Shown: in pieces, positions 1 through 64,000 of the stretch | How the letters are laid out: each line of letters begins with the position of its first letter | Numbering within the stretch: the stretch's first letter is position 1 | Virus record (IMG/VR): IMGVR_UViG_3300036853_000446 | Coordinates: 248,001-312,000 of that record | Direction: 5' to 3' (one strand) | Length of the DNA: 64,000 nucleotides | The notes under the pieces: generated by a model | Told to the model about the DNA's origin: nothing | The model's database searches: none | The model's input: the letters and a program-made list of their open reading frames with translations, nothing else | Position numbers and translations under genes: made by a program

Positions 1-2
1 AT

Positions 3-290
3 GCGACCCTCGAGGCGCTCTGCAACGAAAAGCACGGCGAGCTGACCGACGACATCCTAAAGCCTCTCGAGCAGGCGATCAGGGCCATTCGGGAGGCCAC
101 CGCCGCCATCCTGCTTGCCACTCCCGACGAGTCACTCGCTGGGCTCATCTCGACGCTCGAAGCCCAGACGGTGCCCGGGGGAACCGTTCCCCCGTTCGCT
201 CCCGCCACGCTCGGCCCTAACCAGGTTTTCATCTCTCGCTACCCGACCCCCGAAGACCTCATCGAAAAGCCGGAGAAGCGTCGACCCTGA
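3..290 (+). CDS. hypothetical protein, 5'-truncated by window edge
   Basis: Open frame from position 3 to TGA at 288-290 with GC3-rich codons. Confidence 0.5.
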   Translation, partial: ATLEALCNEKHGELTDDILKPLEQAIRAIREATAAILLATPDESLAGLISTLEAQTVPGGTVPPFAPATLGPNQVFISRYPTPEDLIEKPEKRRP

Positions 291-333
291 ATCTCCTTGA
301 CCCCGATCCGACAAAGCTTCGCCTCGGCTCGGG

Positions 334-340
334 CGGTGTA
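334..340 (+). promoter_or_regulatory. class-2 motif CGGTGTA
   Basis: 10 nt before ATG 351. Confidence 0.55.
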
Positions 341-350
341 CCCGGTCGGG

Positions 351-665
351 ATGCGCAAACCACTCACCTACCGCGACCTCCTCCGGCTGCTACGCGCCCA
401 CGACTCTCGGTTCGACATCCGCCCCGGCAAGGGCAGCGAACGGGTTCTCTGCCTCCAGGGCCGCCCGGTCACCTGCTGCCTGCCGCACCACGGCGACGGG
501 CACACGATTGGCGTCGGCCTGCTGACTCGCATCGAACGCGCCTTCAAACTGCCCCGGGGCTTCTTCGACCGGCGGGACAAGCGGAAGGCCGCGGTCGAGA
601 TTCGGGGCGCAGACGTCGTAGGCGCCGGCCGTCCCTCCTCGGCCACCTGGGAATCCCCAGCCTAA
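351..665 (+). CDS. HicA-like toxin-fold protein (GSE instead of GSH)
   Basis: YRDLLRLLRAH...GKGSE...PHHGDGHTIGVGLLTRI follows the HicA pattern. Confidence 0.6.
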   Translation: MRKPLTYRDLLRLLRAHDSRFDIRPGKGSERVLCLQGRPVTCCLPHHGDGHTIGVGLLTRIERAFKLPRGFFDRRDKRKAAVEIRGADVVGAGRPSSATWESPA

Positions 666-762
666 TCCTAGTTTTCTCGCCGACTTCCTCGAACGGACCG
701 ACCGACCGTGACATCGTCGGTCTCTCGCCGATTTGTCGACGTGCCGCCCACTCCTTTCTCGC

Positions 763-790
763 GGTTCAAACCGCCGGGCTCGCCCGTACT
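763..790 (+). promoter_or_regulatory. class-1 ECF-like promoter (variant GGTTCAAA...CCCGTACT)
   Basis: 16-nt spacing, ATG at 800. Confidence 0.55.
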
Positions 791-799
791 TCCGGCAGA

Positions 800-907
800 A
801 TGTCACTCACCGAATCCAAGAAGGCTCTCGCCAGCTCCGACCCCGTCATTTTCGCGCGCAGGCCCGATTACTGGTTGAAGCCGGCGTTCCGCGGACTTCC
901 GATCTAG
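800..907 (+). CDS. 35-aa small protein
   Basis: MSLTESKKALASSDPVIFARRPDYWLKPAFRGLPI directly after a class-1 motif; below the ORF-track cutoff. Confidence 0.35.
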   Translation: MSLTESKKALASSDPVIFARRPDYWLKPAFRGLPI

Positions 908-1024
908 GTCACTTTGGTCCGGGCTGGAGACGGCCGTCATGAGAACCCCTTGCCGATCCTAGGGGTTGGGGGCGAGTTTGAATTTTTAGGGAACGAAATC
1001 GGCGGCTGGCGTCGTCATGGTCTT

Positions 1025-2254
1025 ATGATGACGACGAGCATGCAGCGGCACGAAACCAAGGCCGAACGACTGAGTCCTCTGGCGCCTGACCACGAGCGCA
1101 ACGCCGAAAATTATCCGAGCTGTTCGAACATCTCCGCTGGTCTCATCGGCTGGCAATTCACTCTCGTCCCAGAACGGCCGTCAGGTCCACCCGAGTACGT
1201 CCACGTCCCCGTCACCAGACCCTTCTCGTGGGGAGATGAGGAAGCGCTCAAAGTTCACCTCTTCGCGACTCGCTGGAATGCCGCCTGGGAAGCGGGACAC
1301 CTGCGATCGCAGATGTTCAATGAGAGCGATGTCCCTCGAACCCTGAAGTGGCTCGGAGATTATGACGATGTGGACTTACGCCTGATCGTCGCCGGCCGGG
1401 ACAATCCGTACCTTGCTTACGAGCCCCTGTACCATCTCCTGACTCTCGACACGTTGCACCACTGCGGACTGCCGCCTCTCAGGCGTGGCATATGGCCGTC
1501 GCTCGGCCCGATTGGAAATGCCCGTATGGGCGGCTACCTTCCGAGCGATTTCTCCCACCGACTGCAATCTGGCTTCTCCCGGCAGCTCTGGCCTCATCTC
1601 GAACGCCGACATCGAGGCTCGTATTCACCTCACGAGCCACTGGTCATGCTCTCGAACTGCCTGGATTTTTGGCTACCATACCTCGATCGAGTCGCGCAGA
1701 CCAGGCTCGGCGAATTCGAACGAGTTGCCCACGACGAAGAGTCGCTGGAGGCGCTCGAACATATCCCGGCAAACGTGAGAAAAAAGATCCGGCGTCCTCT
1801 AAAGGGCGGTGACATTTGGCACGGTGAGTTGGACGCGCAAGACGCCATGACTGAGATGGTGGAAGCCGCAGACGAGCGCGGCCGTCTGCGTGGAATTGTG
1901 GACGCCATACGGTCGAACAGGGTCGAGGACGACTTTTCAGCGCGATGGTCGAAAGCCAAGGCAGACTTCGAGCGTCGCCTCTATCACAAGCGCACTCACG
2001 TCAAGGTTTCGTTCGTAGAACTGGACGATACGATCCCCGTACACGCGCCCAACTCCGAGCCCGATGGGAATCTCATCTGGCAGGACCTACTGACGCTATG
2101 CGATCGACGGGAACGCCAAGTCGTCGTGTGTCTACGCAACGGCACCACTCGAGCGACCGATATCGCCCCGAAATTGGGCTACGCCAATCATAGTCCGGTC
2201 TCGAAGACCTTGGCTCGAATCCGAGCGAAGGTCGCCAAGCTATTCGACCTCTAG
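1025..2254 (+). CDS. protein with C-terminal sigma-70 region-4-like HTH
   Basis: C-term CDRRERQVVVCLRNGTTRATDIAPKLGYANHSPVSKTLARIRAKV; start uncertain. Confidence 0.6.
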   Translation: MMTTSMQRHETKAERLSPLAPDHERNAENYPSCSNISAGLIGWQFTLVPERPSGPPEYVHVPVTRPFSWGDEEALKVHLFATRWNAAWEAGHLRSQMFNESDVPRTLKWLGDYDDVDLRLIVAGRDNPYLAYEPLYHLLTLDTLHHCGLPPLRRGIWPSLGPIGNARMGGYLPSDFSHRLQSGFSRQLWPHLERRHRGSYSPHEPLVMLSNCLDFWLPYLDRVAQTRLGEFERVAHDEESLEALEHIPANVRKKIRRPLKGGDIWHGELDAQDAMTEMVEAADERGRLRGIVDAIRSNRVEDDFSARWSKAKADFERRLYHKRTHVKVSFVELDDTIPVHAPNSEPDGNLIWQDLLTLCDRRERQVVVCLRNGTTRATDIAPKLGYANHSPVSKTLARIRAKVAKLFDL

Positions 2255-2691
2255 CGTGAGACGACCGCGGACTTCGTGACGACCCCACGAATGCCGGCCC
2301 CCGTGATATCGATGTTGCCCGTCGCGCGGTTGTATTCGATGCGCTCGACGCCTCGGAACTTCGCTTCGACCGCCTCCCGCGTGAGCGTCTCGAGGGGCGG
2401 CGACTCGGCGCCGTTCATCCTAGTGAACGTCGCGTACCCCCGGCACCACTCGGACGGGTGCGCGTGGTGCATGCGACCGCTCGCGTACCTGACGCGGATC
2501 TCGCCCTTGCAGCCGGGGCAGGTGTCGACGAAGTCCCCCAGCGAATGGTCGCGACTGAGCCAGCGCCCCATCATGTCGAGGTAGCCGTCGGCGAGCTTGT
2601 CTCCCTTCGCAGCGCTCTGCCTTTGTGCGTTCAGATGCCTTTGTCGGCGTGCGTCGAGCTGTCGTCTGCGCTTCACGTCGTCTTTCGCCAT
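2251..2691 (-). CDS. hypothetical protein with CxxC
   Basis: ATG 2691, downstream of the array trailer; CPGC...H...C. Confidence 0.55.
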   Translation of the reverse strand: MAKDDVKRRRQLDARRQRHLNAQRQSAAKGDKLADGYLDMMGRWLSRDHSLGDFVDTCPGCKGEIRVRYASGRMHHAHPSEWCRGYATFTRMNGAESPPLETLTREAVEAKFRGVERIEYNRATGNIDITGAGIRGVVTKSAVVSR

Positions 2692-2723
2692 ATCGGTTTC
2701 GCCATCAGCGTGTCGTGAATCTT

Positions 2724-2980
2724 GTCGTGGTCTGGTGGGCTCCACGCAGCCTCTCAAATCTCTCTGCTCGCTGAGGAGGCAGCGCAACAGAACCAACGTC
2801 GTGGTCAGGTGGGCTCCACGCAGCCTCTCAAATGTCCGAGATCGCGACTTTAGGGTATGTAAATTCGTCGTGTCGTGGTCAGGTGGGCTCCACGCAGCCT
2901 CTCAAAGAAGGTGAACCCGTTGCTGTATGCCTTCGCGTCTACGAGTCGTGGTCAGGTGGGCTCCACGCAGCCTCTCAAAG
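2724..2980 (-). CRISPR. CRISPR array A1 (4 repeats, 3 spacers)
   Basis: 36-nt repeats GTCGTGGTCWGGTGGGCTCCACGCAGCCTCTCAAAK at 2724, 2798, 2872, 2945; spacers 37-38 nt; leader on the right. Confidence 0.95.
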
Positions 2981-3135
2981 ACGTAGCCTCAAAGTTCAGG
3001 CAATATAGGGCATTACGAGGCGGATTGCGAGAGGGTCGATCGTGCTCTGATTTGCCGTCGCGTAACCCTTCGATTTGCTTTGCATGGGCTGATCGAATCA
3101 CGTACTCGCTCGCCAAAGCCCCAAAGGGGCTCGGT
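2981..3135 (-). promoter_or_regulatory. conserved CRISPR leader copy 1
   Basis: Aligns with 12522-12665 and 18319-18472 (CAATATAGGGCATT, CGGATTGCGAG, GCGTAACCCTTCGATTTGCTTTGC, ATCGAATCAC, CGCTCGCC). Confidence 0.85.
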
Positions 3136-3184
3136 CGTCATTCGCAGGCGGACTCAGCGTGTGCTATGATTTATTAACTCAACC

Positions 3185-3745
3185 ATGGCCCAAACCGACA
3201 CCGTTGCCTCTCGGGTCGCCGCGCGTGTGCTCCACGCCATGGCCTATGATCGAAACGAATTCAGGAATAAGCTCGAAGAGCACATCGGTGGGGCTTACCT
3301 CGAGTTCTACAAGGCGCGGCTCGCAAGCAAGAACGGCCAAACCAAGTGGGTCAAGCACTGGCTCACGGAGGTGCGGCAGCTGCTCGATCGAAACCTCGTC
3401 GCCGCCATGCTGCACGAGATCCGCGGGTTCAAAGACCGGCGCAAGGTATATGAGCAGGTTTGTACCGCCATGAAGGCAAAGGACGCGGGCTACCGCCTGG
3501 CGGCTGAGAACACCGTGCTCCGTGACTACGGCCTTCGCAAGGTGCGCATGCTGCTAGACGATCAGGACACGACTAACTTTTGGGCCCTCGTCGAGCAGGC
3601 CGTCGACACCGGACTGGCAGGCAAGGCTGATGTCGAGCTGCAGGCACAACCCCAAGGCAAGCGCGATAAGGGCCGTGGCAAGCCGGAGAAGGGCGACAAC
3701 GGCCGTGGTAAGGGCGACAAGCGGAAGCGAGCGTCCGCTTCATGA
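3185..3745 (+). CDS. leader-adjacent hypothetical protein, paralog of 12708-13229
   Basis: Shared KLEEHIGGAYLEFYKARLA and EVRQLLDRNLV; basic C-terminal tail. Confidence 0.85.
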   Translation: MAQTDTVASRVAARVLHAMAYDRNEFRNKLEEHIGGAYLEFYKARLASKNGQTKWVKHWLTEVRQLLDRNLVAAMLHEIRGFKDRRKVYEQVCTAMKAKDAGYRLAAENTVLRDYGLRKVRMLLDDQDTTNFWALVEQAVDTGLAGKADVELQAQPQGKRDKGRGKPEKGDNGRGKGDKRKRASAS

Positions 3746-3816
3746 AGCTCAGTTGTCCTTCGACGGATCCTGGCGCGGCCGCGTCTTCTCCTTCGACGTT
3801 CGGCTCCTGTGAAGCC

Positions 3817-4299
3817 TCAGCTCGGGTTCGCGGCAAAGTCGAGAAACCCGGTAAACGGCAAGCGCGCATCCGCCGGCAGGCATTCGAACGTCCCGAGCGC
3901 TTCTCCCGCGTCGTTCCTCTTTAGGGTTGCCCTCCACGACACGTTGCCCAGCCCCCGATGCTCGCGCGTCAAGAAGGCAGCTTCTCCGTCTTCCGCGGCG
4001 AAATACACGGCGAGCGCGCGGTAGTCACGCGCCGTTTTTTTGAACAGGAATTGCAGATGGTTCGGCTCATCCCCGTCTCCGTCGACAATCAAGATCCCCC
4101 AAGGCGTCACGGGGAACGCAGGCCCACTCGGATTGTGTGTCGCGAGGCAAAAGAAGGTCGTCTTCACATCGCCATCCGACAGGAACGCCTCCCGAAGTCG
4201 AATCATCACCCACTCGTCCAGCTCCCGGATCACGGGTTCCGAGGACAGGTCGCGACCGTCAAAGGCCTCACGAAACGTAGACTTTGAAACCCCCGTCAT
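3817..4299 (-). CDS. hypothetical protein
   Basis: ORF track; start uncertain. Confidence 0.5.
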   Translation of the reverse strand: MTGVSKSTFREAFDGRDLSSEPVIRELDEWVMIRLREAFLSDGDVKTTFFCLATHNPSGPAFPVTPWGILIVDGDGDEPNHLQFLFKKTARDYRALAVYFAAEDGEAAFLTREHRGLGNVSWRATLKRNDAGEALGTFECLPADARLPFTGFLDFAANPS

Positions 4300-4438
4300 T
4301 GTGGTTACGGTTACCCCCAGGATCTGTCCGGAGTCAAGAGCAGTTCCTCTCAATGAGACCCAGCCTTCTTCAGGCCACTCAAAGGGGGACTTCCATCACC
4401 CAAGGCCAGCCAGATTCAAATTCCGAGTAGGGTCATTG

Positions 4439-4445
4439 CGGTGTA
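4439..4445 (+). promoter_or_regulatory. class-2 motif CGGTGTA
   Basis: 11 nt before ATG 4457. Confidence 0.55.
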
Positions 4446-4456
4446 GAATCGACCCA

Positions 4457-4735
4457 ATGAAAGCCAAACACCGACTCTTCCTGTCCGACAAAATTCTTCG
4501 AGTCATCGGTCCTCGAGAGGTTTCACCTCATGACGTGGCCGAGCTTTTGAGAAAGCGCGATCGGAGACACCCAACCGAACCTCCGTGGACGCCAGAGAGT
4601 AGAGCACTCGACACGTATCTTTCGCTGGTAATGGGGACATTACCCGAGCTTATGCGGGTCCGCCCAAACATGTTCAAGGCCCGGAACCCACATCATTTTC
4701 TCCGCATCGTGTCGAACGACTCAGGGAAGAGTTAG
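4457..4735 (+). CDS. small basic protein, possible winged HTH
   Basis: ILRVIGPREVSPHDVAELL; start set by class-2 motif. Confidence 0.5.
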   Translation: MKAKHRLFLSDKILRVIGPREVSPHDVAELLRKRDRRHPTEPPWTPESRALDTYLSLVMGTLPELMRVRPNMFKARNPHHFLRIVSNDSGKS

Positions 4736-4859
4736 GGTCGCGGACTTTGATAAGTTGCCTTTTTTGGGTAGGGTTCTGCGACCGACCGCACCCGTCTTGG
4801 CGTGGTCGGTTCCCTTCCCTTTGCTTTTCCCATCATTCGGTTCCATTATTTAGGTAACC

Positions 4860-5549
4860 GTGGTTACCCCAAAGGCCAATCTCGTGACCCAACGGATCGC
4901 CGCCCGCGTGGCGGCTCGAACCCTCTGGGCCATGACGAACGTCGCCCCTCGGCTCTCGGGCATCCCGAATGTCTCCATCTTCATGTCGGAGGGCACGAAC
5001 GAGGGAAAAGACCTTCAGCACGGTCCCCGCGTCAAGGTCGAAAGCCTCACCGGTCGGTTCCCCGACACCAGCGTCACTATTGGTCCAAATCCCCATGTAG
5101 TCGAGGGCGGCCCGCTTCCCGCCGACGTTTTGAAGCAAGTCATCATCTGGATCGACTTGAACCGCCCCATGCTCATGCGTCTTTGGACGTCCAAGATTGA
5201 CCAACAACAGGCGGCGTCTGCCGTCAAGAGCGTCGAGCACACCGAGCCAGTAACCTTCTTCCATCCTTCTCTCGAGGCTATCAAACGTGCCCTCTTGCCC
5301 GGCGAATTCATCACGGGCAAGCGTTCGCTTGCAAAGGCTCGCGGCCTCGACCTGGCGATCGAGGCCGGCAAAGACGAGTTCTTCGTTCACCAAGTCCTCG
5401 CCTCCGTCGGCGATCAGGTCACGCGCGGCGGGACGAGCGACGTGTGGAACGCGAGCGAACGATTGCCCGTCACGGAATCAAAGAAGTTTAAAGTCCCTGT
5501 AAAACGGCGCAAGCCGCCCGCTTCAAAGAAGCGACCATCGCGCAAATAA
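4860..5549 (+). CDS. DUF4160-like domain with C-terminal extension, paralog of 60633-61070
   Basis: GKDLQHGPRVKV...WIDLNRPMLMRLW. Confidence 0.65.
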   Translation: MVTPKANLVTQRIAARVAARTLWAMTNVAPRLSGIPNVSIFMSEGTNEGKDLQHGPRVKVESLTGRFPDTSVTIGPNPHVVEGGPLPADVLKQVIIWIDLNRPMLMRLWTSKIDQQQAASAVKSVEHTEPVTFFHPSLEAIKRALLPGEFITGKRSLAKARGLDLAIEAGKDEFFVHQVLASVGDQVTRGGTSDVWNASERLPVTESKKFKVPVKRRKPPASKKRPSRK

Positions 5550-5652
5550 ACGGCGGATTCGTCCGCGCGTGCCTCCGAGTCTGGCCCGTATTCCCTCGAA
5601 TTGCCCTACCCAAGGGCCCCGCGGCGCAAAAGGAGGTACCCTACGGGGTCAA

Positions 5653-6198
5653 ATGCCCATTCTCATTGGCCACCTGCAAATCGATCCCGACCGGATGCAC
5701 ACCATCGCGGATGCGCAGAGGGTCGTGGGCTCCACGCCCGCCAACATCACGATCGTGGGCGACGTCGAGCACTATCCCGAAACGGTCCTCGAGTACCTTC
5801 TCGTTCGGGCGCTCCGTCCCATGGTCGCCCTCGGGGCCAAGGTCGAGCGCGTGCATTACTGCCGGGAATATTTCCCTCTCCACCTTCTGACGGATCACGC
5901 ATTGGAGGTTGCCCGTACTCCCCCCGAAATGACCACCACCGAGACGACGACGCCCGAAAAGACCTACACCCTCACGCTGACCGAGAACGAGATGGCTCGC
6001 GTCATCCACTCCTTGAGCGTCGACGCCGAGTCCCTACGCGCGCTGGCGGAGCCGTTCGACAGCTACGCTCTCCAGCTGGCAGAGGCTTCCGAGGCACTCA
6101 GGGACCGCCTTCGCGAAATCGTAAAGCCCTACCGTGACCCCGTCGCTCACGTCCCCACGGACGAGCGCTGGGCCGCCGAACGCCTCCACAACCTGTGA
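5653..6198 (+). CDS. hypothetical protein (internal promoter and in-frame ATG at 5929)
   Basis: ORF track; class-1 motif inside the ORF. Confidence 0.55.
   Translation: MPILIGHLQIDPDRMHTIADAQRVVGSTPANITIVGDVEHYPETVLEYLLVRALRPMVALGAKVERVHYCREYFPLHLLTDHALEVARTPPEMTTTETTTPEKTYTLTLTENEMARVIHSLSVDAESLRALAEPFDSYALQLAEASEALRDRLREIVKPYRDPVAHVPTDERWAAERLHNL
5892..5920 (+). promoter_or_regulatory. class-1 ECF-like promoter
   Basis: GGATCAC-N-CCCGTACTC, ATG 5929. Confidence 0.7.
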
Positions 6199-6358
6199 GG
6201 AGCGGCGCGCGGGGGGAAGGCCGTTCACGGTCATCCCCCCGTTCGCGCTCGGCACTACACCTGTCTCTGACCCACTTTGACAAATCCAAAGCGATTTCTG
6301 TACCGTCTCGAGAGCCTTGGCGTGCCGCGTCGAGACCCAGGTGTTACTCTCACCTACC

Positions 6359-6814
6359 ATGGCTCTCAACACCGACGATCCAACAGAAACTAAACTCCGG
6401 AGCCTCGTGCTCGTCTCAAAAGATCGGGGCTCAGAAGACCTGGGCATGGGCTCTGTCGTAAACGCTGACCCGTCGCTCGTGCACCTCGGAGACGCGAGTG
6501 TACACCCCGCTGCGATTACCGAGGTCCGCATCGAGCGGTTCTGCGAGAAATACCAGGTGACGACATACGATTTGAGGACACTGGTGTCTGCTGGCTGGTG
6601 CACCTCGATTGGCACACGGTGGGGGGTTTTCCCTTCCGTTTGCATGAAATGCGGGCAGCCACCGCGCCAAGACGTCCACGAGATTCTCCGTCCCAAGACC
6701 CCCCACGGGGAGAAGGACCTCCGCGGCTGGACGCACCTGCACTGCGCGATCCATTGGTCCGAGAAGGCCAAGAGGCTGCATGATCAGGTCGAGCGCCTAA
6801 TCGCCGACGATTGA
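6359..6814 (+). CDS. hypothetical protein with CxxC...HxxC
   Basis: CMKC...HLHC. Confidence 0.55.
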   Translation: MALNTDDPTETKLRSLVLVSKDRGSEDLGMGSVVNADPSLVHLGDASVHPAAITEVRIERFCEKYQVTTYDLRTLVSAGWCTSIGTRWGVFPSVCMKCGQPPRQDVHEILRPKTPHGEKDLRGWTHLHCAIHWSEKAKRLHDQVERLIADD

Positions 6815-6822
6815 CGCGCCAC

Positions 6823-6852
6823 GGATCAAATGCCCGGGGCCCTCCCGTACTC
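6823..6852 (+). promoter_or_regulatory. class-1 ECF-like promoter
   Basis: GGATCAAA-N-CCCGTACTC, ATG 6858. Confidence 0.75.
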
Positions 6853-6857
6853 TCGCC

Positions 6858-7019
6858 ATGATCCATCTCTCAAACCTTCCGGCGGAAGAAATCACGATCG
6901 TGGCATACGTTGGCCTTCTGCTCATGGGCGAGTTCATCAAACCCAAGACCAGGCCCGTGCAGATCACATTCGCGCTTCTGGCACCACTCGCAATACTCGT
7001 CCTTTGGTTCGTCAAATGA
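6858..7019 (+). CDS. 53-aa membrane protein (2 hydrophobic segments)
   Basis: ITIVAYVGLLLMG and ITFALLAPLAILVLWFV; ATGA overlap with next gene; not in ORF track. Confidence 0.6.
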   Translation: MIHLSNLPAEEITIVAYVGLLLMGEFIKPKTRPVQITFALLAPLAILVLWFVK

Positions 7020-7312
7020 TCGCCTCCAAAGTCGCCGAGACCGAAACGTCCGACTTATCTGCCGTCGCGCATGAAGCCCTGTGCAGTCAACGCTGGGAAA
7101 TCGCCGCCGAGTTGCTCGACGCGCTCTTGGCTCGTGACGACGATTACGTAGGCGTGCCCTTCATGGGCCGGTACGCTGGCGCCCCCGATTTCATCGGGGC
7201 CCGCATCGTGGCCGTCAACGAGGCCGTCCGGCGCAACAACGACCGGGATCTCTTGCGAGTCGAGCTTGAAATCGAACAGCAAGAGGCCTCGAAGAGCGAG
7301 CGAAACGAATGA
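7016..7312 (+). CDS. hypothetical protein
   Basis: ATGA-coupled at both ends. Confidence 0.6.
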   Translation: MIASKVAETETSDLSAVAHEALCSQRWEIAAELLDALLARDDDYVGVPFMGRYAGAPDFIGARIVAVNEAVRRNNDRDLLRVELEIEQQEASKSERNE

Positions 7313-7596
7313 ACGTCGATAAGGTCATGTCTTACGCTCACGATCGCCACGGGCTTCTAGGCGATTTGGAAGGGCCCGGGTCGTTCGAGGCCGAGACGGC
7401 TCGTAGCGTCCGCTCGCTTCTCGAGCGTGGCTTCATCGAGCGGCGCGAGCGCACCGTCGTCATCGACCGCAGCTCGTACGGCGGCAACTGGACCGAGATG
7501 CAGCCGGTTGGCCCGACCACGATCGTCACGTGGCACCTGACGGACGCCGGTCGCGAACACTGGCTGAAGCTTCCGGTCAACGAACGCTCAGCGTAA
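7309..7596 (+). CDS. small winged-HTH-like protein
   Basis: RSVRSLLERGFIE...WHLTDAGR. Confidence 0.6.
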   Translation: MNVDKVMSYAHDRHGLLGDLEGPGSFEAETARSVRSLLERGFIERRERTVVIDRSSYGGNWTEMQPVGPTTIVTWHLTDAGREHWLKLPVNERSA

Positions 7597-7604
7597 ACGA
7601 GGCG

Positions 7605-7634
7605 GGATCAAACCTCCCCAGCCCGCCCGTATTC
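7605..7634 (+). promoter_or_regulatory. class-1 ECF-like promoter
   Basis: GGATCAAA-N-CCCGTATTC, ATG 7646. Confidence 0.75.
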
Positions 7635-7645
7635 CCCACGACACC

Positions 7646-7945
7646 ATGAAAAGCACTCTCGATTCGATTCAGGTTTTGGCCGCGCTCGACAACAGCACGC
7701 TCAGCGTCAAAGGCCTCGCGGAGAAGCTCACGGGCGACTCGACCAGCGAGACCGAGCGCGAGGTGGCCGATACCCTCTCGCTCCTCATCGACCAGGACAT
7801 GGTTCGAGCGTTTGAGGCCCACGGCGTGACCTGGTACGAGACGGCTGAGGCACCTCTCGTCCCGCGCCCCTCTCCCAAGCTCGACGCAGGCTACGCCGAC
7901 GAGGATCCGGGCGACGGTCGACCCGACCGCCTCTATGGCAACTGA
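7646..7945 (+). CDS. small winged-HTH-like protein
   Basis: LSVKGLAEKL...EVADTLSLLIDQDMV. Confidence 0.6.
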   Translation: MKSTLDSIQVLAALDNSTLSVKGLAEKLTGDSTSETEREVADTLSLLIDQDMVRAFEAHGVTWYETAEAPLVPRPSPKLDAGYADEDPGDGRPDRLYGN

Positions 7946-8214
7946 TTTTCGGAGCGGGTGCTTCAGCCCCGCTCAAGGGGAACCCCATGCTTTGGGTCGC
8001 GCAGCACGTGCAGCGCTGTGACCAGCCGATCGAGGACTTCGTCCCTATCGGTGGGCGGGAGCCGATCCATAATCCGGACCACGTGGTCAACCGCTTCGTT
8101 GACGGCACGATCGGCAGCCGTATCGGGCGGCAGGTCTTCATCATCATCCATCGCCCGTGATTGTATCCAAAAACTAGTGCCCTGAGCCATAGCCTTTGGC
8201 GTATATTGCCGGGC

Positions 8215-8634
8215 ATGGACTTGCTCGCAGTCGTAAAGAACGGCCGGATCGTCCTCGATGAAGCCACGGATCTCCCCGAAGGGACCGTAGTCGAACTCGG
8301 TGTCTATTACCCGGGGACGATCGCGTCCGACGCAGTCGGGTTCCTCCCTACGCCGCTGCAGCCGGCCGTGAGCACCATCTATAACCTTCGGCAAGCGCTC
8401 ACGGACGGCAAAACGGACATGGCGGCCTTCTACCGCGAACAGCTCGTCTCCGACCTGAACGGGGCTGAAGTCCTGCCCCTCTTGACCGTCGATGTTGCCC
8501 CGGCCCTTCGACAGCTGCTTCGTGCACCGGCGACCGATATTCGTCGACAGGATCTCGCGGCGCTCGAGCTGGCCTTGTTCGACGCCCGATTGCCCGATGC
8601 TGACGAGTCGTCCATCGACACTCCGATGTACTAG
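8215..8634 (+). CDS. antitoxin-like N-terminal domain protein
   Basis: AVVKNGRIVLDEATDLPEGTVVEL resembles DUF104/AF2212-type antitoxins. Confidence 0.5.
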   Translation: MDLLAVVKNGRIVLDEATDLPEGTVVELGVYYPGTIASDAVGFLPTPLQPAVSTIYNLRQALTDGKTDMAAFYREQLVSDLNGAEVLPLLTVDVAPALRQLLRAPATDIRRQDLAALELALFDARLPDADESSIDTPMY

Positions 8635-8682
8635 GCCCACCGCTTGACCCGACCGCAACCGAGTCGCTATGGGGACTGAGGC

Positions 8683-8892
8683 ATGATCAAAAAGCGCATC
8701 ATCAACGGCAAGCTCGTAGATCTCTCAGCACTCATCCCCGAGGGCTGGGTCAAGGCATTCCGGGAGGCCGAATGCAGCGTCTGCCACGAGACGGTCCAGG
8801 AGCATTTCGAGCGCTGCCTTTATTGCGGCTCGCCGATCGACGCTTTGATGTTTCCGCCCGAGGAGCCGTCCCCCGGTACGCCGACGAACTAG
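8683..8892 (+). CDS. small zinc-ribbon protein
   Basis: CSVC...CLYC; RBS GAGG. Confidence 0.6.
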   Translation: MIKKRIINGKLVDLSALIPEGWVKAFREAECSVCHETVQEHFERCLYCGSPIDALMFPPEEPSPGTPTN

Positions 8893-8910
8893 ACCTGCTC
8901 GGAGGGGCCT

Positions 8911-9573
8911 TCAGGTCCCGTCTCGTCCGTCGTCGTCTTTCGCGAGCGTTTCGCCGTGTTTCAAGTAGCCATGCTGCCGCAGGTAAGCCTCGAATCTCGC
9001 CTCTCGCTCTTCGGGAGTCAGAGACGCGGCGTTCTTACCGGCAGCGGTCGCTTCCTCGAGCATCTCGAAGAGCTGCCGATGGGGCGTCTCGACGATCTGG
9101 GAATCGTTCATGTAGAACGGCAGATCGAGGTCGGCGTTCGCGATGCGTCGCCCTAGCTCGAAGCTGACGAAGGCATCGAGAGCCTCGGAGAGGCCGGGGG
9201 GCAGCGGTCGAACGCGAGAGAGCTGTGAACTCATGAAGCCAAGCGCCCCCGGTGGGAGCCTGCCCGCCGCGTCGAGCACCCGACGGTCTTCCAAGGTTGC
9301 GATCTGTTCGGTGAGCTTTTCGCAAAAGTTGAGCTTGTGCTCGAGAACCCGCTTCTCGCTTTGGGACTCTTCAATGATAGCTCGCAGCCGAGTCCTCTCG
9401 TTCTCGAGCGCGTTCTTTTCGTCGAACACCGTTTTGAGTTTGCGTTCGATTTCCTGCACCGACCGCTCGATGCCCGCGACTTTCCGGGCAAATGACTGAC
9501 GTATCTCGGCTGGCTCGGGGGCCTCTTCACCGCATCGCTGGCATTTCATGATTTGGCCTTTCGCTTTGGTCAT
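8911..9573 (-). CDS. coiled-coil hypothetical protein
   Basis: CQRC followed by heptad-rich segment. Confidence 0.6.
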   Translation of the reverse strand: MTKAKGQIMKCQRCGEEAPEPAEIRQSFARKVAGIERSVQEIERKLKTVFDEKNALENERTRLRAIIEESQSEKRVLEHKLNFCEKLTEQIATLEDRRVLDAAGRLPPGALGFMSSQLSRVRPLPPGLSEALDAFVSFELGRRIANADLDLPFYMNDSQIVETPHRQLFEMLEEATAAGKNAASLTPEEREARFEAYLRQHGYLKHGETLAKDDDGRDGT

Positions 9574-10015
9574 TGGCTTCGCGTCGGCTTTGTCACGCGC
9601 CCCTCAGGGCCTCGAGGGCGAGCCGCGCCCGGTCAGCGATGATGCCCGCCGGTTGGTCCGCCTTCACCGTTACGAGCCACGTAATGGCTTTCTCGACCCG
9701 TTGTCGGCAGCCTTTTAGACTTGCCTCCAGCTCCAGGCACCGGGCCTCGAGATCGACCGCGTTCTCACCGTTTGCAATCATGTCGAAGCCGAGCAGTCTG
9801 CGCCCTTGGTACGAGCGCGTCAAACTCGCCCTTCAGGTTCGGCCTTTCGACCGCACCACCATCATTCAACGGGCTCGAGGCCGGCGGTTGGTAACGCAAA
9901 TCAGCAACGCTCATTGGCGGTTGTCACTCGACCCATCGATAGCGGCATCCATTTCTTGCCGTCATTAGTTTAAGCTCATCGCCGCGCGCCGGAACAACCG
10001 CCGTCCCACGACCGC

Positions 10016-10462
10016 ATGGCAAGCAACACGATCAATCACAACCGCCTCGTAATGAGGTTCGCCGATCAGTTCTCCTCCGAGTATCCGAAGCTCATGATCG
10101 GCGCCGTCTTTACGATCGGAAACATGGAGGCGGGGTGGGCCACGTTCGCGGACCTGTCCGGACTTTATAGGCCGCTCGCTCATGACCCACGCGACCGCAA
10201 CGTCATCACGAACCCACGGTTTCTGGGCGAGGTCACGAGTAACGCGAGCGAGCGAATCGATCGCGGTCCGAAGCTCGAGCTGTATCGGACGCTCCCCTCC
10301 GTCGAATCGGTCATTCTCGTCTCCCATCGCCGTCCGCACGTCGAAGTCCACCGGCGCGGCAACAGGGGCTTTTGGACCGTCACCGAGGCCACGACGGGCG
10401 AGCTTCAGATCACTGCGGACCTCGTAGTCGACGTCGACACGCTATACCGAGACATTTACTAG
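10016..10462 (+). CDS. Uma2-family (PD-(D/E)XK) endonuclease-like protein
   Basis: NPRFLGEVTSNASERIDRGPKLELYRTLPSVESVILVS. Confidence 0.8.
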   Translation: MASNTINHNRLVMRFADQFSSEYPKLMIGAVFTIGNMEAGWATFADLSGLYRPLAHDPRDRNVITNPRFLGEVTSNASERIDRGPKLELYRTLPSVESVILVSHRRPHVEVHRRGNRGFWTVTEATTGELQITADLVVDVDTLYRDIY

Positions 10463-10535
10463 CCGGCCGATCCTGGCGCGATTCGATTCCCGATTCGTGT
10501 CCCATCGATCGGCGGCTCCGCTCTATAATCCCGCC

Positions 10536-10907
10536 ATGGACTTTAAGGATCGCAACGACGTCACTCTCCTCGACATTCTCGTCGATGGTTTTGAGAAGAA
10601 CGAAATCGTTGATGGGCACTGGCGCCAGCTCCCCATGCCGGACGAAGCCGCCGCGATTCGTAAATTTGGCTCCCTCGTCGAGGAAGCCATCCGCTGGAAG
10701 GGTCCTCCCCTTCGGACGCTGGAGGAGGGTAAACGGCGCCTCGCCGGCTGGCAGGACTTCGACATTCGTCAGACCGGGCTCGCGATCCACGTGCGCGTCA
10801 AGACGCCGTGGTTCAATGCATGGTGGCACGACGCCAACTGGGATCACGACTCGTTCAGCGATCTCTACGCTTGGCTCCGCGAAGACGAAAAGATCCACCC
10901 CTTCTGA
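10536..10907 (+). CDS. hypothetical protein
   Basis: ATG just after TATAAT; Trp-rich C-terminus. Confidence 0.6.
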   Translation: MDFKDRNDVTLLDILVDGFEKNEIVDGHWRQLPMPDEAAAIRKFGSLVEEAIRWKGPPLRTLEEGKRRLAGWQDFDIRQTGLAIHVRVKTPWFNAWWHDANWDHDSFSDLYAWLREDEKIHPF

Positions 10908-10920
10908 GGACCCGGTCGCG

Positions 10921-11409
10921 ATGCGCAAGCGCTACCAAGTCAACGCAGTCTACCCTTGCCGCGATGAAATCTGGCTCAAGGCAAAGGTGGGCACGAAGGT
11001 GTCGTATGAGTCGACACCGTTTCGGATTATGGGCACCGAACTAGAAGAGGTTTATTATACCTATGGCCGCCTATACCCCAAGGACCATTTCGAACCGGTA
11101 GCACGACCGCCGGACGCCGAACTGCTCTTGAAACGGCTGTCGACACGTCGCGAGACCCCGCCCATCGAGTACAAGGCTTTCCAGTGCGAATACCGAATGG
11201 CGGACGGTACACGTTGCGAGGTCCGCCCCGAACCCCAGAAGCGGCGCGATCCGCACTACTGTTGGGAACACCAGCCGAAAGGGCGCATCCCCGTTTGCGA
11301 GCACAAGTGGTCGATCCACCTTCCGTGCGCCGATTGCGGTCCGGATCCGCAGATTCGAAAAGGTTTCGGGTACGCCACTCCGGACCGCAAACCTTCGTGG
11401 AGAAAGTAA
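10921..11409 (+). CDS. hypothetical protein with C-terminal Cys/His zinc-finger motifs
   Basis: CEYRMADGTRC...YCWEH...CEH...CADC. Confidence 0.6.
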   Translation: MRKRYQVNAVYPCRDEIWLKAKVGTKVSYESTPFRIMGTELEEVYYTYGRLYPKDHFEPVARPPDAELLLKRLSTRRETPPIEYKAFQCEYRMADGTRCEVRPEPQKRRDPHYCWEHQPKGRIPVCEHKWSIHLPCADCGPDPQIRKGFGYATPDRKPSWRK

Positions 11410-11424
11410 TGCCCTCAGGCCCGA

Positions 11425-11730
11425 GTGAAGGGACCCCCAATTATGTGGCAAAAAAACAAGCGTGAGATTTCCAAGACGACCTCGGGTACCGACCTTCCCA
11501 CCGTACGCACCGAATCTGCGTTCGACATCGCCTGCGGTCGTTGTGGACGTAAGGCAGAGGGGCGTGAGATTGCAATCGAGCTGCCGAAAGCTCTCGGGCA
11601 GAAGACCATCACCTGGACCCGTCTTCCTGACGGCTGGTGGCAGGAGGGAATCATGCTCATGATGATCAACGCCAACTGTCCCGGCTGCATGGAGACGCCC
11701 TTGGCGGTGCCGGTCAGCCCCGCCGAATAA
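11425..11730 (+). CDS. small zinc-ribbon protein
   Basis: CGRC...CPGC. Confidence 0.55.
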   Translation: MKGPPIMWQKNKREISKTTSGTDLPTVRTESAFDIACGRCGRKAEGREIAIELPKALGQKTITWTRLPDGWWQEGIMLMMINANCPGCMETPLAVPVSPAE

Positions 11731-11773
11731 CCCGAGGGCCATTCGGGTGGGCTCCGATCGCTGGAATCGTCAG

Positions 11774-12521
11774 GTCGTGGTCTGGCCTCTTAACTCGAAA
11801 GACGAGCCGTCGTTGATGGGGACATGCGCTGAGTCGTGGTTGGGTGGGCTCCACGCAGCCTCTCAAATGGTATCGAGGAGGACGTCCTTCTCGCTGAACC
11901 GTCGTGGTCTGGTGGGCTCCACGTAGCCTCTCAAATCCACCAGGACGGACAAGCGTCCCGAGTAGTCGGCGTGTCGTGGTTGGGTGGGCTCCACGCAGCC
12001 TCTGAAATCGTCGGGCGAATCGTGTCTCATGCCGACAAGGTACTCGTCGTGGTCGGGTGGGCCCCACGCAGCCTCTCAAATCCGTTGAGAGAAGTAGTGA
12101 CCACTCGGTGTGGGATCTCGTCGTGGTCTGGTGGGCTCCACGCAGCCTCTCAAATTTTTCCTAAGGAGCGAGCCGGCGAACTATCCTCCCCGTCGTGGTC
12201 GGGTGGGCCCCACGCAGCCTCTCAAATCAAGATACCGCTGGTGCGAGACATTGGTGATACGTGGTCGTGGTTAGGTGGGCTCCACGCAGCTTCTCAAAAT
12301 CCATGACGGCGTCAGCGGTTGGTGAGGGTCATCCTCAAGTCGTGGTTGGGTGGGCTCCACGCAGCCTCTCAAATCAGCCGCTCAAATTACGCACCTCGCC
12401 ACGCTGGTTCCGTCGTGGTCAGGTGGGCTCCACGCAGCCTCTCAAATTCTTGTAATCGCCTGCGAGCCGTCCAGCCGCGGGTTGCGTCGTGGTCTGGTGG
12501 GCTCCACGCAGCCGCTCAAAT
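11774..12521 (-). CRISPR. CRISPR array A2 (10 repeats plus 1 internally deleted trailer repeat)
   Basis: Repeats at 11833, 11901, 11973, 12046, 12120, 12192, 12264, 12339, 12412, 12486; degenerate copy 11774-11794. Confidence 0.97.
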
Positions 12522-12665
12522 TTCGTAGCCTTAAAGTTCAGTCAATATAGGGCATTGCAACGCGGATTGCGAGGGGGTCGTTTATGAGCTGGTTTGCTCG
12601 CGCGTAACCCTTCGATTTGCTTTGCGTCGGTTGATCGAATCACCTTCCCGCTCGCCAAAGCCCCA
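12522..12665 (-). promoter_or_regulatory. conserved CRISPR leader copy 2
   Basis: Aligns with the other two leaders. Confidence 0.85.
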
Positions 12666-12707
12666 GAGTCGTCAGTCGCAGGTGTGCTACCCTTCGTTAA
12701 GGCCCCA

Positions 12708-13229
12708 ATGACCCAACCCGATACCGTTGTCGCTCGAGTGGCTGCGCGCGTGCTCCGCGCGATGGCTTATGACCGCAACGGCTTCAAGGACAAGCTCGAA
12801 GAACATATCGGCGGGGCCTATCTCGAGTTCTATAAGGCGCGGCTCGCGACCAAAAACAAGCAAACCGAGTGGGTTCAGCATTGGAACACGGAAGTGCGTC
12901 AGCTGCTCGACCGCAATTTGGTCGGTGCCATGCTGCACTCCATTCGTGGCTTTACGGACCGCCGAAAAGCATACGAGCAAGTTCGGACTATGCTTCGAGC
13001 AAGAGACGCCGGCTACCGGAGGGCGGCCGAAACCATCGTGCTCAAAGACTATGGCCTCCGGAAAGTCCGCATTCCTTTGGACGATCAGGATATGGAGGAT
13101 TTCTGGATCCTCGTTGACGAGGCCGCCGAGAACGGTCTAACGGCGGATCCTGATGCTGAAGTCAAGCCGCAAGGCAAGCGGCAAAAGGGAAAGCCCAACA
13201 AGCGGAAGCGAGCATTAGCCACGCCGTGA
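12708..13229 (+). CDS. leader-adjacent hypothetical protein, paralog of 3185-3745
   Basis: High visible identity to 3185-3745. Confidence 0.85.
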   Translation: MTQPDTVVARVAARVLRAMAYDRNGFKDKLEEHIGGAYLEFYKARLATKNKQTEWVQHWNTEVRQLLDRNLVGAMLHSIRGFTDRRKAYEQVRTMLRARDAGYRRAAETIVLKDYGLRKVRIPLDDQDMEDFWILVDEAAENGLTADPDAEVKPQGKRQKGKPNKRKRALATP

Positions 13230-13561
13230 CCGACGTTTCCCCGGGTTCGCGCGAGACTGAATACGCGGCATGGATCGCTGCTTACGTGGGCTCTGGACGC
13301 CCGATCATCGGAGAGTGCCGCTCGGTCTGTAACGCCATGCTCGAAGCCTTCCCCGAACTCGAGCTTCGTGGGGGCTTCGTCCGCACGAGGCTCGGTCAAG
13401 ATCTCCACTACTGGCTTATCGCTCCGTCCGGGGCCATCGTTGACCCCACGGAACTACAGTTCGGCACGGTCGCACCAGAAGACTACGACGACGCGGGCAC
13501 GACCGACGCGGTTACTCTGCTCGGCCGTGTTCTCGTTTTCGGAGACGTTCCCGCGCGTTGA
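13226..13561 (+). CDS. putative papain/transglutaminase-fold protein
   Basis: C...HYWL...IVDPT Cys-His-Asp pattern. Confidence 0.5.
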   Translation: MTDVSPGSRETEYAAWIAAYVGSGRPIIGECRSVCNAMLEAFPELELRGGFVRTRLGQDLHYWLIAPSGAIVDPTELQFGTVAPEDYDDAGTTDAVTLLGRVLVFGDVPAR

Positions 13562-13645
13562 GCCAACTAGCCGGCGTTTTCGCCCGGTTTCTGGAGATTC
13601 TCGAGCGAGCCCAGCGCGCGCAAATCCGCTACGCTCAGGCCCATT

Positions 13646-14176
13646 ATGACGGATACCGAGTACGGCGCGCACACCAGGGCAAGATTGGCTGACATCGAGG
13701 CCCGCATCGAGGCTCTCGAGCTACGTGTCAGGGCCCAACCGCCCTCTCACGGCGCTCGCCAAAAGACCGCGACCTTTGACCCCGACGCTTGGCAAAAAAC
13801 CCTGCAGACCCCCGGGGGCGTCGCTGCGGTCGCTTCTGCCTTTGCGACGCACATCCGTGAGACCTTTGCTGCCCGCCGTCCTCGCGGTCTCGACCTCAAC
13901 GATTTGCACGAACGGACGAGCGTCACGAAGCTCGTCGAGGTTCTCGAGGCGTCCAGCGCTCGGCTTCGTGAATTCCAACCCGTCGGGGCGGCGGACGTCG
14001 ATCTCTCCCCGCTCGGCTCGCGCCCTTTTCGGACGGAATCCAAGGCGTCCACTTCCCGCTCCTGCTCGTTCTGCGGCAAGGCGCAGAACGAGGTGACCAA
14101 GCTCATCGCCGGTCCAACCGTTCTCATTTGCAATGAGTGCATCGACGTCTGCAACTCGATCGTCAGCGAGACGTGA
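13646..14176 (+). CDS. protein with C-terminal ClpX C4-type zinc finger
   Basis: [30 protein letters not shown]. Confidence 0.85.
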
Positions 14177-14249
14177 TTCTTTGCTGAACAGTTTCGAGGA
14201 CGACGCCTATCTCCGCGACTTTAGGGTCGGGTGCTAGTATATAGAGAGC

Positions 14250-14447
14250 ATGAAGACTGTCAGCCATTCATGCCTGGATAGCACCAGCAGCACTGAGCCT
14301 TCGTGGTGGGAGACGGACGCCCAAGGCATTCCGCTTTGCAGGGTCTGCATGAAGTGCCGGACTCAAAAGCTGTCACGCTATCGAAAGGAAATCCTATCCG
14401 GCTACACTCAGGCCGACATAGACGAGCCGATCGAACCCGAGTCCTGA
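14250..14447 (+). CDS. small Cys-containing protein
   Basis: TGCTAGTAT extended -10 upstream; WWETDAQGIPLCRVCMKC. Confidence 0.6.
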   Translation: MKTVSHSCLDSTSSTEPSWWETDAQGIPLCRVCMKCRTQKLSRYRKEILSGYTQADIDEPIEPES

Positions 14448-14485
14448 AGCCGCTGGGCGAGCGCGCTTCTTTCCGCGCTTCCGAC

Positions 14486-14514
14486 GGATCACAACGCGAA
14501 GCTGGCCCGTACTC
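14486..14514 (+). promoter_or_regulatory. class-1 ECF-like promoter
   Basis: GGATCAC-N-CCCGTACTC, ATG 14528. Confidence 0.7.
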
Positions 14515-14527
14515 CCCTCGATCCACC

Positions 14528-14836
14528 ATGATGAACCCTTACACGCTGCACCTCACCGTCCTACAGTCCATCACGGAAGACCGCGACCCGACGCAAGTTG
14601 GTGCCATCTGTAACCCGCAACGCACCGAGGTCGCCTGGAACGACTCGTTCACGGCGTTTCGCCTCATCGCCCTAAAGTGGTGGGACGACGCTTCCTACAT
14701 CGCCTACCAGAGCGGTATCGACGGCGAGGATGACGACCGCTACGAGGGCGACCTGCAGGGCGACGAGCCCGCCGCCGTCGTAGCGGCGGTGGCACCGGCC
14801 GCTCCCCCGATCGACTCAGATGAAATCCCCTTCTGA
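14528..14836 (+). CDS. small acidic protein with SSB-like tail
   Basis: Ends DSDEIPF. Confidence 0.6.
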   Translation: MMNPYTLHLTVLQSITEDRDPTQVGAICNPQRTEVAWNDSFTAFRLIALKWWDDASYIAYQSGIDGEDDDRYEGDLQGDEPAAVVAAVAPAAPPIDSDEIPF

Positions 14837-15212
14837 ACTGCCTCCGAAACGCCCCCGTTTGACCCGCAAGGTCATCGAGGCGCTACGCGGCGTCTACGCC
14901 GACGCAGAAGTGATGCTTGACGAGCGCGCTGGAACGGACAGTGCGTTCAACAGCGACAAGCTGACATATCACGGGCTCGAGTATTTGGATGCTCTCTTTA
15001 CCTGGTACGACGCTACGCATCCCGAGACTCAACCGAAGAAGCCCGTCCCCCACGAGCACACGAGCCACAACCCCGACTGCGTCTTTTCGGACGGTCACGA
15101 AGGCGAATGCCTCAGCCAACAGGAAATCACGAGGATCGATCCCGCCACTGGAGAGCCATGGTTGACCCCGACACCACCGAAATGGCCGCCGCCGAAGGTG
15201 CGGAAGGCATGA
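14820..15212 (+). CDS. hypothetical protein, tandem paralog 1
   Basis: PRLTRKVIEALR...HNPDCVFSDGHEGEC. Confidence 0.7.
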   Translation: MKSPSELPPKRPRLTRKVIEALRGVYADAEVMLDERAGTDSAFNSDKLTYHGLEYLDALFTWYDATHPETQPKKPVPHEHTSHNPDCVFSDGHEGECLSQQEITRIDPATGEPWLTPTPPKWPPPKVRKA

Positions 15213-15598
15213 AGCCGCGCCTCACGAGCCGCATCGTTCGCGGTCTGCGCACGGTCCGCAGTGACGCGGCTTCCATGCTCGAGGAGCGTCAGGGGCACGG
15301 GGAAGACTCGCCGACGGACGCCGATCAGGAATGTGCTCTCGCCTGGCTCGAAGCCCTCATCGCCTGGCACGAGGAGAAGGCCGGCACGGAATCCGAGCCC
15401 GCTGCTCCCCCGCCGGTCGCCGTGGCAGTCTCCCAGAGCCACGACCCCGATTGCGTCTTCCCCGACGGCCACAACGGCGCCTGCGTCCTCGCCAGTGAGC
15501 TGGCGGACGTCGACCCCCAAACAGGGCACCTTCTCAGCCGTGGTGCCGTCAAGGCAGCGCAAACACGGCTCGAGCGCACGAAGAAAAACCCGCGATGA
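15209..15598 (+). CDS. hypothetical protein, tandem paralog 2
   Basis: PRLTSRIVRGLR...HDPDCVFPDGHNGAC; ATGA overlap. Confidence 0.7.
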   Translation: MKPRLTSRIVRGLRTVRSDAASMLEERQGHGEDSPTDADQECALAWLEALIAWHEEKAGTESEPAAPPPVAVAVSQSHDPDCVFPDGHNGACVLASELADVDPQTGHLLSRGAVKAAQTRLERTKKNPR

Positions 15599-15634
15599 GT
15601 CCGAGCCCGAACTCGACTCCCTCCTCTCAAACTG

Positions 15635-15663
15635 GGATCAGCCTCTTCTCCTCACCCGTATTC
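15635..15663 (+). promoter_or_regulatory. class-1 ECF-like promoter
   Basis: GGATCAG-N-CCCGTATTC, ATG 15672. Confidence 0.7.
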
Positions 15664-15671
15664 AGGGCGCA

Positions 15672-15995
15672 ATGAAGAACACCAAAATCCAACGCTTGGC
15701 CAAAAAACTCCGCCCGGAGACCGCCGTCAAGGCTGCCCCGATCGTTGCCCCTGCCAGGGCTCCCGACCTCGTCATTCCTTTGGAGGACGTCTTCCGCTAC
15801 GAAATCAAGCTTCAGCGGGGCAGAACGCTCCGCAACGCGGAAGACCTACTGTCCCGGATCCAATCATTCGTCGAACAGCTGCGCGCCGGTGAGATTCCGA
15901 GTGCGATCAACATCAACGCCGTTGCCTTCGTCCTTTCCGACCATGCGCGGCTGCTCACCCTAGAGGAGGCGCTCGAAGTCACCACGTCCAAATAA
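15672..15995 (+). CDS. hypothetical protein
   Basis: Start set by class-1 motif. Confidence 0.6.
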   Translation: MKNTKIQRLAKKLRPETAVKAAPIVAPARAPDLVIPLEDVFRYEIKLQRGRTLRNAEDLLSRIQSFVEQLRAGEIPSAININAVAFVLSDHARLLTLEEALEVTTSK

Positions 15996-16014
15996 CCCCC
16001 GGAGTTCCCACGAC

Positions 16015-16043
16015 GGATCAAACCGTGGGGCTCGCCCGTACTC
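16015..16043 (+). promoter_or_regulatory. class-1 ECF-like promoter
   Basis: GGATCAAA-N-CCCGTACTC, ATG 16052. Confidence 0.75.
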
Positions 16044-16051
16044 CCCAAGAT

Positions 16052-16594
16052 ATGACAACCACCCCCGCCGTCCGCTTTCACGCCCCCACGCGCCCCTATT
16101 CGCCGATCGACGCTCTGAACCGCCGCGCCGCCGCCACGGGCTCTCCCCGTTACGGCCAGCTGACGTCCCACGCCGACTACAACGGCCATTCCGTGTCGGT
16201 ATATTTCAACGACTATCGCCAGTACTACGTCGCCGACTACACCTGGTCGGGCCGGCAGGTTCTCGGGCGCGGCGAATTCGCAACGTGTCTCGAGGCAGCA
16301 CTTTTCGAGTACGGGCGCGGCGCCCTGGGTGGCAGTGTCTCCGTCTCGGTGCGCGCCGATGATGCCGAGGCGATTGCCTTGTGTGAGGCCTCGCCCCTGC
16401 TCGTCCCGGGCGTCGAAGCTTCGCGTCCCGTGTGGTATACGTGGCGGCATGAGGTGGCAGCTTCCTGCGCGCAAGACGCCGCCGTTCGCACGCCGAAGAT
16501 GCTCTTCGATTGGTCCTTGCTCGAGTCGGCCGAGAGCCGCGAGGCTTACGAGGCGGCCTTGAAGGCGAAGCACGGCCGGGTCTACAATTTCTGA
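16052..16594 (+). CDS. hypothetical protein
   Basis: Start set by class-1 motif. Confidence 0.65.
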   Translation: MTTTPAVRFHAPTRPYSPIDALNRRAAATGSPRYGQLTSHADYNGHSVSVYFNDYRQYYVADYTWSGRQVLGRGEFATCLEAALFEYGRGALGGSVSVSVRADDAEAIALCEASPLLVPGVEASRPVWYTWRHEVAASCAQDAAVRTPKMLFDWSLLESAESREAYEAALKAKHGRVYNF

Positions 16595-16644
16595 TAACAT
16601 TCGAAAACGAACCGGTTCAAAGCCCGTTTAGTGGGGATTTTCCA

Positions 16645-17277
16645 ATGCATGACTACGATCGCAGGCCACAACAGGACCGCACCGCAACGCACAAGTCCGT
16701 TGTAGGGCCGTTTACCAAACAGCATTACACGGCCGCTTGGGCGCCCCTTCTTCACCTGTCGCTAGACGAGCAGCGAGGGGTTTACGCCGGCCCCGACGGG
16801 CTTCCGGGCTGCTGGACGTATCAGGACGAGCGTCACTACGGCCCCTCTCTCGGCACCGCGGACAATCGACACGCGACGCCGGAGGCGGCACTCGAGTCCG
16901 CCGTGGAACGAGACGTCTACTCGGCAGCCCAGGGTGGCCCACTCACCCGAGAGGAATACGAGGCGGAGATCAAGCGGCTCCACCTCCACCAGATGTGGAA
17001 GGACCGGGATTGCGCGGCGATCATGGGTGGCGATTGGGATTTCAAGACGTACGGCGTCAAGGGAGCAGCGGAACGCATTCTCGCTGGCCGACGGGGCGCG
17101 GCGGTCAAGGAGGAGAGCCAGAAATCTGCCCCGAACAATGATGATCGCGTCGCACTCGAGATGGAGATTGCAGACCTCGAGGAGCAGGCACAAGACGCCG
17201 AGGATCGAGAGCAGCTCGGCCGTGCATCAGCCCTGCGCGCCAAGGCCCGTGCACTACGCAGCCGCACCCACGGTTGA
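16645..17277 (+). CDS. hypothetical protein
   Basis: ORF track; C-terminal helical hairpin. Confidence 0.6.
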   Translation: MHDYDRRPQQDRTATHKSVVGPFTKQHYTAAWAPLLHLSLDEQRGVYAGPDGLPGCWTYQDERHYGPSLGTADNRHATPEAALESAVERDVYSAAQGGPLTREEYEAEIKRLHLHQMWKDRDCAAIMGGDWDFKTYGVKGAAERILAGRRGAAVKEESQKSAPNNDDRVALEMEIADLEEQAQDAEDREQLGRASALRAKARALRSRTHG

Positions 17278-17550
17278 ATCAGAGAGGCACGAGTTAAGTC
17301 GAGCTGCAGGCCGCGTCCTCAGCCTTTTCCTTCGCGATCATTGAATCTGCCGGCGCGAGTGGGAGGCTTGGACCAGCTCTCTGCCAGCCGATCCCAGTCC
17401 GCCGCCACCGCCTCCTGATCGGTCGTGATCTTGCGCTTCTTCCGACGAGGCATTGTCGTCGCCGTGGCCCCGATGTCCAGGACGCTCGCCACGGCGAGCC
17501 ACAGGTTCATGAAGCGGCTACGCTCAACTCGGCGCTGCGAGGGGGACATG

Positions 17551-18318
17551 ATCGTGGTCTGGTAAGGCTCCATACAGCCTCGCGAATAAGTTCACAGCTT
17601 GAAAGGTCAAGGACAGATCGGGTTGTCGTGGTTGGGTGGGCTCCACGCAGCCTCTCAAATCGGTCGCCTTTGACACGGGCATACTCATATCATGCTGCCA
17701 GTCGTGGTTGGGTGGGCTCCACGCAGCCTCTCAAATCCGAGCACCACCGCGTCGCGACGCGGAAGGTAGTGGGGTCGTGGTTGGGTGGGCTCCACGCAGC
17801 CTCTCAAATCGCAAGCCAAGGATGCACGTGCTACGGACGACCGCGTGTCGTGGTTGGGTGGGCTCCACGCAGCCTCTCAAATCAAGCTGGCGGAAGCTGC
17901 CGTTGACCACTCTTCTATCGTCGTGGTCGGGTGGGCTCCACGCAGCCTCTCAAATCTGAACCTCGAGTGGATGCTTAATGGACCGCTCATCGTCGTGGTC
18001 GGGTGGGCTCCACGCAGCCTCTCAAATCCAATGCGCGACGAGGCTCGTCACCTGCGTCGGATTGTCGTGGTTGGGTGGGCTCCACGCAGCCTCTCAAATT
18101 CGCCTCGAAGCAGTCGGCACTCGTATCGGATGCGCACGTCGTGGTCGGGTGGGCTCCACGCAGCCTCTCAAATTCTGCGCCTGCAGGTGCGGGCTACCGA
18201 TCACAGTGGCGTCGTGGTCGGGTGGGCTCCACGCAGCCTCTCAAATCCGTCAAGTCCTCGGCCCCGAGACGGAGGTTGTGCTGTCGTGGTCGGGTGGGCT
18301 CCACGCAGCCTCTCAAAT
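17551..18318 (-). CRISPR. CRISPR array A3 (10 repeats plus 1 degenerate trailer repeat)
   Basis: Repeats at 17625, 17701, 17774, 17847, 17920, 17992, 18064, 18138, 18211, 18283; degenerate copy 17551-17587. Confidence 0.97.
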
Positions 18319-18472
18319 CTGTAGCCATAAAGTCCAGGCAATATAGGGCATTGCAAGGCGGATTGCGAGAGGGTCATTTACGAGCTGGTTTGTTCGCGCG
18401 TAACCCTTCGATTTGCTTTGCGTGAACTATCGAATCACCTTCGCGCTCGCCGAAGCCCAGAGGGGCTTCGGC
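18319..18472 (-). promoter_or_regulatory. conserved CRISPR leader copy 3 with distal hairpin
   Basis: Aligns with other leaders; perfect GCCGAAGCCC-AGAG-GGGCTTCGGC at 18449-18472. Confidence 0.85.
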
Positions 18473-18826
18473 CGTCCTGAGGTCCGATCACGACAACCCT
18501 ACCGTCTGTTTCGTCACGCCAACCAAGCCGAGAAGTCCGGCGAGACGGATCGCCTTGTAACAGCGTTCCTCGACCAATCCCGTCTCGCGGCCGAGCCTCG
18601 CGGCAAAAACATCGATGTCCACGATCCCGAGCCGGTTCGAGAGCTGAGCGACCAACAGAACCAATGAGACCGCGCTCCCGGGCATCTCGGTTCCGTGCAT
18701 CGTAAGCTCCGGAAACCATGGCACCGTGTGGAGAGGGCTCTCGGACATGGCCCAATCTTATCGTCTTTTTCCACGCGAGGGCGCATCAAAAGCGCGGTAA
18801 CCTCCACGCCCATGGGAGAAATAAAG

Positions 18827-19282
18827 ATGGTCGACAAATGGGCACACACGACCGATGAGTTGCAGACGATGATCTCGAAGATGCAGGGCGTGAGCAACTG
18901 GTTCTACACGCACGCGCAAAGGACCGGCTGTCATGCATTCCTGGAGTTTACGGGCCTCATGAACGAGTACATCACGTTATGTCGTGCCGCGCTCTCGCAA
19001 GGCATCGACTTTACCGACACCAACGTGCACGGCCCCGGCAAGGCTCTACCGATGCAGAGCTTTCACCGCGATTATCTGAACGAGAAACTCCAGTGTATTT
19101 ATGGCGTGAGTCTCAACGCACTCACGAAGGCGCGACCGAGCGAAGAATCTGCTGACGAACAGCCCGCGCGTCTCCGAGCGACATGGGAAGAGGGACTCGC
19201 ATCGCTTGACGAGCACGGTCCGCAGCTCGAAACGGATGAGGAATTTGAGGCATTCCTGGACGAGTGCGAAGCGGAGTCGTGA
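18827..19282 (+). CDS. hypothetical protein
   Basis: RBS GGAG; GCHAFLEFTGLMNEYI. Confidence 0.6.
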   Translation: MVDKWAHTTDELQTMISKMQGVSNWFYTHAQRTGCHAFLEFTGLMNEYITLCRAALSQGIDFTDTNVHGPGKALPMQSFHRDYLNEKLQCIYGVSLNALTKARPSEESADEQPARLRATWEEGLASLDEHGPQLETDEEFEAFLDECEAES

Positions 19283-19332
19283 GGTGAAATCTTGTCTTTC
19301 CCCTCCGCTCGTTCGTGGGTATCCTTCCGGCC

Positions 19333-19980
19333 ATGGAGGAGGTGTCTGGCGACATCACGTCGGCCAAATTGGCCAATGCGTACACGTGGGCCATTCGCGT
19401 CCTGCGGTTCGACGACGGCGGGCTGCTTCCGGAAATACGGGAGCGCTACGAAAGACTGGAGGGAAAGCCTGTCGAGGGGCCCTGGGGCCCTTCGCGCTCC
19501 GTATGGCAGCCGGGAATCTGGAAAACGGAACCGGATCTGGTCGAGTGGCGCTCGGCCGCCGTTCCATACCCGCTCTTGATCATCCGTGGCGACGTGGGTG
19601 CACTTTGCGGATACGTCGGTGTCCCGCCTTCGCATCCGTTTCATGGACGCTCGCCCCGCGATGTCGGCTTTGAGTTCGGCATCAATTGGGCAGGTCCCTG
19701 TGATGGCTATCGCATTCCCACGGGCGAACCTCCTGACTGCTGGTGGTTCGGCTTCGACTGCGCCCACGCGGGCAATTACGTGCCCGCTATCGCCGCCCTC
19801 GAGCAATCGATCAGCGACCTCACCGGGGCTCCCCTGAGGCTCATGAAAACGGGATTTCTCTCGAGTGGGTATTACGTGGACATCGCTGAATTGCGCCTCA
19901 GGACTGAAGCTGTAGCGATCTGGTTGTTCGAGGCGAATCAAACCGACGCACCCGACCGTACTCCCAGCAACGTCCCATGA
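19333..19980 (+). CDS. conserved phage-type hypothetical protein
   Basis: GALCGYVGVPPSHPFHG...WWFGFDCAH pattern common in phage genomes. Confidence 0.7.
   Translation: MEEVSGDITSAKLANAYTWAIRVLRFDDGGLLPEIRERYERLEGKPVEGPWGPSRSVWQPGIWKTEPDLVEWRSAAVPYPLLIIRGDVGALCGYVGVPPSHPFHGRSPRDVGFEFGINWAGPCDGYRIPTGEPPDCWWFGFDCAHAGNYVPAIAALEQSISDLTGAPLRLMKTGFLSSGYYVDIAELRLRTEAVAIWLFEANQTDAPDRTPSNVP
19935..19963 (+). promoter_or_regulatory. class-1 ECF-like promoter (variant GAATCAAA)
   Basis: ...ACCGTACTC, ATG 19977. Confidence 0.6.
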
Positions 19981-20225
19981 TCGATCTCAAAACCGCAATT
20001 TGTCATGCCGTCAATGACCTGACACAGGAGCAGGCGCTCTCGCCGTTTACAATGCCCTGGCTCAGTGGCACGAAAACACGAGCGTCGGCCTCGAAGAGGA
20101 ATCCTCCGAGTCCCGGGAGACCGCGCGGTTCACGGCAGCTGTGGACGCGGTGGGCGCCGTCGTGGCGGCCTGTGATGCGGAGTTGGCGCGCGTCGCGCTC
20201 AGCTGATCAAAACACCGGAATCTCC

Positions 20226-20254
20226 GGATCAACCCGTCGGGATTGCCCGTACTC
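20226..20254 (+). promoter_or_regulatory. class-1 ECF-like promoter
   Basis: GGATCAAC-N-CCCGTACTC, ATG 20261. Confidence 0.75.
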
Positions 20255-20260
20255 TCGGGT

Positions 20261-20677
20261 ATGAAGCACACGATCAAGCGCGGCGCCCTGATCATTGGGA
20301 CGATCGATTGCCCCGGCGACTCGGGCGCCTCGGTTTACGGGATGGAAGTTCTCGTGGAGTCAGCCTTCCCAGCCGTCGACCCAGACGCTGACACTCAGTT
20401 CGAGTCGTACGAGCGCGGAGAGAAGTACCTCCAGAGCGCGTACGAGGCCCACTGTGAGGCCAAGGGTATCGAGGCTATGCCGATGCCGGCCGCGTCCAAA
20501 GACCTCGACCAGGAGGACGCCTGGTACATGCGCGCCCGGGAAGCCGAGGAGGCCGCGTACTACGCCAGTCAAATGGAAGGTGTCGTCGAGGAAGTCCCCG
20601 CTGGCCAGGAAAGCCTCCCCGCATCCGCCGAGTTGCCTCCAGTCGCGAGCGACGAAGCCGATGATTTCCCTTTCTGA
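20261..20677 (+). CDS. acidic protein with SSB-like tail
   Basis: Ends DEADDFPF. Confidence 0.65.
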   Translation: MKHTIKRGALIIGTIDCPGDSGASVYGMEVLVESAFPAVDPDADTQFESYERGEKYLQSAYEAHCEAKGIEAMPMPAASKDLDQEDAWYMRAREAEEAAYYASQMEGVVEEVPAGQESLPASAELPPVASDEADDFPF

Positions 20678-21622
20678 ACCTGAGCTGGACGAAAAAAGAG
20701 AGGCGACCCCCACAGCGTCGTGCAAGCGGTGGGGGGCTCCAAACTCACGATCGGGGGGTCGCCCTCTAGGAGGGTAGTGTAGGTGAAACGCTCTTGTCCG
20801 TCCATTTCACTCGATTTCTCGGCAAGTCTTAGCCGGACGGGTTCAAAGAGAGAATGGAGAGCGATCCACCCTCGGCCACAGCCCGCAAAGCCCCCGGCCC
20901 CCTACCCCGTTTGTCTTTGCGCGGGCACCGGAAGGACCGCCCTCCGCATTCGACGTTTGTCTGACCAGGCAGTCGCCGTCAAGTTCAGTGTTTGGCTGTG
21001 CTTGCGCCGCTTTACCCCCCAATTGGGTTGTCATCTGCGCGAGGCCTGTCTCACCGGCTAGTCTGGCCTTGGGCTTAGGCAATCGAGCGCTCATGCATCG
21101 GGTTACTGAAGCTAACTTGCTCTGAGAATATTTCCGGCCAACCTCGCGTAGTTTAGGCTACGTTTGGTTTGGTTGGGGTTAAGGGCTCGCGTAGCGGCGG
21201 TGCGCCTGTGTCAGCGGGGGGTTCCAAATGGTAAGTCACCGGTCCGTCTATCGGACCTTCGGGTTTTGTTGTGCCCTGATCTTCGTCCTGCTCTGGCAGG
21301 GACTTGTGAGCCATGTCATCGGCCCAGAGCTGAGGGGCGGTTTCCTGTTTCTGGGAATGATCATTTGGGCCGTGTGGGATGAGCGTGGCGATGTCGCCCC
21401 ATAGATTTTGTCTTCAAGTTCCCTATTTGCCCCGTACTTCGCCACCGATGCGGGGCCACCTCGGCATAGGTGGAGGCAGAAAAAACTAAGACCCCCTGGC
21501 TTGCCCGTTTGTCAGAGCGGGCCGACTGGTGCGACTTGACGGAACCTCCGTCGTCTCTGGCCTTTGGGGCCGCACCTCGCACGGCGCTTGTCCCGAGCGT
21601 AGCACCACGTACGCTACGAGCC

Positions 21623-21880
21623 ATGTCTTACGCGCGCCGCGGAGCCGAGTCCGATGTCTACATTTTTTCCGACGGCGTCTACGTCATCTGCATGGACTGT
21701 GAACTCGCGATTAACGGGGGTACCATCGCTGAAACCCACTATGGGCCGATGATCGCGCATCTCGAGGAGCATCGTGCACGCGGGCACAAGGTACCCGAGA
21801 GTGCTTTCGCTCGGCTCCGTGAAGAGGAGCGTCTTTCCGCGGTCGTCGCAGAGGCGAGACTCGAGGGTGACGATTTTTGA
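21623..21880 (+). CDS. small phage-type hypothetical protein
   Basis: MSYARRGAESDVYIF...CMDC...HLEEHRARGHKVP. Confidence 0.65.
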   Translation: MSYARRGAESDVYIFSDGVYVICMDCELAINGGTIAETHYGPMIAHLEEHRARGHKVPESAFARLREEERLSAVVAEARLEGDDF

Positions 21881-21957
21881 GTCTCTCGTCATATTTTTGT
21901 GTGAAATCTCAGACGGTGGGGTTTTCGATTCGCCGCGTCGTCTTACGACCGTCATGC

Positions 21958-22122
21958 GTGCGATCGATCATCATACAGATCTTGTTGGTCGTGGGTGCTT
22001 TGGCAATTAGTTTCAAAGTCCTCAGCCTGCATCTTTCGATCATGATGGTTCGTGTCATGCTCTCGTTAATTGCAGCCGTAATGATAATTGTTTATCTGAA
22101 AATTCCCAAAGATCATTCTTAG
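21958..22122 (+). CDS. small 2-TM membrane protein (lower GC)
   Basis: Two hydrophobic stretches; GTG start assumed. Confidence 0.45.
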   Translation: MRSIIIQILLVVGALAISFKVLSLHLSIMMVRVMLSLIAAVMIIVYLKIPKDHS

Positions 22123-22208
22123 ATCCGGTTACGAGAAAGTTTCAGAAAGCGCTGGATGGCTCAAGCCCCGAGTTTTGGATTGTGCCAATTAAGAGTGTGA
22201 GATCCCCC

Positions 22209-22529
22209 ATGGACGACGACAGCCTCCAGCCCGACGCCTTCAATGGTAAGAATTTACTCATCGCCGAGAAGCCTTGTGACGAATGCTTGTTCTCGAAGAA
22301 CAAGCTCGTCGACGAGCAGCGTAAGCGGGTGATCCTTCAGCAATGCTACAAGGATGGCTCGTATTTTATCTGTCACAAGGCCACGCTCGTCGGACGAGCG
22401 GTCATCTGTCACAACTTCGCGAAGTCGAATGAAGGCGCCGGGAATGCGACCATCAGAGTCGCACAATTCTTTGGTATGATCGAATACGTGGAACCGGGAT
22501 GCACCAGCGCCAACCCGAAGAAGCCCTGA
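22209..22529 (+). CDS. Cys/His-rich small protein (DUF6283-like pattern)
   Basis: KPCDECLF...FICHK...IC. Confidence 0.6.
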   Translation: MDDDSLQPDAFNGKNLLIAEKPCDECLFSKNKLVDEQRKRVILQQCYKDGSYFICHKATLVGRAVICHNFAKSNEGAGNATIRVAQFFGMIEYVEPGCTSANPKKP

Positions 22530-23167
22530 GCGGGGCGCGCTCGCCCGAAGCCGACATGATTCGGCTAAAGTCACTCAGCGGTCGAGCGCCACGTCCGACT
22601 GAGGCCGGTTGCAAGGCAAGGTGCGCCGCGGTCGACATGACGTTCTCCACACTCGGGGCACCAGAGGAGCATTGGGATTGTCTCGGTCATGAGCCGTTTT
22701 TACACCGTCGAGCTGCCACCTCGCATACGGTCCCATTTTGGTGAGCCAAATGCGCGGCAGTCATTGGACGCGGCACCGATTTTAGCGCATGATTTATCTG
22801 CGGCTCGGGGAAACCCGAGCATGCAAAACCACCCACCGACCACCCTAAAGAACCACCACCGTGATCATTTCCGCCAAATTCGCCAGTGCTTGCCCCTGTT
22901 GCTCGAGCCGTATCGCCGTCGGCAGCAAGGTCGAGTGGAGCAAGGGTGTAAAAGCCCGCCATATCACCTGTGCGGCCAAGCCCGGCGCCGTCACGGTAGC
23001 GAGTGCTCCGCGAGTGAGCGCTTACGGTCGCGGCTCCGGCGGAGGTCTCTGGACGGGCTGCTCGTGCGGCTCTCGCGAGGGTAACCCGCGTGACAGTGAC
23101 TGCGCGAGCTGCCAATACGACAACGAGTGATCCCTGCGCTTCCGGCAAGAAAAGAGACCACCACCAA

Positions 23168-23569
23168 ATGACCACCAGCGAAATCGAACCCGAAAAGAAG
23201 ACCATCAAAGTCAAGCTTTCCGAGCGCCGTCCCGTCACGCTCGATCCCGAGCAGTGGCCCATCATCGCCAAGGCGACGTGGTTCGACGGGCAGCACCGGA
23301 GTCAGGCCAATCACGAGGCGTATGTCCTGGTGCGGCAGCATGAGGACGGGCGTACACTCGTCTACTCGAAACTGTTTGCTGGAGGCGGCGGCGTTTTCGT
23401 CGGATTCCGCGAATTGGCAGGCGGTTTCCTACTGCCCGCCCGCGGCTCGAGCAACGAGCGGGAGTACGCCGACGAGATTGTCCGCGCCATCCGTCGCTGC
23501 GCTGGCATCATCGACATGCCAGAACTCGGTGACGAGTGCATCTCGGACCTGCCCGCCGAAGAGATCTGA
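23168..23569 (+). CDS. hypothetical protein
   Basis: ORF track; ends CISDLPAEEI. Confidence 0.65.
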   Translation: MTTSEIEPEKKTIKVKLSERRPVTLDPEQWPIIAKATWFDGQHRSQANHEAYVLVRQHEDGRTLVYSKLFAGGGGVFVGFRELAGGFLLPARGSSNEREYADEIVRAIRRCAGIIDMPELGDECISDLPAEEI

Positions 23570-23584
23570 ACATCGGAGAAAACG

Positions 23585-23794
23585 TCAGGGCCCGCGGGAT
23601 GATCCGCTAGTCTTGGTGCCCTCGCAAACGTGGCAAGTGACACGCAGCCGGCCGAGTCCTCCGAGCCACAGCACGCCTTCACCACGGCATTCTGGACAGG
23701 GCTCGGGGGAGCCCGCCGTTTCGCGATCTTTTTGCTCGTTCCTACGCTCCGCATCCAGCTCGTTTGAAGGTTCCTCAGGCTTCGACGTGGACAT
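23585..23794 (-). CDS. small protein with DnaJ-type CxxCxGxG repeats
   Basis: CPECRGEG...CHVCEGT; RBS GAGGAGG. Confidence 0.55.
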   Translation of the reverse strand: MSTSKPEEPSNELDAERRNEQKDRETAGSPEPCPECRGEGVLWLGGLGRLRVTCHVCEGTKTSGSSRGP

Positions 23795-23978
23795 GGTTCC
23801 CTCCTCCTCAGAGACACCTGAGAAGCCACACGACGCTCCAACCGGCACCGATGCCGCCTGAGACGAGCGAAGCCCCCCAGCGAGGCTCCCAGCCTACCAG
23901 AGGCCCCTTCCGTACGTCGACCGGCAAGCCCGGCGAGTCGTTCGGTAACACCACCGGCCTAGCGGAATCTCATATCGT

Positions 23979-24372
23979 TTGTGGAGACCTCTGGCCGGCC
24001 AAGCCGAAGACAGTTCCGGCGTGCCTTCTTGGAGCCAGGAATCATACTCTTCGCCCCTTGTCCTGCGACACCCACGGTCCATTTCCGTTTGCCGCCGTGC
24101 GCGATCTGCTCGGAATTACCCGCGCCCTGTACCGAGCCGAAATCGCTGGAGCGGCCGACGGCGCGCGGCTGCGAAGTCTCGAGGAAATCGGCAGGGGCTA
24201 TCGCAGTGCCCTCGACTTGGCTCGTCGAAGCGGAGAGGGAACGCTCGGTCGTCGTGCAGCGTGGTCATGGGCTGAGAAATCAACGTCCGCTTTGGGCAAC
24301 CTCGTCGCGGAGCAATCACAAGTGGCGACGCTCGTGCGTGCGTCGGCGGCTCTTCTCGGGAGACGACCCTAA
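23979..24372 (+). CDS. helical hypothetical protein (start uncertain; frame of 23764-24372)
   Basis: PFPFAAVRDLLGITRALYRA... Confidence 0.45.
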
Positions 24373-24517
24373 CTCACTGAGTTCTCCACAACGACGCCAT
24401 GCCAAATGCTCACCAAATCGGTAGGCCACCGAGGGAGTCTCACAGAACCCAAAAGAGGGGCTTGCCTTCCCCGAGCCGAGCTGGCAAACCCGTCCACTCG
24501 AGGAGGCGTGAAGCCGT

Positions 24518-24874
24518 ATGGGGGACGCTGACGCCGCTCTTACCGACGAGCAGTTGATCGAGACCATCAGAGAGGGAATGCAGGCCTCGATTGGCCGCGC
24601 CGCACAGTCCCTCGCCGATGGCAAGACGCTCGCTGACGTTTTGGAGGCAGAGCCCATGTCGCTGCAGATTGTGACCATCGTCGCTGACGATCTCCGCGAG
24701 ATTGGCTCTTTCGTCCTCGAGACGCCCCACGGCAATCGGCGTCATTGGGTCTATCGACGTCGCGACGATCGGAAGATCGCCTACGCCGTCAGCTGGACCA
24801 ATCGCATGAGACTTCAGCAACTGGGATTCGCTCAACTCGAAGCGTTCGTTTGCGATCCAAACATTAGTAACTGA
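24518..24874 (+). CDS. hypothetical protein upstream of MqsA-like gene
   Basis: 13-nt gap to next gene. Confidence 0.55.
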   Translation: MGDADAALTDEQLIETIREGMQASIGRAAQSLADGKTLADVLEAEPMSLQIVTIVADDLREIGSFVLETPHGNRRHWVYRRRDDRKIAYAVSWTNRMRLQQLGFAQLEAFVCDPNISN

Positions 24875-24887
24875 GGGGGGTAAAAGC

Positions 24888-25418
24888 ATGAAATGTACCG
24901 AGTGCGGTGAAGACATCGTGCGTTCGAAACCGTGCGCTTATGCCTATGATGGGCTGGGCCTCGATAACGTCGTCCTCACGGAGATTGAGGTCCGTGAGTG
25001 TACGGCCTGCAATTGGTCGGCACCCGGTATTCCTCAACCGTCGGCCCTGCATCGGGCGATCGCGAAGGACTTGCTCCACGAGCGGCGCTTGTTGTCGGGG
25101 CGCGAGCTTCGTTTCTTGCGCAAGATACTCGACTGGTCGGAGGAAGCGCTGGCGCGCCATCTCGGCGTCGAACCTTTCATCGTGGGCGCGTGGGAGCACG
25201 ACTGCAACGACGGAACCGAGCGCATCGAAAGCCCCGTCTTACCGGCCTTGATGGCCCCCATTGACCGCCTCCTGCGCGTCCTCGTCGCGTATCGACTCGA
25301 GGCTCCCTTAGACATTTTCAACGTGTTTCCCGACGTCAAAGATCAGAAAACACCGTGCATTCGGAAGGCCGCCTTCAGGGACGGCGCGTGGACCGTCGCC
25401 AAGGAAAGGGTCGCCTGA
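24888..25418 (+). CDS. MqsA-like zinc-ribbon + XRE HTH protein
   Basis: MKCTECG...ECTAC...LSGRELRFLRKILDWSEEALARHLGV. Confidence 0.8.
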   Translation: MKCTECGEDIVRSKPCAYAYDGLGLDNVVLTEIEVRECTACNWSAPGIPQPSALHRAIAKDLLHERRLLSGRELRFLRKILDWSEEALARHLGVEPFIVGAWEHDCNDGTERIESPVLPALMAPIDRLLRVLVAYRLEAPLDIFNVFPDVKDQKTPCIRKAAFRDGAWTVAKERVA

Positions 25419-25681
25419 TGGACAACCATCCTTACGATCCACAATGTCCGGATTGCGTCCCAGCTCTCATCGATCCCGAGACGGGCGAGATCATTCCGAA
25501 GAGTGATCCGATCATGGTGACCATAATGAAGGTCTGGAATGCGGCGTCGGTCGAAGACCGGCAGGCATTCATGAACATCACCTGGGCCAACAGCCAAGAA
25601 CCCGTCGATCGAGAGCGGATGAGCCTCCTCATGCGTCGAATCCAGAAGGCCGTGGACGTTTACACGAAGAACTTGTCCTGA
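25418..25681 (+). CDS. hypothetical protein
   Basis: TGATG overlap; CPDC. Confidence 0.6.
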   Translation: MDNHPYDPQCPDCVPALIDPETGEIIPKSDPIMVTIMKVWNAASVEDRQAFMNITWANSQEPVDRERMSLLMRRIQKAVDVYTKNLS

Positions 25682-25726
25682 GTCGAGTCTTCCTCGAAGA
25701 AGGGCCGTATGCTAAGGTCGAGGAGC

Positions 25727-26425
25727 ATGCAGTTCAACTGGGATGGCGCCGAGATCGTCACGCTCGACGCGAGTCATGAAACCGAGATCCTCGCCGGGCT
25801 CGACGCCGAGTGTCTCGACGAGAAGGGTCGCCTCAAGGCCGTGCCCGCGAGCGTCTACGCGAATCGGTCGCGAACGGATCTTGCGCTATGGTGTGTCCGG
25901 CGCGGCTTCTATTGTCTGCCGACGCTCGAGCTGGTGGAATTTCTTCGCGAGCAAATTATTGACGGCGACACGATTGAAATCGGCGCCGGCAACGGAGCCC
26001 TCGGGCGCGCGGTTGGGATCCGGATGACCGATTCACGGCAACAGGAACGGGACGATGTCCAGCAGCTCTATCAGAATATCGAGCAGGCAACCGTCCCGTA
26101 CGGTGAGGACGTCGAGAAGCTCACGGCGCTGGAGGCCGTGGAGAAATACCGCCCGACCGTGGTCCTAGGCGCGTGGGTCACGCACCGATGGAATCGCGAC
26201 CATCCTCAGCGGCGTGGCAACATGAATGGCATCGACGAGGGTCGCATACTCGACAAGAAATTCGTGAAGAAATACATCTTCGTTGGCCACGAGCACGTAC
26301 ATGCACTCAAGCCAATACTCGGTCGACCACGCGAGACGTTTCGGTTGCCTTACCTCTACTCGCGATCGCCCGACCCTCGCGACGTCGTCTGGGTCTGGTC
26401 GCGCTCTCGGCGCTTAGCAGGCTAA
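25727..26425 (+). CDS. SAM-dependent methyltransferase-like protein
   Basis: Motif I TIEIGAGNG; RBS GAGGAG. Confidence 0.7.
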   Translation: MQFNWDGAEIVTLDASHETEILAGLDAECLDEKGRLKAVPASVYANRSRTDLALWCVRRGFYCLPTLELVEFLREQIIDGDTIEIGAGNGALGRAVGIRMTDSRQQERDDVQQLYQNIEQATVPYGEDVEKLTALEAVEKYRPTVVLGAWVTHRWNRDHPQRRGNMNGIDEGRILDKKFVKKYIFVGHEHVHALKPILGRPRETFRLPYLYSRSPDPRDVVWVWSRSRRLAG

Positions 26426-26435
26426 AGAGAGCAGG

Positions 26436-26810
26436 CTAAAGAGAGCCTTCGGCCCGTTCATTCTCGGTCGCGCTCTCGAACGCGCTCACTGCAGCGTCGA
26501 GAGTCGTCTTCGCCTGCAGCAGAACGGGACCGAGCGTGGACCCATCCGGCAAGATCCCGCGAAACGTCCGAACCTCGTCGTAGAGCGCTCTCTCGGTTGG
26601 ATCGAGGATTGGCATGATGTAGATGAAGGGGAGGCCTTTGACATCGTCGCTGCAGATGAGCAGTCGCACGCTGACGCCCGTGCGGTGGCGCACCACGACC
26701 TTGTACGCGGTTCTGCAGACGACACTGCAGACGACCTGTCCGAGGGGCTCGAGATCTCGAGCGATCCACCCCTGAATGTTCTCCAGGTCCCTTGCCCCAA
26801 TTTCAAACAT
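26436..26810 (-). CDS. hypothetical protein
   Basis: ORF track. Confidence 0.5.
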   Translation of the reverse strand: MFEIGARDLENIQGWIARDLEPLGQVVCSVVCRTAYKVVVRHRTGVSVRLLICSDDVKGLPFIYIMPILDPTERALYDEVRTFRGILPDGSTLGPVLLQAKTTLDAAVSAFESATENERAEGSL

Positions 26811-26902
26811 CGCCGCCAGATCATAGATACGGCCGCTGCATCTCTCCTGGGCGACGGATGACGTTCACCCTTAGAAGTTGTCATCTCGAAGATCCGTTCG
26901 TG

Positions 26903-27112
26903 TCAGACGCCTCGGGTCTTCAACGCACGATCGATCCGACCGACGAGCTTTACGCGACGCTGGAGGTTCGGGTCAGCTGCGATGTCGTCCTCAGAATTGC
27001 TGTGGATTTCGGTCATGAACTCCCGCCGGGCGTCTTCGAGCAGCTTACGCAAGGATGGGCTCAATGCGGAGCCCGCGCGCGCTCGTGATTTCTTACCGGC
27101 TTTCGATCTCAT
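26903..27112 (-). CDS. hypothetical protein
   Basis: Coupled to upstream ORF. Confidence 0.5.
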   Translation of the reverse strand: MRSKAGKKSRARAGSALSPSLRKLLEDARREFMTEIHSNSEDDIAADPNLQRRVKLVGRIDRALKTRGV

Positions 27113-27357
27113 TTAGTCCGCTCGGAGATCGTCGTCAGCGTTGTCAGATCCGCCAAGCGGACGAACGTTGGCTCGAGAGACTCGGCGTACAGGCGCCGCA
27201 CCTTCTCGACCTCGAGACGAATGACTTCACATTCGGCTTCCGGCAATCCCGTTTCGCGCGGGATGTCCTCGAGAAGCCAAGATTCGGTGCACCAGTAGAG
27301 AGCAAAGTCGGCGGTGGTCATGTTGTCAGGACGCGCCGAGCCCCTCGATTCTGACAT
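27109..27357 (-). CDS. hypothetical protein
   Basis: Coupled in minus-strand operon. Confidence 0.5.
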   Translation of the reverse strand: MSESRGSARPDNMTTADFALYWCTESWLLEDIPRETGLPEAECEVIRLEVEKVRRLYAESLEPTFVRLADLTTLTTISERTK

Positions 27358-27582
27358 TTACTTTTCGCCGCGCCGGGCGCCGCCCCTCAGACTCGTCCGT
27401 TTCGTTTTGGTGGTCTTGCTGGTCTGTTGAACGGCCTCGAGCTTCTTGTTCTTTTTGAGCTGTGCGGCGCGCTGTTTGGCCGTGAGTTGGAGCCCGGGCA
27501 TGCAGAAACCCAGGATGTGAAGATTCGAAGCCATGCCACAGTTGATGCAAACCGGGGTGGCCTTCTCGTTCGTGCGTTTCAT
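27358..27582 (-). CDS. small basic protein
   Basis: CINC...H...C, Lys-rich tail. Confidence 0.5.
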   Translation of the reverse strand: MKRTNEKATPVCINCGMASNLHILGFCMPGLQLTAKQRAAQLKKNKKLEAVQQTSKTTKTKRTSLRGGARRGEK

Positions 27583-27637
27583 CGGTTCAGTGTTTCTCGA
27601 GGATCATCGGGGTGGTTGGGGTGGGGGTGGCAGGGTG

Positions 27638-28186
27638 TCATCGGCCGAGCAATCGCAGGTCGCGCTCCGCCTTTACCAGGTCTTCGCGAGCCTGCTCCAG
27701 GCTATGGCCGACTTTGATCGAATGGTCCCGATACTTCTGCAGGTCCCTGTCGCCCTCGGGCGTGCCCATGCACCGGTTGTCGGCGTCTTCTTCCTCCTGC
27801 TCCAACTGCTTCACACGGGCCTTCGCGTCTTCCACGTCCTTCCGCAGAATCGTTTGATAATCGTCGTCGGACATGACAGGCACCTCCACTGGAGCCTCCG
27901 GTTCTCCGATGGCCACGAGGGCCTCCCGGACGGCGGTGAAGCCGGCTGCACGCCGTTCGGCGGCCTTAGTCTTGGCCTGAATGTCCTCCAAGTCCGTATC
28001 GGCTTCCTCGACAGCGACAACGATGGCTCGGAGCAGATCTTTGGCGCGCTGCTCGGTCATCGCAAAGATGATGTCGTTGACGGTTCGCGTGGGCTTCGAG
28101 GAGGGGGTGCTGGCTTTGAGGCGTCTCATATGGGCTTTCATTTGGCTTTTAGGGTCAGTTGGGCGCGCGCGGCGCATGTTTGGCAC
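27638..28186 (-). CDS. coiled-coil hypothetical protein
   Basis: ORF track. Confidence 0.6.
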   Translation of the reverse strand: MPNMRRARPTDPKSQMKAHMRRLKASTPSSKPTRTVNDIIFAMTEQRAKDLLRAIVVAVEEADTDLEDIQAKTKAAERRAAGFTAVREALVAIGEPEAPVEVPVMSDDDYQTILRKDVEDAKARVKQLEQEEEDADNRCMGTPEGDRDLQKYRDHSIKVGHSLEQAREDLVKAERDLRLLGR

Positions 28187-28222
28187 CAGCGCGACGGCAT
28201 GTGGTATGCTTTCGACAATCGT

Positions 28223-28720
28223 TCACTCCGGGCAGTTGATGCGCGTCCAGTCCGCGCTCGTCGACTGCCACTGCCAACCGCGGGCCTCGAGTTCGGCCAT
28301 GATCGCCGCGCTGCTCTGCCCTCGCGAATTGGGGAACCAAAGCTTCAGCGCGGAGGTCGCTTCCCGGCGGCAGATTGCGTCAAAGTTGATGCGCTCCAGA
28401 TACAGGCCGATGAACGCCGCGCCGGCCGTGAAGTGCCAGTTCGTGTCGTGGGTGTGAGCCTTTCCTTGCCTCACGAAGCCCTTCCGCTCGAGCGCGCGCA
28501 TCGTCGACACGCTGTGCCCGCCACGGCCCGAATGCGTCGTGGTGCTCTCGACCGCGCGCAACAGGACGGTCTTCTGCGCCTCCGACAGGTCCGCGACAAC
28601 CTCGCCGGTCGACTTCTCGACGTGCGACTTGCAAGCGGGCCGGAGGTCGGGTTTCGTACCGCCAACATCGCACAGACCAACGATGTCAGTGCTCGGGCAG
28701 AGGTGGCAAATCGTGTTCAT
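28223..28720 (-). CDS. hypothetical protein, Zn-binding N-terminus plus winged-HTH-like
   Basis: CHLC...ACKSH; STMRALERKGFV. Confidence 0.65.
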   Translation of the reverse strand: MNTICHLCPSTDIVGLCDVGGTKPDLRPACKSHVEKSTGEVVADLSEAQKTVLLRAVESTTTHSGRGGHSVSTMRALERKGFVRQGKAHTHDTNWHFTAGAAFIGLYLERINFDAICRREATSALKLWFPNSRGQSSAAIMAELEARGWQWQSTSADWTRINCPE

Positions 28721-28725
28721 GCTGG

Positions 28726-28754
28726 GAGTACGGGTCAGCGGCTTCTTTTGATCC
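28726..28754 (-). promoter_or_regulatory. class-1 ECF-like promoter
   Basis: GGATCAAA-N-CCCGTACTC, ATG 28720. Confidence 0.75.
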
Positions 28755-29070
28755 GGGCGCGTTCGAAGCGCTGATCCATCACTTTGTGGAACGTGTCGTT
28801 CACAACCATGTCGTGGCACGTCTTGTGCGCGAAGTTCCCATCGATGAGCCAGGACCCCTTCCGGGCCGGCGCGTCGCAGTACATGCAGGCATCGTAGGTA
28901 GCGACCGTCGGGTCGGCGTGGCGTGCACAGGCAATTTCGAGGGAGCCGCCTTCCGGACGGCGATCACGGAGGCCCACGACCGTCTGGCAGTCGCAGGCGT
29001 AACATTGCTGGCCACCGTGGAACGGGAGCTTCTTTTGCGTGGACTGCACGGTCTTCTTTGCCTTTGCCAT
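28735..29070 (-). CDS. small double zinc-finger protein
   Basis: CYAC...ACARH; CMYC...HKTC. Confidence 0.65.
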   Translation of the reverse strand: MAKAKKTVQSTQKKLPFHGGQQCYACDCQTVVGLRDRRPEGGSLEIACARHADPTVATYDACMYCDAPARKGSWLIDGNFAHKTCHDMVVNDTFHKVMDQRFERARIKRSR

Positions 29071-29075
29071 GTGTC

Positions 29076-29104
29076 GAGTACGGGTGAGGGTCAGGGTTTG
29101 ATCC
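29076..29104 (-). promoter_or_regulatory. class-1 ECF-like promoter
   Basis: GGATCAAA-N-CCCGTACTC, ATG 29070. Confidence 0.75.
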
Positions 29105-29420
29105 GTCCTGAGGCGGTGGCCAGGTACCCACCGATCTTCTTGCCGAAGTCCGTCAGCTGCCACGCCTTGTCGTGTTGTTTCGCGAGCCCGCGCCGCTCGA
29201 GGCGGGCCATGGTTGATTTCGACACGGTCCGGCTGGTGGCCACGTGGGGCTTGTCGTGACACGCAGCCAGGACCCTGCGCGCCGTCGACCCGAGCATGTC
29301 CGCTTCCTCTCGCAGGACGACGGGATCGGATTCGATGCTCGCGATCCAGGCCGACATGTCGTCGTCGGATAGGATTTCGGGCTCTAGGTCGAGTTCGTCG
29401 GGGGACAGGGGGCGGCTCAT
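29091..29420 (-). CDS. winged-HTH-like protein
   Basis: STMARLERRGLA...WQLTDFG. Confidence 0.6.
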   Translation of the reverse strand: MSRPLSPDELDLEPEILSDDDMSAWIASIESDPVVLREEADMLGSTARRVLAACHDKPHVATSRTVSKSTMARLERRGLAKQHDKAWQLTDFGKKIGGYLATASGRIKP

Positions 29421-29692
29421 CAGCTCTTCGACCCGCGAGTCTCCCGGTGAATGCGGGTGTGCTCGTTGCCCGTGCTCGTCGCGTTGCCGTTACAGGCGCG
29501 TTTGACCCGCTCGGCGAATTCCGTTGCGGACATCGCCCGGAACGATGCGACCAGGTCGGCCACCGTGGCACTACTGTCGATTTCGTCGACGATCATTTTG
29601 GCGTAGGCCGTCAGCTGCTCGTCCGAGAGATCGGACTCGAGGGCGAGCCGGCAGAAGGTGTCGAGACTGTCTTTTTTGATGGTCGTTGTCAT
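29420..29692 (-). CDS. hypothetical protein
   Basis: RBS GGAGG; class-1 variant upstream. Confidence 0.6.
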   Translation of the reverse strand: MTTTIKKDSLDTFCRLALESDLSDEQLTAYAKMIVDEIDSSATVADLVASFRAMSATEFAERVKRACNGNATSTGNEHTRIHRETRGSKS

Positions 29693-29705
29693 GGTGTTGT
29701 CCTCC

Positions 29706-29734
29706 GAGTACGAGCGACGCCTTCGGTTTGCTCC
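29706..29734 (-). promoter_or_regulatory. class-1 ECF-like promoter (variant GGAGCAAA)
   Basis: ...CTCGTACTC, ATG 29692. Confidence 0.6.
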
Positions 29735-29740
29735 GTGCGT

Positions 29741-30271
29741 TTAGCCCCAATGAATTTCCGTGGCGCCGGCCGCAACCGCGCTCCGGACGAATGACTCGAA
29801 ACGGTCGATGCGCTCGACCAGGCCCTCGACCGAGAGCCCTGCGGAGTGGCTGCGGATGGGCCGCATGGCGACCGTCCCGTCCTCCTGCACGCGCGGCCCG
29901 CCGTACGTGGTTTCCTCCGCCCGGACCAGGTTGCCCAGGTTCATGTTGCGGGCGCGTACGAGGGCCCGTCGAGCGTCGGCAACCGGGCACTGGCCGAAGT
30001 CCTGGGCCAGGCCAAGGGCTGCAAGCAGACGCCGGGCGTTGTCCAGGCACAGATCGAGATGGTGGGGCGACTCCACGGGCGTGTTCTCCACGCCCGTACC
30101 GCCACAGGACATGCAGCGCGGGTCGGCCTGCTTGGCGAGGTCTGCTCGGACCTCGATCGAGTCCTGCCCGCGCATCATGAGGATGAAGCCGTCGCCCATT
30201 TGGGCACAGAGGCAGGGGACCTCGACGGTCCCTTCGGGTGGCGGCAGATTGGTGGAAAACGTGATGCCCAT
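29741..30271 (-). CDS. hypothetical protein
   Basis: CMSCGGTG; start set by class-1 motif. Confidence 0.65.
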   Translation of the reverse strand: MGITFSTNLPPPEGTVEVPCLCAQMGDGFILMMRGQDSIEVRADLAKQADPRCMSCGGTGVENTPVESPHHLDLCLDNARRLLAALGLAQDFGQCPVADARRALVRARNMNLGNLVRAEETTYGGPRVQEDGTVAMRPIRSHSAGLSVEGLVERIDRFESFVRSAVAAGATEIHWG

Positions 30272-30281
30272 ATGACGCTGA

Positions 30282-30310
30282 GAGTACGGGCGAGCCTGGC
30301 TCTTTGATCC
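30282..30310 (-). promoter_or_regulatory. class-1 ECF-like promoter
   Basis: GGATCAAA-N-CCCGTACTC, ATG 30271. Confidence 0.75.
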
Positions 30311-30407
30311 GTGGGCCATCACTTTAGTGAGCGCCCATCGCGGGCTTTTACTTTATACTCGTAGGTGCAACGGCGCAGCCTTAAATGGACGCGGCCACTC
30401 AGTCGAC

Positions 30408-30437
30408 GGATCAATCCGACGGTGCCCACCCGTACTC
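30408..30437 (+). promoter_or_regulatory. class-1 ECF-like promoter
   Basis: GGATCAAT-N-CCCGTACTC, ATG 30443. Confidence 0.75.
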
Positions 30438-30442
30438 GATTC

Positions 30443-30730
30443 ATGGGAAGTTCGCGAAGCGTAAAGTACACCGTTGAAATGACCACCACCGACGTTACGG
30501 GGGGTAAAACCTACACCTGCACGCCCGCCGAGTGGCGCACGCGGACGCGCGGACGATTCGAAGGTCTCGGCAAGCCGACGACCGAGAACCTCGCGAAATA
30601 CGTCGCCGCCTTCGAGGCGTCGACCCAGGATAAGGGTTGCAACGCACACCTCGGAGTCCAGAAGGTCATCCAGGCCAGCATTCTCGACCAGGACACATGG
30701 GTTGTCGTCGCGACGTTCTCGAGCCATTGA
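30443..30730 (+). CDS. hypothetical protein
   Basis: GKPTTENLAKYV...GCNAHLG. Confidence 0.65.
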   Translation: MGSSRSVKYTVEMTTTDVTGGKTYTCTPAEWRTRTRGRFEGLGKPTTENLAKYVAAFEASTQDKGCNAHLGVQKVIQASILDQDTWVVVATFSSH

Positions 30731-30803
30731 GGGGCATGGCCAGCCAAGCTGGACGAGCTGGGCCGTTGGCGTCGAGACGTCTCGTCTTGCATGCACGAGT
30801 CAC

Positions 30804-30832
30804 GGATCAAAGCGCGACCGCTGTCCGTACTC
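30804..30832 (+). promoter_or_regulatory. class-1 ECF-like promoter
   Basis: GGATCAAA-N-TCCGTACTC, ATG 30838. Confidence 0.75.
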
Positions 30833-30837
30833 CCAGC

Positions 30838-31026
30838 ATGAAGACCATCGTTGTGAGAGACATTCAGGTCGGTATGGTGGTTGACTTGGGCGACAATTAC
30901 CCCGTCCGTGTCGACCGAATCAAGGTCAACAAGACCACGGTGCGCATCGAATACACGTTGGGCAATACGGGCCAGACGAGCGCACACGGTTTCAGAATCA
31001 ATCAAGTTTTGACGGTGGTGGGCTGA
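30838..31026 (+). CDS. 62-aa beta-rich (SH3/KOW-like) protein
   Basis: VRDIQVGMVVDLGDNYPVRVDRI. Confidence 0.6.
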   Translation: MKTIVVRDIQVGMVVDLGDNYPVRVDRIKVNKTTVRIEYTLGNTGQTSAHGFRINQVLTVVG

Positions 31027-31027
31027 A

Positions 31028-31393
31028 ATGACGACGACACTGACAGAGAATGAAACCGCGCTGCGTGCGGCGGTCACGGAGCATTACCTCGAGACGAACA
31101 AACCGGTGGACGCCGCGCAGCTTGCCGAGCGCCTCGGATGGGCCCCTGCAAAGATTCGCCGCATCATGGCCGATGGCCTCGCGGGCGTGTCCTCCGAGAC
31201 CGAGATGCGAGCGAGCTACTCCAAAAACTATCGCGGGTTCCAGAGCGGCGCGCACAAGGTTGCGGTCTACTACCCCACGATCAGCCACCTCCGCACCCTG
31301 GTGCTCGAGGCACGCAAGCCCTCACCGGTCGCCGAAGGCACCGCGTTTGCGCCCGATGGCACCATCCGCCGCGTCACGATCCCGAGTCGATAG
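31028..31393 (+). CDS. HTH protein (HrcA/LexA-like N-terminus)
   Basis: LRAAVTEHYLETNKPVDAAQLAERLGWAPAKIRRIM. Confidence 0.65.
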   Translation: MTTTLTENETALRAAVTEHYLETNKPVDAAQLAERLGWAPAKIRRIMADGLAGVSSETEMRASYSKNYRGFQSGAHKVAVYYPTISHLRTLVLEARKPSPVAEGTAFAPDGTIRRVTIPSR

Positions 31394-31499
31394 ACGATGA
31401 ACGTCGCGACCATCTCATCGACAATGCGCGCCGGCTGGGACACGAGTCTCAGACGACAGACGTTGGCCACCATTGCCTCGTAATCTTGCCGGGAGCCTC

Positions 31500-31528
31500 G
31501 GATCAAACGGCTTCCGTCACCCGTATTC
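31500..31528 (+). promoter_or_regulatory. class-1 ECF-like promoter
   Basis: GGATCAAA-N-CCCGTATTC, ATG 31539. Confidence 0.75.
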
Positions 31529-31538
31529 TGGATGAATC

Positions 31539-32189
31539 ATGAAGAAGGAGATTTCCGACGAGCAGCTCTATACGACGATAGAGGGTATCAAGAAGCAGCT
31601 GGCCAAGCCACTCTCGAAGCTAGGCAAGGTCAGCCTGCAGAAGGGTACGAGCCTGGACCGAGCCATCAGGGTGAGGACTCCCCTGGGTTCGCATCTCAAT
31701 GTCGTCGTCCGCCACGAACACAGTGGTGGCTTCTCCTGTAAGCCGACCGGGCTGTACGCCGTCCTGGTACAAGAGGTGCGAACGGCCGACTCCAGAATCA
31801 AATATCGCGCTCGTGACTTCACGGGGCTCGCCCCCAAGCTGACCGAGAAGCAGGTCACGGACATCGTTGCCTGCGTGCAGAAGCATCTGGTTGCACAGAA
31901 CGAGCGGACTCGCGACGTAGATGCTCGAATCGCCGAGTCCGAGCACTCCGAGAAGGAGAAGGCGGCACGTGAAGCTGGTCTGCGCGCCACTCTCGAACGT
32001 CATGGTATCAAAGCAGGCGAGCTGAGCATCTACTGCGAGGGAGCGACTTTTAATGTGCGGCTCCGGCTCGAGGAAGACGAACTCGAGCAATTTCTGAAGT
32101 TCTGGAAGACGCGCGACCGCGGGTCACCAGTCCCCCAGGGAAGGCGTCGAGCGGAATTACCTTCTCGGGCCAAAAAGGCAACCAAATGA
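31539..32189 (+). CDS. hypothetical protein
   Basis: ATGA-coupled to the GHKL gene. Confidence 0.65.
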   Translation: MKKEISDEQLYTTIEGIKKQLAKPLSKLGKVSLQKGTSLDRAIRVRTPLGSHLNVVVRHEHSGGFSCKPTGLYAVLVQEVRTADSRIKYRARDFTGLAPKLTEKQVTDIVACVQKHLVAQNERTRDVDARIAESEHSEKEKAAREAGLRATLERHGIKAGELSIYCEGATFNVRLRLEEDELEQFLKFWKTRDRGSPVPQGRRRAELPSRAKKATK

Positions 32190-33649
32190 CTGAACCCGCC
32201 ATCATCGTCGACCGCCGTGGTCTTGCCAGTAAACTCGCAAACCGCCCTCGTGCATTCATCCTGAACGAGCTGCTGCAGAACGCCTGGGACGAGAACGTCA
32301 CGACGGTCCGCGCGACCGTCGAGCCCCTCCCGGGCAAGGCCCAGTGCCGGATCACGGTCGAGGACGACAGCCCCGAGGGTTTCTCCGACCTGACGAGCGT
32401 CTACACGATGTTCAAGCATTCGAAGAAAGCTCCCGACCCGACGAAGCGCGGCCGCTTCGAGATGGGTGAGAAGCTCGTGATCGCCCTGGCGCTCAGCGCT
32501 GAGGTCACATCGACCAAGGGCACGGTCATTTTTGACGAGGACGGTCGGCGCACGTCACGGGCGACACGCAAGGCGGGAACGGTCTTCACGGGCGTTTTCC
32601 GCATGACTCGCGAGCAATACATCGAGCTGATCGCTTCGGCAAAGATGTTGATCCCCCCGCCCGGCATCAAAACCTATCTTGACGGCGACCTGCTCCCGCC
32701 ACGAGAGGTTCTTCATTCTTTCGAGGCGACCCTACAGACGATCCGAGCGGACGCGGACGGCAATCTGGCGCCGACGCAGCGCAAGACGGCCGTCAACGTC
32801 TACGAGGTCCTCGAGGGCGAGACGGCGCACATCTACGAGATGGGCATCCCCGTCGTCGAGACCGGCGACCGCTGGCACTACGACGTCGAGCAGCGCGTCC
32901 CCGTCAATTGGGAACGCAACAACGTGCCGCCGGCATTCCTCAGGACGTTGCGCGTGGAGGTCCTCAACGCCATGCACTCGCGCCTCTCGGAAGACGAGTC
33001 TACCGCGGCCTGGGTGACCGAAGCGGCCGCCGACGGTCGCTGCGCGCCCGAGGCCATCACCACGGTCGTTCACCGCCGCTTCGGCGACAAGGTCGTGATC
33101 CACGACCCCTCCGACCCCGAGGGGACGAAGATTGCCGTCAGCCAAGGCTACACGGTCATCCCCGGCGGGGCCTTCTCGAAGGGCGCATGGGAGAACGTCA
33201 AGACATCCGGCGCCGCCCTCCCCGCGGGGCAGGTGACGCCGAGCCCCAAGCCTTACGATGAGAACGGACGGCCCGAGAACGTCATCCCGCCCTCAAAGTG
33301 GACCCCGGATATGTCGAGAATTGCGGCCTTTGCAGAGCACATCTTTTTAAGGCTCACCGGCAAGACCTGTCGCACGACGATCGTCAGGGAGCTGCAGGCG
33401 TCGTGGGCCGCCAATTTCGGGCCCACCGATGACGGGGGCTTTCGCCTTTGCCTAAATTACGGCCGGCTCGGCAAGAAGTGGTTTGCCCTGGCGAAACGTG
33501 ACGAGCGCGTGCTCGACTTGCTGCTCCACGAGTTCGTTCACTACGAGGTGAATGATCATCTGTCCAACGAGATGCACGAAGCGGCGACGAAGCTCGGCGC
33601 GCGTCTCGTGGGAATTGCCCTCGACGAACCCAATCTTTTCAACGACTGA
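32186..33649 (+). CDS. GHKL ATPase with C-terminal HExxH domain
   Basis: ELLQNAWD (N box), EDDSPEG (G1), RGRFEMGEK (G2), GT; LLHEFVH. Confidence 0.85.
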   Translation: MTEPAIIVDRRGLASKLANRPRAFILNELLQNAWDENVTTVRATVEPLPGKAQCRITVEDDSPEGFSDLTSVYTMFKHSKKAPDPTKRGRFEMGEKLVIALALSAEVTSTKGTVIFDEDGRRTSRATRKAGTVFTGVFRMTREQYIELIASAKMLIPPPGIKTYLDGDLLPPREVLHSFEATLQTIRADADGNLAPTQRKTAVNVYEVLEGETAHIYEMGIPVVETGDRWHYDVEQRVPVNWERNNVPPAFLRTLRVEVLNAMHSRLSEDESTAAWVTEAAADGRCAPEAITTVVHRRFGDKVVIHDPSDPEGTKIAVSQGYTVIPGGAFSKGAWENVKTSGAALPAGQVTPSPKPYDENGRPENVIPPSKWTPDMSRIAAFAEHIFLRLTGKTCRTTIVRELQASWAANFGPTDDGGFRLCLNYGRLGKKWFALAKRDERVLDLLLHEFVHYEVNDHLSNEMHEAATKLGARLVGIALDEPNLFND

Positions 33650-33661
33650 GAACGGTATCAA

Positions 33662-34036
33662 ATGAAGATGGAATTGACGAACGAGACGGGCTTCCGAGAT
33701 GATCTGATCCGCGCACTCATATACAGGGTCCTGGTCGTCATAGGCTACCGCCTGAAGGCCCACTCCCTTGAAGTCGAAGTTGTCCACAGCCGCAGTCATG
33801 GCGTGAGCGGTCGCGCCCGCGTTGGTACGAACCGAATCAAGCTCTACGTACCGAAGCCTCGCGCCTGGCGAAACGACACGTGGCGGCTAATCGTCGCCAC
33901 GGTTTTTCATGAGTGCCTGCACCTGGTGGGCGTCCGAGACGACGACATGATCGACGAGGTGCTGCGCGCCAACTTCCCGTTGCAAGCTTGGGCGAGAGAC
34001 TTGCAGCCCTTCTGTCGCGTCGCCCATCGGGTTTGA
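33662..34036 (+). CDS. small HExxH zincin-like protein
   Basis: VFHECLHLVG. Confidence 0.65.
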   Translation: MKMELTNETGFRDDLIRALIYRVLVVIGYRLKAHSLEVEVVHSRSHGVSGRARVGTNRIKLYVPKPRAWRNDTWRLIVATVFHECLHLVGVRDDDMIDEVLRANFPLQAWARDLQPFCRVAHRV

Positions 34037-34079
34037 CCCCACGAAACGCTCGAAGGAAAAGGCCGCTGAACGAAGTTCC

Positions 34080-34086
34080 CGGTGTA
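34080..34086 (+). promoter_or_regulatory. class-2 motif CGGTGTA
   Basis: 10 nt before GTG 34097. Confidence 0.55.
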
Positions 34087-34096
34087 ACGACGAGGG

Positions 34097-35092
34097 GTGA
34101 AACGGCGCCTCAAGGAAATCACCCCGAATATCCACAACGAAAAGCTGTTTGACTCGACGGACGAGAGCCTGGCTGAGCTGGGGCGCGACATCGAGCGGAA
34201 CGGGCTGCGGTGCCCGATCCGCATCACGAAAGTTGGTGCGGTCATCATCGATGGTGAGCGTCGGTGGCGTGTCTGCAAAAAACTCGGCTGGACCCTCATC
34301 GATGTCGTGGAGGAAGACGTCCACCGGAACGAAATTCTCGGTCTCCTCATCGACACCGTTTCACAGCAGCGGCACATGACGTTGATCGAGCAGGCCCGCG
34401 TTTACGCGACGTATTACAACCACCTAAAGAGAGCGCACCGGAAGGGCGATCTCAACCACATCGCGGCCAAGCAGATCGCACTCGAGAAAGCGCGACTGCC
34501 TTTCCGATCGGTGGCTCTCGCCGATCAACTCGTGCAAGTCGTCGACCGAGGCCACCCCGACCTGCATGAGAAATTGCTCCGCGGGGAGATGAGCATCACT
34601 GGGGCCTACGAGGCCATCCTGCGACGCTTGTATAAGCCCATGAAATACGAGCTACTCCCCCGCCCCGAGCGTACCCTCGAACAGCTCGCTCGAGCCAAGC
34701 GGCATGAAGACGAACGGCTCGAAAGGCAGGAAGAGCTGGAATTTACCCAGACTTACATTGATGCCCATCTGGATGACCTCGAATCGGTGGAGGCGCAACG
34801 AAGGCTGCTCGGACTGTTCGAGCCCGATCCGCCTCCCGCGGCGCTGAAATACCGAGACAACCCCGAGAGCCAAGTCATCGCAGAGGCCTTTGAGTCCCTG
34901 GCTGTGAAGGAGCCCCCCGAGCTGCTCGTTGGGCGCCTCACGATGTTCATCGAAGAGATCGCGGCGAGCGTCCAAGGCGTCGATGAGTCGCGCGCGCGGG
35001 ACATCGTTCGAGACGTGGTCAAGCCGATGGTCCTTCGTCTCGCGCAAGCCTTCCCGCGCCAGGAGTTCGAAGTCCCCGTCAATCGGGAATGA
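34097..35092 (+). CDS. ParB N-terminal domain protein
   Basis: LAELGRDIERNGLRCPI...IIDGERRWR. Confidence 0.85.
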   Translation: MKRRLKEITPNIHNEKLFDSTDESLAELGRDIERNGLRCPIRITKVGAVIIDGERRWRVCKKLGWTLIDVVEEDVHRNEILGLLIDTVSQQRHMTLIEQARVYATYYNHLKRAHRKGDLNHIAAKQIALEKARLPFRSVALADQLVQVVDRGHPDLHEKLLRGEMSITGAYEAILRRLYKPMKYELLPRPERTLEQLARAKRHEDERLERQEELEFTQTYIDAHLDDLESVEAQRRLLGLFEPDPPPAALKYRDNPESQVIAEAFESLAVKEPPELLVGRLTMFIEEIAASVQGVDESRARDIVRDVVKPMVLRLAQAFPRQEFEVPVNRE

Positions 35093-35123
35093 ATTCCTCG
35101 AACCGTTCGAACCCTTCGAGGGT

Positions 35124-35771
35124 TTACGGGGCTACGTAGCTTGCCAGAACGACGATCTTGCTTTGAACTTCGAAGCACTCATGACGGAAATAGCAATCGA
35201 GGCGGCCGTCTTTGATGAAGTAGATCTCGTCGTAATCGGGATCGGGGTTTTGCTCGACGCGCTCGAGCAGATACTCCGTGAGCCCCAGGCGATCGCGCCA
35301 GAGTTGGGCCTCCTCTTCGGCTTGGACTCGTGAACGCCCCTGCAGCGTGAGCATGGGGCCGTCCGCCGTCACGAGCTGTCTGCGAATCAGGGCATCGCCC
35401 ACAATCTTGCCGACGTTATACCTGCCTTCGGACTTGATGATCCCGTAGTGGTAGAGAACGTTGCCCCAGTCGCACTGGTCTTGCACCTCCAGTTCGGCGA
35501 TGATCTCCAACATGCACACCTGGTGGTGAGTGAGATCGGGCTTGGGGTGCAGCTCGGGCAAGGCTTCGATCGAAAGCGTATCGAGCAACTTTTGAACGGC
35601 TTCCGTGATCTCGCTTTTGGGAACGACCTTGAAAGCGCGGTCGGAGAGAAGTTGCTCGATCGTAACGGTTTCAGGGTCGAGATGCGTGGGCATCTCGACC
35701 ACGCCGTAGCGTGTGATCACCCGCTTCTTGTCGAAGGCCTGAACCCATCGGTTGCGACGCCGACGACTCAT
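35124..35771 (-). CDS. hypothetical protein
   Basis: ATGA-coupled to upstream gene. Confidence 0.6.
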   Translation of the reverse strand: MSRRRRNRWVQAFDKKRVITRYGVVEMPTHLDPETVTIEQLLSDRAFKVVPKSEITEAVQKLLDTLSIEALPELHPKPDLTHHQVCMLEIIAELEVQDQCDWGNVLYHYGIIKSEGRYNVGKIVGDALIRRQLVTADGPMLTLQGRSRVQAEEEAQLWRDRLGLTEYLLERVEQNPDPDYDEIYFIKDGRLDCYFRHECFEVQSKIVVLASYVAP

Positions 35772-36331
35772 GGCTCGGAAGTCGGTCGGGAGCCCTTCGG
35801 GAGCGACTCGATCAATTCGCCGCCCAGAATGACCTCGTCCGCCGTCGGGAGCGACTCGTCGTAGGCGTGCTGCTCCGCGGATGGTGTGATCCCGAGCGCC
35901 CGAGCCACTCCGACCTCGAGTTTAAAGCCGCTCTCGGAACGTCGAGGCTCCTCGGGGCCAAACCCCGGAGTGTGCGGCGGCCACTGCCCGCTCTGAAAGC
36001 TCTGCAAGTGTCGCAGCGGCAGTCGGTTGCCTTCGAATGTCGGAATGCCTTCGTTATGACAGCGCTCGAGGGCTCTCAACATCCCGGTCGACATGCCGAG
36101 ATCCATGAAGAAATAGTGAGTAACGTCGGGTAGCCAGAACCAGGGCATCCCTATGCCGGCGTCCCTATCCGCCGCGATTCGATCGTCCATGAACCACGGT
36201 GCTACCAAATGACTCGCGAGGGGCGAGTAGCCACACTCGTGCATGTGGCGGCAACACCAGGTGGCGTAGCGGCGGTTGGTAGCAAAATCCCCGTTGAGCG
36301 GGCTTTCGATGATGATACGTTGATGCTCCAT
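35768..36331 (-). CDS. nucleoside-deoxyribosyltransferase-fold-like phage protein
   Basis: IIESPLNGD...NRRYA...SPLASHL...DLGMSTGM. Confidence 0.6.
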   Translation of the reverse strand: MEHQRIIIESPLNGDFATNRRYATWCCRHMHECGYSPLASHLVAPWFMDDRIAADRDAGIGMPWFWLPDVTHYFFMDLGMSTGMLRALERCHNEGIPTFEGNRLPLRHLQSFQSGQWPPHTPGFGPEEPRRSESGFKLEVGVARALGITPSAEQHAYDESLPTADEVILGGELIESLPKGSRPTSEP

Positions 36332-36341
36332 CGTGAGCATC

Positions 36342-36348
36342 TACACCG
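36342..36348 (-). promoter_or_regulatory. class-2 motif CGGTGTA
   Basis: 10 nt before ATG 36331. Confidence 0.55.
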
Positions 36349-36508
36349 GTCACGGCGATACGCTCGCTCGCTCGAATTTGTGCAGAATAAGCCATGAGCC
36401 GAGGATGCTCTAGTGGTGCGGACGGAAACGAAATGATCATCAATTCCCCCAGATGTCATTGTTCACTCGCCGCTTCCCTCTCCCATGGCCTTTCCCGCAT
36501 GTGCGGTC

Positions 36509-36991
36509 TCAGGCGACCGCCGCGAACGACAAATTCCAAATCACCCTGTTGAAGAAACGAAGATATTCAACCATCTGTCGCGCCGTCACCAGGCGGAGGT
36601 CTTTGACCTTCCAATCGGCTGCGTAGAACGAGAGATTCTCGGCGGCTCTATCCCCATACGCAGCAGCCCAAATTTCCCTCGCCTTGGCGGGAATCATCAC
36701 AACCTCCGGGTCGTCGATACCCGTCCGCTTGCATTCATCGTCAATCCACCGCTGCGCAGGCGGTGCCACATTCTCTCCCAGACCGATCGCAACGCCACGA
36801 CGGTTGTGTCGCACGGGCACCATGGCTGCGGCGAGAATCAACCCTGCCAAGCAGAATGTCCGACGCGGCACTCCTCTTGTTTTCCTCTTACCTGACGAAC
36901 GTCTCACCTCTGAGAACTCCGACATGCCTAAGACGTCAGGCTCCCGTTTTAACCGCTCAATGATTCTGTCTTGTAACTCTCGTTGGTCCAT
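36509..36991 (-). CDS. hypothetical protein
   Basis: RBS GGAGG upstream. Confidence 0.55.
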   Translation of the reverse strand: MDQRELQDRIIERLKREPDVLGMSEFSEVRRSSGKRKTRGVPRRTFCLAGLILAAAMVPVRHNRRGVAIGLGENVAPPAQRWIDDECKRTGIDDPEVVMIPAKAREIWAAAYGDRAAENLSFYAADWKVKDLRLVTARQMVEYLRFFNRVIWNLSFAAVA

Positions 36992-37880
36992 TTTTACCTA
37001 TTGCCTCCTTCGGTCGCCTTAAATTGGGCTCGCGTTGACTTCAACGCAGCCTCGAGAACGACGGAACCCATTCGTCGAGGTCGCATTGCGCGCGAAGAGC
37101 CACGCGCTCGACACGCTTTTTGAAGTCCCTGAACCCTCGCGCCATCGGATGGCGTCTTTGAGTCCCCCTAGTGCCCACCCCGCTCTTTGGGAGAATTTTG
37201 CCCCCAAATGTGGCCATCGTGGGCCGTTATGAGTTGATAGAGTACCCGGGTGTTCTAGTCGGCGTCTACCGGATCGCCATGGGGTGTGACAGTTTAGTGA
37301 GCAACATGCCTACACACCTCCTGAACTCTAGCTTTCACTTTGGGTTTGAACGGGTCCCTCCCTTTGTCTTTACTTGGGTTTGTCCCATTTGTTTGAGGTT
37401 AGGTGATCCAGTGAGTCCACCTGGAGGTCAGGAGCGAGATGACACATGACAGATGTGGCAAACGGGTAACCACTAACATCGCGCCGCTGTCATCGACCAT
37501 TACAGACGATTTCAAAAGGTGAGCAATTCTGAGCGTTTGTGGGAGACTACCCCATATCAGCACACAGGCGCGCTAGAGCAATTCTATAACTGCTCATGCA
37601 GCAAGCCGAACACGTTGACGGCGCAGTACCGCCAAGAGCCCTTTCGGGCACGGTTTATAGAATGGGTCTGGCGGGAGCCACCATCAACCTGGCGGGAGCC
37701 CGTGGGCCCTTGCAGTGGTTGGCGTTGCCCCAACCTCGTCGTTCACGTTGCAGCACGGTCGACGGTTCGGGGCCGAAAAGCACGCCCGCGGATGCGGACG
37801 GCTAGTTGCCAAGGGCGCTCTCGAATTTTAGTTGGCTGGTAAAGGCCCCGAGGGGAAGGAGGCGGCCTCCCCTCACAAAG

Positions 37881-38363
37881 TCATTCGCCAGACGTGGTCG
37901 AAGGCGCGGTGGAGGCTGGGGACGGTGCAGTGCCGCCCATCACTGCAGACGGAGTCACAACCGTCCTCCGTCTAACGGTCGGGGCTGGCTCGTCGGAATT
38001 GACCCCACAGACCACCCTCAAGTTCTCCCAGATCTTTTCGGCCTCGATGAAGCCGATTTTCACGACGGCTGTCCGAAACTGCTCCGCATATAGCGAGGCC
38101 TCATTTGAGGTCGAGGGGCGACCACTCTTTACGGCTCGCGGCACCTTCCCGCTCTTGGTCGCCTGCTTCCTGTCCGTCGCTCTAATGTTGTAGACGTGGT
38201 TCTCGGATAACGCGAGCCCTTGCTTCTTGGCGAGGGCCACGACCTCCGACGCTGGCACATCGACGGCGACAGACCGCACGAAGGCTGATTTAGCACCAAA
38301 CTCGACTTTGGGAGCTTTGCTGGCTTTGCCGGTTTTGCTGGTGCGTTTGGTTGATTTAGGCAT
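37881..38363 (-). CDS. small basic DNA-binding-like protein, paralog of 45158-45478
   Basis: GAKSAFVRS...AKKQGLALSENHVYNIRA. Confidence 0.7.
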   Translation of the reverse strand: MPKSTKRTSKTGKASKAPKVEFGAKSAFVRSVAVDVPASEVVALAKKQGLALSENHVYNIRATDRKQATKSGKVPRAVKSGRPSTSNEASLYAEQFRTAVVKIGFIEAEKIWENLRVVCGVNSDEPAPTVRRRTVVTPSAVMGGTAPSPASTAPSTTSGE

Positions 38364-38707
38364 AAAACTCTTTCGAGGAAGTTGACATCGTTGGATTGTT
38401 ACAACGGCTTTGTGGCGGCTATAATAGCAGCTCGTGATGTTTGTGAGTGCATTTAGGGCAGATAACCCGCCCGGGATGGCACCTAGGCAGCTCCAATGGC
38501 CGAGATGTCTCACACACCCGTCGTGTGGCCAAGCATAACACACAAAAGAACCCAACGCGCGGTAAACCGCTCAAAGTACTCAGAACGTCCTGTAGGTTTG
38601 AACGCCCAATACCTGTCGAATGAGGTTACCGAGGCACACATCTTCGGCGAAGTCCTCTTTAGGGCCCGAATGGTTCGTCGAGTGCGTCGGCCAATACACG
38701 AAAGGAT

Positions 38708-39010
38708 TCAAATCTTCTTGGGTCGCCCCCGCCCCAGCCTGCTCTTGCGCGGCGCCTTGGGCGGCATCAACAGCTCGACCACGGGAACCCCGAGGGCATT
38801 GGCGAGTCTCACCATGGAGGCAAGGTTGAGGTTCTGCAGGCCTCTCTCGACATGAGAAATCCACTGAACCGTAGCCGGAACGGCACTGGCCAGTTCTTGT
38901 TGAATCCACCCCCTTTCGCGACGAATTTCGCAGACCTTCTGCCCCACTCGCTTGGCGACCTCGTCAACCTTCTCGGACACTCGCAACGGTGACCGTAGAC
39001 GGCTATCCAA
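38708..39010 (-). CDS. XRE-family HTH regulator
   Basis: IRRERGWIQQELA...WISHVERGLQNLNLASMVRLANALGV. Confidence 0.85.
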   Translation of the reverse strand: MDSRLRSPLRVSEKVDEVAKRVGQKVCEIRRERGWIQQELASAVPATVQWISHVERGLQNLNLASMVRLANALGVPVVELLMPPKAPRKSRLGRGRPKKI

Positions 39011-39395
39011 ATAAACCGCATTGTAAGGCTATATTAACCGTTTTTCGCGGAGTGCTTATCGATCGAAACGTGAGCGCTAGGCACCGCCTCGGTAGGCTGA
39101 TGAGACCTATTTCCCAGGCACGTTCCATGGGCAAACCCTCCCCCGTGCCAATCTAGCGGGGCGGGTTTGTTGGTGTCCAGTATCAGTCGACGATCGCCGA
39201 AGGGGCCTGCGTCCAGACGTTGACGAGTGCGATCATGTCTCGACCTCGCGCCCTTGATGTGATCTGGCAATCTCCCGGAGCCAATCGGGTATGGCCGCCG
39301 TACGTGCGCACCATGTGGGTCGGCCCATTGGACAGTTGCCGGTGTTCGTGGTGTATAGGCCATCATTACTCAGGCCGAAGGTGTTTGATGCCTCC

Positions 39396-39424
39396 GGATC
39401 AAACGGAAGTGCTTGTTCGTACTC
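39396..39424 (+). promoter_or_regulatory. class-1 ECF-like promoter
   Basis: GGATCAAA-N-TTCGTACTC, ATG 39430. Confidence 0.7.
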
Positions 39425-39429
39425 TAGGC

Positions 39430-39735
39430 ATGCGAAACGTCCACGAAGTCCATGGCTGGAAACTCACTCCCGCGATCGGTCGTTCCACCTACGAAGGGAA
39501 GGAGGAAACCATGGCGGTTACCAAGGTCAACTGCGGCCGGGACGGGGACGGTTACCACGTCGAGTCACCGCAAGGCCTGACGTACTTCGTTCAGTTTTGG
39601 GACACGGACCGCAGGTGGACTTCGCAGAAGCTCGTGGGAGAGACCCCGAGCATGTGGCTCGAAAACTCCTCCAAAACGCTCAAGGGCATCCTCGAGACGC
39701 TCCGATTTCTCGCGTGCAAGCGGACTGCCTCGTGA
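39430..39735 (+). CDS. hypothetical protein
   Basis: Start set by class-1 motif (alternative ATG 39511 with strong RBS). Confidence 0.55.
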   Translation: MRNVHEVHGWKLTPAIGRSTYEGKEETMAVTKVNCGRDGDGYHVESPQGLTYFVQFWDTDRRWTSQKLVGETPSMWLENSSKTLKGILETLRFLACKRTAS

Positions 39736-39782
39736 ACGCGCCAGACAGCAACCGCCCGATGACGGATCCGTCAAGGAGAAAC

Positions 39783-40031
39783 ATGACCTTAGAGAAGAGA
39801 GCTGCTGAGGCCCTGCGCAAGGGCGAGTGTCATAAGAAACCCTGTCCATCGAAGGCAAATGCCCTCAAACGAATCGAAAGCGGAAAGGCGGACGCGATGT
39901 CCGTCGACCCATATTCCATGGGCGAGGTGACCCTCATGAATCACTTTGCGATTCGGTTTCACGATCGAACACTCGGCGCGGCGGTTCGCAAGCTGACTCT
40001 TCGCGGCTTCGGACGCGGATCAAACGACTGA
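39783..40031 (+). CDS. hypothetical protein
   Basis: RBS AAGGAG. Confidence 0.55.
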   Translation: MTLEKRAAEALRKGECHKKPCPSKANALKRIESGKADAMSVDPYSMGEVTLMNHFAIRFHDRTLGAAVRKLTLRGFGRGSND

Positions 40032-40045
40032 CGTCGCCCGTACTC
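40017..40045 (+). promoter_or_regulatory. class-1 ECF-like promoter
   Basis: GGATCAAA-N-CCCGTACTC, ATG 40054. Confidence 0.75.
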
Positions 40046-40053
40046 GAAGCACG

Positions 40054-40335
40054 ATGACCCAAGACAAGATGACCGCAGTGGCCGAGCAACTACGAGCCCA
40101 AGGGCTCCGCGTCGCGGTCAAAAGAATCTACGCCTGCGTCGATGGCGTGGCCCGGGACGTCTACTCGCTAGACATCGACACCGGCCGCTTCGGCACGGCT
40201 AGCTGCACCGTTTTCGAGACCGAGATCGACGGTCTCGACGCCGCCAAGTTCGCAAAATCGCTGCGCGCCTCCGAGAAGAAAGCAGCACGTGCCAAGGCTG
40301 CCACCGCGTATTACACACGGTTTTTGCCGAAGTGA
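40054..40335 (+). CDS. hypothetical protein
   Basis: Start set by class-1 motif. Confidence 0.6.
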   Translation: MTQDKMTAVAEQLRAQGLRVAVKRIYACVDGVARDVYSLDIDTGRFGTASCTVFETEIDGLDAAKFAKSLRASEKKAARAKAATAYYTRFLPK

Positions 40336-40380
40336 AGGTCGGGCTGCGGCGGTTGGCTCCCCCAGGGGGTTGGCCGCGGC

Positions 40381-41064
40381 TCAAATGGCTTCACCGCTCG
40401 GTCGAAGCCCGGTGAGCGCCCCTAGGCCAGGTCTCGTTCTACGGGGCAGTTCCGCGGCAACGTCCCATGCGCTCCTCGAGTCCCCCTGTTCGAGCACGAT
40501 CACGATGGGCTCCGGGAGCGGTTCAATGGGCGCCCCCCACTCGAGAGTCCCGCCGCGCGCCTCACGAATCTCGGCGACGCGCCGCTCGACGTTGCGGGCC
40601 CAGACGGCCGTCGCCTCCTCCAGCGCCGCCTCCCGGGAGTGAAACGACTTGGTTCCCGTCTGAGGACGGGGCTTGCCGCTGCGCCGGAGCTTGGGGACGG
40701 CGGCGGGGTTGATGACGGGGGTGAGACGGCTCCCGAGGCCCAACCAGGCGAGCCAGGTGCCTCCCGTGGCTTCGGACGTGTGCCTCACGACGACGTACGC
40801 CTCCGGGGTGCCGAGCAGGAGGCAGCCCGCGTTCTCGACAGCCTTGGCGCCCCCCACGGACGCCGGGGCGACGTAGTTCCAGTCTCGCTCGGCTTCGGCA
40901 CGGGCTCGAGGCTCGCCCCCGTGCTCGTCACAGTAGGCGGAGACGGCGTCAGGGCGATTTCTGGGGCACCGGAGGCGGACCTCGACGGCGTCCCGCGGGC
41001 ACCACTCGTCTTCACCCAGCCATTCATTGCAATGGGTGCCACTGTGGGCAGCTCGCGTCCTCAT
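40381..41064 (-). CDS. hypothetical protein
   Basis: Last of four ATGA-coupled genes. Confidence 0.6.
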   Translation of the reverse strand: MRTRAAHSGTHCNEWLGEDEWCPRDAVEVRLRCPRNRPDAVSAYCDEHGGEPRARAEAERDWNYVAPASVGGAKAVENAGCLLLGTPEAYVVVRHTSEATGGTWLAWLGLGSRLTPVINPAAVPKLRRSGKPRPQTGTKSFHSREAALEEATAVWARNVERRVAEIREARGGTLEWGAPIEPLPEPIVIVLEQGDSRSAWDVAAELPRRTRPGLGALTGLRPSGEAI

Positions 41065-41270
41065 ACTTCTCCCGACTCCTTTCCACTCGAGGATTCAGAG
41101 AGCAAGATCTTACCCGTCGCGAGATTGCCTAGCCGGTAAATGCGCTCAGCCGCGCTGGTGACCCGCCATTTGCCACCGCAATCGTGTGACATGCCTTGAC
41201 GGCCCGGCGAAAATCCCGCGTCAATGTCGGCGACGACCTCACTGCACCGGTCACATGTGCTGTTCTTCAT
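41061..41270 (-). CDS. small zinc-ribbon protein
   Basis: CDRC...HDCGG. Confidence 0.55.
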   Translation of the reverse strand: MKNSTCDRCSEVVADIDAGFSPGRQGMSHDCGGKWRVTSAAERIYRLGNLATGKILLSESSSGKESGEV

Positions 41271-41653
41271 TGCATCCTCGCGTGTACGAGTCGGGCGATG
41301 TGAAGGGTCGATTCAACGTCGCCTCGGCGCGGAGCATGAATGATGGCCTCGGCACTCTCTAGTCCGCAAAGGTCGGTCAGGATTTCTCGACCGCGTCGCG
41401 ACCCGGCAGCCATTTCGAGATACTGGCGGCAATCTTCCACCGTGGCGGCGCATGCCGCGACGTTCGGCCGCTCGTGAGGCATGTCCCAGGGACCCTGCTC
41501 TTCGTGCCGACCATTGATGTTGCAGTGCCGGACAGCGCCGCAGCGGCAGTGCTCGGTGATCTTGACGTTCCCGTGCGCAGCAGGATTGTATTCGGCGCCG
41601 CTGATCGGCGCAGAAAAGGCGTGTGTATCCGAACGAAATACAACGTGACTCAT
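41267..41653 (-). CDS. hypothetical protein
   Basis: ATGA overlaps. Confidence 0.55.
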   Translation of the reverse strand: MSHVVFRSDTHAFSAPISGAEYNPAAHGNVKITEHCRCGAVRHCNINGRHEEQGPWDMPHERPNVAACAATVEDCRQYLEMAAGSRRGREILTDLCGLESAEAIIHAPRRGDVESTLHIARLVHARMQ

Positions 41654-41922
41654 GAAGATTCCTCGCTCGTCTCGATGGTCGCGGAGCACGGCTGCACGTC
41701 GTCATCCGACTCCGTGTCACTCCAGTCGGCGAGTTCGACCGTCGCGTAGCGGTAGTTGCCTGCGCCGGGCCGGTCCGTGTGGATCGGACCCTCGAACGAA
41801 CACACGCGATACAGCTCGCCATCGTCTCCCGGGACGAGGTCCCCAACGTCGGGGAACCCGTTGCCACGCTCGGTGATGGTTGCACGCGCGGTCTGCGAAA
41901 CGGCACAATTACGCTCATTCAT
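41650..41922 (-). CDS. small acidic protein
   Basis: RBS GGGAG; ATGA overlap. Confidence 0.55.
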   Translation of the reverse strand: MNERNCAVSQTARATITERGNGFPDVGDLVPGDDGELYRVCSFEGPIHTDRPGAGNYRYATVELADWSDTESDDDVQPCSATIETSEESS

Positions 41923-42159
41923 GATGTCAGGTCTCCCTGTGAGGACGCTGCGACCGGAGCCGCAACGTCGAGTAGAACCTAAAGATAGCATGGCTCTCTA
42001 GTGGGCGCCAGCGGGGCGGGCGGCCGGGGACTTACGCAATCGAGTCCAGGGTTCAAAAGGCTTCCCGGAGCTGCCTCGCGACCAAAGGCGAATCACGGTC
42101 ATTGTTTCCCTTCCCTTTGGATCCCGTCGGAGGCAAACTCGCACCCCATTGAGGGGTCA

Positions 42160-43602
42160 ATGGCAAAGAGGAAGTCAAAGACGACGAGTGTCCAGCCCGG
42201 TGAAGTGCTGAAGGGGTTTCGCGTCAAACTCAGACCGACCCAGGAGGATCTGCGTTACCTATCGACGGCTCAAGTCGAGCTGATGACGATGTGGAACATC
42301 CTCGTGATAACGTGGAAGACGCACGTCGATTACTGCGTTCGGCATTGCGAGGACCTCGGGCTCATCGGACCCGTACCGCCACGACCGACCTCGGACCAAG
42401 ACACGAACGTGCCCGAAGAGATCGCCGAATGGGAGGAGTACGCGGCACTCTGCCGTGAACGCCGCCGAAGCGCTCGCGAGCAGTGTAAGACCGTCGAGGG
42501 TCTGACACGGCGCGACTGGGCGAATCGAGCCCTCGATTACCACCAACTTGATCTCACGGAGAAGGCTCGAGAGCAGACGCAGATCGATTACCGCGTCCTG
42601 CGGTCCGCCGTGAAGGGCGTCACGACGGCCCATATGGCCCAGGCCGTCATCGAGACTTACAAGGCGTCATTGCAGAAAGGGCGGCCGCCACCGAAGCTCA
42701 AGAGACGCCCGCTCGAGATGCCTCTCTTGCTTCGCAGCGGTAAGGATTTGCTTACGCTTTCAGCGAACCACTCCACCCGAACGACGGCGTCCGGGAAGAA
42801 GCGGCTCACCGGCTCCCACCACTGCATCGTCAAGTTTGGCCCGCTCAAGATCGGGGGACGATTCAACCGCCCGCCGTCGGGTCCCTTCCTCCAGGGCATT
42901 TCGATCGGGCTCGAGAAGGACGGCTGGTACGCCTCCGCGAAGGTCCGGACCCTACCTGAGGATCTGCCGAAGCCAACGAAGGAAATCATCGCGATCAACC
43001 CGGGACTCGAATGCCTCTACGCCGACAATGAGGGTTATGTGATCGAGAACCCACGGGGCAACGCTTACTCCCTCCGGATGCGCGAGATGAGCGATTGGAT
43101 CGACGACGCCGAAACCCAGTGGGACGAAGCCCACCGTCGCAACCATCAAGCTCGATATGCCGAGCGTTTCGCGCGGCACACGGAGGACCTCATCTACAGC
43201 CGCATCCTCCCGAAGCTCGCCGATTACGAGACGATTCTCATCGGCAAGGCCGGCAAAACCGCCGCTCAAGGTCGACAAAACCGCATCAGTAAGAACGACG
43301 AGGGCGGCTACGTTTCGGCCATGAGCTTGATGCAGCAGCTCATCATCCAGAGGTATGGCCTCTATGACCCCGACGAGAATCCGACGGGGCGAGTGCGAGT
43401 GCTGGAGTCCATGGGAATTTCCCGGAGGTGCTCGCGTTGCGGAACCGAGCACGCAACCCGTTATCAACGCAACAATTTACGCCGGTATGACCAACAGACC
43501 GATTGCCAGGAACCCTCGTGTCGGCTCAAGATACACGTCGATGTTGGCGCCGCTCGCAACCTGCTTTCCAACTATCGGGATTTGCAGGCGGCAGCAGAAT
43601 GA
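42160..43602 (+). CDS. compact type V (TnpB/Cas12-like) effector with inactivated RuvC, 480 aa
   Basis: TnpB-like GFRVKLRPT, PKLKRR, GWYAS; RuvC-I IIAINPG (D->N), RuvC-II TILIGK (E->G), Zn finger CSRC...CQEPSC, RuvC-III HVDVGAARNL; RBS GAGGGG; array 2 nt downstream. Confidence 0.88.
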   Translation: MAKRKSKTTSVQPGEVLKGFRVKLRPTQEDLRYLSTAQVELMTMWNILVITWKTHVDYCVRHCEDLGLIGPVPPRPTSDQDTNVPEEIAEWEEYAALCRERRRSAREQCKTVEGLTRRDWANRALDYHQLDLTEKAREQTQIDYRVLRSAVKGVTTAHMAQAVIETYKASLQKGRPPPKLKRRPLEMPLLLRSGKDLLTLSANHSTRTTASGKKRLTGSHHCIVKFGPLKIGGRFNRPPSGPFLQGISIGLEKDGWYASAKVRTLPEDLPKPTKEIIAINPGLECLYADNEGYVIENPRGNAYSLRMREMSDWIDDAETQWDEAHRRNHQARYAERFARHTEDLIYSRILPKLADYETILIGKAGKTAAQGRQNRISKNDEGGYVSAMSLMQQLIIQRYGLYDPDENPTGRVRVLESMGISRRCSRCGTEHATRYQRNNLRRYDQQTDCQEPSCRLKIHVDVGAARNLLSNYRDLQAAAE

Positions 43603-43604
43603 CC

Positions 43605-44869
43605 CTCAGAACGGCAGCGTGGTGCCTACCCTCCCACGACGAGGAGTTCGGTGGCCGCGCGCGATGATGTGCAAGACCTCAGAACGGCAGCGTGGTGCCT
43701 ACCCTCCCACGACACGAGGTCGGAAAGAGTCTCAATCTCGGCAATCTCACGCTCAGAACGGCAGCGTGGTGCCTACCCTCCCACGACGACCTGCGGAAGA
43801 AGGGCCTTCGCCGATCTACTTGGGCTCAGAACGGCAGCGTGGTGCCTACCCTCCCACGACGAAGTGACGTCTACCAATTGGGCTTGGTCCTCTATCACTC
43901 AGAACGGCAGCGTGGTGCCTACCCTCCCACGACTTATGGGGATGAACCGAGAACCAGCCTCGATCGATGTCTCAGAACGGCAGCGTGGTGCCTACCCTTC
44001 CACGATAGCCGCGTCCTCCAAACTGCCGAATCGATTCCGAAACTCAGAACGGCAGCGTGGTGCCTACCCTCCCACGACGGCATCTCCACTCGTTCCCTCG
44101 TCCTCCGGGTATGGACCTCAGAACGGCAGCGTGGTGCCTACCCTCCCACGACTACGGCTGGCGGTCCCCCGCCAAACGAGGTTGGCGTGCTCAGAACGGC
44201 AGCGTGGTGCCTACCCTCCCACGACGAAACATCACGCGCCTGGGCAACAGCATCAGCGTCGCCATCTCAGAACGGCAGCGTGGTGCCTACCCTCCCACGA
44301 CCAACGACATGACCCCGTGGAACCTGTGAGCTTGCTCGGCGCTCCTCGGAACGGCAGCGTGGTGCCTACCCTCCCACGACGGAAAGACTCGTTCGTGATC
44401 CCGAGTCGACCCCCATGCTCAGAACGGCAGCGTGGTGCCTACCCTTCCACGACGAGGAGTTCGGTGGCCGCGATGGTGATGCGCAAGCCCTCAGCATGGC
44501 AGCGTGGTGCCTACCCCTCCACGACTTCGAGCAACACGTCAACGCGCGTATTGGCTCGTTCAGCCTCAGAGTGGCAGCGCGGTGCCTACCCTTCCGCGAC
44601 ACGTCCCCCAGTTAGCGGAAAGCCTCGGTACTGGTCTCAGAATGGCAGCGTGGTGCCTACCCTTCCACGACCACATCCGTGGATAGAGAGTCCCCCTCCG
44701 GAGTCAACCTCAGAACGGCAGCGTGGTGCCTACCCTTCCACGACTTTCCGATCTCGTTAAAGTAGATGCGGACTTATGGCAGCGTGGTGCCTACCCTTCC
44801 ACGACGTGCACGGGTCTTCTCAAAGAAAGACGCCTCAGAACGGCAGCGTGGTGCCTACCATTCCACGAC
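43605..44869 (+). CRISPR. CRISPR array B (18 repeats, 17 spacers)
   Basis: 36-nt CTCAGAACGGCAGCGTGGTGCCTACCCTYCCACGAC at 43605, 43678, 43752, 43825, 43898, 43971, 44043, 44117, 44190, 44266, 44345, 44418, 44490, 44565, 44636, 44709, ~44770 (5'-degenerate), 44834; decay increases away from the gene. Confidence 0.98.
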
Positions 44870-45157
44870 CCAATGCTCATAGATGGCAGACGCCACAGGC
44901 TTACAGAACTGGCTAGGCTTCCCCGATCTCAACGCGCTGGACATAGCTCGCGTCGTCGCTCATCCAGACAGCGATTGCCTCTCCGTTGTCGAGACGCTGG
45001 TAGACGTGGAGTTCGAGGCGAAAATCGAATTCCAGGACGCCGCCCTCGACGTCTTCCTCCGCATAGTCCCACCATTCGGCCATGCTCTTTTGTCGGGCGG
45101 AGCCGACGGCAGTTGCGTGGCCGACGGCCGGCTTTGCGGAGTTTTTGTCGATCGGGA

Positions 45158-45478
45158 TTAGAGCGCCCGCAGGGAACTCTTTAGTTCGGAGAGGACCTGC
45201 TCCGCTCGATCCAAGCCCACTCGAATTACTAGGGTTCGCAGCTGCTCGTCTGTGGACGATCCCTTGGAGGATGGCTGCGTCTCGTCTCGCCGCTGGATCT
45301 CCTGGGTCCCATTCCCCGTTTCCTTCTTCTTGTCCGCGGCGCGGATATTGTAGACATGGCCTGCCGTTAGAGCCATTCCCTGCTTTTTTGCTGCGCTGAC
45401 AAGCTCTTGGGCCGACAGGTTAGGGTTTGAGCGAACGAAGGCTGCTTTAGCACCGAGTTGTAGTTTCCTGCGAGGCAT
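45158..45478 (-). CDS. small basic DNA-binding-like protein, paralog of 37881-38363
   Basis: GAKAAFVRS...AKKQGMALTAGHVYNIRA. Confidence 0.7.
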   Translation of the reverse strand: MPRRKLQLGAKAAFVRSNPNLSAQELVSAAKKQGMALTAGHVYNIRAADKKKETGNGTQEIQRRDETQPSSKGSSTDEQLRTLVIRVGLDRAEQVLSELKSSLRAL

Positions 45479-45626
45479 GGTGGGTAAGACTACCACTTTT
45501 TGCTGCTGCGAGTGAAGGGTCTCTTTACTCCGCCGGGCCGCGGTGCGGTGAGCCTCTCATAGGTACCTTTGCAACGCCTCAAGCCCGCCTCGCCAACCAA
45601 CCAACAGGAGGCAGGCAGTACTCCCG

Positions 45627-45902
45627 CTAACGCGCGCCGCCGTCCGTCTCGGGTCCACGCTTCGCTTCCTCGAGTCGGCGGAGCAGCTCGTCCCCACTGT
45701 CGGCCGTAATCGTCACGTCGTGCCGGCTGATGCAGAGTCCCCAATCCTCACACGTCCGGTGCACGGCCGAATCTGAGAAGCCTTTCTTGAAGAAGACTGC
45801 TTTGACGTCCTCGACGGTGGGGTTCTCGGGCGCGTCTTTTTCTGGCCAGATTTCTTCGATCGTGAACGAATCACAAACATAAATATCGATCCTGAACTTC
45901 AT
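45627..45902 (-). CDS. hypothetical protein
   Basis: EEIWPEKDAPENPTVEDV. Confidence 0.55.
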   Translation of the reverse strand: MKFRIDIYVCDSFTIEEIWPEKDAPENPTVEDVKAVFFKKGFSDSAVHRTCEDWGLCISRHDVTITADSGDELLRRLEEAKRGPETDGGAR

Positions 45903-45975
45903 GACTGCGACTACACCGCCGGGCTCTTGTTCTGATTTTTGGTTTGACTTATGCTGCACGGGCTCTTCTCGGCGC

Positions 45976-46160
45976 GGTTGAGAGGCTGCGTGGAGCCCAC
46001 CCAACTACGACGGTATCATTCGGCTTTTTATCAGGTCCCCCGATCCGGAGTAACTTGCGAGGCTGCGTGGAGCCCACCCAACTACGATATGCCCGTGCCG
46101 ACGTGGCGCTTCCAAGAAAGGTACATTTGAGAGGCTGCGTGGAGCCCATCACACCACGAC
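45976..46160 (+). CRISPR. CRISPR mini-array A4 (3 family-A repeats)
   Basis: Repeats at 45976, 46053, 46125 in the ATTTGAGAGG...CCACGAC orientation. Confidence 0.9.
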
Positions 46161-46250
46161 TTGCTTGGATCGTTGACTTGATAGGTTTTCAACCCTGATG
46201 ACAGGCTTGCACCGATGAACCCGGTTGGCTCGACCCCAAACCCGGGTAAC

Positions 46251-46286
46251 GATGAAATGGCAGCGTGGTGCCTACCCTTCCACGAC
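46251..46286 (+). repeat. orphan family-B CRISPR repeat
   Basis: GATGAAATGGCAGCGTGGTGCCTACCCTTCCACGAC, 3' 28 nt match repeat B. Confidence 0.85.
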
Positions 46287-46348
46287 GGATCTACGGGCGA
46301 GGCGACCGCAACAGCTACCCCAAGACCAAGAGCGGCTTCGGGATTTGC

Positions 46349-46693
46349 TCACGGCGCTGGCTTTTTAATCGGCCCCGAAACGATGGCCTCTCGAAGGCTC
46401 TCGGCGAGCGCCGTGCTCGGACTTGGCATCGGCCTCGGAATGGCCCACGTCCGAGGAGCCTCGACCTGCTCGACCTTGTCGCCGTGCAGGTCGTAGACCT
46501 CCATCACCTTGGTCATCGCGACGTCGCTCTCGTAGTCTTGGGCGATCTGGTGGACGGTTTTCTCTCCATCCGCCATCACGTAGACAGGGAAATCCGTCCA
46601 GTCGAATTTGTCCGTTACGATAATCATGAAGGCCGCGCCTCGCGTAAGGCCTTCCTCGAACCATAATGAGAGCTGTTCTCGAGTAGTGCTCAT
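46349..46693 (-). CDS. phage-type hypothetical protein
   Basis: MIIVTDKFDWTDFPVYV...VMEVYDL. Confidence 0.65.
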   Translation of the reverse strand: MSTTREQLSLWFEEGLTRGAAFMIIVTDKFDWTDFPVYVMADGEKTVHQIAQDYESDVAMTKVMEVYDLHGDKVEQVEAPRTWAIPRPMPSPSTALAESLREAIVSGPIKKPAP

Positions 46694-46749
46694 CAAACGG
46701 CTTAGCCCCCGTCCCATTCTCCACCAGATGATCCCAAGGATGCAAGTCG

Positions 46750-47292
46750 TCAGTCATTCAGCCAGGACATGAAATCATCATCATCTTCCGACTCGGGTCC
46801 CTCGTCTGATTCTCGAGCCTCCGCGGGATCCCGCAGGAAATCCTTCCCGGCCATCGTGACGCGCAGCAACGTCGTCTGGTTCTCCGCGCTCGGATCCCAC
46901 ACGTACGCGGCGGCCACTTTCTCGAGGCCCTTACGCCACCGACCGCGAACCAGGACGCCGGGTCTGTCACCGTTCGACCACTGTTCATACCACTCGAAAC
47001 ACGCGCCCGGGGCCAACATCAAGATGTCGGCGTACCGCCCTCTCGACGTCTTCCGCCTCTCGCCTGTTGTCACGAGGATCCCGGCTTGACGAAGATTCGT
47101 GATCCGAGCCGAAATCGTGTTGTAGCGCTCGCCGCCGAGCAGGTTGAAGGCTTCATCGCAGGTGAAGTTGCCACCCTGATAGAGCACGATGATCCTCTTG
47201 ACGTCGTCATGATCGCTCGTGAGGGATTCGGCAGCGGCCTTGCTGGTCTCGCTATCTTTGATGTAGGGGATCCGTTTTTTATTCTCAGTCAT
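46750..47292 (-). CDS. winged-HTH protein
   Basis: FTCDEA...TISARITNLRQAGILVTTGERRKTSRGRYA. Confidence 0.75.
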   Translation of the reverse strand: MTENKKRIPYIKDSETSKAAAESLTSDHDDVKRIIVLYQGGNFTCDEAFNLLGGERYNTISARITNLRQAGILVTTGERRKTSRGRYADILMLAPGACFEWYEQWSNGDRPGVLVRGRWRKGLEKVAAAYVWDPSAENQTTLLRVTMAGKDFLRDPAEARESDEGPESEDDDDFMSWLND

Positions 47293-47301
47293 CCCAGGCC
47301 A

Positions 47302-47308
47302 TACACCG
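47302..47308 (-). promoter_or_regulatory. class-2 motif CGGTGTA
   Basis: 9 nt before ATG 47292. Confidence 0.55.
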
Positions 47309-47628
47309 GCGCGATGCAAAGCTGATCGCGAGGTGGGCTGCGCCTTGTCTGACTGGTCCCACTCGTGAAGAAGGTCAGAAGCCAAAGCGGCCAGGCATGA
47401 CCACCCCGTGCCGCTAGCACCGGCCAACAAGGACTCCGGCCCCCGTCCGCATCGTCGTCGCTCGAGCTTACGGGGGGCCCGGACGGGTCACCAAGATTCG
47501 AAGGTGCAGCGCCACGATCAAACCGATCGCCGCCGCCGTAGCCCAGCGGTGCGTGACCACGAGCACCCAGAACACAACGAATCCCGTCACTAGGGACGCC
47601 CAATCGAGAGTCCACCGAGTCGCGGCGG

Positions 47629-47874
47629 TCATCGCTTCTCTCCGGGAGACTTGCCCCCGACCCTGATCCTTCTTCGAAGGGCCTCTGCCCGGATTGTCTC
47701 GGAAAACGCCTTGAACGCAGCGTCGTCCAGAGCACTGAGAGGCTCGATTCCTGGATCTTCGAGTTTTTTGTCCAAGGCTTCCGCGATGATCAAACGCGCG
47801 GACTCGACGTGACCTGCTTGGAGGAGCACGGCGAGGGTTATTAGAATCCGCTGCTCTCCGATTGTGAGCGTCAT
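47629..47874 (-). CDS. hypothetical protein
   Basis: GGGTGTA variant at 47886-47892, 11 nt upstream. Confidence 0.55.
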   Translation of the reverse strand: MTLTIGEQRILITLAVLLQAGHVESARLIIAEALDKKLEDPGIEPLSALDDAAFKAFSETIRAEALRRRIRVGGKSPGEKR

Positions 47875-47946
47875 CGGTTCGAGTTTACACCCAAATTTGG
47901 GCGGGTGAAACGCCGAACCGCCTCTCGGTCGGTGGGCAGTAGCTGC

Positions 47947-47953
47947 CGGTGTA
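47947..47953 (+). promoter_or_regulatory. class-2 motif CGGTGTA
   Basis: 10 nt before ATG 47964. Confidence 0.55.
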
Positions 47954-47963
47954 TCCCGAACAG

Positions 47964-48566
47964 ATGAATCGCGCCGAGCTACGAGCCCTCGTCTCCGAGC
48001 TGCAGGAACGGAATCCCGAGGTGCGGGTCGAGCTGCAGCGCCTGCTTACTCCGCGGGGAGCAATGCGAGACGGAAGGTATTTTCAGGTCAACGTCACCCT
48101 GCAAGTCGTGGAGTCCTTCTATATCGACCAGGGAATCATGACTACCGCAAATGTTGTTGGTCAGCAGATGACAGCGGAAATTCAGACGCTCCGCGAGTCA
48201 TGTTCACAAGGAACGCGCGACAGACTGCGCCACGAACGACTCGTGAGAGAAGCCCCAGAGAGCAGCGTCGCCCGTCAACTCCTGCAAGCATCCCCACGGC
48301 TACGGCCATATCTGTGGTCACCAACGCCCGAATCACCACCGCCGTCGCTGCTGCAGACGCCACCACGACCAATGAATCAGGTACCCGTACCCTTCCCCGA
48401 CTCATTCCGCCGGGCTCTTTCGATCCAGGTGCCCACGATGCCGGCGCCGGCAGCACCAAAGATTAAAGTCGGGGAAGCTGTCACTCAACCCCGGCCGTCA
48501 CTGTGGGACCTCCTCGAGTCGGACGACTCTTCTGATGACGGAGCAGCCGCCACGAAAGCCAAATAA
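47964..48566 (+). CDS. Pro-rich hypothetical protein, tandem paralog 1
   Basis: MNRAELRALV...SLWDLLESDD. Confidence 0.7.
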   Translation: MNRAELRALVSELQERNPEVRVELQRLLTPRGAMRDGRYFQVNVTLQVVESFYIDQGIMTTANVVGQQMTAEIQTLRESCSQGTRDRLRHERLVREAPESSVARQLLQASPRLRPYLWSPTPESPPPSLLQTPPRPMNQVPVPFPDSFRRALSIQVPTMPAPAAPKIKVGEAVTQPRPSLWDLLESDDSSDDGAAATKAK

Positions 48567-48578
48567 GCCGCAGCGCTC

Positions 48579-48585
48579 CGGTGTA
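48579..48585 (+). promoter_or_regulatory. class-2 motif CGGTGTA
   Basis: 10 nt before ATG 48596. Confidence 0.55.
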
Positions 48586-48595
48586 ATGCCAGGTG

Positions 48596-49054
48596 ATGAC
48601 GCGCGCTGAACTGAAAGCAATTATTGCCGACCTGCAGGCGGCGCACCCAGACGTCAAAATCGAACTCAACCGGAGGCTGAGCACACGAGGGGGTCTCTAC
48701 GACACGCCAGGGTTTCGCGTCAGCATCAAGCTTCCCGTCGTTCACGACGTCTACTTCGCGACGGAGGACGCTTGGGATGTCGCTAGCGTCGTTGAACGCA
48801 TCGAGGAAGAGATGACCACCCTCATTGAGCTAACCTCCGAACGTGGAATCCTACGCACAAGGGCAGCACGCATGATGCAGGAATCCGCGCGAGCCGCAGC
48901 CGCCGAACGGCTCCTTACCCCTCCAATTCCTCCTCCAATTCCTCAACCGAGACTCGATCCGCCACCGGTGGCGATTCCGCGAGCCGCCGTCTCGTCTGCC
49001 TCTCCGCCCGGGTCGTCATTATGGGAACGCCTCGAGTCCTCCGACGAGGATTGA
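48596..49054 (+). CDS. Pro-rich hypothetical protein, tandem paralog 2
   Basis: MTRAELKAII...SLWERLESSDED. Confidence 0.7.
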   Translation: MTRAELKAIIADLQAAHPDVKIELNRRLSTRGGLYDTPGFRVSIKLPVVHDVYFATEDAWDVASVVERIEEEMTTLIELTSERGILRTRAARMMQESARAAAAERLLTPPIPPPIPQPRLDPPPVAIPRAAVSSASPPGSSLWERLESSDED

Positions 49055-49340
49055 TTCAACTCACCCAAAAAACACCCGCCCCTCGGCCCCAGCGCCGGTG
49101 ACGAGCCCTCTCGCGCCCCGCACCCTGTGTTCCGCGAGCCGGTCGCCCTCATCTTTGATTCCTTCCAACAAAAGGACGAGTCAAAGATCAAACCCAACCG
49201 GTTAAATCCTTGGGTTTTTGGAGTTTCGAAAGGTGCGCCATGACTTATCCCAAGTTCTCAATCGTTAGGGAACCGAATGGACGTTCAGCATCCTTTTCGG
49301 AGTCTCCGGTGTACTACCGAATCACGAAGGGGGTCATCCG

Positions 49341-51872
49341 ATGCTCAGAGAGTCAGGGGCAGCTCGCGCGAGGGACTGTGCACCCTCAAGTGCCGTCCAC
49401 CGCACCGCTAAAACAGAGCCCGTTGTCATTCAGTGCTTTGAGGCACCGTGCGGGACACGACCACATAACCTGCCGAAACGAAAAGGAAAGGATAAAGCGT
49501 ACGTCCCGAACAGGTCGCAGCGTGCCAGCTACACAGCCCTGGATGGTCAACTCCTTTGTATACTTACCAAGCCAACGGGTAGCGGAAAAACCATTGACAT
49601 CCTAACACTTGCACTGAGCGACCTCGCAAAGCCCGACGGACGAAAACAGGTCGTCATCTACTCGATGACGGACATCGGTCCTGGCTTCGGTGGCCCAGGA
49701 AGGCAGGAGGGCCCCATCACGATCGACGTTCCGGGGCATGGGCTCATGACCTGGACCCCGATTTGTGCCTCTGAACAGACCGTCGAAACGATCATCAACT
49801 TCTTGCGACGGCGCCCCGCCAAGGATCGCAGTCAGCGCATGCTCATCTGCACCCACCTTGCTCTGGTGCTGGCTCACGAGGAAATGCTGCGACGTGGTTA
49901 TAAGCGCCCCTTCAAAAAAACCTCACTCTACATAGACGAGTGCCACCACATCTGCTGGGACATGTCGAGTGGCACAGCCGTCACGAACGGCCTCGGTAAG
50001 ATCGTTTCCCATTACTACGAGTGCCGGCCCGGCAAGCTCGTGCTTGCCACTGCCACGTTCATGCGCCCTGACGGGCAGGTCATCCCGCCCGAGTATCGCG
50101 ACAAATTCGCCGCCTACGAGCTTCCGATGCATGAGCACCTTGCATCGATGCCGCACCTGAAGGGGATACGCTTCCACTTCGTGATGGCGTCCGCTGTCGA
50201 GGCTGTTGAGACGATCATCGGGGGAGACCCTCATCGCCCGACGCTAATGTGGTTGCCAAACAACGTGATCGGCAGCGCCAAGGCGCCTTATGTCAAGCGC
50301 TTGGTCGACGCTACACCTGACTGTATTCGCGACCGAATTTACGACTTCACGGATGACGAGCAGGTGTCCGAGATTCGAGAGCGCTTTCACCGGCTCAAAC
50401 TGGACCCTGTCGAGTACCCGTGCCTTGGGATTGCCCTGCGTCGGTTGCTCGAGGGAGTTGACTCACCTATGGCGAGCCGCGGGATCATCCTCGGGCTTCG
50501 CGGTATCCGGGACATCATCCAGATGGTCGGGCGCTTTATCCGCGACTTAGAAGGCAAGCCGTATGCTGATATCTACATCGTCGTCGACCCTCCCTCCGAA
50601 GACGAAGCAGACGTTGTCGAGCACCTCGAGGACAATCTCTCCGCCATCTTCATTGCGATGATCGCGGGGTGGCAGTACGGCCCGGCCCGCAAGCCCCGGA
50701 ACAAGGCGGAGCGGGATCTCGCCGAGAAGGTGGGTAAGATTCTCAGCAACCCGGAAGCAACCACCGTAGTGCTAAACGCAATCGCGAGCGCGGTCGCCCG
50801 TCACGCTGACGGTGAGCCGGAGCAACTCAGCGCCGGCATGCACGAATCCATGCGTCGACTGGCAGAAGAGCGACCGGACCTCGCGGACATGAAGGACCCT
50901 GCGGTTCGGTCACGACTCGTCGAGGACGTCGACGAAAGAATGGCAGGACCTGCTGCCGAAGCCGAGAAGAAGCTGAAATACAAGATCCCGGGGCTCAAGG
51001 GAGCGCGAGATCTGACTGGGCTCAAGTTGACGGCTGAGCAAGGTCTTGCTCGCAACATCACGGTCCTCGGCTTCACGTGCGGCGCGCGCAGCATGAAGAT
51101 GATGAGGGAGAGTTTAGCGTCGGATACAATTGAACTCGTATACGAAGATGTGCGAGAAGCCGCCCTCCGATGGTGGGAAGCAACCGGTAAGTTCCCCCAC
51201 GCGGGAATGGTGGGCGTAGTGGTTGATATCGGAGGCCGTCAGCATTGCTGGCGTCAGGTCAACGGCTGGCTGAGCCGGCACTGCAGCTCGTCCTTGGGCA
51301 AACTCAGAATCGAGTGCACGGGCAACCTCGGCAGGGGTCTGATTCCGTATGATCTAGTCGCAGAGGAGGCATCTGAATACCGGGCCCGGACCGGTGAGTG
51401 GCCTCGAATTAAATCGGGACCCCTCGCTCGATTGCGTACTACGTGGGAGACACTATACCAAAAGTTCATTCGGGAAGGCACTAGCCTGGAAGACTTTTTG
51501 GAATCCAGGTTCGGGCCCTTGCGACTGAGACACTTCGACACCTATGACGAATGGCGAAAACACGCACTGGATGCAAACGTCGGTTGTCATACGGACTATC
51601 AGAGAGCGCGCGGTGAGTCTCGCATTGACAGCCGATTCCCCTCAAATCCGCGAGATTATTACGGTGCCGGGTGGAAGGGGTGGCCAAAAGACCGCAAGGT
51701 CTCACGTGGTGAAAGCCATGGATGCGCAAAGTTGTCCGATGCATCGATCAAGCGAATGCGAAGGCGATTTAAGCAGCGTTTCACAAAGCGCGCCGTCGCC
51801 GAAGAGTTTGGTGTCTCCATCTCAACCGTCAAGCTCATCAAGTCTGGGCGCATTTGGGCACACGTGAAGTGA
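49341..51872 (+). CDS. SF2 helicase with C-terminal DNA-binding modules
   Basis: KPTGSGKT, IDECHH, ATAT, LLEGVD, IQMVGRFIR; CGGTGTA at 49307-49313. Confidence 0.85.
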   Translation: MLRESGAARARDCAPSSAVHRTAKTEPVVIQCFEAPCGTRPHNLPKRKGKDKAYVPNRSQRASYTALDGQLLCILTKPTGSGKTIDILTLALSDLAKPDGRKQVVIYSMTDIGPGFGGPGRQEGPITIDVPGHGLMTWTPICASEQTVETIINFLRRRPAKDRSQRMLICTHLALVLAHEEMLRRGYKRPFKKTSLYIDECHHICWDMSSGTAVTNGLGKIVSHYYECRPGKLVLATATFMRPDGQVIPPEYRDKFAAYELPMHEHLASMPHLKGIRFHFVMASAVEAVETIIGGDPHRPTLMWLPNNVIGSAKAPYVKRLVDATPDCIRDRIYDFTDDEQVSEIRERFHRLKLDPVEYPCLGIALRRLLEGVDSPMASRGIILGLRGIRDIIQMVGRFIRDLEGKPYADIYIVVDPPSEDEADVVEHLEDNLSAIFIAMIAGWQYGPARKPRNKAERDLAEKVGKILSNPEATTVVLNAIASAVARHADGEPEQLSAGMHESMRRLAEERPDLADMKDPAVRSRLVEDVDERMAGPAAEAEKKLKYKIPGLKGARDLTGLKLTAEQGLARNITVLGFTCGARSMKMMRESLASDTIELVYEDVREAALRWWEATGKFPHAGMVGVVVDIGGRQHCWRQVNGWLSRHCSSSLGKLRIECTGNLGRGLIPYDLVAEEASEYRARTGEWPRIKSGPLARLRTTWETLYQKFIREGTSLEDFLESRFGPLRLRHFDTYDEWRKHALDANVGCHTDYQRARGESRIDSRFPSNPRDYYGAGWKGWPKDRKVSRGESHGCAKLSDASIKRMRRRFKQRFTKRAVAEEFGVSISTVKLIKSGRIWAHVK

Positions 51873-52297
51873 GACAACGCCAGGCGAAGTCCAATGGAAC
51901 GAGCGTTCCCACTCGCGTCCTGACCTGGTACCTCGCCACGAGCGCGAAAGGTGGCACCGTCGACGACTGCTCTCGCTCTCTGGGGCTCGCGAATCAGTCG
52001 GTGTCGGGGGCGGTGACACGGCTCACGAACGCCGGCAAGCTGTCAAAGACCGACCTCACGCGCAGCACTCGACTGAAGCGCCCGGCAGCCGTCTACGTCC
52101 ACAGCAAATTCGCAAAGGGCCCGTCCAATGCGAACAAGGCCGAAGCTTCCCGAGCTGAAGCCGCTCGGGAAGCAAGAGTCCTCCAACTCTTCCGGCAGTA
52201 TGTGGAGGCTCGGAAGAAGGCAGGGAAGGACGAGCGGGCGATCCAGCGGGCGCTCATGCGGTTAATGAAAGGGCTGGCGGTCGAGGCGGAGCGTTAA
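51869..52297 (+). CDS. winged-HTH protein (same pattern as 46750-47292)
   Basis: GTVDDCSRSLGLANQSVSGAVTRLTNAGKL...TRSTR...AAVY. Confidence 0.7.
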   Translation: MRQRQAKSNGTSVPTRVLTWYLATSAKGGTVDDCSRSLGLANQSVSGAVTRLTNAGKLSKTDLTRSTRLKRPAAVYVHSKFAKGPSNANKAEASRAEAAREARVLQLFRQYVEARKKAGKDERAIQRALMRLMKGLAVEAER

Positions 52298-52363
52298 ATG
52301 GACTGCTGCACCGGTCGTATGCACCACTGGTCCGCAGCCAGTGCTGCGCATGTGAAGGGAAAC

Positions 52364-52579
52364 ATGCACCACGTCACGATTGCTCAGCTAGAGACACAAA
52401 TTGACCTGGACTACGACTTCGATTCCATGGGTCGAATTCTACCGATGACAAAGCGAGTTGTCGGGCGTCGAGGGAGTGTCACCTTGTTATCTGACAGAGG
52501 GGAAAGCCTGACGCTGAAGGTCGACCATGAGGATGTGGCCAGAATCCGAGCCCTCATCAGGCGCCGTATATTTGCCTAG
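52364..52579 (+). CDS. hypothetical protein
   Basis: RBS AAGGG. Confidence 0.45.
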   Translation: MHHVTIAQLETQIDLDYDFDSMGRILPMTKRVVGRRGSVTLLSDRGESLTLKVDHEDVARIRALIRRRIFA

Positions 52580-52796
52580 CGATGAATACAGGCATCCTCG
52601 CGCGGTGAGCTGGTTCAGCGGCTCGGTATCGGGGCTCCAGACCTGGTCTGAGACTCGAGCTATTCCGCCAAATGCGCTGGATCTCGACACCCTGGGCTGA
52701 TATCGCCGAAGCAATCCGAGCCTGGCGCAAGAACGCGGGCTGATGCGGCGCCAATGTAAGGCGCTGCATGAGACTTCTGGCTCTGCAGTCCGCGCG

Positions 52797-53381
52797 TCAG
52801 CTATTCCCAGACAAGGCCGCCTGGCGCCCCCGTCTTGTCTCGAGCAACCTGTCCACAGCCTTCATGACCCCGCAGCGCTCCTGGTTCCCAAAGCCCTCAA
52901 GATGTCTCTTCAATCCGAGCGGGAACGCAAAGCCATGATCGCCTTTAACCGGAATCGAAAGTCCACTGATGAGGAACTTCCCCCCTGGAAGGGGGCCAGC
53001 GGGGATGTTCTGGTAGCGCTGAGAGGGCCCTTGCCGACACAGCGGACAGAGTGCACGCGGGGGGTCATTGGTCAGATGGGCAAAGTTGTGCGGCGGTAGC
53101 TCGACGGCAGCATCCATGACGGTGTCCACGACCAAGGCTATGTCGACTTCTTCGAACACGAACCGCTCAAGCAGCTCTTCCAGAGGTTTTGGCTGCATCC
53201 TGATGATGAGCCAATACGTCTCTTTAGATTCCCGCTCCAGCATGTAGATCTGGCCCTGCAGCTTCCGAATCGTCTCTTCGGCTGGGTCGATTGGCATCGC
53301 GGTGGACGCCATGGTACGAGGTTTTCGCTTCACCTGCGGCACCTTGGTTTGCTTTGGCGTTGGGTCTTTTTTGGATGCCAT
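52797..53381 (-). CDS. hypothetical protein with CxxC...H...C
   Basis: RALCPLC...GFAFPLGLKRHLEG...C. Confidence 0.6.
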   Translation of the reverse strand: MASKKDPTPKQTKVPQVKRKPRTMASTAMPIDPAEETIRKLQGQIYMLERESKETYWLIIRMQPKPLEELLERFVFEEVDIALVVDTVMDAAVELPPHNFAHLTNDPPRALCPLCRQGPSQRYQNIPAGPLPGGKFLISGLSIPVKGDHGFAFPLGLKRHLEGFGNQERCGVMKAVDRLLETRRGRQAALSGNS

Positions 53382-53432
53382 TGGGTTCTCAGTTGAGTGC
53401 GAGCCGGTCACTTGACCACCCGCAGGGGACGT

Positions 53433-54314
53433 TCAGCGCCGCCTTGCTGCGGAGATGTCCGTCACGTTCGGGGGGAGGCGCGGCCCGCCCTGCCCTTGCA
53501 GGGCCCTTGCGACGGCTTCCACCTCGCTCCACTTCTCATTCGCGACCGCTCTCTGCAGGTCAGCAACGAGCGAAGCCTCGTCCTTTCCTTTAGGCATGGT
53601 GGCCTTGGCGAGATGAGCTTGTCTCCTCTTCGCGTCGTGTTTGATCGGCGGGTTCTCGAGCAGCGGCGAGCGGAACATGTAGCCCTTCTTGCCGATGCGC
53701 TCGAATCCGAGCTTGCGGTAGTACCGCTGGAGCTTTTGCAGCGCAGCTTTCTCGCTAACCTCGTCGAACATCCCGTACAGCTCGCGCATACGTGGGGCTG
53801 CCTCGGAGTCCTGCTCCACGTACTGCAATGGCCTCGGAAAGAGGACCGCGAGATCGTGAGGCACGGTGTCGAGGATCTGCTGCATCATCTCGAGCCCGAG
53901 ATTAACGCCGCGATGCGCCGGCTCCACATGCAACCGCTTGAACAACAGCATGTCACCCTGGAAAACTTCGAGGCGGTGGAACTTCGAACGGAACTGACAA
54001 CCGTGGTCGAGCATGTAAACCTCCTCCGCCGCTTCATACAGCTCCTGCTCTTCGGCATCGGCTGTCATGATTGGGTCCTCGCGGTATTCCTCCGCGGTTC
54101 GGGCCCGGAGCAATTCGGCGGTCAACTCGCCGACAACGACATGCCGATCGTCCTCCGTAAAGAGGGCCTGTGACGTGGCACGGATGATGAAGTGGCGTGG
54201 CGAATCACCCATGTTGCCGCCAGCCTGAAGCACGCAGCCTTTGAGGTGAATCTCGAGCCAGTAGTCGCGGTCTTTTTCGGGGGCGCTGACGGGGGACGGG
54301 GTTTCTGTCTTCAT
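53433..54314 (-). CDS. GNAT-fold acetyltransferase-like protein
   Basis: LHVEPAHRGVNLG (motif A), RYYRKLGF (motif B). Confidence 0.7.
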   Translation of the reverse strand: MKTETPSPVSAPEKDRDYWLEIHLKGCVLQAGGNMGDSPRHFIIRATSQALFTEDDRHVVVGELTAELLRARTAEEYREDPIMTADAEEQELYEAAEEVYMLDHGCQFRSKFHRLEVFQGDMLLFKRLHVEPAHRGVNLGLEMMQQILDTVPHDLAVLFPRPLQYVEQDSEAAPRMRELYGMFDEVSEKAALQKLQRYYRKLGFERIGKKGYMFRSPLLENPPIKHDAKRRQAHLAKATMPKGKDEASLVADLQRAVANEKWSEVEAVARALQGQGGPRLPPNVTDISAARRR

Positions 54315-54368
54315 TTGGTGGGGTTTCTTTGTCTTGAGCGGCGTCGAGCAATGCTTGCCCATCTCACT

Positions 54369-55895
54369 TCACACAGCCCTGATGCGGCGCTTTTCGAGAG
54401 CCAAAACCTCGGCAGCGCGATCGGCACTCAATTCCTCTTGCAAGGGTGCAACAAGTTCGATCAAACTCCCCGTTCTGCGCTGCTTTATCCGGCCGTGGAT
54501 GATGTGTCCACCGCGATCGATGCAATGGACGCCCGGGATGCCCGTCGGCGTGACCGAGTAGGGATCGCGGTCATCGAAGAAATCGAGCACCGGCAGTTCG
54601 AAATTACACGGCGGCTTGGCGAGTGCTTCCCTCACCAGCACGAGAAACTCACCGACGAATCGGGAGTTATGGACGGCATGGCCGTTGACTCTAACCCAGT
54701 TGGCTTGGCAGACCCAGGCCAACAGCTTCGACCCGCTTGCCTTCACGACGTCGAGCTGGATCCGAGTCTCCTTGCGCCATGCCTTTACGGCAGCGAGTGC
54801 TTCACCCTCGGTGCCGTAAGCCAGGAGGCTGCCGCGCTCCATAATTCCGTACAAGAATTTACTGCTGCGGATTTGAGTCACGTGCACAGGCTGCTTGCCA
54901 CGAGTGAGGCACCAGAGGTGCACATCACGAAGCTTGTCGAATATTTCGTGATGAGGGCCGCGCTCGAGACACCATATTGCCGTTTGAAAATTACGGCTGT
55001 TATGCGGAACGAGCACAACGGTGGAGGTGTCCATTCGGTTTAGCCTCCAGTCCCTGGTGTTGATGTTCCCGATGGTCGCGGCGACATCGCTGATATGGAG
55101 ATAGGACCGATCCAAGTTGTGCAAGATAAGGGGCTCCTTGGTTGAGTCAAATACGTGCTGCACGACCGGAAGCGCTATCTCGCGCGTCTTTACGCCCGAA
55201 CGGTCGAGGAAGACATGGGCGATATGTTCTTGGTCGTGACTCCATTGATCGCGGTTGACCACGACGGCATCAAGCGGAATGACTGTGCTCTTGACTCGAC
55301 CGGCTGCGATAGCGTCGACCAACTTCTCGGCATCCTCAAGAGTCCCTCGGAAGGCCGTGAGCGGGAAAGGCAGAGTGTCGGTTTTCCGGGCGAACCGTCC
55401 GGCTCCGGCGACAATGGGAATGGCTGCGAGGTTCGCTTTCAAGTCAGAAGCGGTCTGCGACCAGAGGAGCCGATGCTCCGTAAACTTATCGCGGTTCGTG
55501 CGCGACTCGACCTGATCGACATAGACTTGAACCTGTCGGGGTTGGCCGAAGACCGCTCGCCCGACAGTCACAGGTAAGGGGCAGGGCCCTCCCCTCGTGT
55601 CGATAACCAAGAGAAGGTCGAGATCGCCTGATCCCGCGGCGCCACGCGCAAACGATCCGAAGACATGCACCTCGATGACTTCAAGGTCCCCCGCATGATA
55701 GATTGGCGGTGGCCATGGCCACTTCATGCGCCAATGGTAGACGCGGCTCGGTTCCGCAATGATGCCTGCCAAGAGAGTTTCTAGTTTGGTCTCCCAGTAG
55801 GCGCGCGGTTTGGGCTGGCGCAAATGCAACGAGCCAAGGACCGCATTCTGTTCTGCTGCTCGAGCCGCTGATCGTTCGTTAATTCGTCTGCCCAT
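54369..55895 (-). CDS. minimal nucleotidyltransferase (Pol-beta superfamily) with long C-terminal extension
   Basis: VHVFGSFARGAAGSGDLDLLLV. Confidence 0.75.
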   Translation of the reverse strand: MGRRINERSAARAAEQNAVLGSLHLRQPKPRAYWETKLETLLAGIIAEPSRVYHWRMKWPWPPPIYHAGDLEVIEVHVFGSFARGAAGSGDLDLLLVIDTRGGPCPLPVTVGRAVFGQPRQVQVYVDQVESRTNRDKFTEHRLLWSQTASDLKANLAAIPIVAGAGRFARKTDTLPFPLTAFRGTLEDAEKLVDAIAAGRVKSTVIPLDAVVVNRDQWSHDQEHIAHVFLDRSGVKTREIALPVVQHVFDSTKEPLILHNLDRSYLHISDVAATIGNINTRDWRLNRMDTSTVVLVPHNSRNFQTAIWCLERGPHHEIFDKLRDVHLWCLTRGKQPVHVTQIRSSKFLYGIMERGSLLAYGTEGEALAAVKAWRKETRIQLDVVKASGSKLLAWVCQANWVRVNGHAVHNSRFVGEFLVLVREALAKPPCNFELPVLDFFDDRDPYSVTPTGIPGVHCIDRGGHIIHGRIKQRRTGSLIELVAPLQEELSADRAAEVLALEKRRIRAV

Positions 55896-55975
55896 GACTC
55901 CTGCGCGGCCTTCTCTTCGAGCTGCCAGACAGAGGCAACTTACTGAAGTTTAGCATGCGCTCCACCGACCGATGC

Positions 55976-56027
55976 TAGGGTTCTGGCAGAGCCACGAAGT
56001 ATAGTCCGCCGATCTGACGAATCGATG
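55976..56027. repeat. imperfect 52-bp direct repeat copy 1
   Basis: TAGGGTTCTGGC...AAGT...GCCGATCTGACGAATCGATG; matches 58395-58446. Confidence 0.8.
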
Positions 56028-56298
56028 TCGCCTCGGATTTAGAACCACGACGTTGATCCGATTCGGCGCACGTCGATGTCGCCGTCAGTTGTGCGGACCC
56101 GGCGCGCTCAGGGCACCCTTCACTCGTGAAGGTATCGAGGCGCAGATGACAGAAGCCCGGCAGGGCATCAGGCGAATGCGTGCACTTCAGAAGGCCGCTG
56201 AGGGCGGGCGTGCCACCGGTGAGTGGCTTTCGCCCACGCCTGAAAACTGACTCGAGCCAGTAGTCGCGGTCGTGATTGGAGGGCGTTGGCCGGCAATG

Positions 56299-57066
56299 TC
56301 ACGGGTCTGCTGTCCATTGGTAGCGGCCCTGATCGTTGCGTTGGATCCAGCCGGACAGGCGTTTCGGCTTCTTGTAAGCAACGATCTGATGGAGCGCCGC
56401 AGCTATTGATGCGGCGTTCTTGTGCTTGATCGCCGTGGCCACCTCCTCGGGAGTCAGCGCCTTCGCAGCGTCGCGCAGTGCTATCGCGATGCGGTCGACG
56501 ATGGCCGGTTTCTTCTCCCGTGGCCCCTCCCCTCGATTTGCAGGCCGCGTCACCAGAGGTTCGTGCTTCCGGTGAATCCGGTTCAGATATTCCTCCTCTT
56601 GCTTCTCGCGCTTCTCCACGTAAACCGCGTTGCGGACAACCTCCTTCAGCAGCTCCCTAGCCTTCGGCACGACCTTCTCGTAGTCGGGGACGAAGATGAG
56701 TTCGGTGCCGTACAAGCCGTGCCAGAAGATCCTCGGGTCCACGCCGAGAGCATCCTGCACCTGGAAAGCCCATCCGTAGAGGAGGATACTCAGCCGTGAG
56801 CCGTGGTACCTCGACTTCCAGATGCCCTCGTCGTTCTCGTCTTCGGGTCCCATGCTTTCGAACCTGAGCCCCGTGTGCGCGAGAGCGTCGATGAGCATTT
56901 CGTGGGTCGGCACGTCTTCTTCGTCGGGAGCCTCGTCCTCGAAGAACAACTCCCACTCGTCATGCACCATCGCCGTGCTGAAGCCATGCCAGGTCTCTGC
57001 AGCGTCGATTTGCGCGAGCGGGTGCGCGTACGCCGTGTACCCGTGGATCTTGTCGTTGACCGGCAT
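56299..57066 (-). CDS. hypothetical protein with C-terminal winged HTH
   Basis: IVDRIAIALRDAAKALTPEEVATAI...SIAAAL...GRYQW. Confidence 0.65.
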   Translation of the reverse strand: MPVNDKIHGYTAYAHPLAQIDAAETWHGFSTAMVHDEWELFFEDEAPDEEDVPTHEMLIDALAHTGLRFESMGPEDENDEGIWKSRYHGSRLSILLYGWAFQVQDALGVDPRIFWHGLYGTELIFVPDYEKVVPKARELLKEVVRNAVYVEKREKQEEEYLNRIHRKHEPLVTRPANRGEGPREKKPAIVDRIAIALRDAAKALTPEEVATAIKHKNAASIAAALHQIVAYKKPKRLSGWIQRNDQGRYQWTADP

Positions 57067-57075
57067 CCTAAACCT

Positions 57076-58206
57076 TCAATGCGGCACGACGCTGTCATCG
57101 TCAAGCTCGTCATCGGCAGCAGCTCCGACGCTACCGTGATCGCTGGCGTATCGAGCGCTCAACTGCTCGAGGTCGAGCTGGGTGGGGGGCATCGCGTAGC
57201 CGATCGTCTTGAGTCGGTTCAAATACTTCTTCAGCGTCTCTTGTTCGATGTCACTTTGCGACGGGCGCGACAAGAGCTGCCACTCGACGGTCGGGGAGTC
57301 ATCGGGAGACGTTCTTCGGGTCGTGTTTGGATTGGCGAGGGCGCACACGCCCGCGACGAGGCGCGCGAAAAGAACCATGATGCCTTCGCTAGCGTCGCCC
57401 TCAGGGATGATCGGTTTCATCAAGTGCTGTCGGCGGACGAGGCCCAGCTGCTCTGTCAGCAGCGATTCACCCTGGAGAAAGCCGCGGTCGCCGGACATCC
57501 CGTACAAGCCCCAGCGCTCGCGGGGGCGCTCTGCCATAAGGCGCTCGACCTTCGCGAAGGCGCTTCGCACATCGCTCGGGACTTCGTCCTTCAGGGACGG
57601 CAGGACCGGCGTTTCGTACCGGTGGAGCATCACCTCGGTGTACTTGACGCCGTCCCATTCGATGTTGAGCCCCTCTGGCAGCCGAATCAGGAATGCATCC
57701 CACGGTGGCACGAGCCCGTCGACGAACTCGGGCGGGTAGCTCGTAAGCATCATCGCGGCGGCCAGCCCAGCATCCAACGAGATCGCCGGACACCTGAACG
57801 ATTGCCAGCGACTCTCCCGGTACAAGGTCTGAATTGTGCTGAGGGTGCGATCGAAGTCTGCCGGCCCCCTCTCGTTGAATATCATGCCGATCGCGCTTTT
57901 GGCGAAGCACGGGGGGAGCAGTTCCCCGAACTGCTTCAGCTTGAGGATGAAGTCGCCCGAATCAGCCGTGACGGGGAGCGCCGTGCCGACGAGAGTTCCC
58001 AGCAGGCGCCACGGAATGTCGTAGTAAGGGCTCTCTGACTCGCGCTGTTGAAGGGCATCCTCCTCGATGGCGCCGAGTAGACGCTCGATCTTCTTTATGT
58101 GGAGGTCCGACGATTCGCGGCTCGCACCAGCTGGCCTTCTCTGCTGCTGGCGAAGCTGTTTTCTCTGCTGCCTGCGGGCAGACTTGATTTTGGACTTGTG
58201 CGACAA
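57076..58206 (-). CDS. hypothetical protein
   Basis: 376-aa ORF, basic N-terminus. Confidence 0.65.
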   Translation of the reverse strand: MSHKSKIKSARRQQRKQLRQQQRRPAGASRESSDLHIKKIERLLGAIEEDALQQRESESPYYDIPWRLLGTLVGTALPVTADSGDFILKLKQFGELLPPCFAKSAIGMIFNERGPADFDRTLSTIQTLYRESRWQSFRCPAISLDAGLAAAMMLTSYPPEFVDGLVPPWDAFLIRLPEGLNIEWDGVKYTEVMLHRYETPVLPSLKDEVPSDVRSAFAKVERLMAERPRERWGLYGMSGDRGFLQGESLLTEQLGLVRRQHLMKPIIPEGDASEGIMVLFARLVAGVCALANPNTTRRTSPDDSPTVEWQLLSRPSQSDIEQETLKKYLNRLKTIGYAMPPTQLDLEQLSARYASDHGSVGAAADDELDDDSVVPH

Positions 58207-58394
58207 TTTGGGGGTTCGCTCTGCTTGGGGTTTCTATTAGACGCGGATGCCTGACAGCTGACCACGGTGACAGCACCGAATCCGCTTTACAGCGTCCGAA
58301 GTGGGAGGCTCCTCTGGAGTACACCGAGACGAGCGAATAATGCATATATATGCCATATTCGCTCCGGGGTCAAGCCGCATTTATCTAAGCGATT

Positions 58395-58446
58395 TAGGGT
58401 TCTGGCGGGCCGCTCTAAGTCTGGCTGCCGATCTGACGAATCGATG
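58395..58446. repeat. imperfect 52-bp direct repeat copy 2
   Basis: Matches 55976-56027. Confidence 0.8.
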
Positions 58447-58494
58447 ACTCCAGAAGTCGGCCGCCTGTCGAGCAGGTCGGGCAAGACCGCCTAG

Positions 58495-58534
58495 AGGGGT
58501 TGGAATGATGTTGAAGGGGTTGGAATGATGTTGA
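58495..58534. repeat. perfect 2x20-bp tandem repeat
   Basis: AGGGGTTGGAATGATGTTGA twice. Confidence 0.9.
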
Positions 58535-58665
58535 GCAAGGCTGCGACTCGGGAGGCTCGGAGCATCTTTTAGAGATGGGCCTTTTCGGAACGTCCGATGG
58601 CCCTTGGCGGTAGTGGCAAATGGATTGTAGCTTCAACAGGCGGCCAAATCGGCCACGCGCGAGGC

Positions 58666-58672
58666 CGGTGTA
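58666..58672 (+). promoter_or_regulatory. class-2 motif CGGTGTA
   Basis: 9 nt before ATG 58682. Confidence 0.55.
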
Positions 58673-58681
58673 CTTGTATGG

Positions 58682-58846
58682 ATGGCAGCACGTCGGACCC
58701 GTTCACCATCACAAGCGCCATCAGAGCCGAATGCCGAGACGGTGCGCGTAACCTGTTACCAGGTCGACGTTTCGCGGGAACAGCAACAAGCCATTCATCA
58801 GCAGCTTCTCGAATTACTCGCTGAAATTTATCGGAACCTTAAATGA
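58682..58846 (+). CDS. 54-aa protein coupled to the recombinase
   Basis: MAARRTRS...QLLELLAEIYRNLK; ATGA overlap with 58843; not in ORF track. Confidence 0.55.
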   Translation: MAARRTRSPSQAPSEPNAETVRVTCYQVDVSREQQQAIHQQLLELLAEIYRNLK

Positions 58847-60420
58847 AGGCTGCAATCTACGCCCGTGTGTCGTCCGACCAGCAAAGGGAGCGCCACACCA
58901 TCGGCTCGCAGCTCACCGAGCTACCCAAGTACGCAAAAAGCCAAGGCTGGACGGTTGTCCGACTCTACCAAGACGACGGCAAGTCGGGAGAGAGTATCGA
59001 CGGGCGTCCAGAGTTTCAGGCACTTCTCGAGGACGCCGAGAAGAAACTCTTTGAAATTGTCCTCGTCATCGACCTCGACCGCATCACTCGCTCGAAACGT
59101 GATCAGGAGGGGGCTTTCATCTACGACACGTTTCGGTTGCATGGCATCAAGCTGGCGACTCCGAGCAACGGTCTCATCGATCTCGAGAATGAGGACCAGG
59201 ACCTTCAGATCGGTATCCTTCAGGCTTTCGCAAAGTTTGAGAAGCGGAAATTTCTCCGCCGAACGATGCGAGGTAAGTATCAGGCCGCTAAAGACGGGAA
59301 GCGGTATGGTTCGATCGATCCCTACGGGTATCGGTGGGTTATCGACCCGGTCTTGAAGGCGGGGGGCTCGTACCAGATCGTCGAGGACGAAGCTAAAGTC
59401 GTTCGTCGCATCTACAGCCTCGCTCTCGAAGGTCATGGCGTGGCAATGATCGCTTGGATGTTAGAGAATGAGGGTATTCGGACGCGACCACGCGCACCCC
59501 GTGGCACCGAAGGCAAGATCGCCGGTCCTTGGTGGCGCTCGTCTGTGCTGAAGGTTCTGCATTCCGTGACGTACACGGGATCGTTCAAAGTCCTCAAGGG
59601 GAAGGAGAGCGAACCCCTCTCGATCAAGGTCCCGCCTATTGTCACCCGGGCAACCTGGGACGCAGCCCAGAGGGCGCTCACACAGCGCAAGATGTCCTCG
59701 GGCGCTCCGGCACGACACGACCACCTCTTACGCGGATGCGCCTCGTGCGGCGTCTGCGGGTACAAGATGTGGATCGTTACCCCTAGGGCCGGCAAAAGCG
59801 CTGCCTACTACAGATGCTGCACGACCAACGGATGGCGCGGCATGGGCCTCAAGGGCCCATGTGGCAACAAGCACCACCGAGTGGACCGCACGGACCATGA
59901 GGTCCAGACGAAGGTGCTCGAGATTCTGCAAAATCCAAAGCTGCTAGCTCAAGCGTGTTCGTTGCAGGGTGAACCTACGGACGGGGTCGACTGGAAAGGT
60001 CAGCTCCGAGGTCTCGAGCAAAAGCTTGCGATACTGGATGAGGCCGCGTCCGACGCGATGGTCCGTCAGCGTCGGGGAATCATTCCTTCCGCGGTCGCCG
60101 AGAAGGAACTCCTGAACATTGCCCGCGAGCGAAAGCTCGTTGACCGAAACGTCAAACTAGCGCGTGTCAGATCCGGTAAAGCCTCAGCTGAACGCAGCCT
60201 GCGCCAAAATATCGAGGATCAAGCAAAGGCCCTAAGCAGCGGACTCGATCAAGCGGACTTTGAAACGCGACGGAAGATTATCACCCTGCTCCTTCCGAGA
60301 GAGCTGGGCTGCGGTGTCGTCCTGCACCGGGACGGTGGTATCGACATCAAATGGGTCCTGCCACTGCCCGGCGACATCGAGCACGTGGAACTACGCACCG
60401 CCCTCAAAAAAGTTGGGTGA
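58843..60420 (+). CDS. large serine recombinase (integrase)
   Basis: AAIYARVSS, DDGKSG, RPEFQALL, DLDRITR, PYGY recombinase domain, CGVC...YYRC...C Zn ribbon, coiled coil. Confidence 0.95.
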   Translation: MKAAIYARVSSDQQRERHTIGSQLTELPKYAKSQGWTVVRLYQDDGKSGESIDGRPEFQALLEDAEKKLFEIVLVIDLDRITRSKRDQEGAFIYDTFRLHGIKLATPSNGLIDLENEDQDLQIGILQAFAKFEKRKFLRRTMRGKYQAAKDGKRYGSIDPYGYRWVIDPVLKAGGSYQIVEDEAKVVRRIYSLALEGHGVAMIAWMLENEGIRTRPRAPRGTEGKIAGPWWRSSVLKVLHSVTYTGSFKVLKGKESEPLSIKVPPIVTRATWDAAQRALTQRKMSSGAPARHDHLLRGCASCGVCGYKMWIVTPRAGKSAAYYRCCTTNGWRGMGLKGPCGNKHHRVDRTDHEVQTKVLEILQNPKLLAQACSLQGEPTDGVDWKGQLRGLEQKLAILDEAASDAMVRQRRGIIPSAVAEKELLNIARERKLVDRNVKLARVRSGKASAERSLRQNIEDQAKALSSGLDQADFETRRKIITLLLPRELGCGVVLHRDGGIDIKWVLPLPGDIEHVELRTALKKVG

Positions 60421-60632
60421 CGCGCTCGTAACACCTGCAGCGCTCGCGAGCGCACAGGCTGAGGCGGAACTAGGCTGATCTCTCGGCATTTCGAGGTAAT
60501 AATGTGGCCATACCCTGCTCAAGTTGTGGCCACATTATTACCGGCGTAAACTGTTGATTCTTCGTGAATTTTTGAGTGACCTCTCATGCTTGCGGCGCCG
60601 TTCTCAGGCCGATTCGCGGGTATGCTGCACCG

Positions 60633-61070
60633 ATGGCCGAGACCACTGAACGGCCATCTTCTCCGGCGGCTCATGCTAGACTCGAGACGATGTCGACCGC
60701 CGAGCGCGTTGTCTCTCAATTTATCGAGGTTGATTTCGAAGTCGCTGCCATGAGCAACGTTCTCCCCGAGGACAGCGGCGTCGAGGATGCCGTCCTCTGG
60801 ATCAGCCCGGGTGAGTCCGATGGTAAAGACCTGGCGCACGGCCCCCGCCTCAAGGTCGTGCTGGGCACCAAGATAACGGCAGAGAGCCTCCGCGATTCCG
60901 TGAGCGTGACGATTGAGGCAACCCCACGGGTCATCGGGTCGCGGACGCTCCCGGGCAAGGTCAAGCGTCAGGTGGAAGCCTTCATTCACCTGAATCAGGA
61001 CGTCTTGCTCCGCCACTGGCGCGGTGAGCTTGGGTCGAAGCAGACGCTCAACCTGCTTCAGCCCATCTGA
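60633..61070 (+). CDS. DUF4160-like protein, paralog of 4860-5549
   Basis: GKDLAHGPRLKV...FIHLNQDVLLRHW. Confidence 0.7.
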   Translation: MAETTERPSSPAAHARLETMSTAERVVSQFIEVDFEVAAMSNVLPEDSGVEDAVLWISPGESDGKDLAHGPRLKVVLGTKITAESLRDSVSVTIEATPRVIGSRTLPGKVKRQVEAFIHLNQDVLLRHWRGELGSKQTLNLLQPI

Positions 61071-61127
61071 AGTCCCGGACATCTCTACACACGGGCGCGA
61101 ACGTCGGGGCCCTCCCCAATGAGGTCG

Positions 61128-61134
61128 CGGTGTA
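61128..61134 (+). promoter_or_regulatory. class-2 motif CGGTGTA
   Basis: 9 nt before ATG 61144. Confidence 0.55.
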
Positions 61135-61143
61135 TGAGCAGAG

Positions 61144-61953
61144 ATGCAGGTAGTATCGCGGGGAAAGTATGAAGGAGTACCTTGGGAGGAATTCTTCGAG
61201 GACTTCGACTTCGGCGTAGAAGAGCATGCAGAGGACTACCTCGATGTTCTATTGGCGCCGCTGCGCGAAAGTGGCAAGTACGTGCGGCGTGAGATGCCGC
61301 AGGCCGATGCGTTCTCCGAATGGTTCGGCCTCAATACTCCGGCTATGCTCGAGGCGAAGACGAGAGCCGGCATGGTCACCTCGATCTATCGGCAGATCGG
61401 CATTGGCTGTGAGCGCCTCATGCGGAGAGTTATCCAAGACAATCTTGGCGTTCCCGCGTCGAGCTGTTCATGGGCGCACGTCGTCGAGGGACAAAATCGC
61501 TCACTGGATGCCCGAATACCGCTCGAATCAATTACGGCGAGGCGCAACGAATTTGAAGGCTGGATCTGCGAGGCCTCGGCACATCTTGGATGCGGTCCGA
61601 TGAATGCCGGGGCAGTGTTTGAGGTACGACAAGGCCACAAGAGCGGTGATTCGAAGAGGCAGGTAGGGGATCGCCTCAATGCCGCAAAGGCACTATCGGA
61701 GGGCTACCTTCCCGTCATGTTAGTAGTCTCGACGCAAATTCCAGAGGCGACACGAAGACGATACATCAAGGATGGTTGGCTAGTGTTGACAGGCAGGTTT
61801 GGCGGTGGCGCACTCAGGAGCAGCTACGCCTTCTTCGCTGACGTCCTAGGTTTTGACCTTGCCGGCTTCCTGGAAGACCACCAAGTGCACTTGAAAGAGT
61901 TGGTCCAATCCACTCTCAGTCGGGGCATGACGCCGCACTCGATGCAACCGTAG
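61144..61953 (+). CDS. putative type II restriction endonuclease-like (PD-(D/E)XK) protein
   Basis: SIYRQIGIGCE...SLDARI...AVFEVRQGHKSGDSKRQ. Confidence 0.65.
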   Translation: MQVVSRGKYEGVPWEEFFEDFDFGVEEHAEDYLDVLLAPLRESGKYVRREMPQADAFSEWFGLNTPAMLEAKTRAGMVTSIYRQIGIGCERLMRRVIQDNLGVPASSCSWAHVVEGQNRSLDARIPLESITARRNEFEGWICEASAHLGCGPMNAGAVFEVRQGHKSGDSKRQVGDRLNAAKALSEGYLPVMLVVSTQIPEATRRRYIKDGWLVLTGRFGGGALRSSYAFFADVLGFDLAGFLEDHQVHLKELVQSTLSRGMTPHSMQP

Positions 61954-62025
61954 AAGCCCAAGCGCGCGAACATGCGGTGCCCTTCGGGTGAGAGAGGGCA
62001 AGCAGCAGTCCGACAAGCGTTCACG

Positions 62026-62574
62026 CTAAGGGCGCGTCGGAACATCGTGCTCGGGTAGCACGCGACAGAGCCGGTGGTCCCGCACGAGGAGCCGCCAGCG
62101 GGGCTTTCCAAACTTGGCGCCGCGTCCCTTGGCCCGCCACAACTCGTTGCCGTTGTCTTGCGTCCGCGAGAACGACGCCGTCCTCAGGACCTCCGACAGC
62201 TCTTGCCGGGCCTTTGCCAAGCCGGCTGGGTTGTCCTCGCCACACGAGAGCAAACAGAAATCGCGGACCACGCTGACCGACAGCTTGCCGGGCTCGCATT
62301 CGATGTAGCGCTCGGGAGCCGGTACTTGAGCGACGTTGGCCCTCAACGTTTCAGCCCGCGCGCGGTGTCTCTCGGTGGTTACGATCTCGACCTTCCACGT
62401 GTCGCGGGCGTCCGTACCGCTGCCCGTGAGCGTGAGGCGATCCGTGACGTAACCCCGCTCCGCACAGCGCGTCGCGATCGCTTCGAGACTCGCCGTCACC
62501 TCCGACCAGAAACGCCCGTCGGAGGTGACACGCTGTGCCGCGTCCGGCTCGGTGACGCGGAGAGTCGACTTCAC
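62026..62574 (-). CDS. hypothetical protein
   Basis: GTGA overlap with upstream gene. Confidence 0.55.
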   Translation of the reverse strand: MKSTLRVTEPDAAQRVTSDGRFWSEVTASLEAIATRCAERGYVTDRLTLTGSGTDARDTWKVEIVTTERHRARAETLRANVAQVPAPERYIECEPGKLSVSVVRDFCLLSCGEDNPAGLAKARQELSEVLRTASFSRTQDNGNELWRAKGRGAKFGKPRWRLLVRDHRLCRVLPEHDVPTRP

Positions 62575-63092
62575 GCCGCCGTCGAGGCGCTGAGAAACTG
62601 CGCCAGAAGCGCACGCAACACCGGTTCCGCCTCCTGCAGGTCCTCGAGTGTGGGGGTCATCCGCTCCCATTCGATCGTAATATCACGGTCGCGGTCGCCG
62701 GGGTGGGCGGCATATTGGCCGACGCGGCCGGTGCCCGATTCATCGGAGCTGTACCAGAAACCATTGCGTCCGAGGTAGCAGCCACCGTCGGTCGTCTGCC
62801 GGCGCCAGGTGTGATAGAAGCCCGTCTCCGTCGGCACGTCCTCGGTTTCTCGACCGCGGACACGGACGACCGAAGGTCCGCGGCCATGCCGCTCTTCGCT
62901 CGGTGGGTAACTGTTGTCGAAATGCCCCGCCTCATCCGTGATGCTCGTGCTGGTGCCCTTCCAGACGTCGGGCTGCCGACGCGCCAGGATCTTGCCCATT
63001 GCGTTACACAAGCGCAGCAGCCGGGTCTGTTCCTCAGCGTCGGTTTGCTCGATTTTGGCGGCCAGTTCTTCGAGCTGTTCAATCGTTATCAT
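62571..63092 (-). CDS. hypothetical protein
   Basis: RBS GGGAGAG; class-1 motif upstream. Confidence 0.65.
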   Translation of the reverse strand: MITIEQLEELAAKIEQTDAEEQTRLLRLCNAMGKILARRQPDVWKGTSTSITDEAGHFDNSYPPSEERHGRGPSVVRVRGRETEDVPTETGFYHTWRRQTTDGGCYLGRNGFWYSSDESGTGRVGQYAAHPGDRDRDITIEWERMTPTLEDLQEAEPVLRALLAQFLSASTAA

Positions 63093-63138
63093 GATCTCTC
63101 CCAAGGGTGAGCGCTTGTTGACGTGCGCTTGCCCTAGA

Positions 63139-63167
63139 GAGTACGGGCCAGGGTTCAGGTTTGATCC
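63139..63167 (-). promoter_or_regulatory. class-1 ECF-like promoter
   Basis: GGATCAAA-N-CCCGTACTC. Confidence 0.75.
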
Positions 63168-63636
63168 GTTGGGTCGTAACGCCCTCTTGTGGGACGTTCC
63201 CCGAATAACCTACGAGGCGTTCTTCGCCGTGCACTCGATACAGCCAAAGAACCCAGGATGGGTCTTCGGCGAGTTGAGCCAGCTTCGCGGAGTCAACGAA
63301 GCGATCGCAGTGAGCGCAGCGCCGGAGACGAGTCCGTCCTTTGGCCTCCGCGGGATGCGGAAAGCCCCGCCGGTCTCGAGTCTTGTGCCCGGGGCACTCG
63401 GGGCAGCAGGCGTCGGGTCCATGGTGCGGGCAGGTCACGGCAGCTTTTACACCGCCAGGGCGCGGGCACGAGCGGTGTCGTTCCGCTGAGATTTCGCAGG
63501 GGCGTTCGCAATTTCCGACACAGCAGGTGCAGCCTCACTTCAGCGCCTAAATTCATGACCTTTCGGGTCGACAAACTGACTGCCAAAAATGCTCGTCTCG
63601 GTATACAATTCCCTTTGAAATCGATGACGAAAAACC

Positions 63637-63786
63637 ATTTCAGAGGCTGCGTGGAGCCCGCCCAACCACGACTCATTCAATCGGCAGAACTTGGTTCAAA
63701 TATGAAGGGCTGCGTGGAGCCCACCCAACCACGACAAGATTCACGACACGCTGTGAGAGGCCGCGTGGAGCCCACCCAACCACGAC
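63637..63786 (+). CRISPR. CRISPR mini-array A5 (3 family-A repeats, short spacers)
   Basis: Repeats at 63637, 63700, ~63751; spacers 27 and 15-18 nt; AT-rich upstream with TACAAT at 63604-63609. Confidence 0.9.
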
Positions 63787-64000
63787 AAGCACCAGGATCA
63801 CTTTGTCCAGCTGAGCCGCCGGAGTAGTTCCCGGTGGCCCAGGCGACGGCCTCCCGGAGGCTTCGCGCGCTTCATTTCTTCGCGGCCTTCCTCTGGCGGT
63901 ATTTGACGACGTCGGCGGCGACCTTCTCCTGCTCGACGCCGAACATGTCGGCGACGAACCCGACGGTCACGTAGCTGTGGACCATCTCGGGATCCAAGGC

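What the first reader, a model, noticed from the sequence alone, without database searches (positions are those of the whole stretch)
334..61134. Second promoter class: CGGTGTA 9-11 nt before start codons
Seen at 334, 4439, 34080, 47947, 48579, 58666, 61128 (+), 36342, 47302 and variant 47886 (-), each 9-11 nt from a start codon, plus 49307 (27 nt, with an SD). I found no shared -35 and no TAnnnT consensus. It precedes a different gene set (ParB, helicase, recombinase operon, nuclease, HTHs) from class 1. Inference: a -10-only promoter for an element-encoded sigma factor or polymerase, possibly a second temporal class. I did not count all occurrences exhaustively.
Basis: partly seen in the sequence, partly recalled or inferred. 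Interest (0 to 1): 0.65.

Follow-up and report, generated by a model that had tools for sequence, protein, structure and literature searches.

The report
Leaderless-gene promoter of soil jumbo phages
The 7-base word CGGTGTA sits 9-11 bases before about 65 start codons of this 407-kb soil phage and its relatives, and is most likely a -35-less promoter element that starts transcription at the start codon, probably read by an unusual sigma factor that the phage encodes.

Summary
The window has 16 CGGTGTA (3.5 expected). Twelve have ATG or GTG 9-11 nt downstream (P=2e-10).

The window lies in a 407,634-bp IMG/VR jumbo-phage contig from soil. That contig has 101 sites, and 43 have ATG at +9 to +11 against a 3.7% background (P=2e-34). 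All seven positions are near-invariant, and there is no -35.

Five related phage contigs from other samples show the same word at the same spacing, including before orthologous genes that are only 30-55% identical. In one relative the word extends to CGGTG-TAnnnT, with C at -1 of the ATG. That is the geometry of a -10 hexamer whose transcript starts at the A of ATG, so the mRNA is leaderless.

Linked genes head transcription units and encode DNA-metabolism functions. No phage RNA polymerase was found.

Every large motif-bearing phage encodes a divergent sigma-70-family protein. It has a sigma domain 2 split by an inserted winged helix, and the window's form has no region 4. A complete relative without the motif lacks this protein.

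No RNA data exist, so the start sites and the sigma assignment are inferred. The closest analogues are phiEco32 gp36 and T4 gp55 single-element promoters. I rate it a new variant of a known kind.

The parts
334..340 (+). CGGTGTA, 10 nt before ATG 351. The ORF is 351-665 (104 aa, weak HicA-like hit).
4439..4445 (+). CGGTGTA, 11 nt before ATG 4457. The ORF is 4457-4735 (92 aa, no family).
22701..22707 (-). CGGTGTA, 10 nt before ATG 22690. The ORF is only 39 aa (22571-22690), so the target is uncertain.
30467..30473 (-). CGGTGTA in a divergent intergenic region. There is no start at 9-11 nt and the nearest ATG is at 22 nt. It is a possible leadered copy or a chance copy, and it overlaps a class-1-like motif on the + strand.
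34080..34086 (+). CGGTGTA, 10 nt before GTG 34097 of the ParB-like gene (34097-35092, 331 aa).
36342..36348 (-). CGGTGTA, 10 nt before ATG 36331. The ORF is 35768-36331 (187 aa, DUF7768 / nucleoside 2-deoxyribosyltransferase-like).
45912..45918 (-). CGGTGTA, 9 nt before ATG 45902. The ORF is 45627-45902 (91 aa).
47302..47308 (-). CGGTGTA, 9 nt before ATG 47292. The ORF is 46750-47292 (180 aa, weak winged-HTH hit).
47886..47892 (-). Variant GGGTGTA, 11 nt before ATG 47874. The ORF is 47629-47874 (81 aa). It lies back to back with the copy at 47947.
47947..47953 (+). CGGTGTA, 10 nt before ATG 47964. The ORF is 47964-48566 (200 aa).
48579..48585 (+). CGGTGTA, 10 nt before ATG 48596. The ORF is 48596-49054 (152 aa).
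49307..49313 (+). CGGTGTA, 27 nt before ATG 49341 of the 843-aa helicase/HNH-like gene, with GAAGGGGG in between. This is a leadered version that carries a Shine-Dalgarno sequence.
57636..57642 (+). CGGTGTA inside the opposite-strand gene 57076-58206 with no start downstream. Most likely a chance copy.
58320..58326 (-). CGGTGTA in the intergenic region, about 114 nt upstream of the 376-aa gene 57076-58206 (-). It is a possible leadered copy. Undecided.
58666..58672 (+). CGGTGTA, 9 nt before ATG 58682. The 54-aa ORF overlaps the start of the serine recombinase gene 58843-60420, which suggests an operon head.
61128..61134 (+). CGGTGTA, 9 nt before ATG 61144. The ORF is 61144-61953 (269 aa).
63448..63454 (-). 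CGGTGTA, 9 nt before GTG 63438. The ORF is 63079-63438 (119 aa).

Best explanation
CGGTGTA is the core, -10-type element of the main non-structural promoter class of a clade of soil jumbo phages. Its last two bases, TA, correspond to -12/-11 of a sigma-70-family -10 element. RNA polymerase therefore starts 9-11 nt downstream, at or within a base or two of the A/G of the start codon, and these roughly 65 genes per genome are made as leaderless mRNAs. No -35 element is used.

The polymerase is the host's core enzyme. The specificity factor is most likely a phage-encoded, highly divergent sigma-70-family protein (contig 180602-181720, minus strand, 372 aa, P0001). It has a sigma domain 2 interrupted by an inserted excisionase/MerR-type winged helix-turn-helix. 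In this phage it has no region 4. Its own gene carries an ordinary TTGACG-N17/18-TA... promoter, a long leader and a Shine-Dalgarno sequence, which fits an early gene read by the unmodified host enzyme that then switches on the CGGTGTA regulon.

Shown: the motif, its spacing, its conservation, its position at unit heads, the presence and fold of the sigma-like protein, and its co-occurrence with the motif.

Inferred: My odds: promoter for leaderless or near-leaderless mRNAs about 0.85.
For: 1. Position. 43 of 101 copies in the contig have ATG at +9 to +11 (P=1.7e-34). The corresponding figures are 65 of 132 in relative G001 and 38 of 102 in G005. GGTGTA is the top hexamer 8-22 nt before ATG-ORFs in all three genomes in an unbiased count.

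2. Stringency. Every single-base change except C1 to T abolishes the link to start codons.

3. Conservation.
- The fixed-spacing pattern CGGTGTA-N10-ATG occurs 42 times in G001, 20 in G005, 4 in G006, 4 in G007 and 2 in G009. Reversed-word controls give 0-2.
- 10 of 12 YGGTGTA copies are start-linked in each of two further 21-kb loci (L086, L087), and most fall at gene starts called independently by the source pipelines.
- Eight orthologous G000/G001 gene pairs, with alignments starting within the first 2-18 residues, keep the motif at 29-53% protein identity. They include ClpX, SNF2 and a large methylase. The ClpX zinc-finger profile starts at residue 3 of the motif-defined ORF.

4. -10 geometry.
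- In G001 the word continues as TAnnnT (T in 45 of 68), followed by 6 nt and then ATG.
- C at -1 of the ATG is 71% in G001 and 80% in G005, the usual pyrimidine(-1)/purine(+1) start context.
- The few canonical TTGACG-N15/16-TAnnnT sites in this contig are followed by ATG after 5-7 nt, which is the same geometry.

5. Unit heads. The median upstream gap is 116 nt for linked genes against 55 nt for other genes. Gaps under 20 nt occur in 4% against 34%. The upstream neighbour is divergent in 39% against 24%.

6. Start codons at linked sites are ATG or GTG. TTG was not counted at linked sites. At my own calls for the other genes, 48 of 416 starts are TTG.

7. No phage RNA polymerase was found by Pfam models or by the catalytic motif. 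E. coli-type sigma-70 promoters are not enriched.

8. The sigma-like protein.
- The G001 and G005 homologues hit Pfam Sigma70_r2 above the cut-off (29.3 and 29.6 bits against 24). Two long-form members hit the same place below the cut-off.
- Two independent AlphaFold2 models (pLDDT 84 and 74) give sigma domain 2 as the best structural matches. The first gives Z 7.6, rmsd 2.5 over 80 residues to RpoE 5uxx_C. The second gives Z 7.8, rmsd 2.7 over 77 residues to 9m98_F.
They include chain F of the phiEco32 gp79/RNAP open complex 9m7y.
- The conserved blocks resemble regions 2.1-2.2 and 2.3-2.4 on either side of the insert.

9. Co-occurrence. The protein is present in G000, G001, G005, L086 and L087, which all use the motif. 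It is absent from the complete 134.7-kb relative G002, which has 1 copy of the pattern.

10. The upstream region of the sigma-like gene is conserved as TTGAC(G/T)-N17/18-TA.. plus a leader and a Shine-Dalgarno sequence in G000, L086, L087 and G001.

11. Docking of residues 140-330 on the E. coli beta' clamp helices (residues 240-330) gave weak support.
- Score 0.37, best control 0.00.
- The mark was reached by 58 of 80 solved complexes and 2 of 110 mismatched pairs. At 0.60 or under it was reached by only 7 of those 80 solved complexes and by both mismatches that passed.
- The runs agree in at least 83% of contacts and the partner's pLDDT is at least 70.
Against: - There is no transcript data of any kind. 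The only runs holding the sequence are soil-metagenome DNA, so no start site has been seen.
- T at -7, a hallmark of sigma-70-type -10 elements, is absent in this genome (5 of 59) and in G005.
- The structural matches have Z below 8, which for helical domains can reflect only a common arrangement. Foldseek against PDB and a sequence profile against PDB gave nothing significant.
- The window-genome member itself has no Pfam hit.
- The short forms in G001 and G005 may keep a region-4-like HTH, although their promoters also lack a -35.
- The co-occurrence rests on few genomes, and only one is a non-user.
- The host is unknown, so I could not test whether the host's own genes use the word.
- About 35 of the 101 copies are not start-linked. 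Roughly 22 are expected by chance, extrapolating from the window shuffles.
Confidence: 0.6

Rival explanations
1. The word is a promoter, but it is read by the host's own primary sigma holoenzyme as a strong 'extended -10'-like element that makes a -35 unnecessary. No phage sigma is involved. The sigma-like protein does something else.
For: - In G001 the word is followed by a canonical TAnnnT with ordinary spacing to the start.
- The contig also carries a few TTGACG-N15/16-TAnnnT sites with the same leaderless geometry, so the host seems able to use leaderless mRNAs.
- The regulon includes methylases, nucleases and helicases, which are often early genes.
- The host is unknown, so its consensus cannot be checked.
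Against: - Seven near-invariant bases with no tolerance for single changes is unlike housekeeping promoters.
- T at -7 is missing in two of the three large genomes.
- The TG lies directly next to TA, not one base away as in the TGn extended -10 (sequence).
- The putative host-type promoters of the sigma-like gene look quite different: they have a -35, a long leader and a Shine-Dalgarno sequence.
- The motif is absent from the complete relative G002.
Confidence: 0.2
2. The word is the binding site of a phage transcription factor, either an activator or a repressor (for example one of the HTH proteins). It is placed next to a weak, degenerate core promoter and is not the element that sigma itself reads.
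For: - It is a short, asymmetric, invariant word.
- The phage encodes many HTH proteins. These include a sigma-r4 plus wHTH protein and the two excisionase-type HTH domains inside P0001.
Against: - The fixed +/-1 nt spacing to the start codon and the TA(nnnT) register are what a core promoter element gives.
- Nothing else conserved that could serve as the core promoter lies nearby.
Confidence: 0.1
3. The word acts in the RNA, as a non-canonical ribosome-binding or processing signal 9-11 nt before the start codon.
For: - The position is fixed relative to start codons.
- GGUG could pair with CACC of the 16S 3' end (general knowledge of the anti-Shine-Dalgarno sequence).
Against: - It is nearly absent from genes inside operons: gaps under 20 nt occur in 4% of linked genes against 34% of the others.
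- Only 4 bases could pair, and at a spacing too long for a Shine-Dalgarno sequence.
- C1 and TA are invariant without any pairing partner.
- The TAnnnT extension and the C at -1 in relatives have no meaning in RNA.
- Other genes carry GAAAGG/GGAGG-type Shine-Dalgarno sequences.
Confidence: 0.04
4. It is a chance or compositional artefact, or a piece of a repeated mobile sequence.
For: By raw count the word ranks only about 1,700th among 7-mers, and about 22 copies are expected by chance, extrapolating from the window shuffles.
Against: - Positional P values are 1e-25 to 1e-53 in three genomes.
- The flanks are unrelated, so it is not a repeat.
- It is conserved before orthologues.
Confidence: 0.01

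Closest known systems
phiEco32 gp36-dependent middle/late promoters (single element tAATGTAtA)
   Same: - One highly conserved short element containing TGTA, with no -35.
- The start lies 6-8 bp after the element, which puts it 8-10 bp after TGTA. Here the start codon is 9-11 nt after TGTA.
- It is read by the host core enzyme with a phage sigma that lacks region 4 (PMC8948821).
- The sigma chain of the phiEco32 open complex 9m7y is among the structural matches of the phage protein (Z 6.0-6.2).
   Different: - The sequence differs (CGGTGTA, GC-rich upstream half).
- There are about 65 sites per genome rather than six.
- The transcripts would be leaderless.
- The candidate sigma has a winged-helix domain inserted inside domain 2 and, in the long form, an extra N-terminal HTH.
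- There is no detectable sequence similarity to gp36.
- Nothing has been tested biochemically here.
T4 late promoters (TATAAATA at -10) read by gp55 (own knowledge of the T4 literature)
   Same: - A single stringent -10-type element without a -35.
- It is read by a small phage sigma-like protein that has only a domain-2 equivalent.
   Different: - T4 late promoters serve late (structural) genes and need gp33 and the sliding clamp. Here the genes served are DNA-metabolism and other non-structural genes.
- The element is not AT-rich.
- No gp55, gp33 or gp45 relationship was tested.
Leaderless-gene promoters of Actinobacteria and Deinococcus (TAnnnT about 6-7 nt before the ATG; e.g. PMC4633059 for mycobacteria, listed)
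   Same: The geometry is the same: TA at -12/-11 and the start codon at +1, with ATG/GTG starts only. In relative G001 the full TAnnnT is present.
   Different: - Those promoters are read by the host's primary sigma and tolerate any bases upstream of TA.
- Here five invariant bases, CGGTG, precede TA.
- T at -7 is dispensable in two of the three large genomes.
Sigma factors of RNAP-less jumbo phages (Iyer et al. 2021, PMC7824862)
   Same: This is a jumbo phage without its own RNA polymerase that encodes sigma-type proteins to redirect the host enzyme.
   Different: The sigma types described there are a minimal single-HTH form and RpoD-like forms in T4-like (group 2) jumbo phages. The protein here is an ECF-like domain 2 split by a winged helix, and it sits in a phage lineage with almost no recognisable core genes.

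Membership tests
sigma-70-family -10 promoter element | Invariant T-12 / A-11 | tested here: met
   TA closes the word and is invariant. Changing T6 or A7 abolishes the link to start codons.
sigma-70-family -10 promoter element | T at -7 (TAnnnT) | tested here: not met
   In this genome T is present in 5 of 59 linked sites at that position, and G005 also lacks it. It is met only in relative G001, in 45 of 68 sites.
sigma-70-family -10 promoter element | Transcription starts 6-8 nt after the hexamer | not testable with these tools
   No RNA run holds the sequence. Indirect evidence: the start codon lies 5-7 nt after the hexamer position, and C at -1 is 71-80% in relatives.
extended -10 (TGn) promoter | TG at -15/-14, one base away from the hexamer | tested here: not met
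   In CGGTGTA the TG directly abuts TA, which places it at -14/-13 (sequence).
single-element promoters of phage sigmas without region 4 (phiEco32 gp36 / T4 gp55 type) | One stringent 7-9 bp element near -10 and no -35 | tested here: met
   Information content is confined to the 7-mer in G000, G001 and G005, with nothing conserved from -50 to -1 of the word.
single-element promoters of phage sigmas without region 4 (phiEco32 gp36 / T4 gp55 type) | The phage encodes a sigma with domain 2 but no region 4 | tested here: inconclusive
   Domain 2 is supported by Pfam r2 hits in homologues and by structural matches with Z up to 7.8. The long form ends without a region 4. The Z values are modest, the window-genome member has no Pfam hit, and the short forms may keep a region-4.2-like HTH.
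single-element promoters of phage sigmas without region 4 (phiEco32 gp36 / T4 gp55 type) | Host core enzyme plus the phage sigma initiates at the element | not testable with these tools
   This needs in vitro transcription. The docking on the beta' clamp helices gave only weak support: score 0.37, best control 0.00, with the counts given in the For line.
ECF-sigma promoters (AAC in -35, CGT in -10) | A bipartite element with about 16-nt spacing | tested here: not met
   There is no upstream element for CGGTGTA. The separate 'class 1' motif GGATCAAAC-N13-CCCGTAC does fit this pattern.
Shine-Dalgarno ribosome-binding site | Complementary to the 16S 3' end, 5-9 nt before the start, and present at internal operon genes | tested here: not met
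   At most 4 bases (GGUG) could pair, at 11-13 nt. Linked genes almost never follow another gene closely.
phage single-subunit or multisubunit RNA polymerase promoters | The phage encodes its own RNA polymerase | tested here: not met
   There were no hits to PF00562, PF00623 or PF00940 in the contig, although the PF00940 control rang nowhere. No DxDGD-type catalytic motif occurs in long ORFs of G000, G001 or G005. The contig is estimated 86% complete, so absence is not proven.

The most novel reading that the evidence does not exclude
A clade of uncultivated soil jumbo phages runs most of its non-structural genes (about 15% of all genes) as leaderless mRNAs from a 7-bp promoter. The promoter is read by a new architecture of sigma factor, in which a winged helix-turn-helix inserted into domain 2 reads the duplex CGGTG immediately upstream of the -12/-11 TA. 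This insert replaces region 4 and -35 recognition and makes the -7 T dispensable.
Probability: 0.3. Interest if true: 0.75.

Novelty: new variant of a known kind. Interest (0 to 1): 0.55.

Why it matters
- If the reading is right, it gives a ready-made, testable promoter and sigma pair from a phage lineage whose genes are almost all unrecognisable.
- It would show a jumbo phage that lacks its own RNA polymerase and expresses dozens of genes as leaderless mRNAs.
- It points to a sigma domain 2 with an inserted DNA-binding domain as a possible new way to recognise a promoter without a -35.
- In practice the motif lets one fix start codons and transcription units in these phages. Standard gene callers have little to go on there, because Shine-Dalgarno signals are weak.
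- It also offers a compact orthogonal expression module to try in heterologous hosts.

Tried and rejected
- RNA evidence. The one run search found only two soil-metagenome DNA runs and no RNA. Read laying was therefore not used, because contigs cannot show RNA 5' ends.
- Known phages. There was no DNA or protein match in the INPHARED phage collection.
- Rfam and tRNA scans of the window found nothing.
- Phage RNA polymerase. Pfam beta, beta' and single-subunit models and a catalytic-motif regex found nothing.
- Sigma search with PF04542 on the contig gave only a 13-bit hit.
- The sigma-r4 hit at 108 kb turned out to be an r4 plus winged-helix protein without domain 2.
- Foldseek against PDB with both models gave nothing at E<=0.001. 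The profile of the family against PDB sequences gave no sigma.
- A search of IMG/VR with the sigma-like alignment found no further loci. The ParB-like protein found none either.
The host remains unknown, so the 'host sigma' rival could not be tested on a host genome.
- Searching the literature for the word itself returned only primers and unrelated uses.
- E. coli-type promoter and terminator scans were at chance level.
- PHROGs recognised only 2 of 10 large proteins of the long minus-strand block. 'Structural genes lack the motif' is therefore shown only for the baseplate-J-like and head-protease-like genes.
- My gene calls are a home-made codon-bias caller. Statistics that depend on them are approximate.

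Full report
**What the window is.** The window is bases 248001-312000 of a single 407,634-bp IMG/VR virus record. The record is linear, CheckV estimates it 86% complete, and its GC content is 60.5%. The contig has a cluster of 30 tRNA genes and a long one-directional block of large genes. That block includes a baseplate-J-like protein, a head-protease-like protein, UvrD and an NAD-ligase. It is therefore a jumbo phage. The only sequencing runs that hold it are soil metagenomes. It has no match in the collection of sequenced phages.

**The observation.**
- CGGTGTA occurs 16 times in the window, against 3.5 +/- 2.05 in dinucleotide-preserving shuffles.
- Six exact copies were missed. Three of them are also 9-10 nt before a start codon (22701-, 45912-, 63448-).
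- Twelve of the 16 have ATG or GTG at +9 to +11, against a background of 8.5% (P=1.8e-10).
- In the whole contig there are 101 copies. ATG follows at +9, +10, +11, +12 and +13 in 14, 19, 10, 5 and 7 of them. GTG follows at +9 to +11 in 10.
- 43 of 101 have ATG at +9 to +11 against 3.7% background (P=1.7e-34). The reversed word gives 0 of 40.
- Words of the same composition give 2.7% against 38% by a stricter ORF-based test.
- Each of the seven bases matters. Among all 21 single-base variants only TGGTGTA keeps the link, in 6 of 15 copies.
- Nothing is conserved outside the word: no -35 and no T four bases after the TA.
- About 22 copies are expected by chance, extrapolating from the window shuffles. 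This fits the roughly 30 copies that lie inside genes or on the wrong strand.

**Conservation in related phages.**
- A protein search of IMG/VR found a 371,739-bp relative, G001, with 55% identity in one protein. A second search found a 312,295-bp relative, G005, and several fragments.
- The fixed-spacing pattern CGGTGTA-N10-ATG occurs 42 times in G001, 20 in G005, 4 in G006, 4 in G007 and 2 in G009. The reversed pattern gives 0-2.
- A complete 134.7-kb relative, G002, has one copy.
- Counting all copies, G001 has 132 with 65 start-linked (P=1e-53), and G005 has 102 with 38 start-linked (P=2e-25).
- In an unbiased hexamer count 8-22 nt before ATG-ORFs, GGTGTA ranks first in all three genomes.
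- In two further 21-kb loci from other samples, L086 and L087, 10 of 12 YGGTGTA copies are start-linked. Most fall at gene starts called by the source pipelines, not by me.
- Eight orthologous G000/G001 gene pairs keep the word although the proteins are only 29-53% identical. They include ClpX, an SNF2 helicase and a large DNA methylase. The alignments begin within the first 2-18 residues, so these are the true N-termini.
- For ClpX, the Pfam zinc-finger profile begins at residue 3 of the ORF that the motif defines.

**Why it is a -10-type element for leaderless mRNAs.**
- In G001 the word continues as CGGTG-TA-k-g-k-T, with T in 45 of 68 copies at the sixth hexamer position. Six bases follow, and then ATG. 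That is a TAnnnT hexamer with the A of ATG at +1.
- The base before the ATG is C in 71% of G001 sites and 80% of G005 sites. This is the usual pyrimidine(-1)/purine(+1) start context.
- In the window's contig the few canonical TTGACG-N15/16-TAnnnT sites are also followed by ATG after 5-7 nt. The geometry is therefore used here with ordinary promoters too.
- Linked start codons are ATG or GTG, the only codons I counted at linked sites. At my own calls for other genes, 48 of 416 starts are TTG.
- Linked genes head transcription units. Their median upstream gap is 116 nt against 55 nt, only 4% follow another gene within 20 nt against 34%, and 39% have a divergent neighbour against 24%. This argues against a ribosome-binding signal, which would also occur inside operons.
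- Site 49307 is a leadered version. It has 27 nt and a GAAGGGGG Shine-Dalgarno sequence before the 843-aa helicase-like gene.
- E. coli-type promoters and intrinsic terminators are at chance level in the window.

**The genes served.**
- In the window: a ParB-like protein, a nucleoside-deoxyribosyltransferase-like protein, a winged-HTH protein, a helicase/HNH protein, the operon of a serine recombinase, and several ORFans.
- Elsewhere in the contig: UvrD, two N6/N4 DNA methylases, ClpX, SNF2, a HerA-like ATPase, a DHHA1 (RecJ-like) protein and HNH endonucleases.
- The recognisable virion genes (baseplate J-like, head protease-like) have no copy.
It precedes small ORFans of 93-180 aa, has 13 copies confined to 233-313 kb of this contig, and is absent from the relatives.
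- The two classes do serve different genes, and only CGGTGTA is clade-wide.

**Who reads it.**
- No phage RNA polymerase was found, so the host core enzyme is used.
- A profile search found a sigma-70 region-2 hit in a 303-aa protein of G001 (29.3 bits, cut-off 24). Its homologue in the window's contig lies at 180602-181720 on the minus strand (372 aa, P0001).
- G005 has a homologue too (29.6 bits to Sigma70_r2). Two long-form members hit the same place below the cut-off. P0001 itself does not hit.
- Twenty metagenomic homologues exist, all unnamed.
- An AlphaFold2 model of P0001 (pLDDT 84) found nothing with Foldseek. An exhaustive structural alignment gave sigma domain 2 in most of the top 50 rows. 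The best was RpoE 5uxx_C at Z 7.6, rmsd 2.5 over 80 residues. The rows also include sigma-E, sigma-H, sigma-W, sigma-28, sigma-32, the sigma-70 fragment, the -10-recognition fragment of SigC, AR9 gp226 and chain F of the phiEco32 gp79 open complex.
- A second model, of the G005 protein (pLDDT 74), gave sigma domain 2 in all of the top 9 rows (Z 6.5-7.8).
- These Z values are modest for helical domains. I count the fold as likely, not proven.
- The domain is split by an inserted excisionase/MerR-type winged helix (residues about 211-270). The conserved blocks on either side look like regions 2.1-2.2 and 2.3-2.4.
- The long form, found in this phage and in L086 and L087, ends without a region 4 and has an extra N-terminal HTH. 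The short forms in G001 and G005 may keep a weak region-4.2-like HTH.
- The protein is present in all five motif-bearing contigs that are large enough or cover the locus. It is absent from the complete non-user G002.
- Its own upstream region is conserved as TTGAC(G/T)-N17/18-TA.. followed by a leader of roughly 95-140 nt and a GGAGG-type Shine-Dalgarno sequence. This suggests an early gene read by the unmodified host enzyme.
- Docking of residues 140-330 on the E. coli beta' clamp helices gave weak support only.
  - Score 0.37, best control 0.00.
  - The mark was reached by 58 of 80 solved complexes and 2 of 110 mismatched pairs. At 0.60 or under it was reached by only 7 of those 80 and by both mismatches that passed.
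  - The runs agree in at least 83% of contacts and the partner's pLDDT is at least 70.

**Mechanism proposed.** The host holoenzyme transcribes the sigma-like gene. The new sigma then takes over the core enzyme and recognises CGGTGTA. Its domain 2 takes the TA, and possibly the inserted winged helix takes the duplex CGGTG. The complex opens the DNA and starts at the A/G of the start codon, so the mRNAs are translated without a leader. The first and last steps are inferred from sequence geometry, and the middle step from co-occurrence and fold. The differences after the TA (nothing in G000, G in G005, kgkT in G001) may reflect divergence of the sigma. I did not test this.

**Comparison with what is known.**
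- The closest analogue is phiEco32. Its sigma gp36 lacks region 4 and reads a single element tAATGTAtA, with starts 6-8 bp downstream (PMC8948821). T4 gp55 with TATAAATA is of the same kind (own knowledge).
- Jumbo phages without an RNA polymerase commonly encode sigma factors (PMC7824862).
- Leaderless promoters with TAnnnT are well known in mycobacteria (PMC4633059, listed).
- New here are the sequence, the scale (about 65 leaderless units per genome across a clade), the dispensable -7 T, and a sigma domain 2 with an inserted DNA-binding domain.
- I therefore rate it a new variant of a known kind.

**Limits.**
- There are no RNA data.
- The host is unknown. The ClpX search was uninformative.
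- The gene calls are home-made.
- Few genomes support the co-occurrence.
- The rival that the host's own sigma reads the word cannot be excluded (about 0.2).

Noticed in passing
window 42001-44870: A CRISPR array lies directly after an ORF (42001-43602, +) that has a weak Cas12f1-like TNB-domain hit. The array has about 17 repeats of a 37-nt unit beginning GTCGTGGGAAGGGTAGGCAC, with a period of about 73 nt, read on the minus strand. This is a phage-borne type V-like CRISPR locus.
   Followed up: partly
window 2724-2980, 11833-12521, 17625-18319 (+); 46011-46196, 63672-63822 (-): Five further mini-arrays carry a second, related repeat (GTCGTGGTCGGGTGGGCTCCACGCAGCCTCTCAAAT, period 72-74 nt), with 3-10 repeats each, scattered through the window. 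My codon-bias gene caller placed false ORFs over some arrays.
   Followed up: partly
window 766+, 16018+, 19938+, 30411+, 39399+, 40020+, 29101-, 63164-: A second motif, GGATCAAAC-N13-CCCGTAC(TC), lies 7-15 nt before the ATG of small ORFans (93-180 aa, no Pfam family). It looks like an ECF-sigma-type promoter (AAC ... CGT). It has 13 copies, all between 233 and 313 kb of this contig, and is absent from the related phages.
   Followed up: partly
G000 contig 138633-, 172801-, 244040+ (outside the window); window 6277+: There are a few canonical TTGAC(G/A)-N15-17-TAnnnT promoter-like sites. Three of them are followed by ATG after 5-7 nt, so leaderless starts also occur with ordinary promoters. 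Genome-wide such sites are no more frequent than in a reversed-sequence control (10 against 9).
   Followed up: partly
G000 contig 107861-108577 (-), locus L043:1117-1833: A 238-aa protein has a sigma-70 region-4 HTH plus a second winged helix and no domain 2. It belongs to a common viral family and sits next to an HNH endonuclease in the large-gene block. Its role is unknown. It could be a transcription factor or a small terminase-like protein.
   Followed up: partly
G000 contig 106770-107798, 207041-207523, 242457-243254; G001 about 362340: HNH endonuclease paralogues are scattered over the genomes, and each carries its own CGGTGTA copy at the usual spacing. These look like homing endonuclease genes that bring or acquire the phage promoter.
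   Followed up: no
G000 contig 140248-164650: A cluster of 30 tRNA genes lies on the minus strand, and several CGGTGTA copies lie between them.
   Followed up: no
G005 (IMGVR_UViG_3300048599_000213) 282622-282713 and 311116-311187: ARAGORN calls a tRNA with anticodon TTA (reads UAA, labelled 'tRNA-Stop') and a tRNA with anticodon TCA (labelled SeC) in this relative. This could hint at stop-codon suppression. It was not examined, and no alternative code was used.
   Followed up: no
window 58843-60420: A large serine recombinase (resolvase, recombinase and zinc-ribbon domains) sits in a jumbo phage, downstream of a 54-aa ORF that carries the CGGTGTA promoter.
   Followed up: no

What the first reader, a model, noticed from the sequence alone, without database searches (positions are those of the whole stretch)
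763..63167. ECF-type promoter motif repeated at least 19 times (GGATCAAA-N-CCCGTAYTC)
Seen: GGATCA, 16-17 nt, then CGTAYTC at 763, 5892, 6823, 7605, 14486, 15635, 16015, 19935, 20226, 30408, 30804, 31500, 39396, 40017 (+) and ending at 28754, 29104, 29734, 30310, 63167 (-). A start codon nearly always follows 5-14 nt later, often with no Shine-Dalgarno. Known: ECF sigma promoters typically have a GGAAC-like -35, a CGT -10 and 16-17 nt spacing. Inference: one alternative sigma factor drives a large set of small, leaderless or short-leader genes. The motif also reveals ORFs the track missed (800-907, 6858-7019).
Basis: partly seen in the sequence, partly recalled or inferred. Interest (0 to 1): 0.75.

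Follow-up and report, generated by a model that had tools for sequence, protein, structure and literature searches.

The report
Leaderless-gene promoter class in a jumbo phage
A 407-kb soil phage carries about 35 copies of a two-block promoter that sits right against the start codons of small accessory genes; sister phages have the same kind of promoter tied to their own sigma factor, but no such factor gene was found in this phage.

Summary
The motif is real.

The window lies in a 407,634-bp IMG/VR jumbo-phage contig from soil. Genome-wide there are 22 exact and 34 one-mismatch sites. All exact sites fall in the lineage-specific small-gene region (209-314 kb).

Only the two blocks are conserved; flanks and spacers are random. 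Sites sit in short gaps, co-oriented with the next gene. ATG follows 3-14 nt later in 27 of 30 units. A Shine-Dalgarno-like sequence appears in 1 of 30, against 35% of other genes. This anatomy fits sigma-type promoters that make leaderless mRNAs.

The nearest relative, G001, has 29 homologous sites with the same -10 (CGTAYTA) but a different -35 (CTTAA). One sits 5 nt before a phage-encoded 187-aa FliA/WhiG-like sigma gene, and four more contigs repeat that arrangement.

This phage has no detectable homologue of that sigma. Its own sigma for these promoters is therefore unresolved: a host factor or an unrecognised phage protein.

No transcription start sites could be mapped. "ECF-type" is only loosely right.

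The parts
763..791 (+). Weak class-1 site (GGTTCA-N16-CGTACTT, 2 mismatches); ATG at 800 opens a 35-codon ORF (800-907)
5892..5920 (+). Class-1 promoter, spacer 16; ATG 8 nt later (5929-6198, 89 aa). My gene caller extended this ORF upstream in the same frame.
6823..6852 (+). Class-1 promoter, spacer 17; ATG 5 nt later (6858-7019, 53 aa)
7605..7634 (+). Class-1 promoter, spacer 17; ATG 11 nt later (7646-7945, 99 aa)
14486..14514 (+). Class-1 promoter; ATG 13 nt later (14528-14836, 102 aa)
15635..15663 (+). Class-1 promoter; ATG 8 nt later (15672-15995, 107 aa)
16015..16043 (+). Class-1 promoter; ATG 8 nt later (16052-16594, 180 aa)
19935..19963 (+). Near match (GAATCA); lies inside a called CDS and the downstream ORF has a negative coding score, so function is doubtful
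20226..20254 (+). Class-1 promoter; ATG 6 nt later (20261-20677, 138 aa)
28726..28754 (-). Class-1 promoter; ATG 5 nt later (gene 28720-28223, 165 aa)
29076..29104 (-). Class-1 promoter; ATG 5 nt later (gene 29070-28735, 111 aa)
29706..29734 (-). Near match (GGAGCA); ATG 13 nt later (gene 29692-29420, 90 aa)
30282..30310 (-). Class-1 promoter; ATG 10 nt later (gene 30271-29741, 176 aa); divergent partner of the site at 30408
30408..30437 (+). Class-1 promoter, spacer 17; ATG 5 nt later (30443-30730, 95 aa)
30804..30832 (+). Class-1 promoter; ATG 5 nt later (30838-31026, 62 aa)
31500..31528 (+). Class-1 promoter; start at 31539 (216 aa), followed by a 487-aa HATPase-like gene
39396..39424 (+). 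Class-1 promoter; ATG 5 nt later (39430-39735, 101 aa)
40017..40045 (+). Class-1 promoter; ATG 8 nt later (40054-40335, 93 aa)
63139..63167 (-). Class-1 promoter with a longer leader; ATG 46 nt later (gene 63092-62571, 173 aa)

Best explanation
The repeats are a phage-specific class of bipartite promoters. They have a -35-like block cGGATCAAA, a non-conserved spacer, and a -10-like block TcRCC-CGTAYTC. They are most likely read by bacterial RNA polymerase carrying a small alternative sigma70-family factor.

Each site drives a short unit of lineage-specific accessory genes. The start codon lies 5-13 nt after the motif, so transcription should begin at or a few bases before the ATG. That would give leaderless or near-leaderless mRNAs translated without a Shine-Dalgarno sequence.

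What is shown: the anatomy, the enrichment, the placement, and the homologous promoter class in sister phages sitting in front of a phage sigma gene.

What is inferred: that these are promoters, where transcription starts, and that the mRNAs are translated leaderless.

What is unresolved: which sigma acts in this phage. I favour a host FliA/WhiG-like sigma of the type the sister phages captured (about 0.4). The second candidate is an unrecognised phage protein, such as the divergent sigma-like 322-aa protein at genome 179,609-180,577 (about 0.35).
For: - Enrichment: 16 exact sites against 0.01 expected. Genome-wide there are 22 exact and 34 one-mismatch sites, and all exact sites lie at 209-314 kb.
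- Selection on the blocks only: pairwise identity is 0.91 and 0.84 in the blocks, 0.27-0.28 in the flanks and 0.35 in the spacer. The downstream proteins are not paralogues.
- Placement: 14 of 19 window sites are fully intergenic. 20 of 35 genome sites have a called co-oriented start 0-20 nt downstream (binomial P = 3e-30).
- Start codons: 27 of 30 are ATG. SD-like sequence occurs in 1 of 30, against 35% of other genes.
- No phage RNA polymerase was found with Pfam models PF00562 or PF00940. Sigma70-type promoters are not in excess in window 14-33 kb (5 against 3.3).
- Relative G001 (TerL 59% identical) has 29 CTTAA-N17-19-CGTAYT[AC] sites against 0.7 expected, with ATG exactly 5 nt after in 19 of them.
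- One G001 site lies 5 nt before a 187-aa sigma gene (TIGR02937, 95.5 bits).
- The same promoter-ATG-sigma arrangement occurs in four further contigs, L118-L121.
- A G000-type site (GGATCA-N16-CGTACTC-N5-ATG) is present in an independent related contig, L162.
- Autoregulation, near-consensus promoters and 16-18-bp spacers are typical of small sigma factors (PMC7776599).
Against: - No transcription start site data: no RNA run was listed.
- No homologue of the sister phages' sigma was found in this genome by tblastn, phmmer, or a family HMM run with --max on all six-frame ORFs.
- No sigma70 region 2 was found anywhere in the genome.
- By synteny with G002 the two contig ends are adjacent, so little sequence is missing.
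- The motif is not enriched in any of 401 sampled Myxococcota genomes (at most 3 per genome) or in the Polyangiaceae genome G006.
- Two window sites (5892, 19935) fall inside my CDS calls. The 19935 site looks non-functional.
- My gene calls come from a home-made caller.
Confidence: 0.75

Rival explanations
1. Sigma appropriation. The -10-like block is read by one sigma (host or phage) in both phage lineages. The upstream block (GGATCAAA here, CTTAA in G001) is the binding box of a lineage-specific phage activator, as the MotA box is at T4 middle promoters.
For: The -10 block is the same and the upstream block differs between G000 and G001. No cognate sigma gene was found in G000. G000 encodes an ART-PolyVal ADP-ribosyltransferase, a domain found in polyvalent proteins; that it might act on host RNA polymerase is conjecture.
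Against: The -10 block does not resemble a primary-sigma -10 (TAnnnT). In five sister phages the promoter sits on a sigma gene. No activator candidate was identified. The 16/17-nt spacing is classic sigma4/sigma2 geometry.
Confidence: 0.12
2. A translation-initiation or operator element rather than a promoter. It would be a start-associated sequence bound by a protein or the ribosome, like the start-associated sequences of Cluster K mycobacteriophages, or a repressor operator.
For: It lies at a tight distance from start codons.
Against: There is no complementarity to an anti-SD sequence, and SD-like sequence occurs in 1 of 30 units. The structure is bipartite, with a variable spacer of non-conserved sequence and no dyad symmetry. 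The distance to the ATG varies from 3 to 46 nt. The homologous class is linked to an autoregulated sigma gene in relatives.
Confidence: 0.06
3. A repeat spread by duplication or by a mobile cassette (a moron-type element carrying its own short sequence) with no shared regulatory function.
For: The sites are confined to the hypervariable accessory region.
Against: Flank identity is at random level and there are no paralogues among the downstream proteins. Orientation and distance to start codons are strict.
Confidence: 0.03

Closest known systems
Late promoters of Salmonella phage 7-11, read by host RNA polymerase with phage sigma gp47 (bipartite GTAAtg-N16-aCTA; PMC8948821)
   Same: A phage-specific bipartite promoter with a 16-bp spacer, read through an alternative sigma. 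Related phages have different promoter elements matching their diverged sigmas.
   Different: Phage 7-11 has 8 promoters before late structural genes, with mapped start sites and a known sigma. Here there are about 35 sites before small accessory genes, abutting the ATG, with no identified sigma in this genome and no start-site data.
ECF sigma promoters, e.g. B. subtilis sigma-W TGAAAC-N16-CGTA (my own knowledge); general properties from PMC7776599
   Same: A CGT(A) core in the -10, a 16-17-nt spacer, near-consensus high-information sites, and an autoregulated sigma gene in the sister phages.
   Different: The -35 block lacks the AAC core. The sigma in relatives scores best as FliA/WhiG-like. 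No ECF gene was found in this genome.
Sigma-28 (FliA/WhiG) promoters, TAAA-N15-GCCGATAA (my own knowledge)
   Same: The sigma linked to the class in relatives is FliA/WhiG-like. G001's TTAA-N16-nnCGTAYTA matches the sigma-28 geometry, and a 'CCG' precedes the AT-rich part of the -10.
   Different: The -10 reads CCGTAYT, not CCGATAA. In this phage the upstream block sits about 3 nt closer. The phage sigma lacks region 3 (187 aa).
Phage-encoded homologues of host alternative sigma factors (PMC9429907)
   Same: The sister phages' sigma is about 56% identical to bacterial sigmas, some labelled Polyangiaceae. That points to capture from the host lineage.
   Different: In that work the phage sigmas act on host sporulation programmes. 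Here the sigma has a large regulon of the phage's own genes, and the window's phage lacks the gene.
phiEco32 gp36 promoters (AATGTA centred at -11.5; PMC12276001, PMC8948821)
   Same: This resembles the second motif seen here (GGTGTA, 9-13 nt before ATG). The best structural match of G000's 322-aa protein is chain F of the gp79-dependent open complex 9m7y (Z 6.2, weak). Chain F is presumably gp36, the sigma named for that complex in PMC12276001.
   Different: This concerns class 2, not the reported motif. The structural match is weak.

Membership tests
ECF sigma-dependent promoters | Bipartite -35/-10 with a 16-18-nt non-conserved spacer | tested here: met
   Spacer is 16 (26 sites) or 17 nt. 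Blocks are 0.84-0.91 identical and the spacer 0.35.
ECF sigma-dependent promoters | 'AAC' core in the -35 and 'CGT' core in the -10 | tested here: inconclusive
   CGTA is invariant, but the -35 is GGATCAAA with no AAC at the usual place. The consensus is from my own knowledge.
ECF sigma-dependent promoters | A cognate ECF sigma gene, often autoregulated | tested here: not met
   G000 has no sigma2-bearing gene. In G001 and four other contigs an autoregulated sigma is present, but it is FliA/WhiG-like.
Sigma-28 / FliA-WhiG promoters | TAAA-N15-GCCGATAA consensus and geometry | tested here: inconclusive
   Compared by eye. G001's geometry fits; G000's upstream block is about 3 nt closer; the -10 shares only CCG and a final T.
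Sigma-28 / FliA-WhiG promoters | A FliA/WhiG-family sigma present | tested here: not met
   Absent from G000. Present in G001 at 129 bits, below the TIGR02479 cut-off of 189.6.
Promoter (any class) | Transcripts start a few nt downstream of the -10 block | not testable with these tools
   Only one DNA run of a soil metagenome was listed, and no RNA run.
Single-subunit (T7-like) or phage multisubunit RNA polymerase promoters | The phage encodes its own RNA polymerase | tested here: not met
   PF00940 and PF00562 gave no match at E <= 10. Pfam scans of the 30 largest proteins outside the window and 10 window ORFs found no RNA polymerase. The PF00940 control rang nowhere, so that search is weak.
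T4-type middle promoters (activator box plus primary-sigma -10) | The -10 matches the primary sigma consensus TAnnnT | tested here: not met
   The -10 block is CCCGTAYTC.
Start-associated sequences (Cluster K mycobacteriophages) | A single contiguous element with an SD-like core 3-8 nt before the start | tested here: not met
   The element has two blocks with a variable spacer, and SD-like sequence occurs in 1 of 30 units.

The most novel reading that the evidence does not exclude
This jumbo phage has no sigma of its own for about 35 near-consensus promoters. In its sister phages the same promoter type is served by a captured, autoregulated FliA/WhiG-like sigma. This phage would therefore tie expression of its whole accessory, host-takeover gene set to a host alternative sigma (probably of a Myxococcota-like host), and so to the host's physiological or developmental state. 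The -35 swap between sister lineages (GGATCAAA against CTTAA, with the same -10) would then mark two orthogonal promoter dialects within one phage clade.
Probability: 0.3. Interest if true: 0.7.

Novelty: new variant of a known kind. Interest (0 to 1): 0.5.

Why it matters
If confirmed, this gives a ready regulon map for an uncultivated 400-kb soil phage. That includes about 30 leaderless transcription units, among them small ORFs that gene callers miss.

The sister lineages keep the same -10 but use different -35 blocks, one of them with a known cognate sigma. That is a natural experiment in sigma4/-35 specificity and could supply orthogonal sigma-promoter parts.

It also raises a testable question: can a jumbo phage run a large gene class on a host alternative sigma alone?

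It shows too that start codons in such phages can be located from promoter position rather than from Shine-Dalgarno signals.

Tried and rejected
- RNA evidence: no RNA run was listed for the region.
- Phage database: megablast of 12 kb of the window found nothing.
- Exact-motif scans: IMG/VR and JGI metagenomes gave only single, chance-level hits. Three of the metagenome hits were one conserved unrelated locus.
- Other relatives: the motif is absent from G002 to G005, and the -10-plus-ATG signature is absent from G003, G004, G005, G007 and G008.
- Host via prophages: TerL against GTDB genomes found no relative.
- Host regulon: the pattern is not enriched in 401 Myxococcota genomes or in genome G006.
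- Bacterial sigma homologues: only one of five loci has a CTTAAC-N17-CGAC site, so their upstream regions show no consistent motif.
- Search for a G000 sigma: Pfam on 10 class-1-driven proteins, on 20 proteins shared with G001 but not G002, and on 10 neighbours of the methylase found none.
- The only sigma-like Pfam hit in G000 is a 238-aa protein with two sigma4-like domains. It is core and conserved in class-1-negative G002, so it does not explain class 1.
- Host via a TnpB-like gene: its homologues carry no organism names.
- Foldseek of the 322-aa protein model against PDB gave nothing significant.
- A G002 'TTGGGAC' repeat appears to be the conserved 3' end of a run of similar ORFs rather than a promoter (read by eye).
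Full report
**1. The observation**

GGATCA-N15-18-CGTAYTC occurs 16 times in the window. Dinucleotide shuffles give a mean of 0.01, and none of 100 reaches 16. All 16 have a spacer of 16 or 17 nt.

Sequence outside the blocks carries no information.

**2. Where the window lies**

The window is bases 248,001-312,000 of a single 407,634-bp IMG/VR virus contig. The contig is linear, with a CheckV completeness estimate of 86%. Its only listed sequencing run is a soil metagenome.

The contig encodes:
- baseplate J, lysozyme, a portal protein and a large terminase;
- UvrD- and RecD-type helicases, an NAD-dependent ligase, a ribonucleotide reductase and GroEL;
- 30 tRNA genes at 140-165 kb.

It is therefore a jumbo tailed phage.

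The genome has two parts. At 0-140 kb and 350-407 kb there are large genes, nearly all on the minus strand. At about 190-350 kb there are small genes on both strands.

Only the first part is syntenic with the complete relative G002. In that map the two ends of the contig are adjacent, so little of the genome is missing.

Genome-wide there are 22 exact sites and 34 with at most one mismatch. All exact sites lie at 209-314 kb, inside the lineage-specific small-gene region.

**3. Anatomy**

I called genes with a home-made periodic Markov caller.

- Of the 19 window sites, 14 are fully intergenic and 2 overlap only the 3' end of the upstream gene.
- Of 35 genome sites, 20 have a called co-oriented start 0-20 nt downstream. 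The chance is 0.011 per site, giving a binomial P of 3e-30.
- An ORF of at least 20 aa starts within 3-14 nt of the motif in 30 of 34 sites. The commonest distance is 5 nt.
- 27 of those 30 start codons are ATG.
- An SD-like tetramer at -16..-5 is present in 1 of 30, against 35% of other genes.
- The downstream proteins are not paralogues.
- Flanks are 27-28% identical pairwise, the spacer core 35%, and the blocks 84-91%.

The blocks are therefore kept by selection and not copied along with their genes.

Rfam finds nothing in the window. Sigma70-type promoter matches are at chance level in 14-33 kb. No phage RNA polymerase was detected.

**4. Relatives**

TerL finds a clade of jumbo-phage contigs. 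I fetched two of them whole.

*G002* (398 kb, terminal repeats, GC 48%) lacks the motif and uses strong Shine-Dalgarno sequences.

*G001* (452 kb, GC 52%, TerL 59% identical) has 29 sites CTTAA-N17-19-CGTAYT[AC] against 0.7 expected. ATG lies exactly 5 nt after in 19 of them, again in its small-gene region. The -10 block and the geometry are therefore shared with the window's phage, while the -35 block differs.

G001 encodes a true sigma70-family protein of 187 aa (TIGR02937, 95.5 bits). Its ATG lies 5 nt after one of these sites. The same arrangement, cCTTAAGt-N17-CGTAYTA-N5-ATG followed by the sigma gene, recurs in four further contigs whose sigmas are 65-79% identical.

By NCBIfam this sigma is closest to FliA/WhiG (129 bits, below the cut-off). 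Only sigma2 and sigma4 are matched.

Its bacterial homologues are about 56% identical and about 280 aa long. Some are labelled Polyangiaceae, and they lie next to pilMNOP. This points to Myxococcota as the host lineage of the G001 group.

Autoregulation and near-consensus bipartite promoters are hallmarks of small sigma factors (PMC7776599).

**5. The gap**

The window's phage has no homologue of that sigma. This holds for tblastn, for phmmer, and for an HMM of 120 family members run with --max on every six-frame ORF. No sigma70 region 2 is found anywhere in the genome.

Two sigma-like candidates remain:

- *A 238-aa protein with two sigma4-like domains*. It is core and conserved in class-1-negative G002, so it does not explain class 1.
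- *A 322-aa protein at 179,609-180,577.* It is the positional orthologue of a weakly ECF-like protein of G001 and G002, but only about 20% identical to them. Its AF2 model has pLDDT 78. The best wide structural match is chain F of 9m7y, the phiEco32 gp79-dependent open complex, presumably its sigma gp36 (Z 6.2). Other sigma chains follow at Z 4-5. These matches are weak, and Foldseek found nothing significant.

This 322-aa protein has 22 homologues (43-72% identical) in other metagenomes. One 107-kb contig, of which I read 21 kb, carries a GGATCA-N16-CGTACTC-N5-ATG site. The window's version of the motif therefore exists in an independent relative.

**6. A second promoter-like motif**

GGTGTA lies 9-13 nt before the start codon. 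It is present in the 60 nt upstream of 56 G000 genes against 4.4 expected, and it is equally prominent in G001 and G002. It has no -35 block and resembles the gp36 element AATGTA centred at -11.5 (PMC12276001, PMC8948821).

The parsimonious pairing is:
- GGTGTA with the conserved gp36-like protein;
- the CGTAYT class with the FliA/WhiG-like sigma.

That pairing leaves this phage's CGTAYT class without a phage-encoded factor.

**7. Conclusion**

The reported repeats are best read as a class of alternative-sigma promoters that produce leaderless mRNAs for accessory genes (confidence 0.75).

Which sigma acts here is open. The candidates are a host FliA/WhiG-like sigma (about 0.4), an unrecognised or diverged phage protein (about 0.35), or an activator-assisted scheme.

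Two searches argue neither way: the motif is not enriched in 401 sampled Myxococcota genomes, and the bacterial sigma genes show no consistent upstream motif.

No transcription start site data exist, and that is the decisive missing test.

Noticed in passing
window 335+, 4440+, 22706-, 34081+, 36347-, 45917-, 47307-, 47891-, 47948+, 48580+, 58667+, 61129+, 63453- (first G of GGTGTA): A second, more abundant promoter-like motif, (C)GGTGTA, lies 9-13 nt before start codons and has no -35 block. CGGTGTA occurs 101 times genome-wide. The motif is conserved in relatives G001 (TtGGTGTATA) and G002 (GGTGTAAT) and resembles the phiEco32 gp36 element AATGTA.
   Followed up: partly
G000 179,609-180,577 (-) = L043:8918-9886: A 322-aa protein next to the N6/N4 methylase is the positional orthologue of a weakly ECF-like protein of G001 and G002, at only about 20% identity. 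Its best wide structural match is chain F (presumably sigma gp36) of the phiEco32 gp79-dependent open complex 9m7y (Z 6.2, weak). It has 22 homologues in other metagenomes.
   Followed up: partly
G000 107,861-108,577 (-) = L002:1114-1830: A core 238-aa protein has two tandem sigma70 region-4-like HTH domains and no region 2. It is 48% identical in G001 and G002. Its upstream neighbour fuses a NusG/KOW-like N-terminus to a 5'-3' exonuclease.
   Followed up: partly
window 42001-43602 (+): A TnpB/Cas12f1-like protein (weak TNB-domain and transposase hits) has 12 homologues at 52-74% identity in metagenomes, none with a taxonomic label.
   Followed up: partly
window 58843-60420 (+): A large serine recombinase (Resolvase, Recombinase and zinc-ribbon domains; PHROG integrase, E = 1.6e-89) in a jumbo phage. 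A tyrosine recombinase at genome 323,245-324,045 sits behind a one-mismatch class-1 site.
   Followed up: no
window 32186-33649 and 34097-35092 (+): A 487-aa HATPase_c-like protein follows a class-1-driven 216-aa gene. Next comes a ParB-N-domain protein of 331 aa with its own GGTGTA site.
   Followed up: no
G000 178,804-179,604 (-) = L043:8113-8913: A 266-aa protein carries an ART-PolyVal ADP-ribosyltransferase domain (E = 3e-11) next to the sigma-like gene. It might modify host RNA polymerase, but that is conjecture.
   Followed up: no
G000 208,130-209,535 (-): RtcB RNA ligase is called as two overlapping ORFs (254 and 242 aa) that match a single 467-aa gene in G001. This may be a frameshift, an assembly error or an insertion.
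   Followed up: no
G000 140,248-164,650 (-): An array of 30 tRNA genes, all on the minus strand, lies between the core and accessory regions.
   Followed up: no
G002 (L073-L075), about 50-82 kb: A repeated CTTTGGGAYCAT sequence lies just before many start codons. It appears to be the conserved 3' end (reading ...LWDHL) of a run of similar small ORFs, not a promoter.
   Followed up: partly

What the first reader, a model, noticed from the sequence alone, without database searches (positions are those of the whole stretch)
2706..2723. The same 18-nt guide follows a repeat in two arrays 61 kb apart
Seen: AAGATTCACGACACGCTG follows the terminal repeat of array A1 (minus strand, 2723-2706) and the second repeat of mini-array A5 (63736-63753). 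Identity stops after 18 nt, about the length of a mature type V guide. Inference: a conserved guide under selection for a fixed target, or a shared ancestral trailer spacer. In A1 it also lies in the 5' UTR of gene 2251-2691.
Basis: seen in the sequence. Interest (0 to 1): 0.65.

Follow-up and report, generated by a model that had tools for sequence, protein, structure and literature searches.

The report
Duplicated 18-nt guide, nuclease-dead mini-Cas12
The same 18-base guide sits behind a CRISPR repeat at two places 61 kb apart on a 407-kb mobile element whose small Cas12-like protein appears unable to cut DNA, so it is probably one RNA guide encoded twice for a DNA-binding (silencing) system, but its target was not found.

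Summary
AAGATTCACGACACGCTG follows the terminal repeat of array A1 (2706-2723, minus strand). It also lies between repeats 2 and 3 of mini-array A5 (63736-63753, plus strand).

The window is part of a 407,634-bp IMG/VR contig. It carries six arrays of one repeat family and a single 480-aa TnpB/Cas12f-fold effector (42160-43602). In that effector RuvC-I Asp is Asn and RuvC-II Glu is lost, in all 12 family members found. It is probably a binding-only type V system.

Identity ending near 18 nt recurs. Two A4 spacers share only their first 19 nt. Two units of a relative's array share 17 nt. Another relative's array ends in an 18-nt spacer. I read ~18 nt as the working guide length, and the A1/A5 pair as one handle-plus-guide unit kept in two transcription units.

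A fixed target is not shown. Repeat+18-mer occurs in no other public sequence. The bare 18-mer hits databases at chance frequency, as control queries confirmed. No target lies on the element.

A neutral relic of one old spacer remains a serious rival.

The parts
2706..2723 (-). 18-mer, copy 1: guide position after the terminal repeat of array A1
2724..2981 (-). Array A1: 4 'a'-type repeats and 3 spacers of about 37 nt. The terminal repeat is 2724-2760 (variant ..CCAGACC..).
2982..3150 (-). Leader of A1. It is conserved with the leaders of A2 and A3 and shares the motif CTCGCAA..GCCT, then TATATT, with relatives' leaders. The promoter is inferred.
2251..2691 (-). 146-aa ORFan gene (GC3 0.80). 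Its ATG is 15 nt downstream of the 18-mer, and no terminator-like site lies between it and the array.
63580..63609 (+). Sigma-70-like promoter match about 27 nt upstream of A5
63636..63786 (+). Mini-array A5: 3 repeats (63636-63672, 63699-63735, 63750-63786). The 5' 9 nt are degenerate and the 3' 28-nt handle is conserved. Spacers are about 26 nt and 14-18 nt. Repeat 3 has a C.A mismatch in the stem.
63736..63753 (+). 18-mer, copy 2: the whole short spacer between A5 repeats 2 and 3
63857..63880 (+). Terminator-like hairpin plus T-run about 70 nt after A5. It may equally serve the convergent gene.
42160..43602 (+). 480-aa TnpB/Cas12f-fold effector. RuvC-I D->N (AINPG), RuvC-II E lost (ILIGKAG), RuvC-III D kept. 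Predicted nuclease-dead.
43604..44869 (+). Array A4: 18 'b'-type repeats starting 2 nt after the effector's stop codon. The stem carries a compensatory change (GGCA..TGCC against GGCT..AGCC). The last units have short spacers (24 and 27 nt).
43641..43659 (+). First 19 nt of A4 spacer 1, identical to the first 19 nt of spacer 12 (44454-44472). The remaining parts match 11/16 with one indel.
11833..12522 (-). Array A2: 10 'a' repeats. Beyond it lies a repeat lacking the stem-loop, then 18 nt, then a repeat remnant (about 11740-11800).
17551..18319 (-). Array A3: 10 'a' repeats plus one degenerate terminal repeat
45975..46286 (+). Mini-array of 3 'a' repeats (45975-46160) and a solitary 'b' repeat (46250-46286)

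Best explanation
The 18-mer is the guide part of one crRNA unit (a 28-nt repeat handle plus an ~18-nt guide) that is present in two separate transcription units of a multi-array miniature type V system whose effector cannot cut DNA. One copy is the last unit of the leader-driven array A1. The other is the middle unit of the stand-alone mini-array A5, which has its own promoter-like site. Both transcripts would be processed into crRNAs with the same guide and loaded on the 480-aa RuvC-inactivated effector. That complex would bind a matching DNA site and block transcription or replication, as Cas12m and Cas12c do. The two copies descend from one ancestral spacer. Identity ends at 18 nt because only about the first 17-19 nt of a spacer are used and constrained in this family. 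The target is not on the element, so it should be in the host or in a rival mobile element. Shown: the duplication, its position, array polarity, the conserved and covarying handle, the loss of catalytic residues, and the recurrence of 17-19-nt shared prefixes. Inferred: expression, processing, guide length, binding without cleavage, selection on the guide, and the existence of a target.
For: (1) The position directly after an intact handle is identical in both copies. (2) Polarity: A1-A3 share a leader of about 150 nt with a motif also present in relatives' leaders; A4 and the relatives' arrays begin right after the effector gene in the same orientation. (3) The handle is functional RNA. Its 4-bp stem is 97% paired over 25 distinct units, with 14 double-sided changes; 0 of 500 shuffles reach this, and slid controls give 30-59% pairing. 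The 5' 9 nt are free to vary. (4) The effector has the TnpB/Cas12f fold (Z 17.1 to ISDra2 TnpB). All 12 family members have N at RuvC-I and lack the RuvC-II E, while the 26%-identical outgroup P0014 keeps D/E/D. (5) Guide length of about 18 nt: A4 spacers 1/12 share 19 nt, then differ at 5 of 16 positions plus an indel (all six differences falling in the last 17 of 36 positions has p of about 0.01). L009 units at 6784 and 6907 share 17 nt, then are unrelated. The L081 array ends with an 18-nt spacer. L079 has spacers of 12-15 nt. (6) The 18-mer is 18/18 identical while the 37-nt repeats in front of it differ at 5 positions; at equal rates p is about 0.07. (7) A5 looks like a compact unit of promoter-like site, 3 units and terminator-like hairpin. 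(8) Precedent: nuclease-dead Cas12f systems with fixed and even duplicated guides (PMC13472631), and binding-only V-M and V-C systems (PMC12669027, PMC11013384).
Against: No relative carries the guide, so there is no evidence of conservation between elements. No target was identified. The 18-mer has 21 distinct genomic contexts in 596 Gb against about 17 expected by chance. Control 18-20-mers hit the viral collection just as often. A5 also looks partly decayed: repeat 3 has a stem mismatch, the 5' parts are degenerate and the spacers are truncated. The guide-versus-repeat conservation test is weak (p of about 0.07) and is confounded by repeat homogenisation within arrays. Nothing here shows expression or processing. 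The TAM/PAM is unknown.
Confidence: 0.45

Rival explanations
1. Neutral relic. One old trailer-end spacer was copied by recombination or duplication between arrays and truncated by deletions. A5 is a decaying array remnant. The shared 18 nt have no present function and are simply young enough not to have diverged.
For: Array modules did duplicate: A1-A3 share leaders, and A1 and A2 share a paralogous upstream gene at 66% identity. Distal array ends here are generally decayed: the A2 remnants, the A3 degenerate repeat and the short A4 end units. A5 repeat 3 has a broken stem pair. The A5 junction ...GCTG|TG|AGAGG fits a microhomology deletion that removed the spacer's 3' half and 4 nt of the next repeat. 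No target and no conservation were found.
Against: It does not explain why three other pairs or units in two elements also stop at 17-19 nt. It does not explain why the handles before both copies are intact. It does not explain the 18/18 identity next to repeats that differ at 5 of 37 positions.
Confidence: 0.33
2. Self-regulation, CreTA-like. Effector loaded with the A5 (or A1) guide binds the DNA at 2706-2723. That site lies between array A1 and the ATG of ORFan gene 2251-2691. Binding would block read-through from the A1 leader, so the gene is expressed only when the effector or guide is lost.
For: The site is the only match to the A5 guide on the 407-kb contig. It lies 15 nt before the ATG, with no terminator-like site between array and gene. 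Mini-arrays that repress neighbouring genes are known (10.1101/2023.03.03.530964).
Against: The site's 5' flank is the repeat end itself, as for every spacer in every array. A TAM that allowed binding here would make all crRNAs bind their own arrays. The gene has no homologue in the one search made and no recognisable toxin or regulator domain. The other A5 guides have no match in the window.
Confidence: 0.08
3. Immune spacer against a rival phage. The guide derives from a protospacer in a tailed phage like IMGVR_UViG_3300033475_000068 and serves inter-element competition.
For: There is an exact 18-nt match inside a 185-aa ORF of that 41.6-kb phage. With the A5 flanks it extends to 21 nt (C + 18 + TG). 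The third A5 guide matches 13 of its first 14 nt elsewhere in the same contig (p of about 0.02, post hoc). The contig is a real phage with terminase, protease and tape measure genes.
Against: One such 18-mer hit is expected by chance. Of the five control queries, three also gave exactly one outside hit, one of them in a 29% GC phage. The extension uses bases that belong to the repeats. The phage is about 50% GC by eye (not computed) against 60% for the element. No full-length spacer hits the 34.5 kb of that phage held here. The G3 mismatch lies at seed position 5.
Confidence: 0.08
4. Homing guide of an RNA-guided transposon or integrating element, like the short delocalized crRNA of V-K CASTs.
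For: The spacer is short, the repeat is atypical, the effector is nuclease-dead, and the unit lies outside the main arrays. This matches the anatomy of CAST homing guides (PMC11656645).
Against: No TnsB, TnsC or TniQ-like domain was found in the 25 distinct ORFs scanned with Pfam. The only recombinase seen is a large serine recombinase. The element ends are not in the window, and no adjacent target was found.
Confidence: 0.03

Closest known systems
Binding-only type V systems of plasmids and phages (Cas12m / V-M; Cas12c / V-C; predicted V-O and V-P)
   Same: A small TnpB-derived effector next to CRISPR arrays on a mobile element, with expected interference by binding rather than cutting (PMC12669027, PMC11013384, PMC11656645). 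No anti-repeat was seen, so it is probably tracrRNA-independent.
   Different: There is no sequence-level match to Cas12m; the fold match is only Z 11-12 at 10-12% identity, weaker than to TnpB or Cas12f. Two of three RuvC residues are replaced here. There are six arrays, two repeat variants and short-guide units.
crRNA-like regulatory mini-arrays (crlRNA; CreA of CreTA; tracr-L)
   Same: A stand-alone mini-array with degenerate repeats, a short spacer and its own promoter-like site (10.1101/2023.03.03.530964).
   Different: Those guides are partly complementary to a promoter inside the same locus and are conserved among relatives. Here there is no in-locus target apart from the other copy of the guide, and no conservation could be shown.
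Nuclease-dead Cas12f (dCas12f-sigmaE) and TldR RNA-guided transcription factors
   Same: Dead TnpB/Cas12f-fold proteins with hard-wired guides. Identical guides encoded more than once are reported, and so are CRISPR-array-associated dCas12f variants (PMC13472631).
   Different: dCas12f proteins are C-terminally truncated and linked to rpoE or HTH genes. This effector keeps the zinc finger and RuvC-III, is inactivated by point substitutions, and sits beside long arrays with leaders. The fold match to dCas12f is Z 11.
Delocalized short homing crRNA of type V-K CASTs
   Same: A short spacer behind an atypical repeat outside the main array, used by a nuclease-dead Cas12 (PMC11656645).
   Different: No Tn7-like genes were detected, and no target next to an element end.

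Membership tests
Type V CRISPR-Cas (TnpB-derived single effector plus array) | Effector with the TnpB/Cas12 fold (WED, REC, RuvC, zinc finger) | tested here: met
   AF2 model with pLDDT 76. Foldseek E 6e-12 to TnpB and Cas12f. VIA Z 17.1 to 8exa and 13-14 to AsCas12f. The Pfam TNB and NCBIfam TnpB matches are below their cut-offs.
Type V CRISPR-Cas (TnpB-derived single effector plus array) | CRISPR array adjacent to the effector, with the guide 3' of the repeat handle | tested here: met
   A4 starts 2 nt after the stop codon. The same layout is seen in L009, L081, L082 and L008. The conserved, covarying 3' part of the repeat abuts the spacer.
Type V CRISPR-Cas (TnpB-derived single effector plus array) | Intact RuvC catalytic triad D-E-D | tested here: not met
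   RuvC-I N280 is nearly invariant and the RuvC-II E is replaced by G/S/D/A in all 12 members. The outgroup P0014 has D/E/D. I therefore file it as an inactivated variant.
Subtype V-M (Cas12m) | Effector homologous to Cas12m | tested here: not met
   There is no Cas12m hit in the phmmer or profile searches of PDB sequences. The fold match of Z 10.7-11.9 ranks below TnpB and Cas12f.
Subtype V-F (Cas12f) | tracrRNA with an anti-repeat; active RuvC | tested here: not met
   No opposite-strand match to the 18-nt repeat core at up to 3 mismatches next to any array, which is a limited test. RuvC is inactivated. Rfam finds nothing.
Subtypes V-O / V-P (predicted inactivated type V) | Effector belongs to those families | not testable with these tools
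   The classification paper gives no sequences that I could read. PDB chains named Cas12o1 and Cas12p match at Z 9.4 and 13.2 only, and that naming may not correspond to these subtypes.
crRNA-like regulatory mini-array (crlRNA) | Stand-alone, degenerate repeats outside the main array | tested here: met
   A5 lies 17 kb from the nearest other array. Its 5' repeat parts are degenerate and it has its own promoter-like site.
crRNA-like regulatory mini-array (crlRNA) | Spacer partly complementary to a promoter of a cas or cargo gene in the locus | tested here: not met
   There is no anchored seed match of 9 nt or more for any A5 guide in the window except the A1 copy. There is no second 18-mer match on the 407-kb contig. 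The rest of the contig was not scanned for partial matches.
crRNA-like regulatory mini-array (crlRNA) | Conservation of the unit in related loci | tested here: inconclusive
   No relative has the guide. However, no close relative of this element (over 71% effector identity) exists in the collections.
V-K CAST delocalized homing crRNA | Tn7-like tnsB, tnsC and tniQ next to a dead Cas12 | tested here: not met
   No such domains were found in the 25 distinct ORFs scanned with Pfam, parts of that set also with PHROGs and NCBIfam. Small ORFs were not scanned.
dCas12f-sigmaE / TldR | Operon with rpoE or an HTH gene; C-terminal truncation of RuvC | tested here: not met
   The C-terminal zinc finger and RuvC-III are present. 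No sigma-factor domain was found in the ORFs scanned, but the ORFs directly upstream of the effector (about 41.3-42.0 kb) were not scanned. One relative (L079) has an HTH_3 gene upstream.

The most novel reading that the evidence does not exclude
A family of CRISPR-associated, RuvC-dead mini-Cas12 proteins on giant mobile elements works with ~18-nt guides. Besides ordinary arrays, it keeps hard-wired minimal units (28-nt handle plus ~18-nt guide) that are copied between arrays as units and maintained in several copies. This would be a natural multi-copy CRISPRi guide set aimed at a host or rival-element gene. The A1/A5 18-mer would be one such guide. The sharp end of identity at the mature-crRNA boundary might even mean that the units spread by a crRNA-sized copying step rather than by ordinary spacer acquisition.
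Probability: 0.15. Interest if true: 0.75.

Novelty: new variant of a known kind. Interest (0 to 1): 0.55.

Why it matters
If the reading holds, this element gives a compact (about 450-480 aa), naturally nuclease-dead, apparently tracrRNA-free DNA binder with a short guide and a simple 28-nt handle. It would also be an example of a mobile element that hard-wires one guide in two differently driven transcripts next to adaptive arrays. That would link adaptive, binding-only type V systems (V-M-like) with fixed-guide RNA-guided transcription factors (TldR, dCas12f). It would also give a natural readout of working guide length. If the relic reading holds, the finding is an ordinary trace of array duplication and decay.

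Tried and rejected
1. Target on the element. All spacers and A5 guides were compared with the window (blastn-short and anchored 9-nt seeds). Only the A1/A5 and A4 sp1/sp12 pairs appear. The viral scan shows no third copy on the 407-kb contig.

2. Target elsewhere. Exact 18-mer scans gave 28 loci in genomes and 37 in metagenomes. None follows a repeat, the contexts are diverse coding regions, and the number is near expectation. One Bradyrhizobium-type gene matches 22 nt with the A1 flank, and phage L002 matches 21 nt with the A5 flank. With about 45 distinct hits, both extensions are expected by chance.

3. TAM/PAM from other spacers. Four leader-proximal 19-20-mers and A5 guide 1 were scanned in viral contigs. 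There were only single hits without extension. Arrays compared with annotated plasmids and phages gave nothing. No TAM could be derived.

4. Second hit in the candidate phage. I fetched 34.5 of its 41.6 kb. Only a 13/14 anchored match of A5 guide 3 was found. The last look-ups failed or returned no DNA.

5. Is the sequence after the A1 18-mer a decayed repeat, which would make A1 a copy of repeat-18mer-repeat? Local alignment against shuffles gave p = 0.21, and 37% of control windows scored as high. Rejected.

6. Close relatives of the element. Megablast against plasmids and phages found nothing. The viral collection holds only the source contig.

7. Function of gene 2251-2691. No Pfam or PHROG hit, only a weak NCBIfam match far below its cut-off (E 0.002, 17.6 bits against a cut-off of 172.1), and no homologue in the protein search.

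8. Rfam and tRNA scans of the window found nothing.

Full report
**Observation**

The 18-mer AAGATTCACGACACGCTG occurs exactly twice in the window, at 2706-2723 (-) and 63736-63753 (+). No near-matches appear, and none appeared in shuffles. In both places it begins right after the 3' end of a repeat (...ACCACGAC). In A1 it follows the fourth and last repeat and is followed by ATGGCG.... In A5 it fills the whole interval between repeat 2 and the recognisable start (TGAGAGG) of repeat 3. Among about 60 guide starts in the window, only this pair (18 nt) and A4 spacers 1/12 (19 nt) share a prefix of 7 nt or more.

**Where it is**

Pattern scans place the window at positions 248001-312000 of IMGVR_UViG_3300036853_000446, a contig of 407,634 bp. 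Every hit to the 'a'-type repeat core (the one pattern scanned) lies inside the window. The window is 60.5% G+C. It has no close relative among annotated plasmids or phages.

Most of its ORFs are dark matter. Recognisable genes are a large serine recombinase, a ParB-like protein and a helicase-like 843-aa protein. A relative of the effector lies on a contig with type IV secretion genes. I therefore call the element a giant mobile element rather than a phage.

**The system**

There are six arrays:
- A1: 2724-2981, minus strand, 4 repeats.
- A2: 11833-12522, minus strand, 10 repeats plus remnants.
- A3: 17551-18319, minus strand, 10 repeats plus 1 degenerate repeat.
- A4: 43604-44869, plus strand, 18 repeats.
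- A mini-array at 45975-46160, plus a solitary repeat at 46250-46286.
- A5: 63636-63786, plus strand, 3 repeats.

A1-A3 share a leader of about 150 nt. A motif in it (CTCGCAA..GCCT, followed by TATATT) recurs in the leaders of two relatives. This fixes transcription of A1 towards the 18-mer.

A4 starts 2 nt after the stop codon of the only effector candidate, at 42160-43602. That protein has 480 aa counted from the internal ATG. Its AlphaFold model (pLDDT 76) has the TnpB/Cas12f fold: Foldseek E 6e-12; VIA Z 17.1 to ISDra2 TnpB, 13-14 to AsCas12f, and 11-12 to Cas12m and dCas12f. At sequence level only weak TnpB/Cas12f zinc-finger similarity remains.

The protein search found twelve relatives at 52-74% identity (one, P0013, is a 276-aa fragment) and one outgroup at 26%. 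In the alignment of the effector with eleven of these relatives and the outgroup, every family member has Asn where the outgroup has the RuvC-I Asp. All have lost the RuvC-II Glu. The RuvC-III Asp and the zinc finger are kept. The effector is therefore most likely a binding-only protein. Such inactivation is a known, repeated trend in type V (PMC12669027).

**The repeat**

I aligned 25 distinct units from the window and five relatives. The 3' 28 nt are conserved: a 4-bp stem, a 6-nt loop, and a tail ending CCACGAC. The 5' 9 nt are free to vary. The stem covaries (UA, AU, GC, CG and UG at the fourth pair). It is 97% paired, with 14 double-sided changes; 0 of 500 shuffles reach this, and slid controls give 30-59% pairing.

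The 'b' repeats of A4 differ from the 'a' repeats elsewhere by exactly such a compensatory change. A relative's array mixes both stem types behind one effector. One effector can therefore plausibly serve all arrays. No anti-repeat was seen and Rfam finds nothing.

**Why identity stops at 18 nt**

The same pattern recurs independently:
- A4 spacers 1 and 12 share their first 19 nt. Their remaining parts match only 11/16, with an indel. The chance that all six differences fall in the last 17 of 36 positions is about 0.01.
- In relative L009, two units of one array share 17 nt directly after the handle and are then unrelated.
- In L081, the array ends with an 18-nt spacer followed by a 5'-truncated repeat and then a gene start.
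- L079 has spacers of 12-15 nt.
- The distal end of A2 holds 18 nt between two repeat remnants.

I infer that roughly the first 17-19 nt of a spacer are what the effector uses and what selection sees. A5 fits this. Its handles are kept, the 5' repeat parts are degenerate, and the spacers are cut to about 26 nt and 14-18 nt. It also has a promoter-like site and a terminator-like hairpin of its own.

**Target and conservation**

This is the weak side of the case.

- *No relative carries the guide.* Repeat+18-mer exists nowhere else in the viral, genome or metagenome collections. The relatives' arrays hold nothing similar at 4 mismatches.
- *The bare 18-mer is at chance frequency.* It occurs in 28 genome loci, which is 21 distinct contexts against about 17 expected for 596 Gb, and in 37 metagenome loci. 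All are in unrelated, mostly coding contexts.
- *Extended matches are expected by chance.* The two extended matches are the 21-nt match in a phage contig and the 22-nt match in a Bradyrhizobium-type gene. With about 45 distinct hits, both are expected by chance.
- *Control queries behave the same way.* I scanned the viral collection with five other 18-20-mers taken from guides. Three gave exactly one outside hit without extension, one of them in a 29% G+C phage.
- *The candidate phage gives little more.* I hold 34.5 of its 41.6 kb. It has one further weak anchored match (13/14) to A5 guide 3. I record this as a curiosity.
- *No TAM could be derived.* No spacer matched annotated plasmids or phages.

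**The neighbouring gene**

The ATG of ORF 2251-2691 (146 aa, GC3 0.80) lies 15 nt after the 18-mer, and no terminator-like site lies between. The 18-mer would thus be in its 5' UTR if the gene is read from the A1 leader. The protein has no family match and no homologue.

A CreTA-like block of read-through is conceivable. It would need a TAM equal to the repeat end, and that would make every crRNA bind its own array. The sequence after the 18-mer is not a decayed repeat.

**Verdict**

The best reading (0.45) is one ancestral handle-plus-guide unit, kept in two transcription units of a nuclease-dead miniature type V system. The working guide length is about 18 nt, and the unit directs binding to an unknown target off the element.

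The main rival (0.33) is a functionless relic of array duplication and decay. Minor rivals are self-regulation of gene 2251-2691 (0.08), an anti-phage spacer (0.08) and a homing guide (0.03).

In kind, it is a new variant of known things: crRNA-like mini-arrays (10.1101/2023.03.03.530964), binding-only type V systems (PMC11013384, PMC12669027), and fixed or duplicated guides of dCas12f (PMC13472631). I could not place the effector family in any named subtype with the tools at hand.

Noticed in passing
window 42160-43602 (+): The only Cas12-like gene of the window encodes a 480-aa TnpB-fold protein with RuvC-I D->N and RuvC-II E lost. Both changes are conserved in 12 homologues from metagenomes (52-74% identity). 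Only 13 relatives were found among 5.8 billion proteins.
   Followed up: yes
window 43604-44869 versus 2724-18319 and 63636-63786: There are two repeat variants on one element that differ by a compensatory stem change (GGCA..TGCC against GGCT..AGCC). The relative L009 (6482-6966) mixes four stem variants in one short array behind the effector.
   Followed up: yes
window 49341-52297 (+); L077 6237-9205: An 843-aa helicase-like protein (weak DEAD/ResIII matches and a C-terminal HTH/HNH-like part) with an overlapping 147-aa ORF is 61-65% identical to a pair lying directly upstream of the effector in relatives L077 and L078. It may be a partner of the system, or this may only be synteny of related elements.
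   Followed up: partly
window 3185-3745 (+) and 12594-13229 (+): Paralogous genes (66% identity over 186 aa, no family match) sit divergently upstream of the A1 and A2 leaders. Gene-leader-array modules were therefore duplicated. The function is unknown.
   Followed up: partly
window 2683-2705 (-): The 9-nt direct repeat ATGGCGAAA occurs twice, 14 nt apart, right after the 18-mer. The first ATG opens a 10-codon uORF and the second opens the 146-aa ORF. It may be a junction scar.
   Followed up: no
window 11740-11800 (-): The distal end of A2 holds a repeat whose stem-loop is deleted, then 18 nt, then a remnant (GGAGCCCACCCGA..) of another repeat. This is another short-spaced pair at an array end.
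   Followed up: partly
L086 4766-4779 (= L085 15563-15576): The first 14 nt of A5 guide 3 match 13/14, and the match is preceded by C, inside the SMC-like gene of the same 41.6-kb phage contig that holds the 18-mer. Post hoc p is about 0.02. The mismatch is at position 5.
   Followed up: partly
L081 2397-2441; L079 8417-8542: In relatives, arrays next to the effector end in, or consist of, very short spacers (18 nt, and 12-15 nt) between 5'-truncated repeats. In L081 the last remnant runs straight into a downstream gene with a Shine-Dalgarno site.
   Followed up: partly
window 58843-60420 (+); 34097-35092 (+): A large serine recombinase (Resolvase + Recombinase + Zn ribbon domains; PHROG integrase E 2e-89) and a ParB-like protein. 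Both are consistent with an integrating or partitioning mobile element. No virion genes were seen in the ORFs scanned.
   Followed up: no
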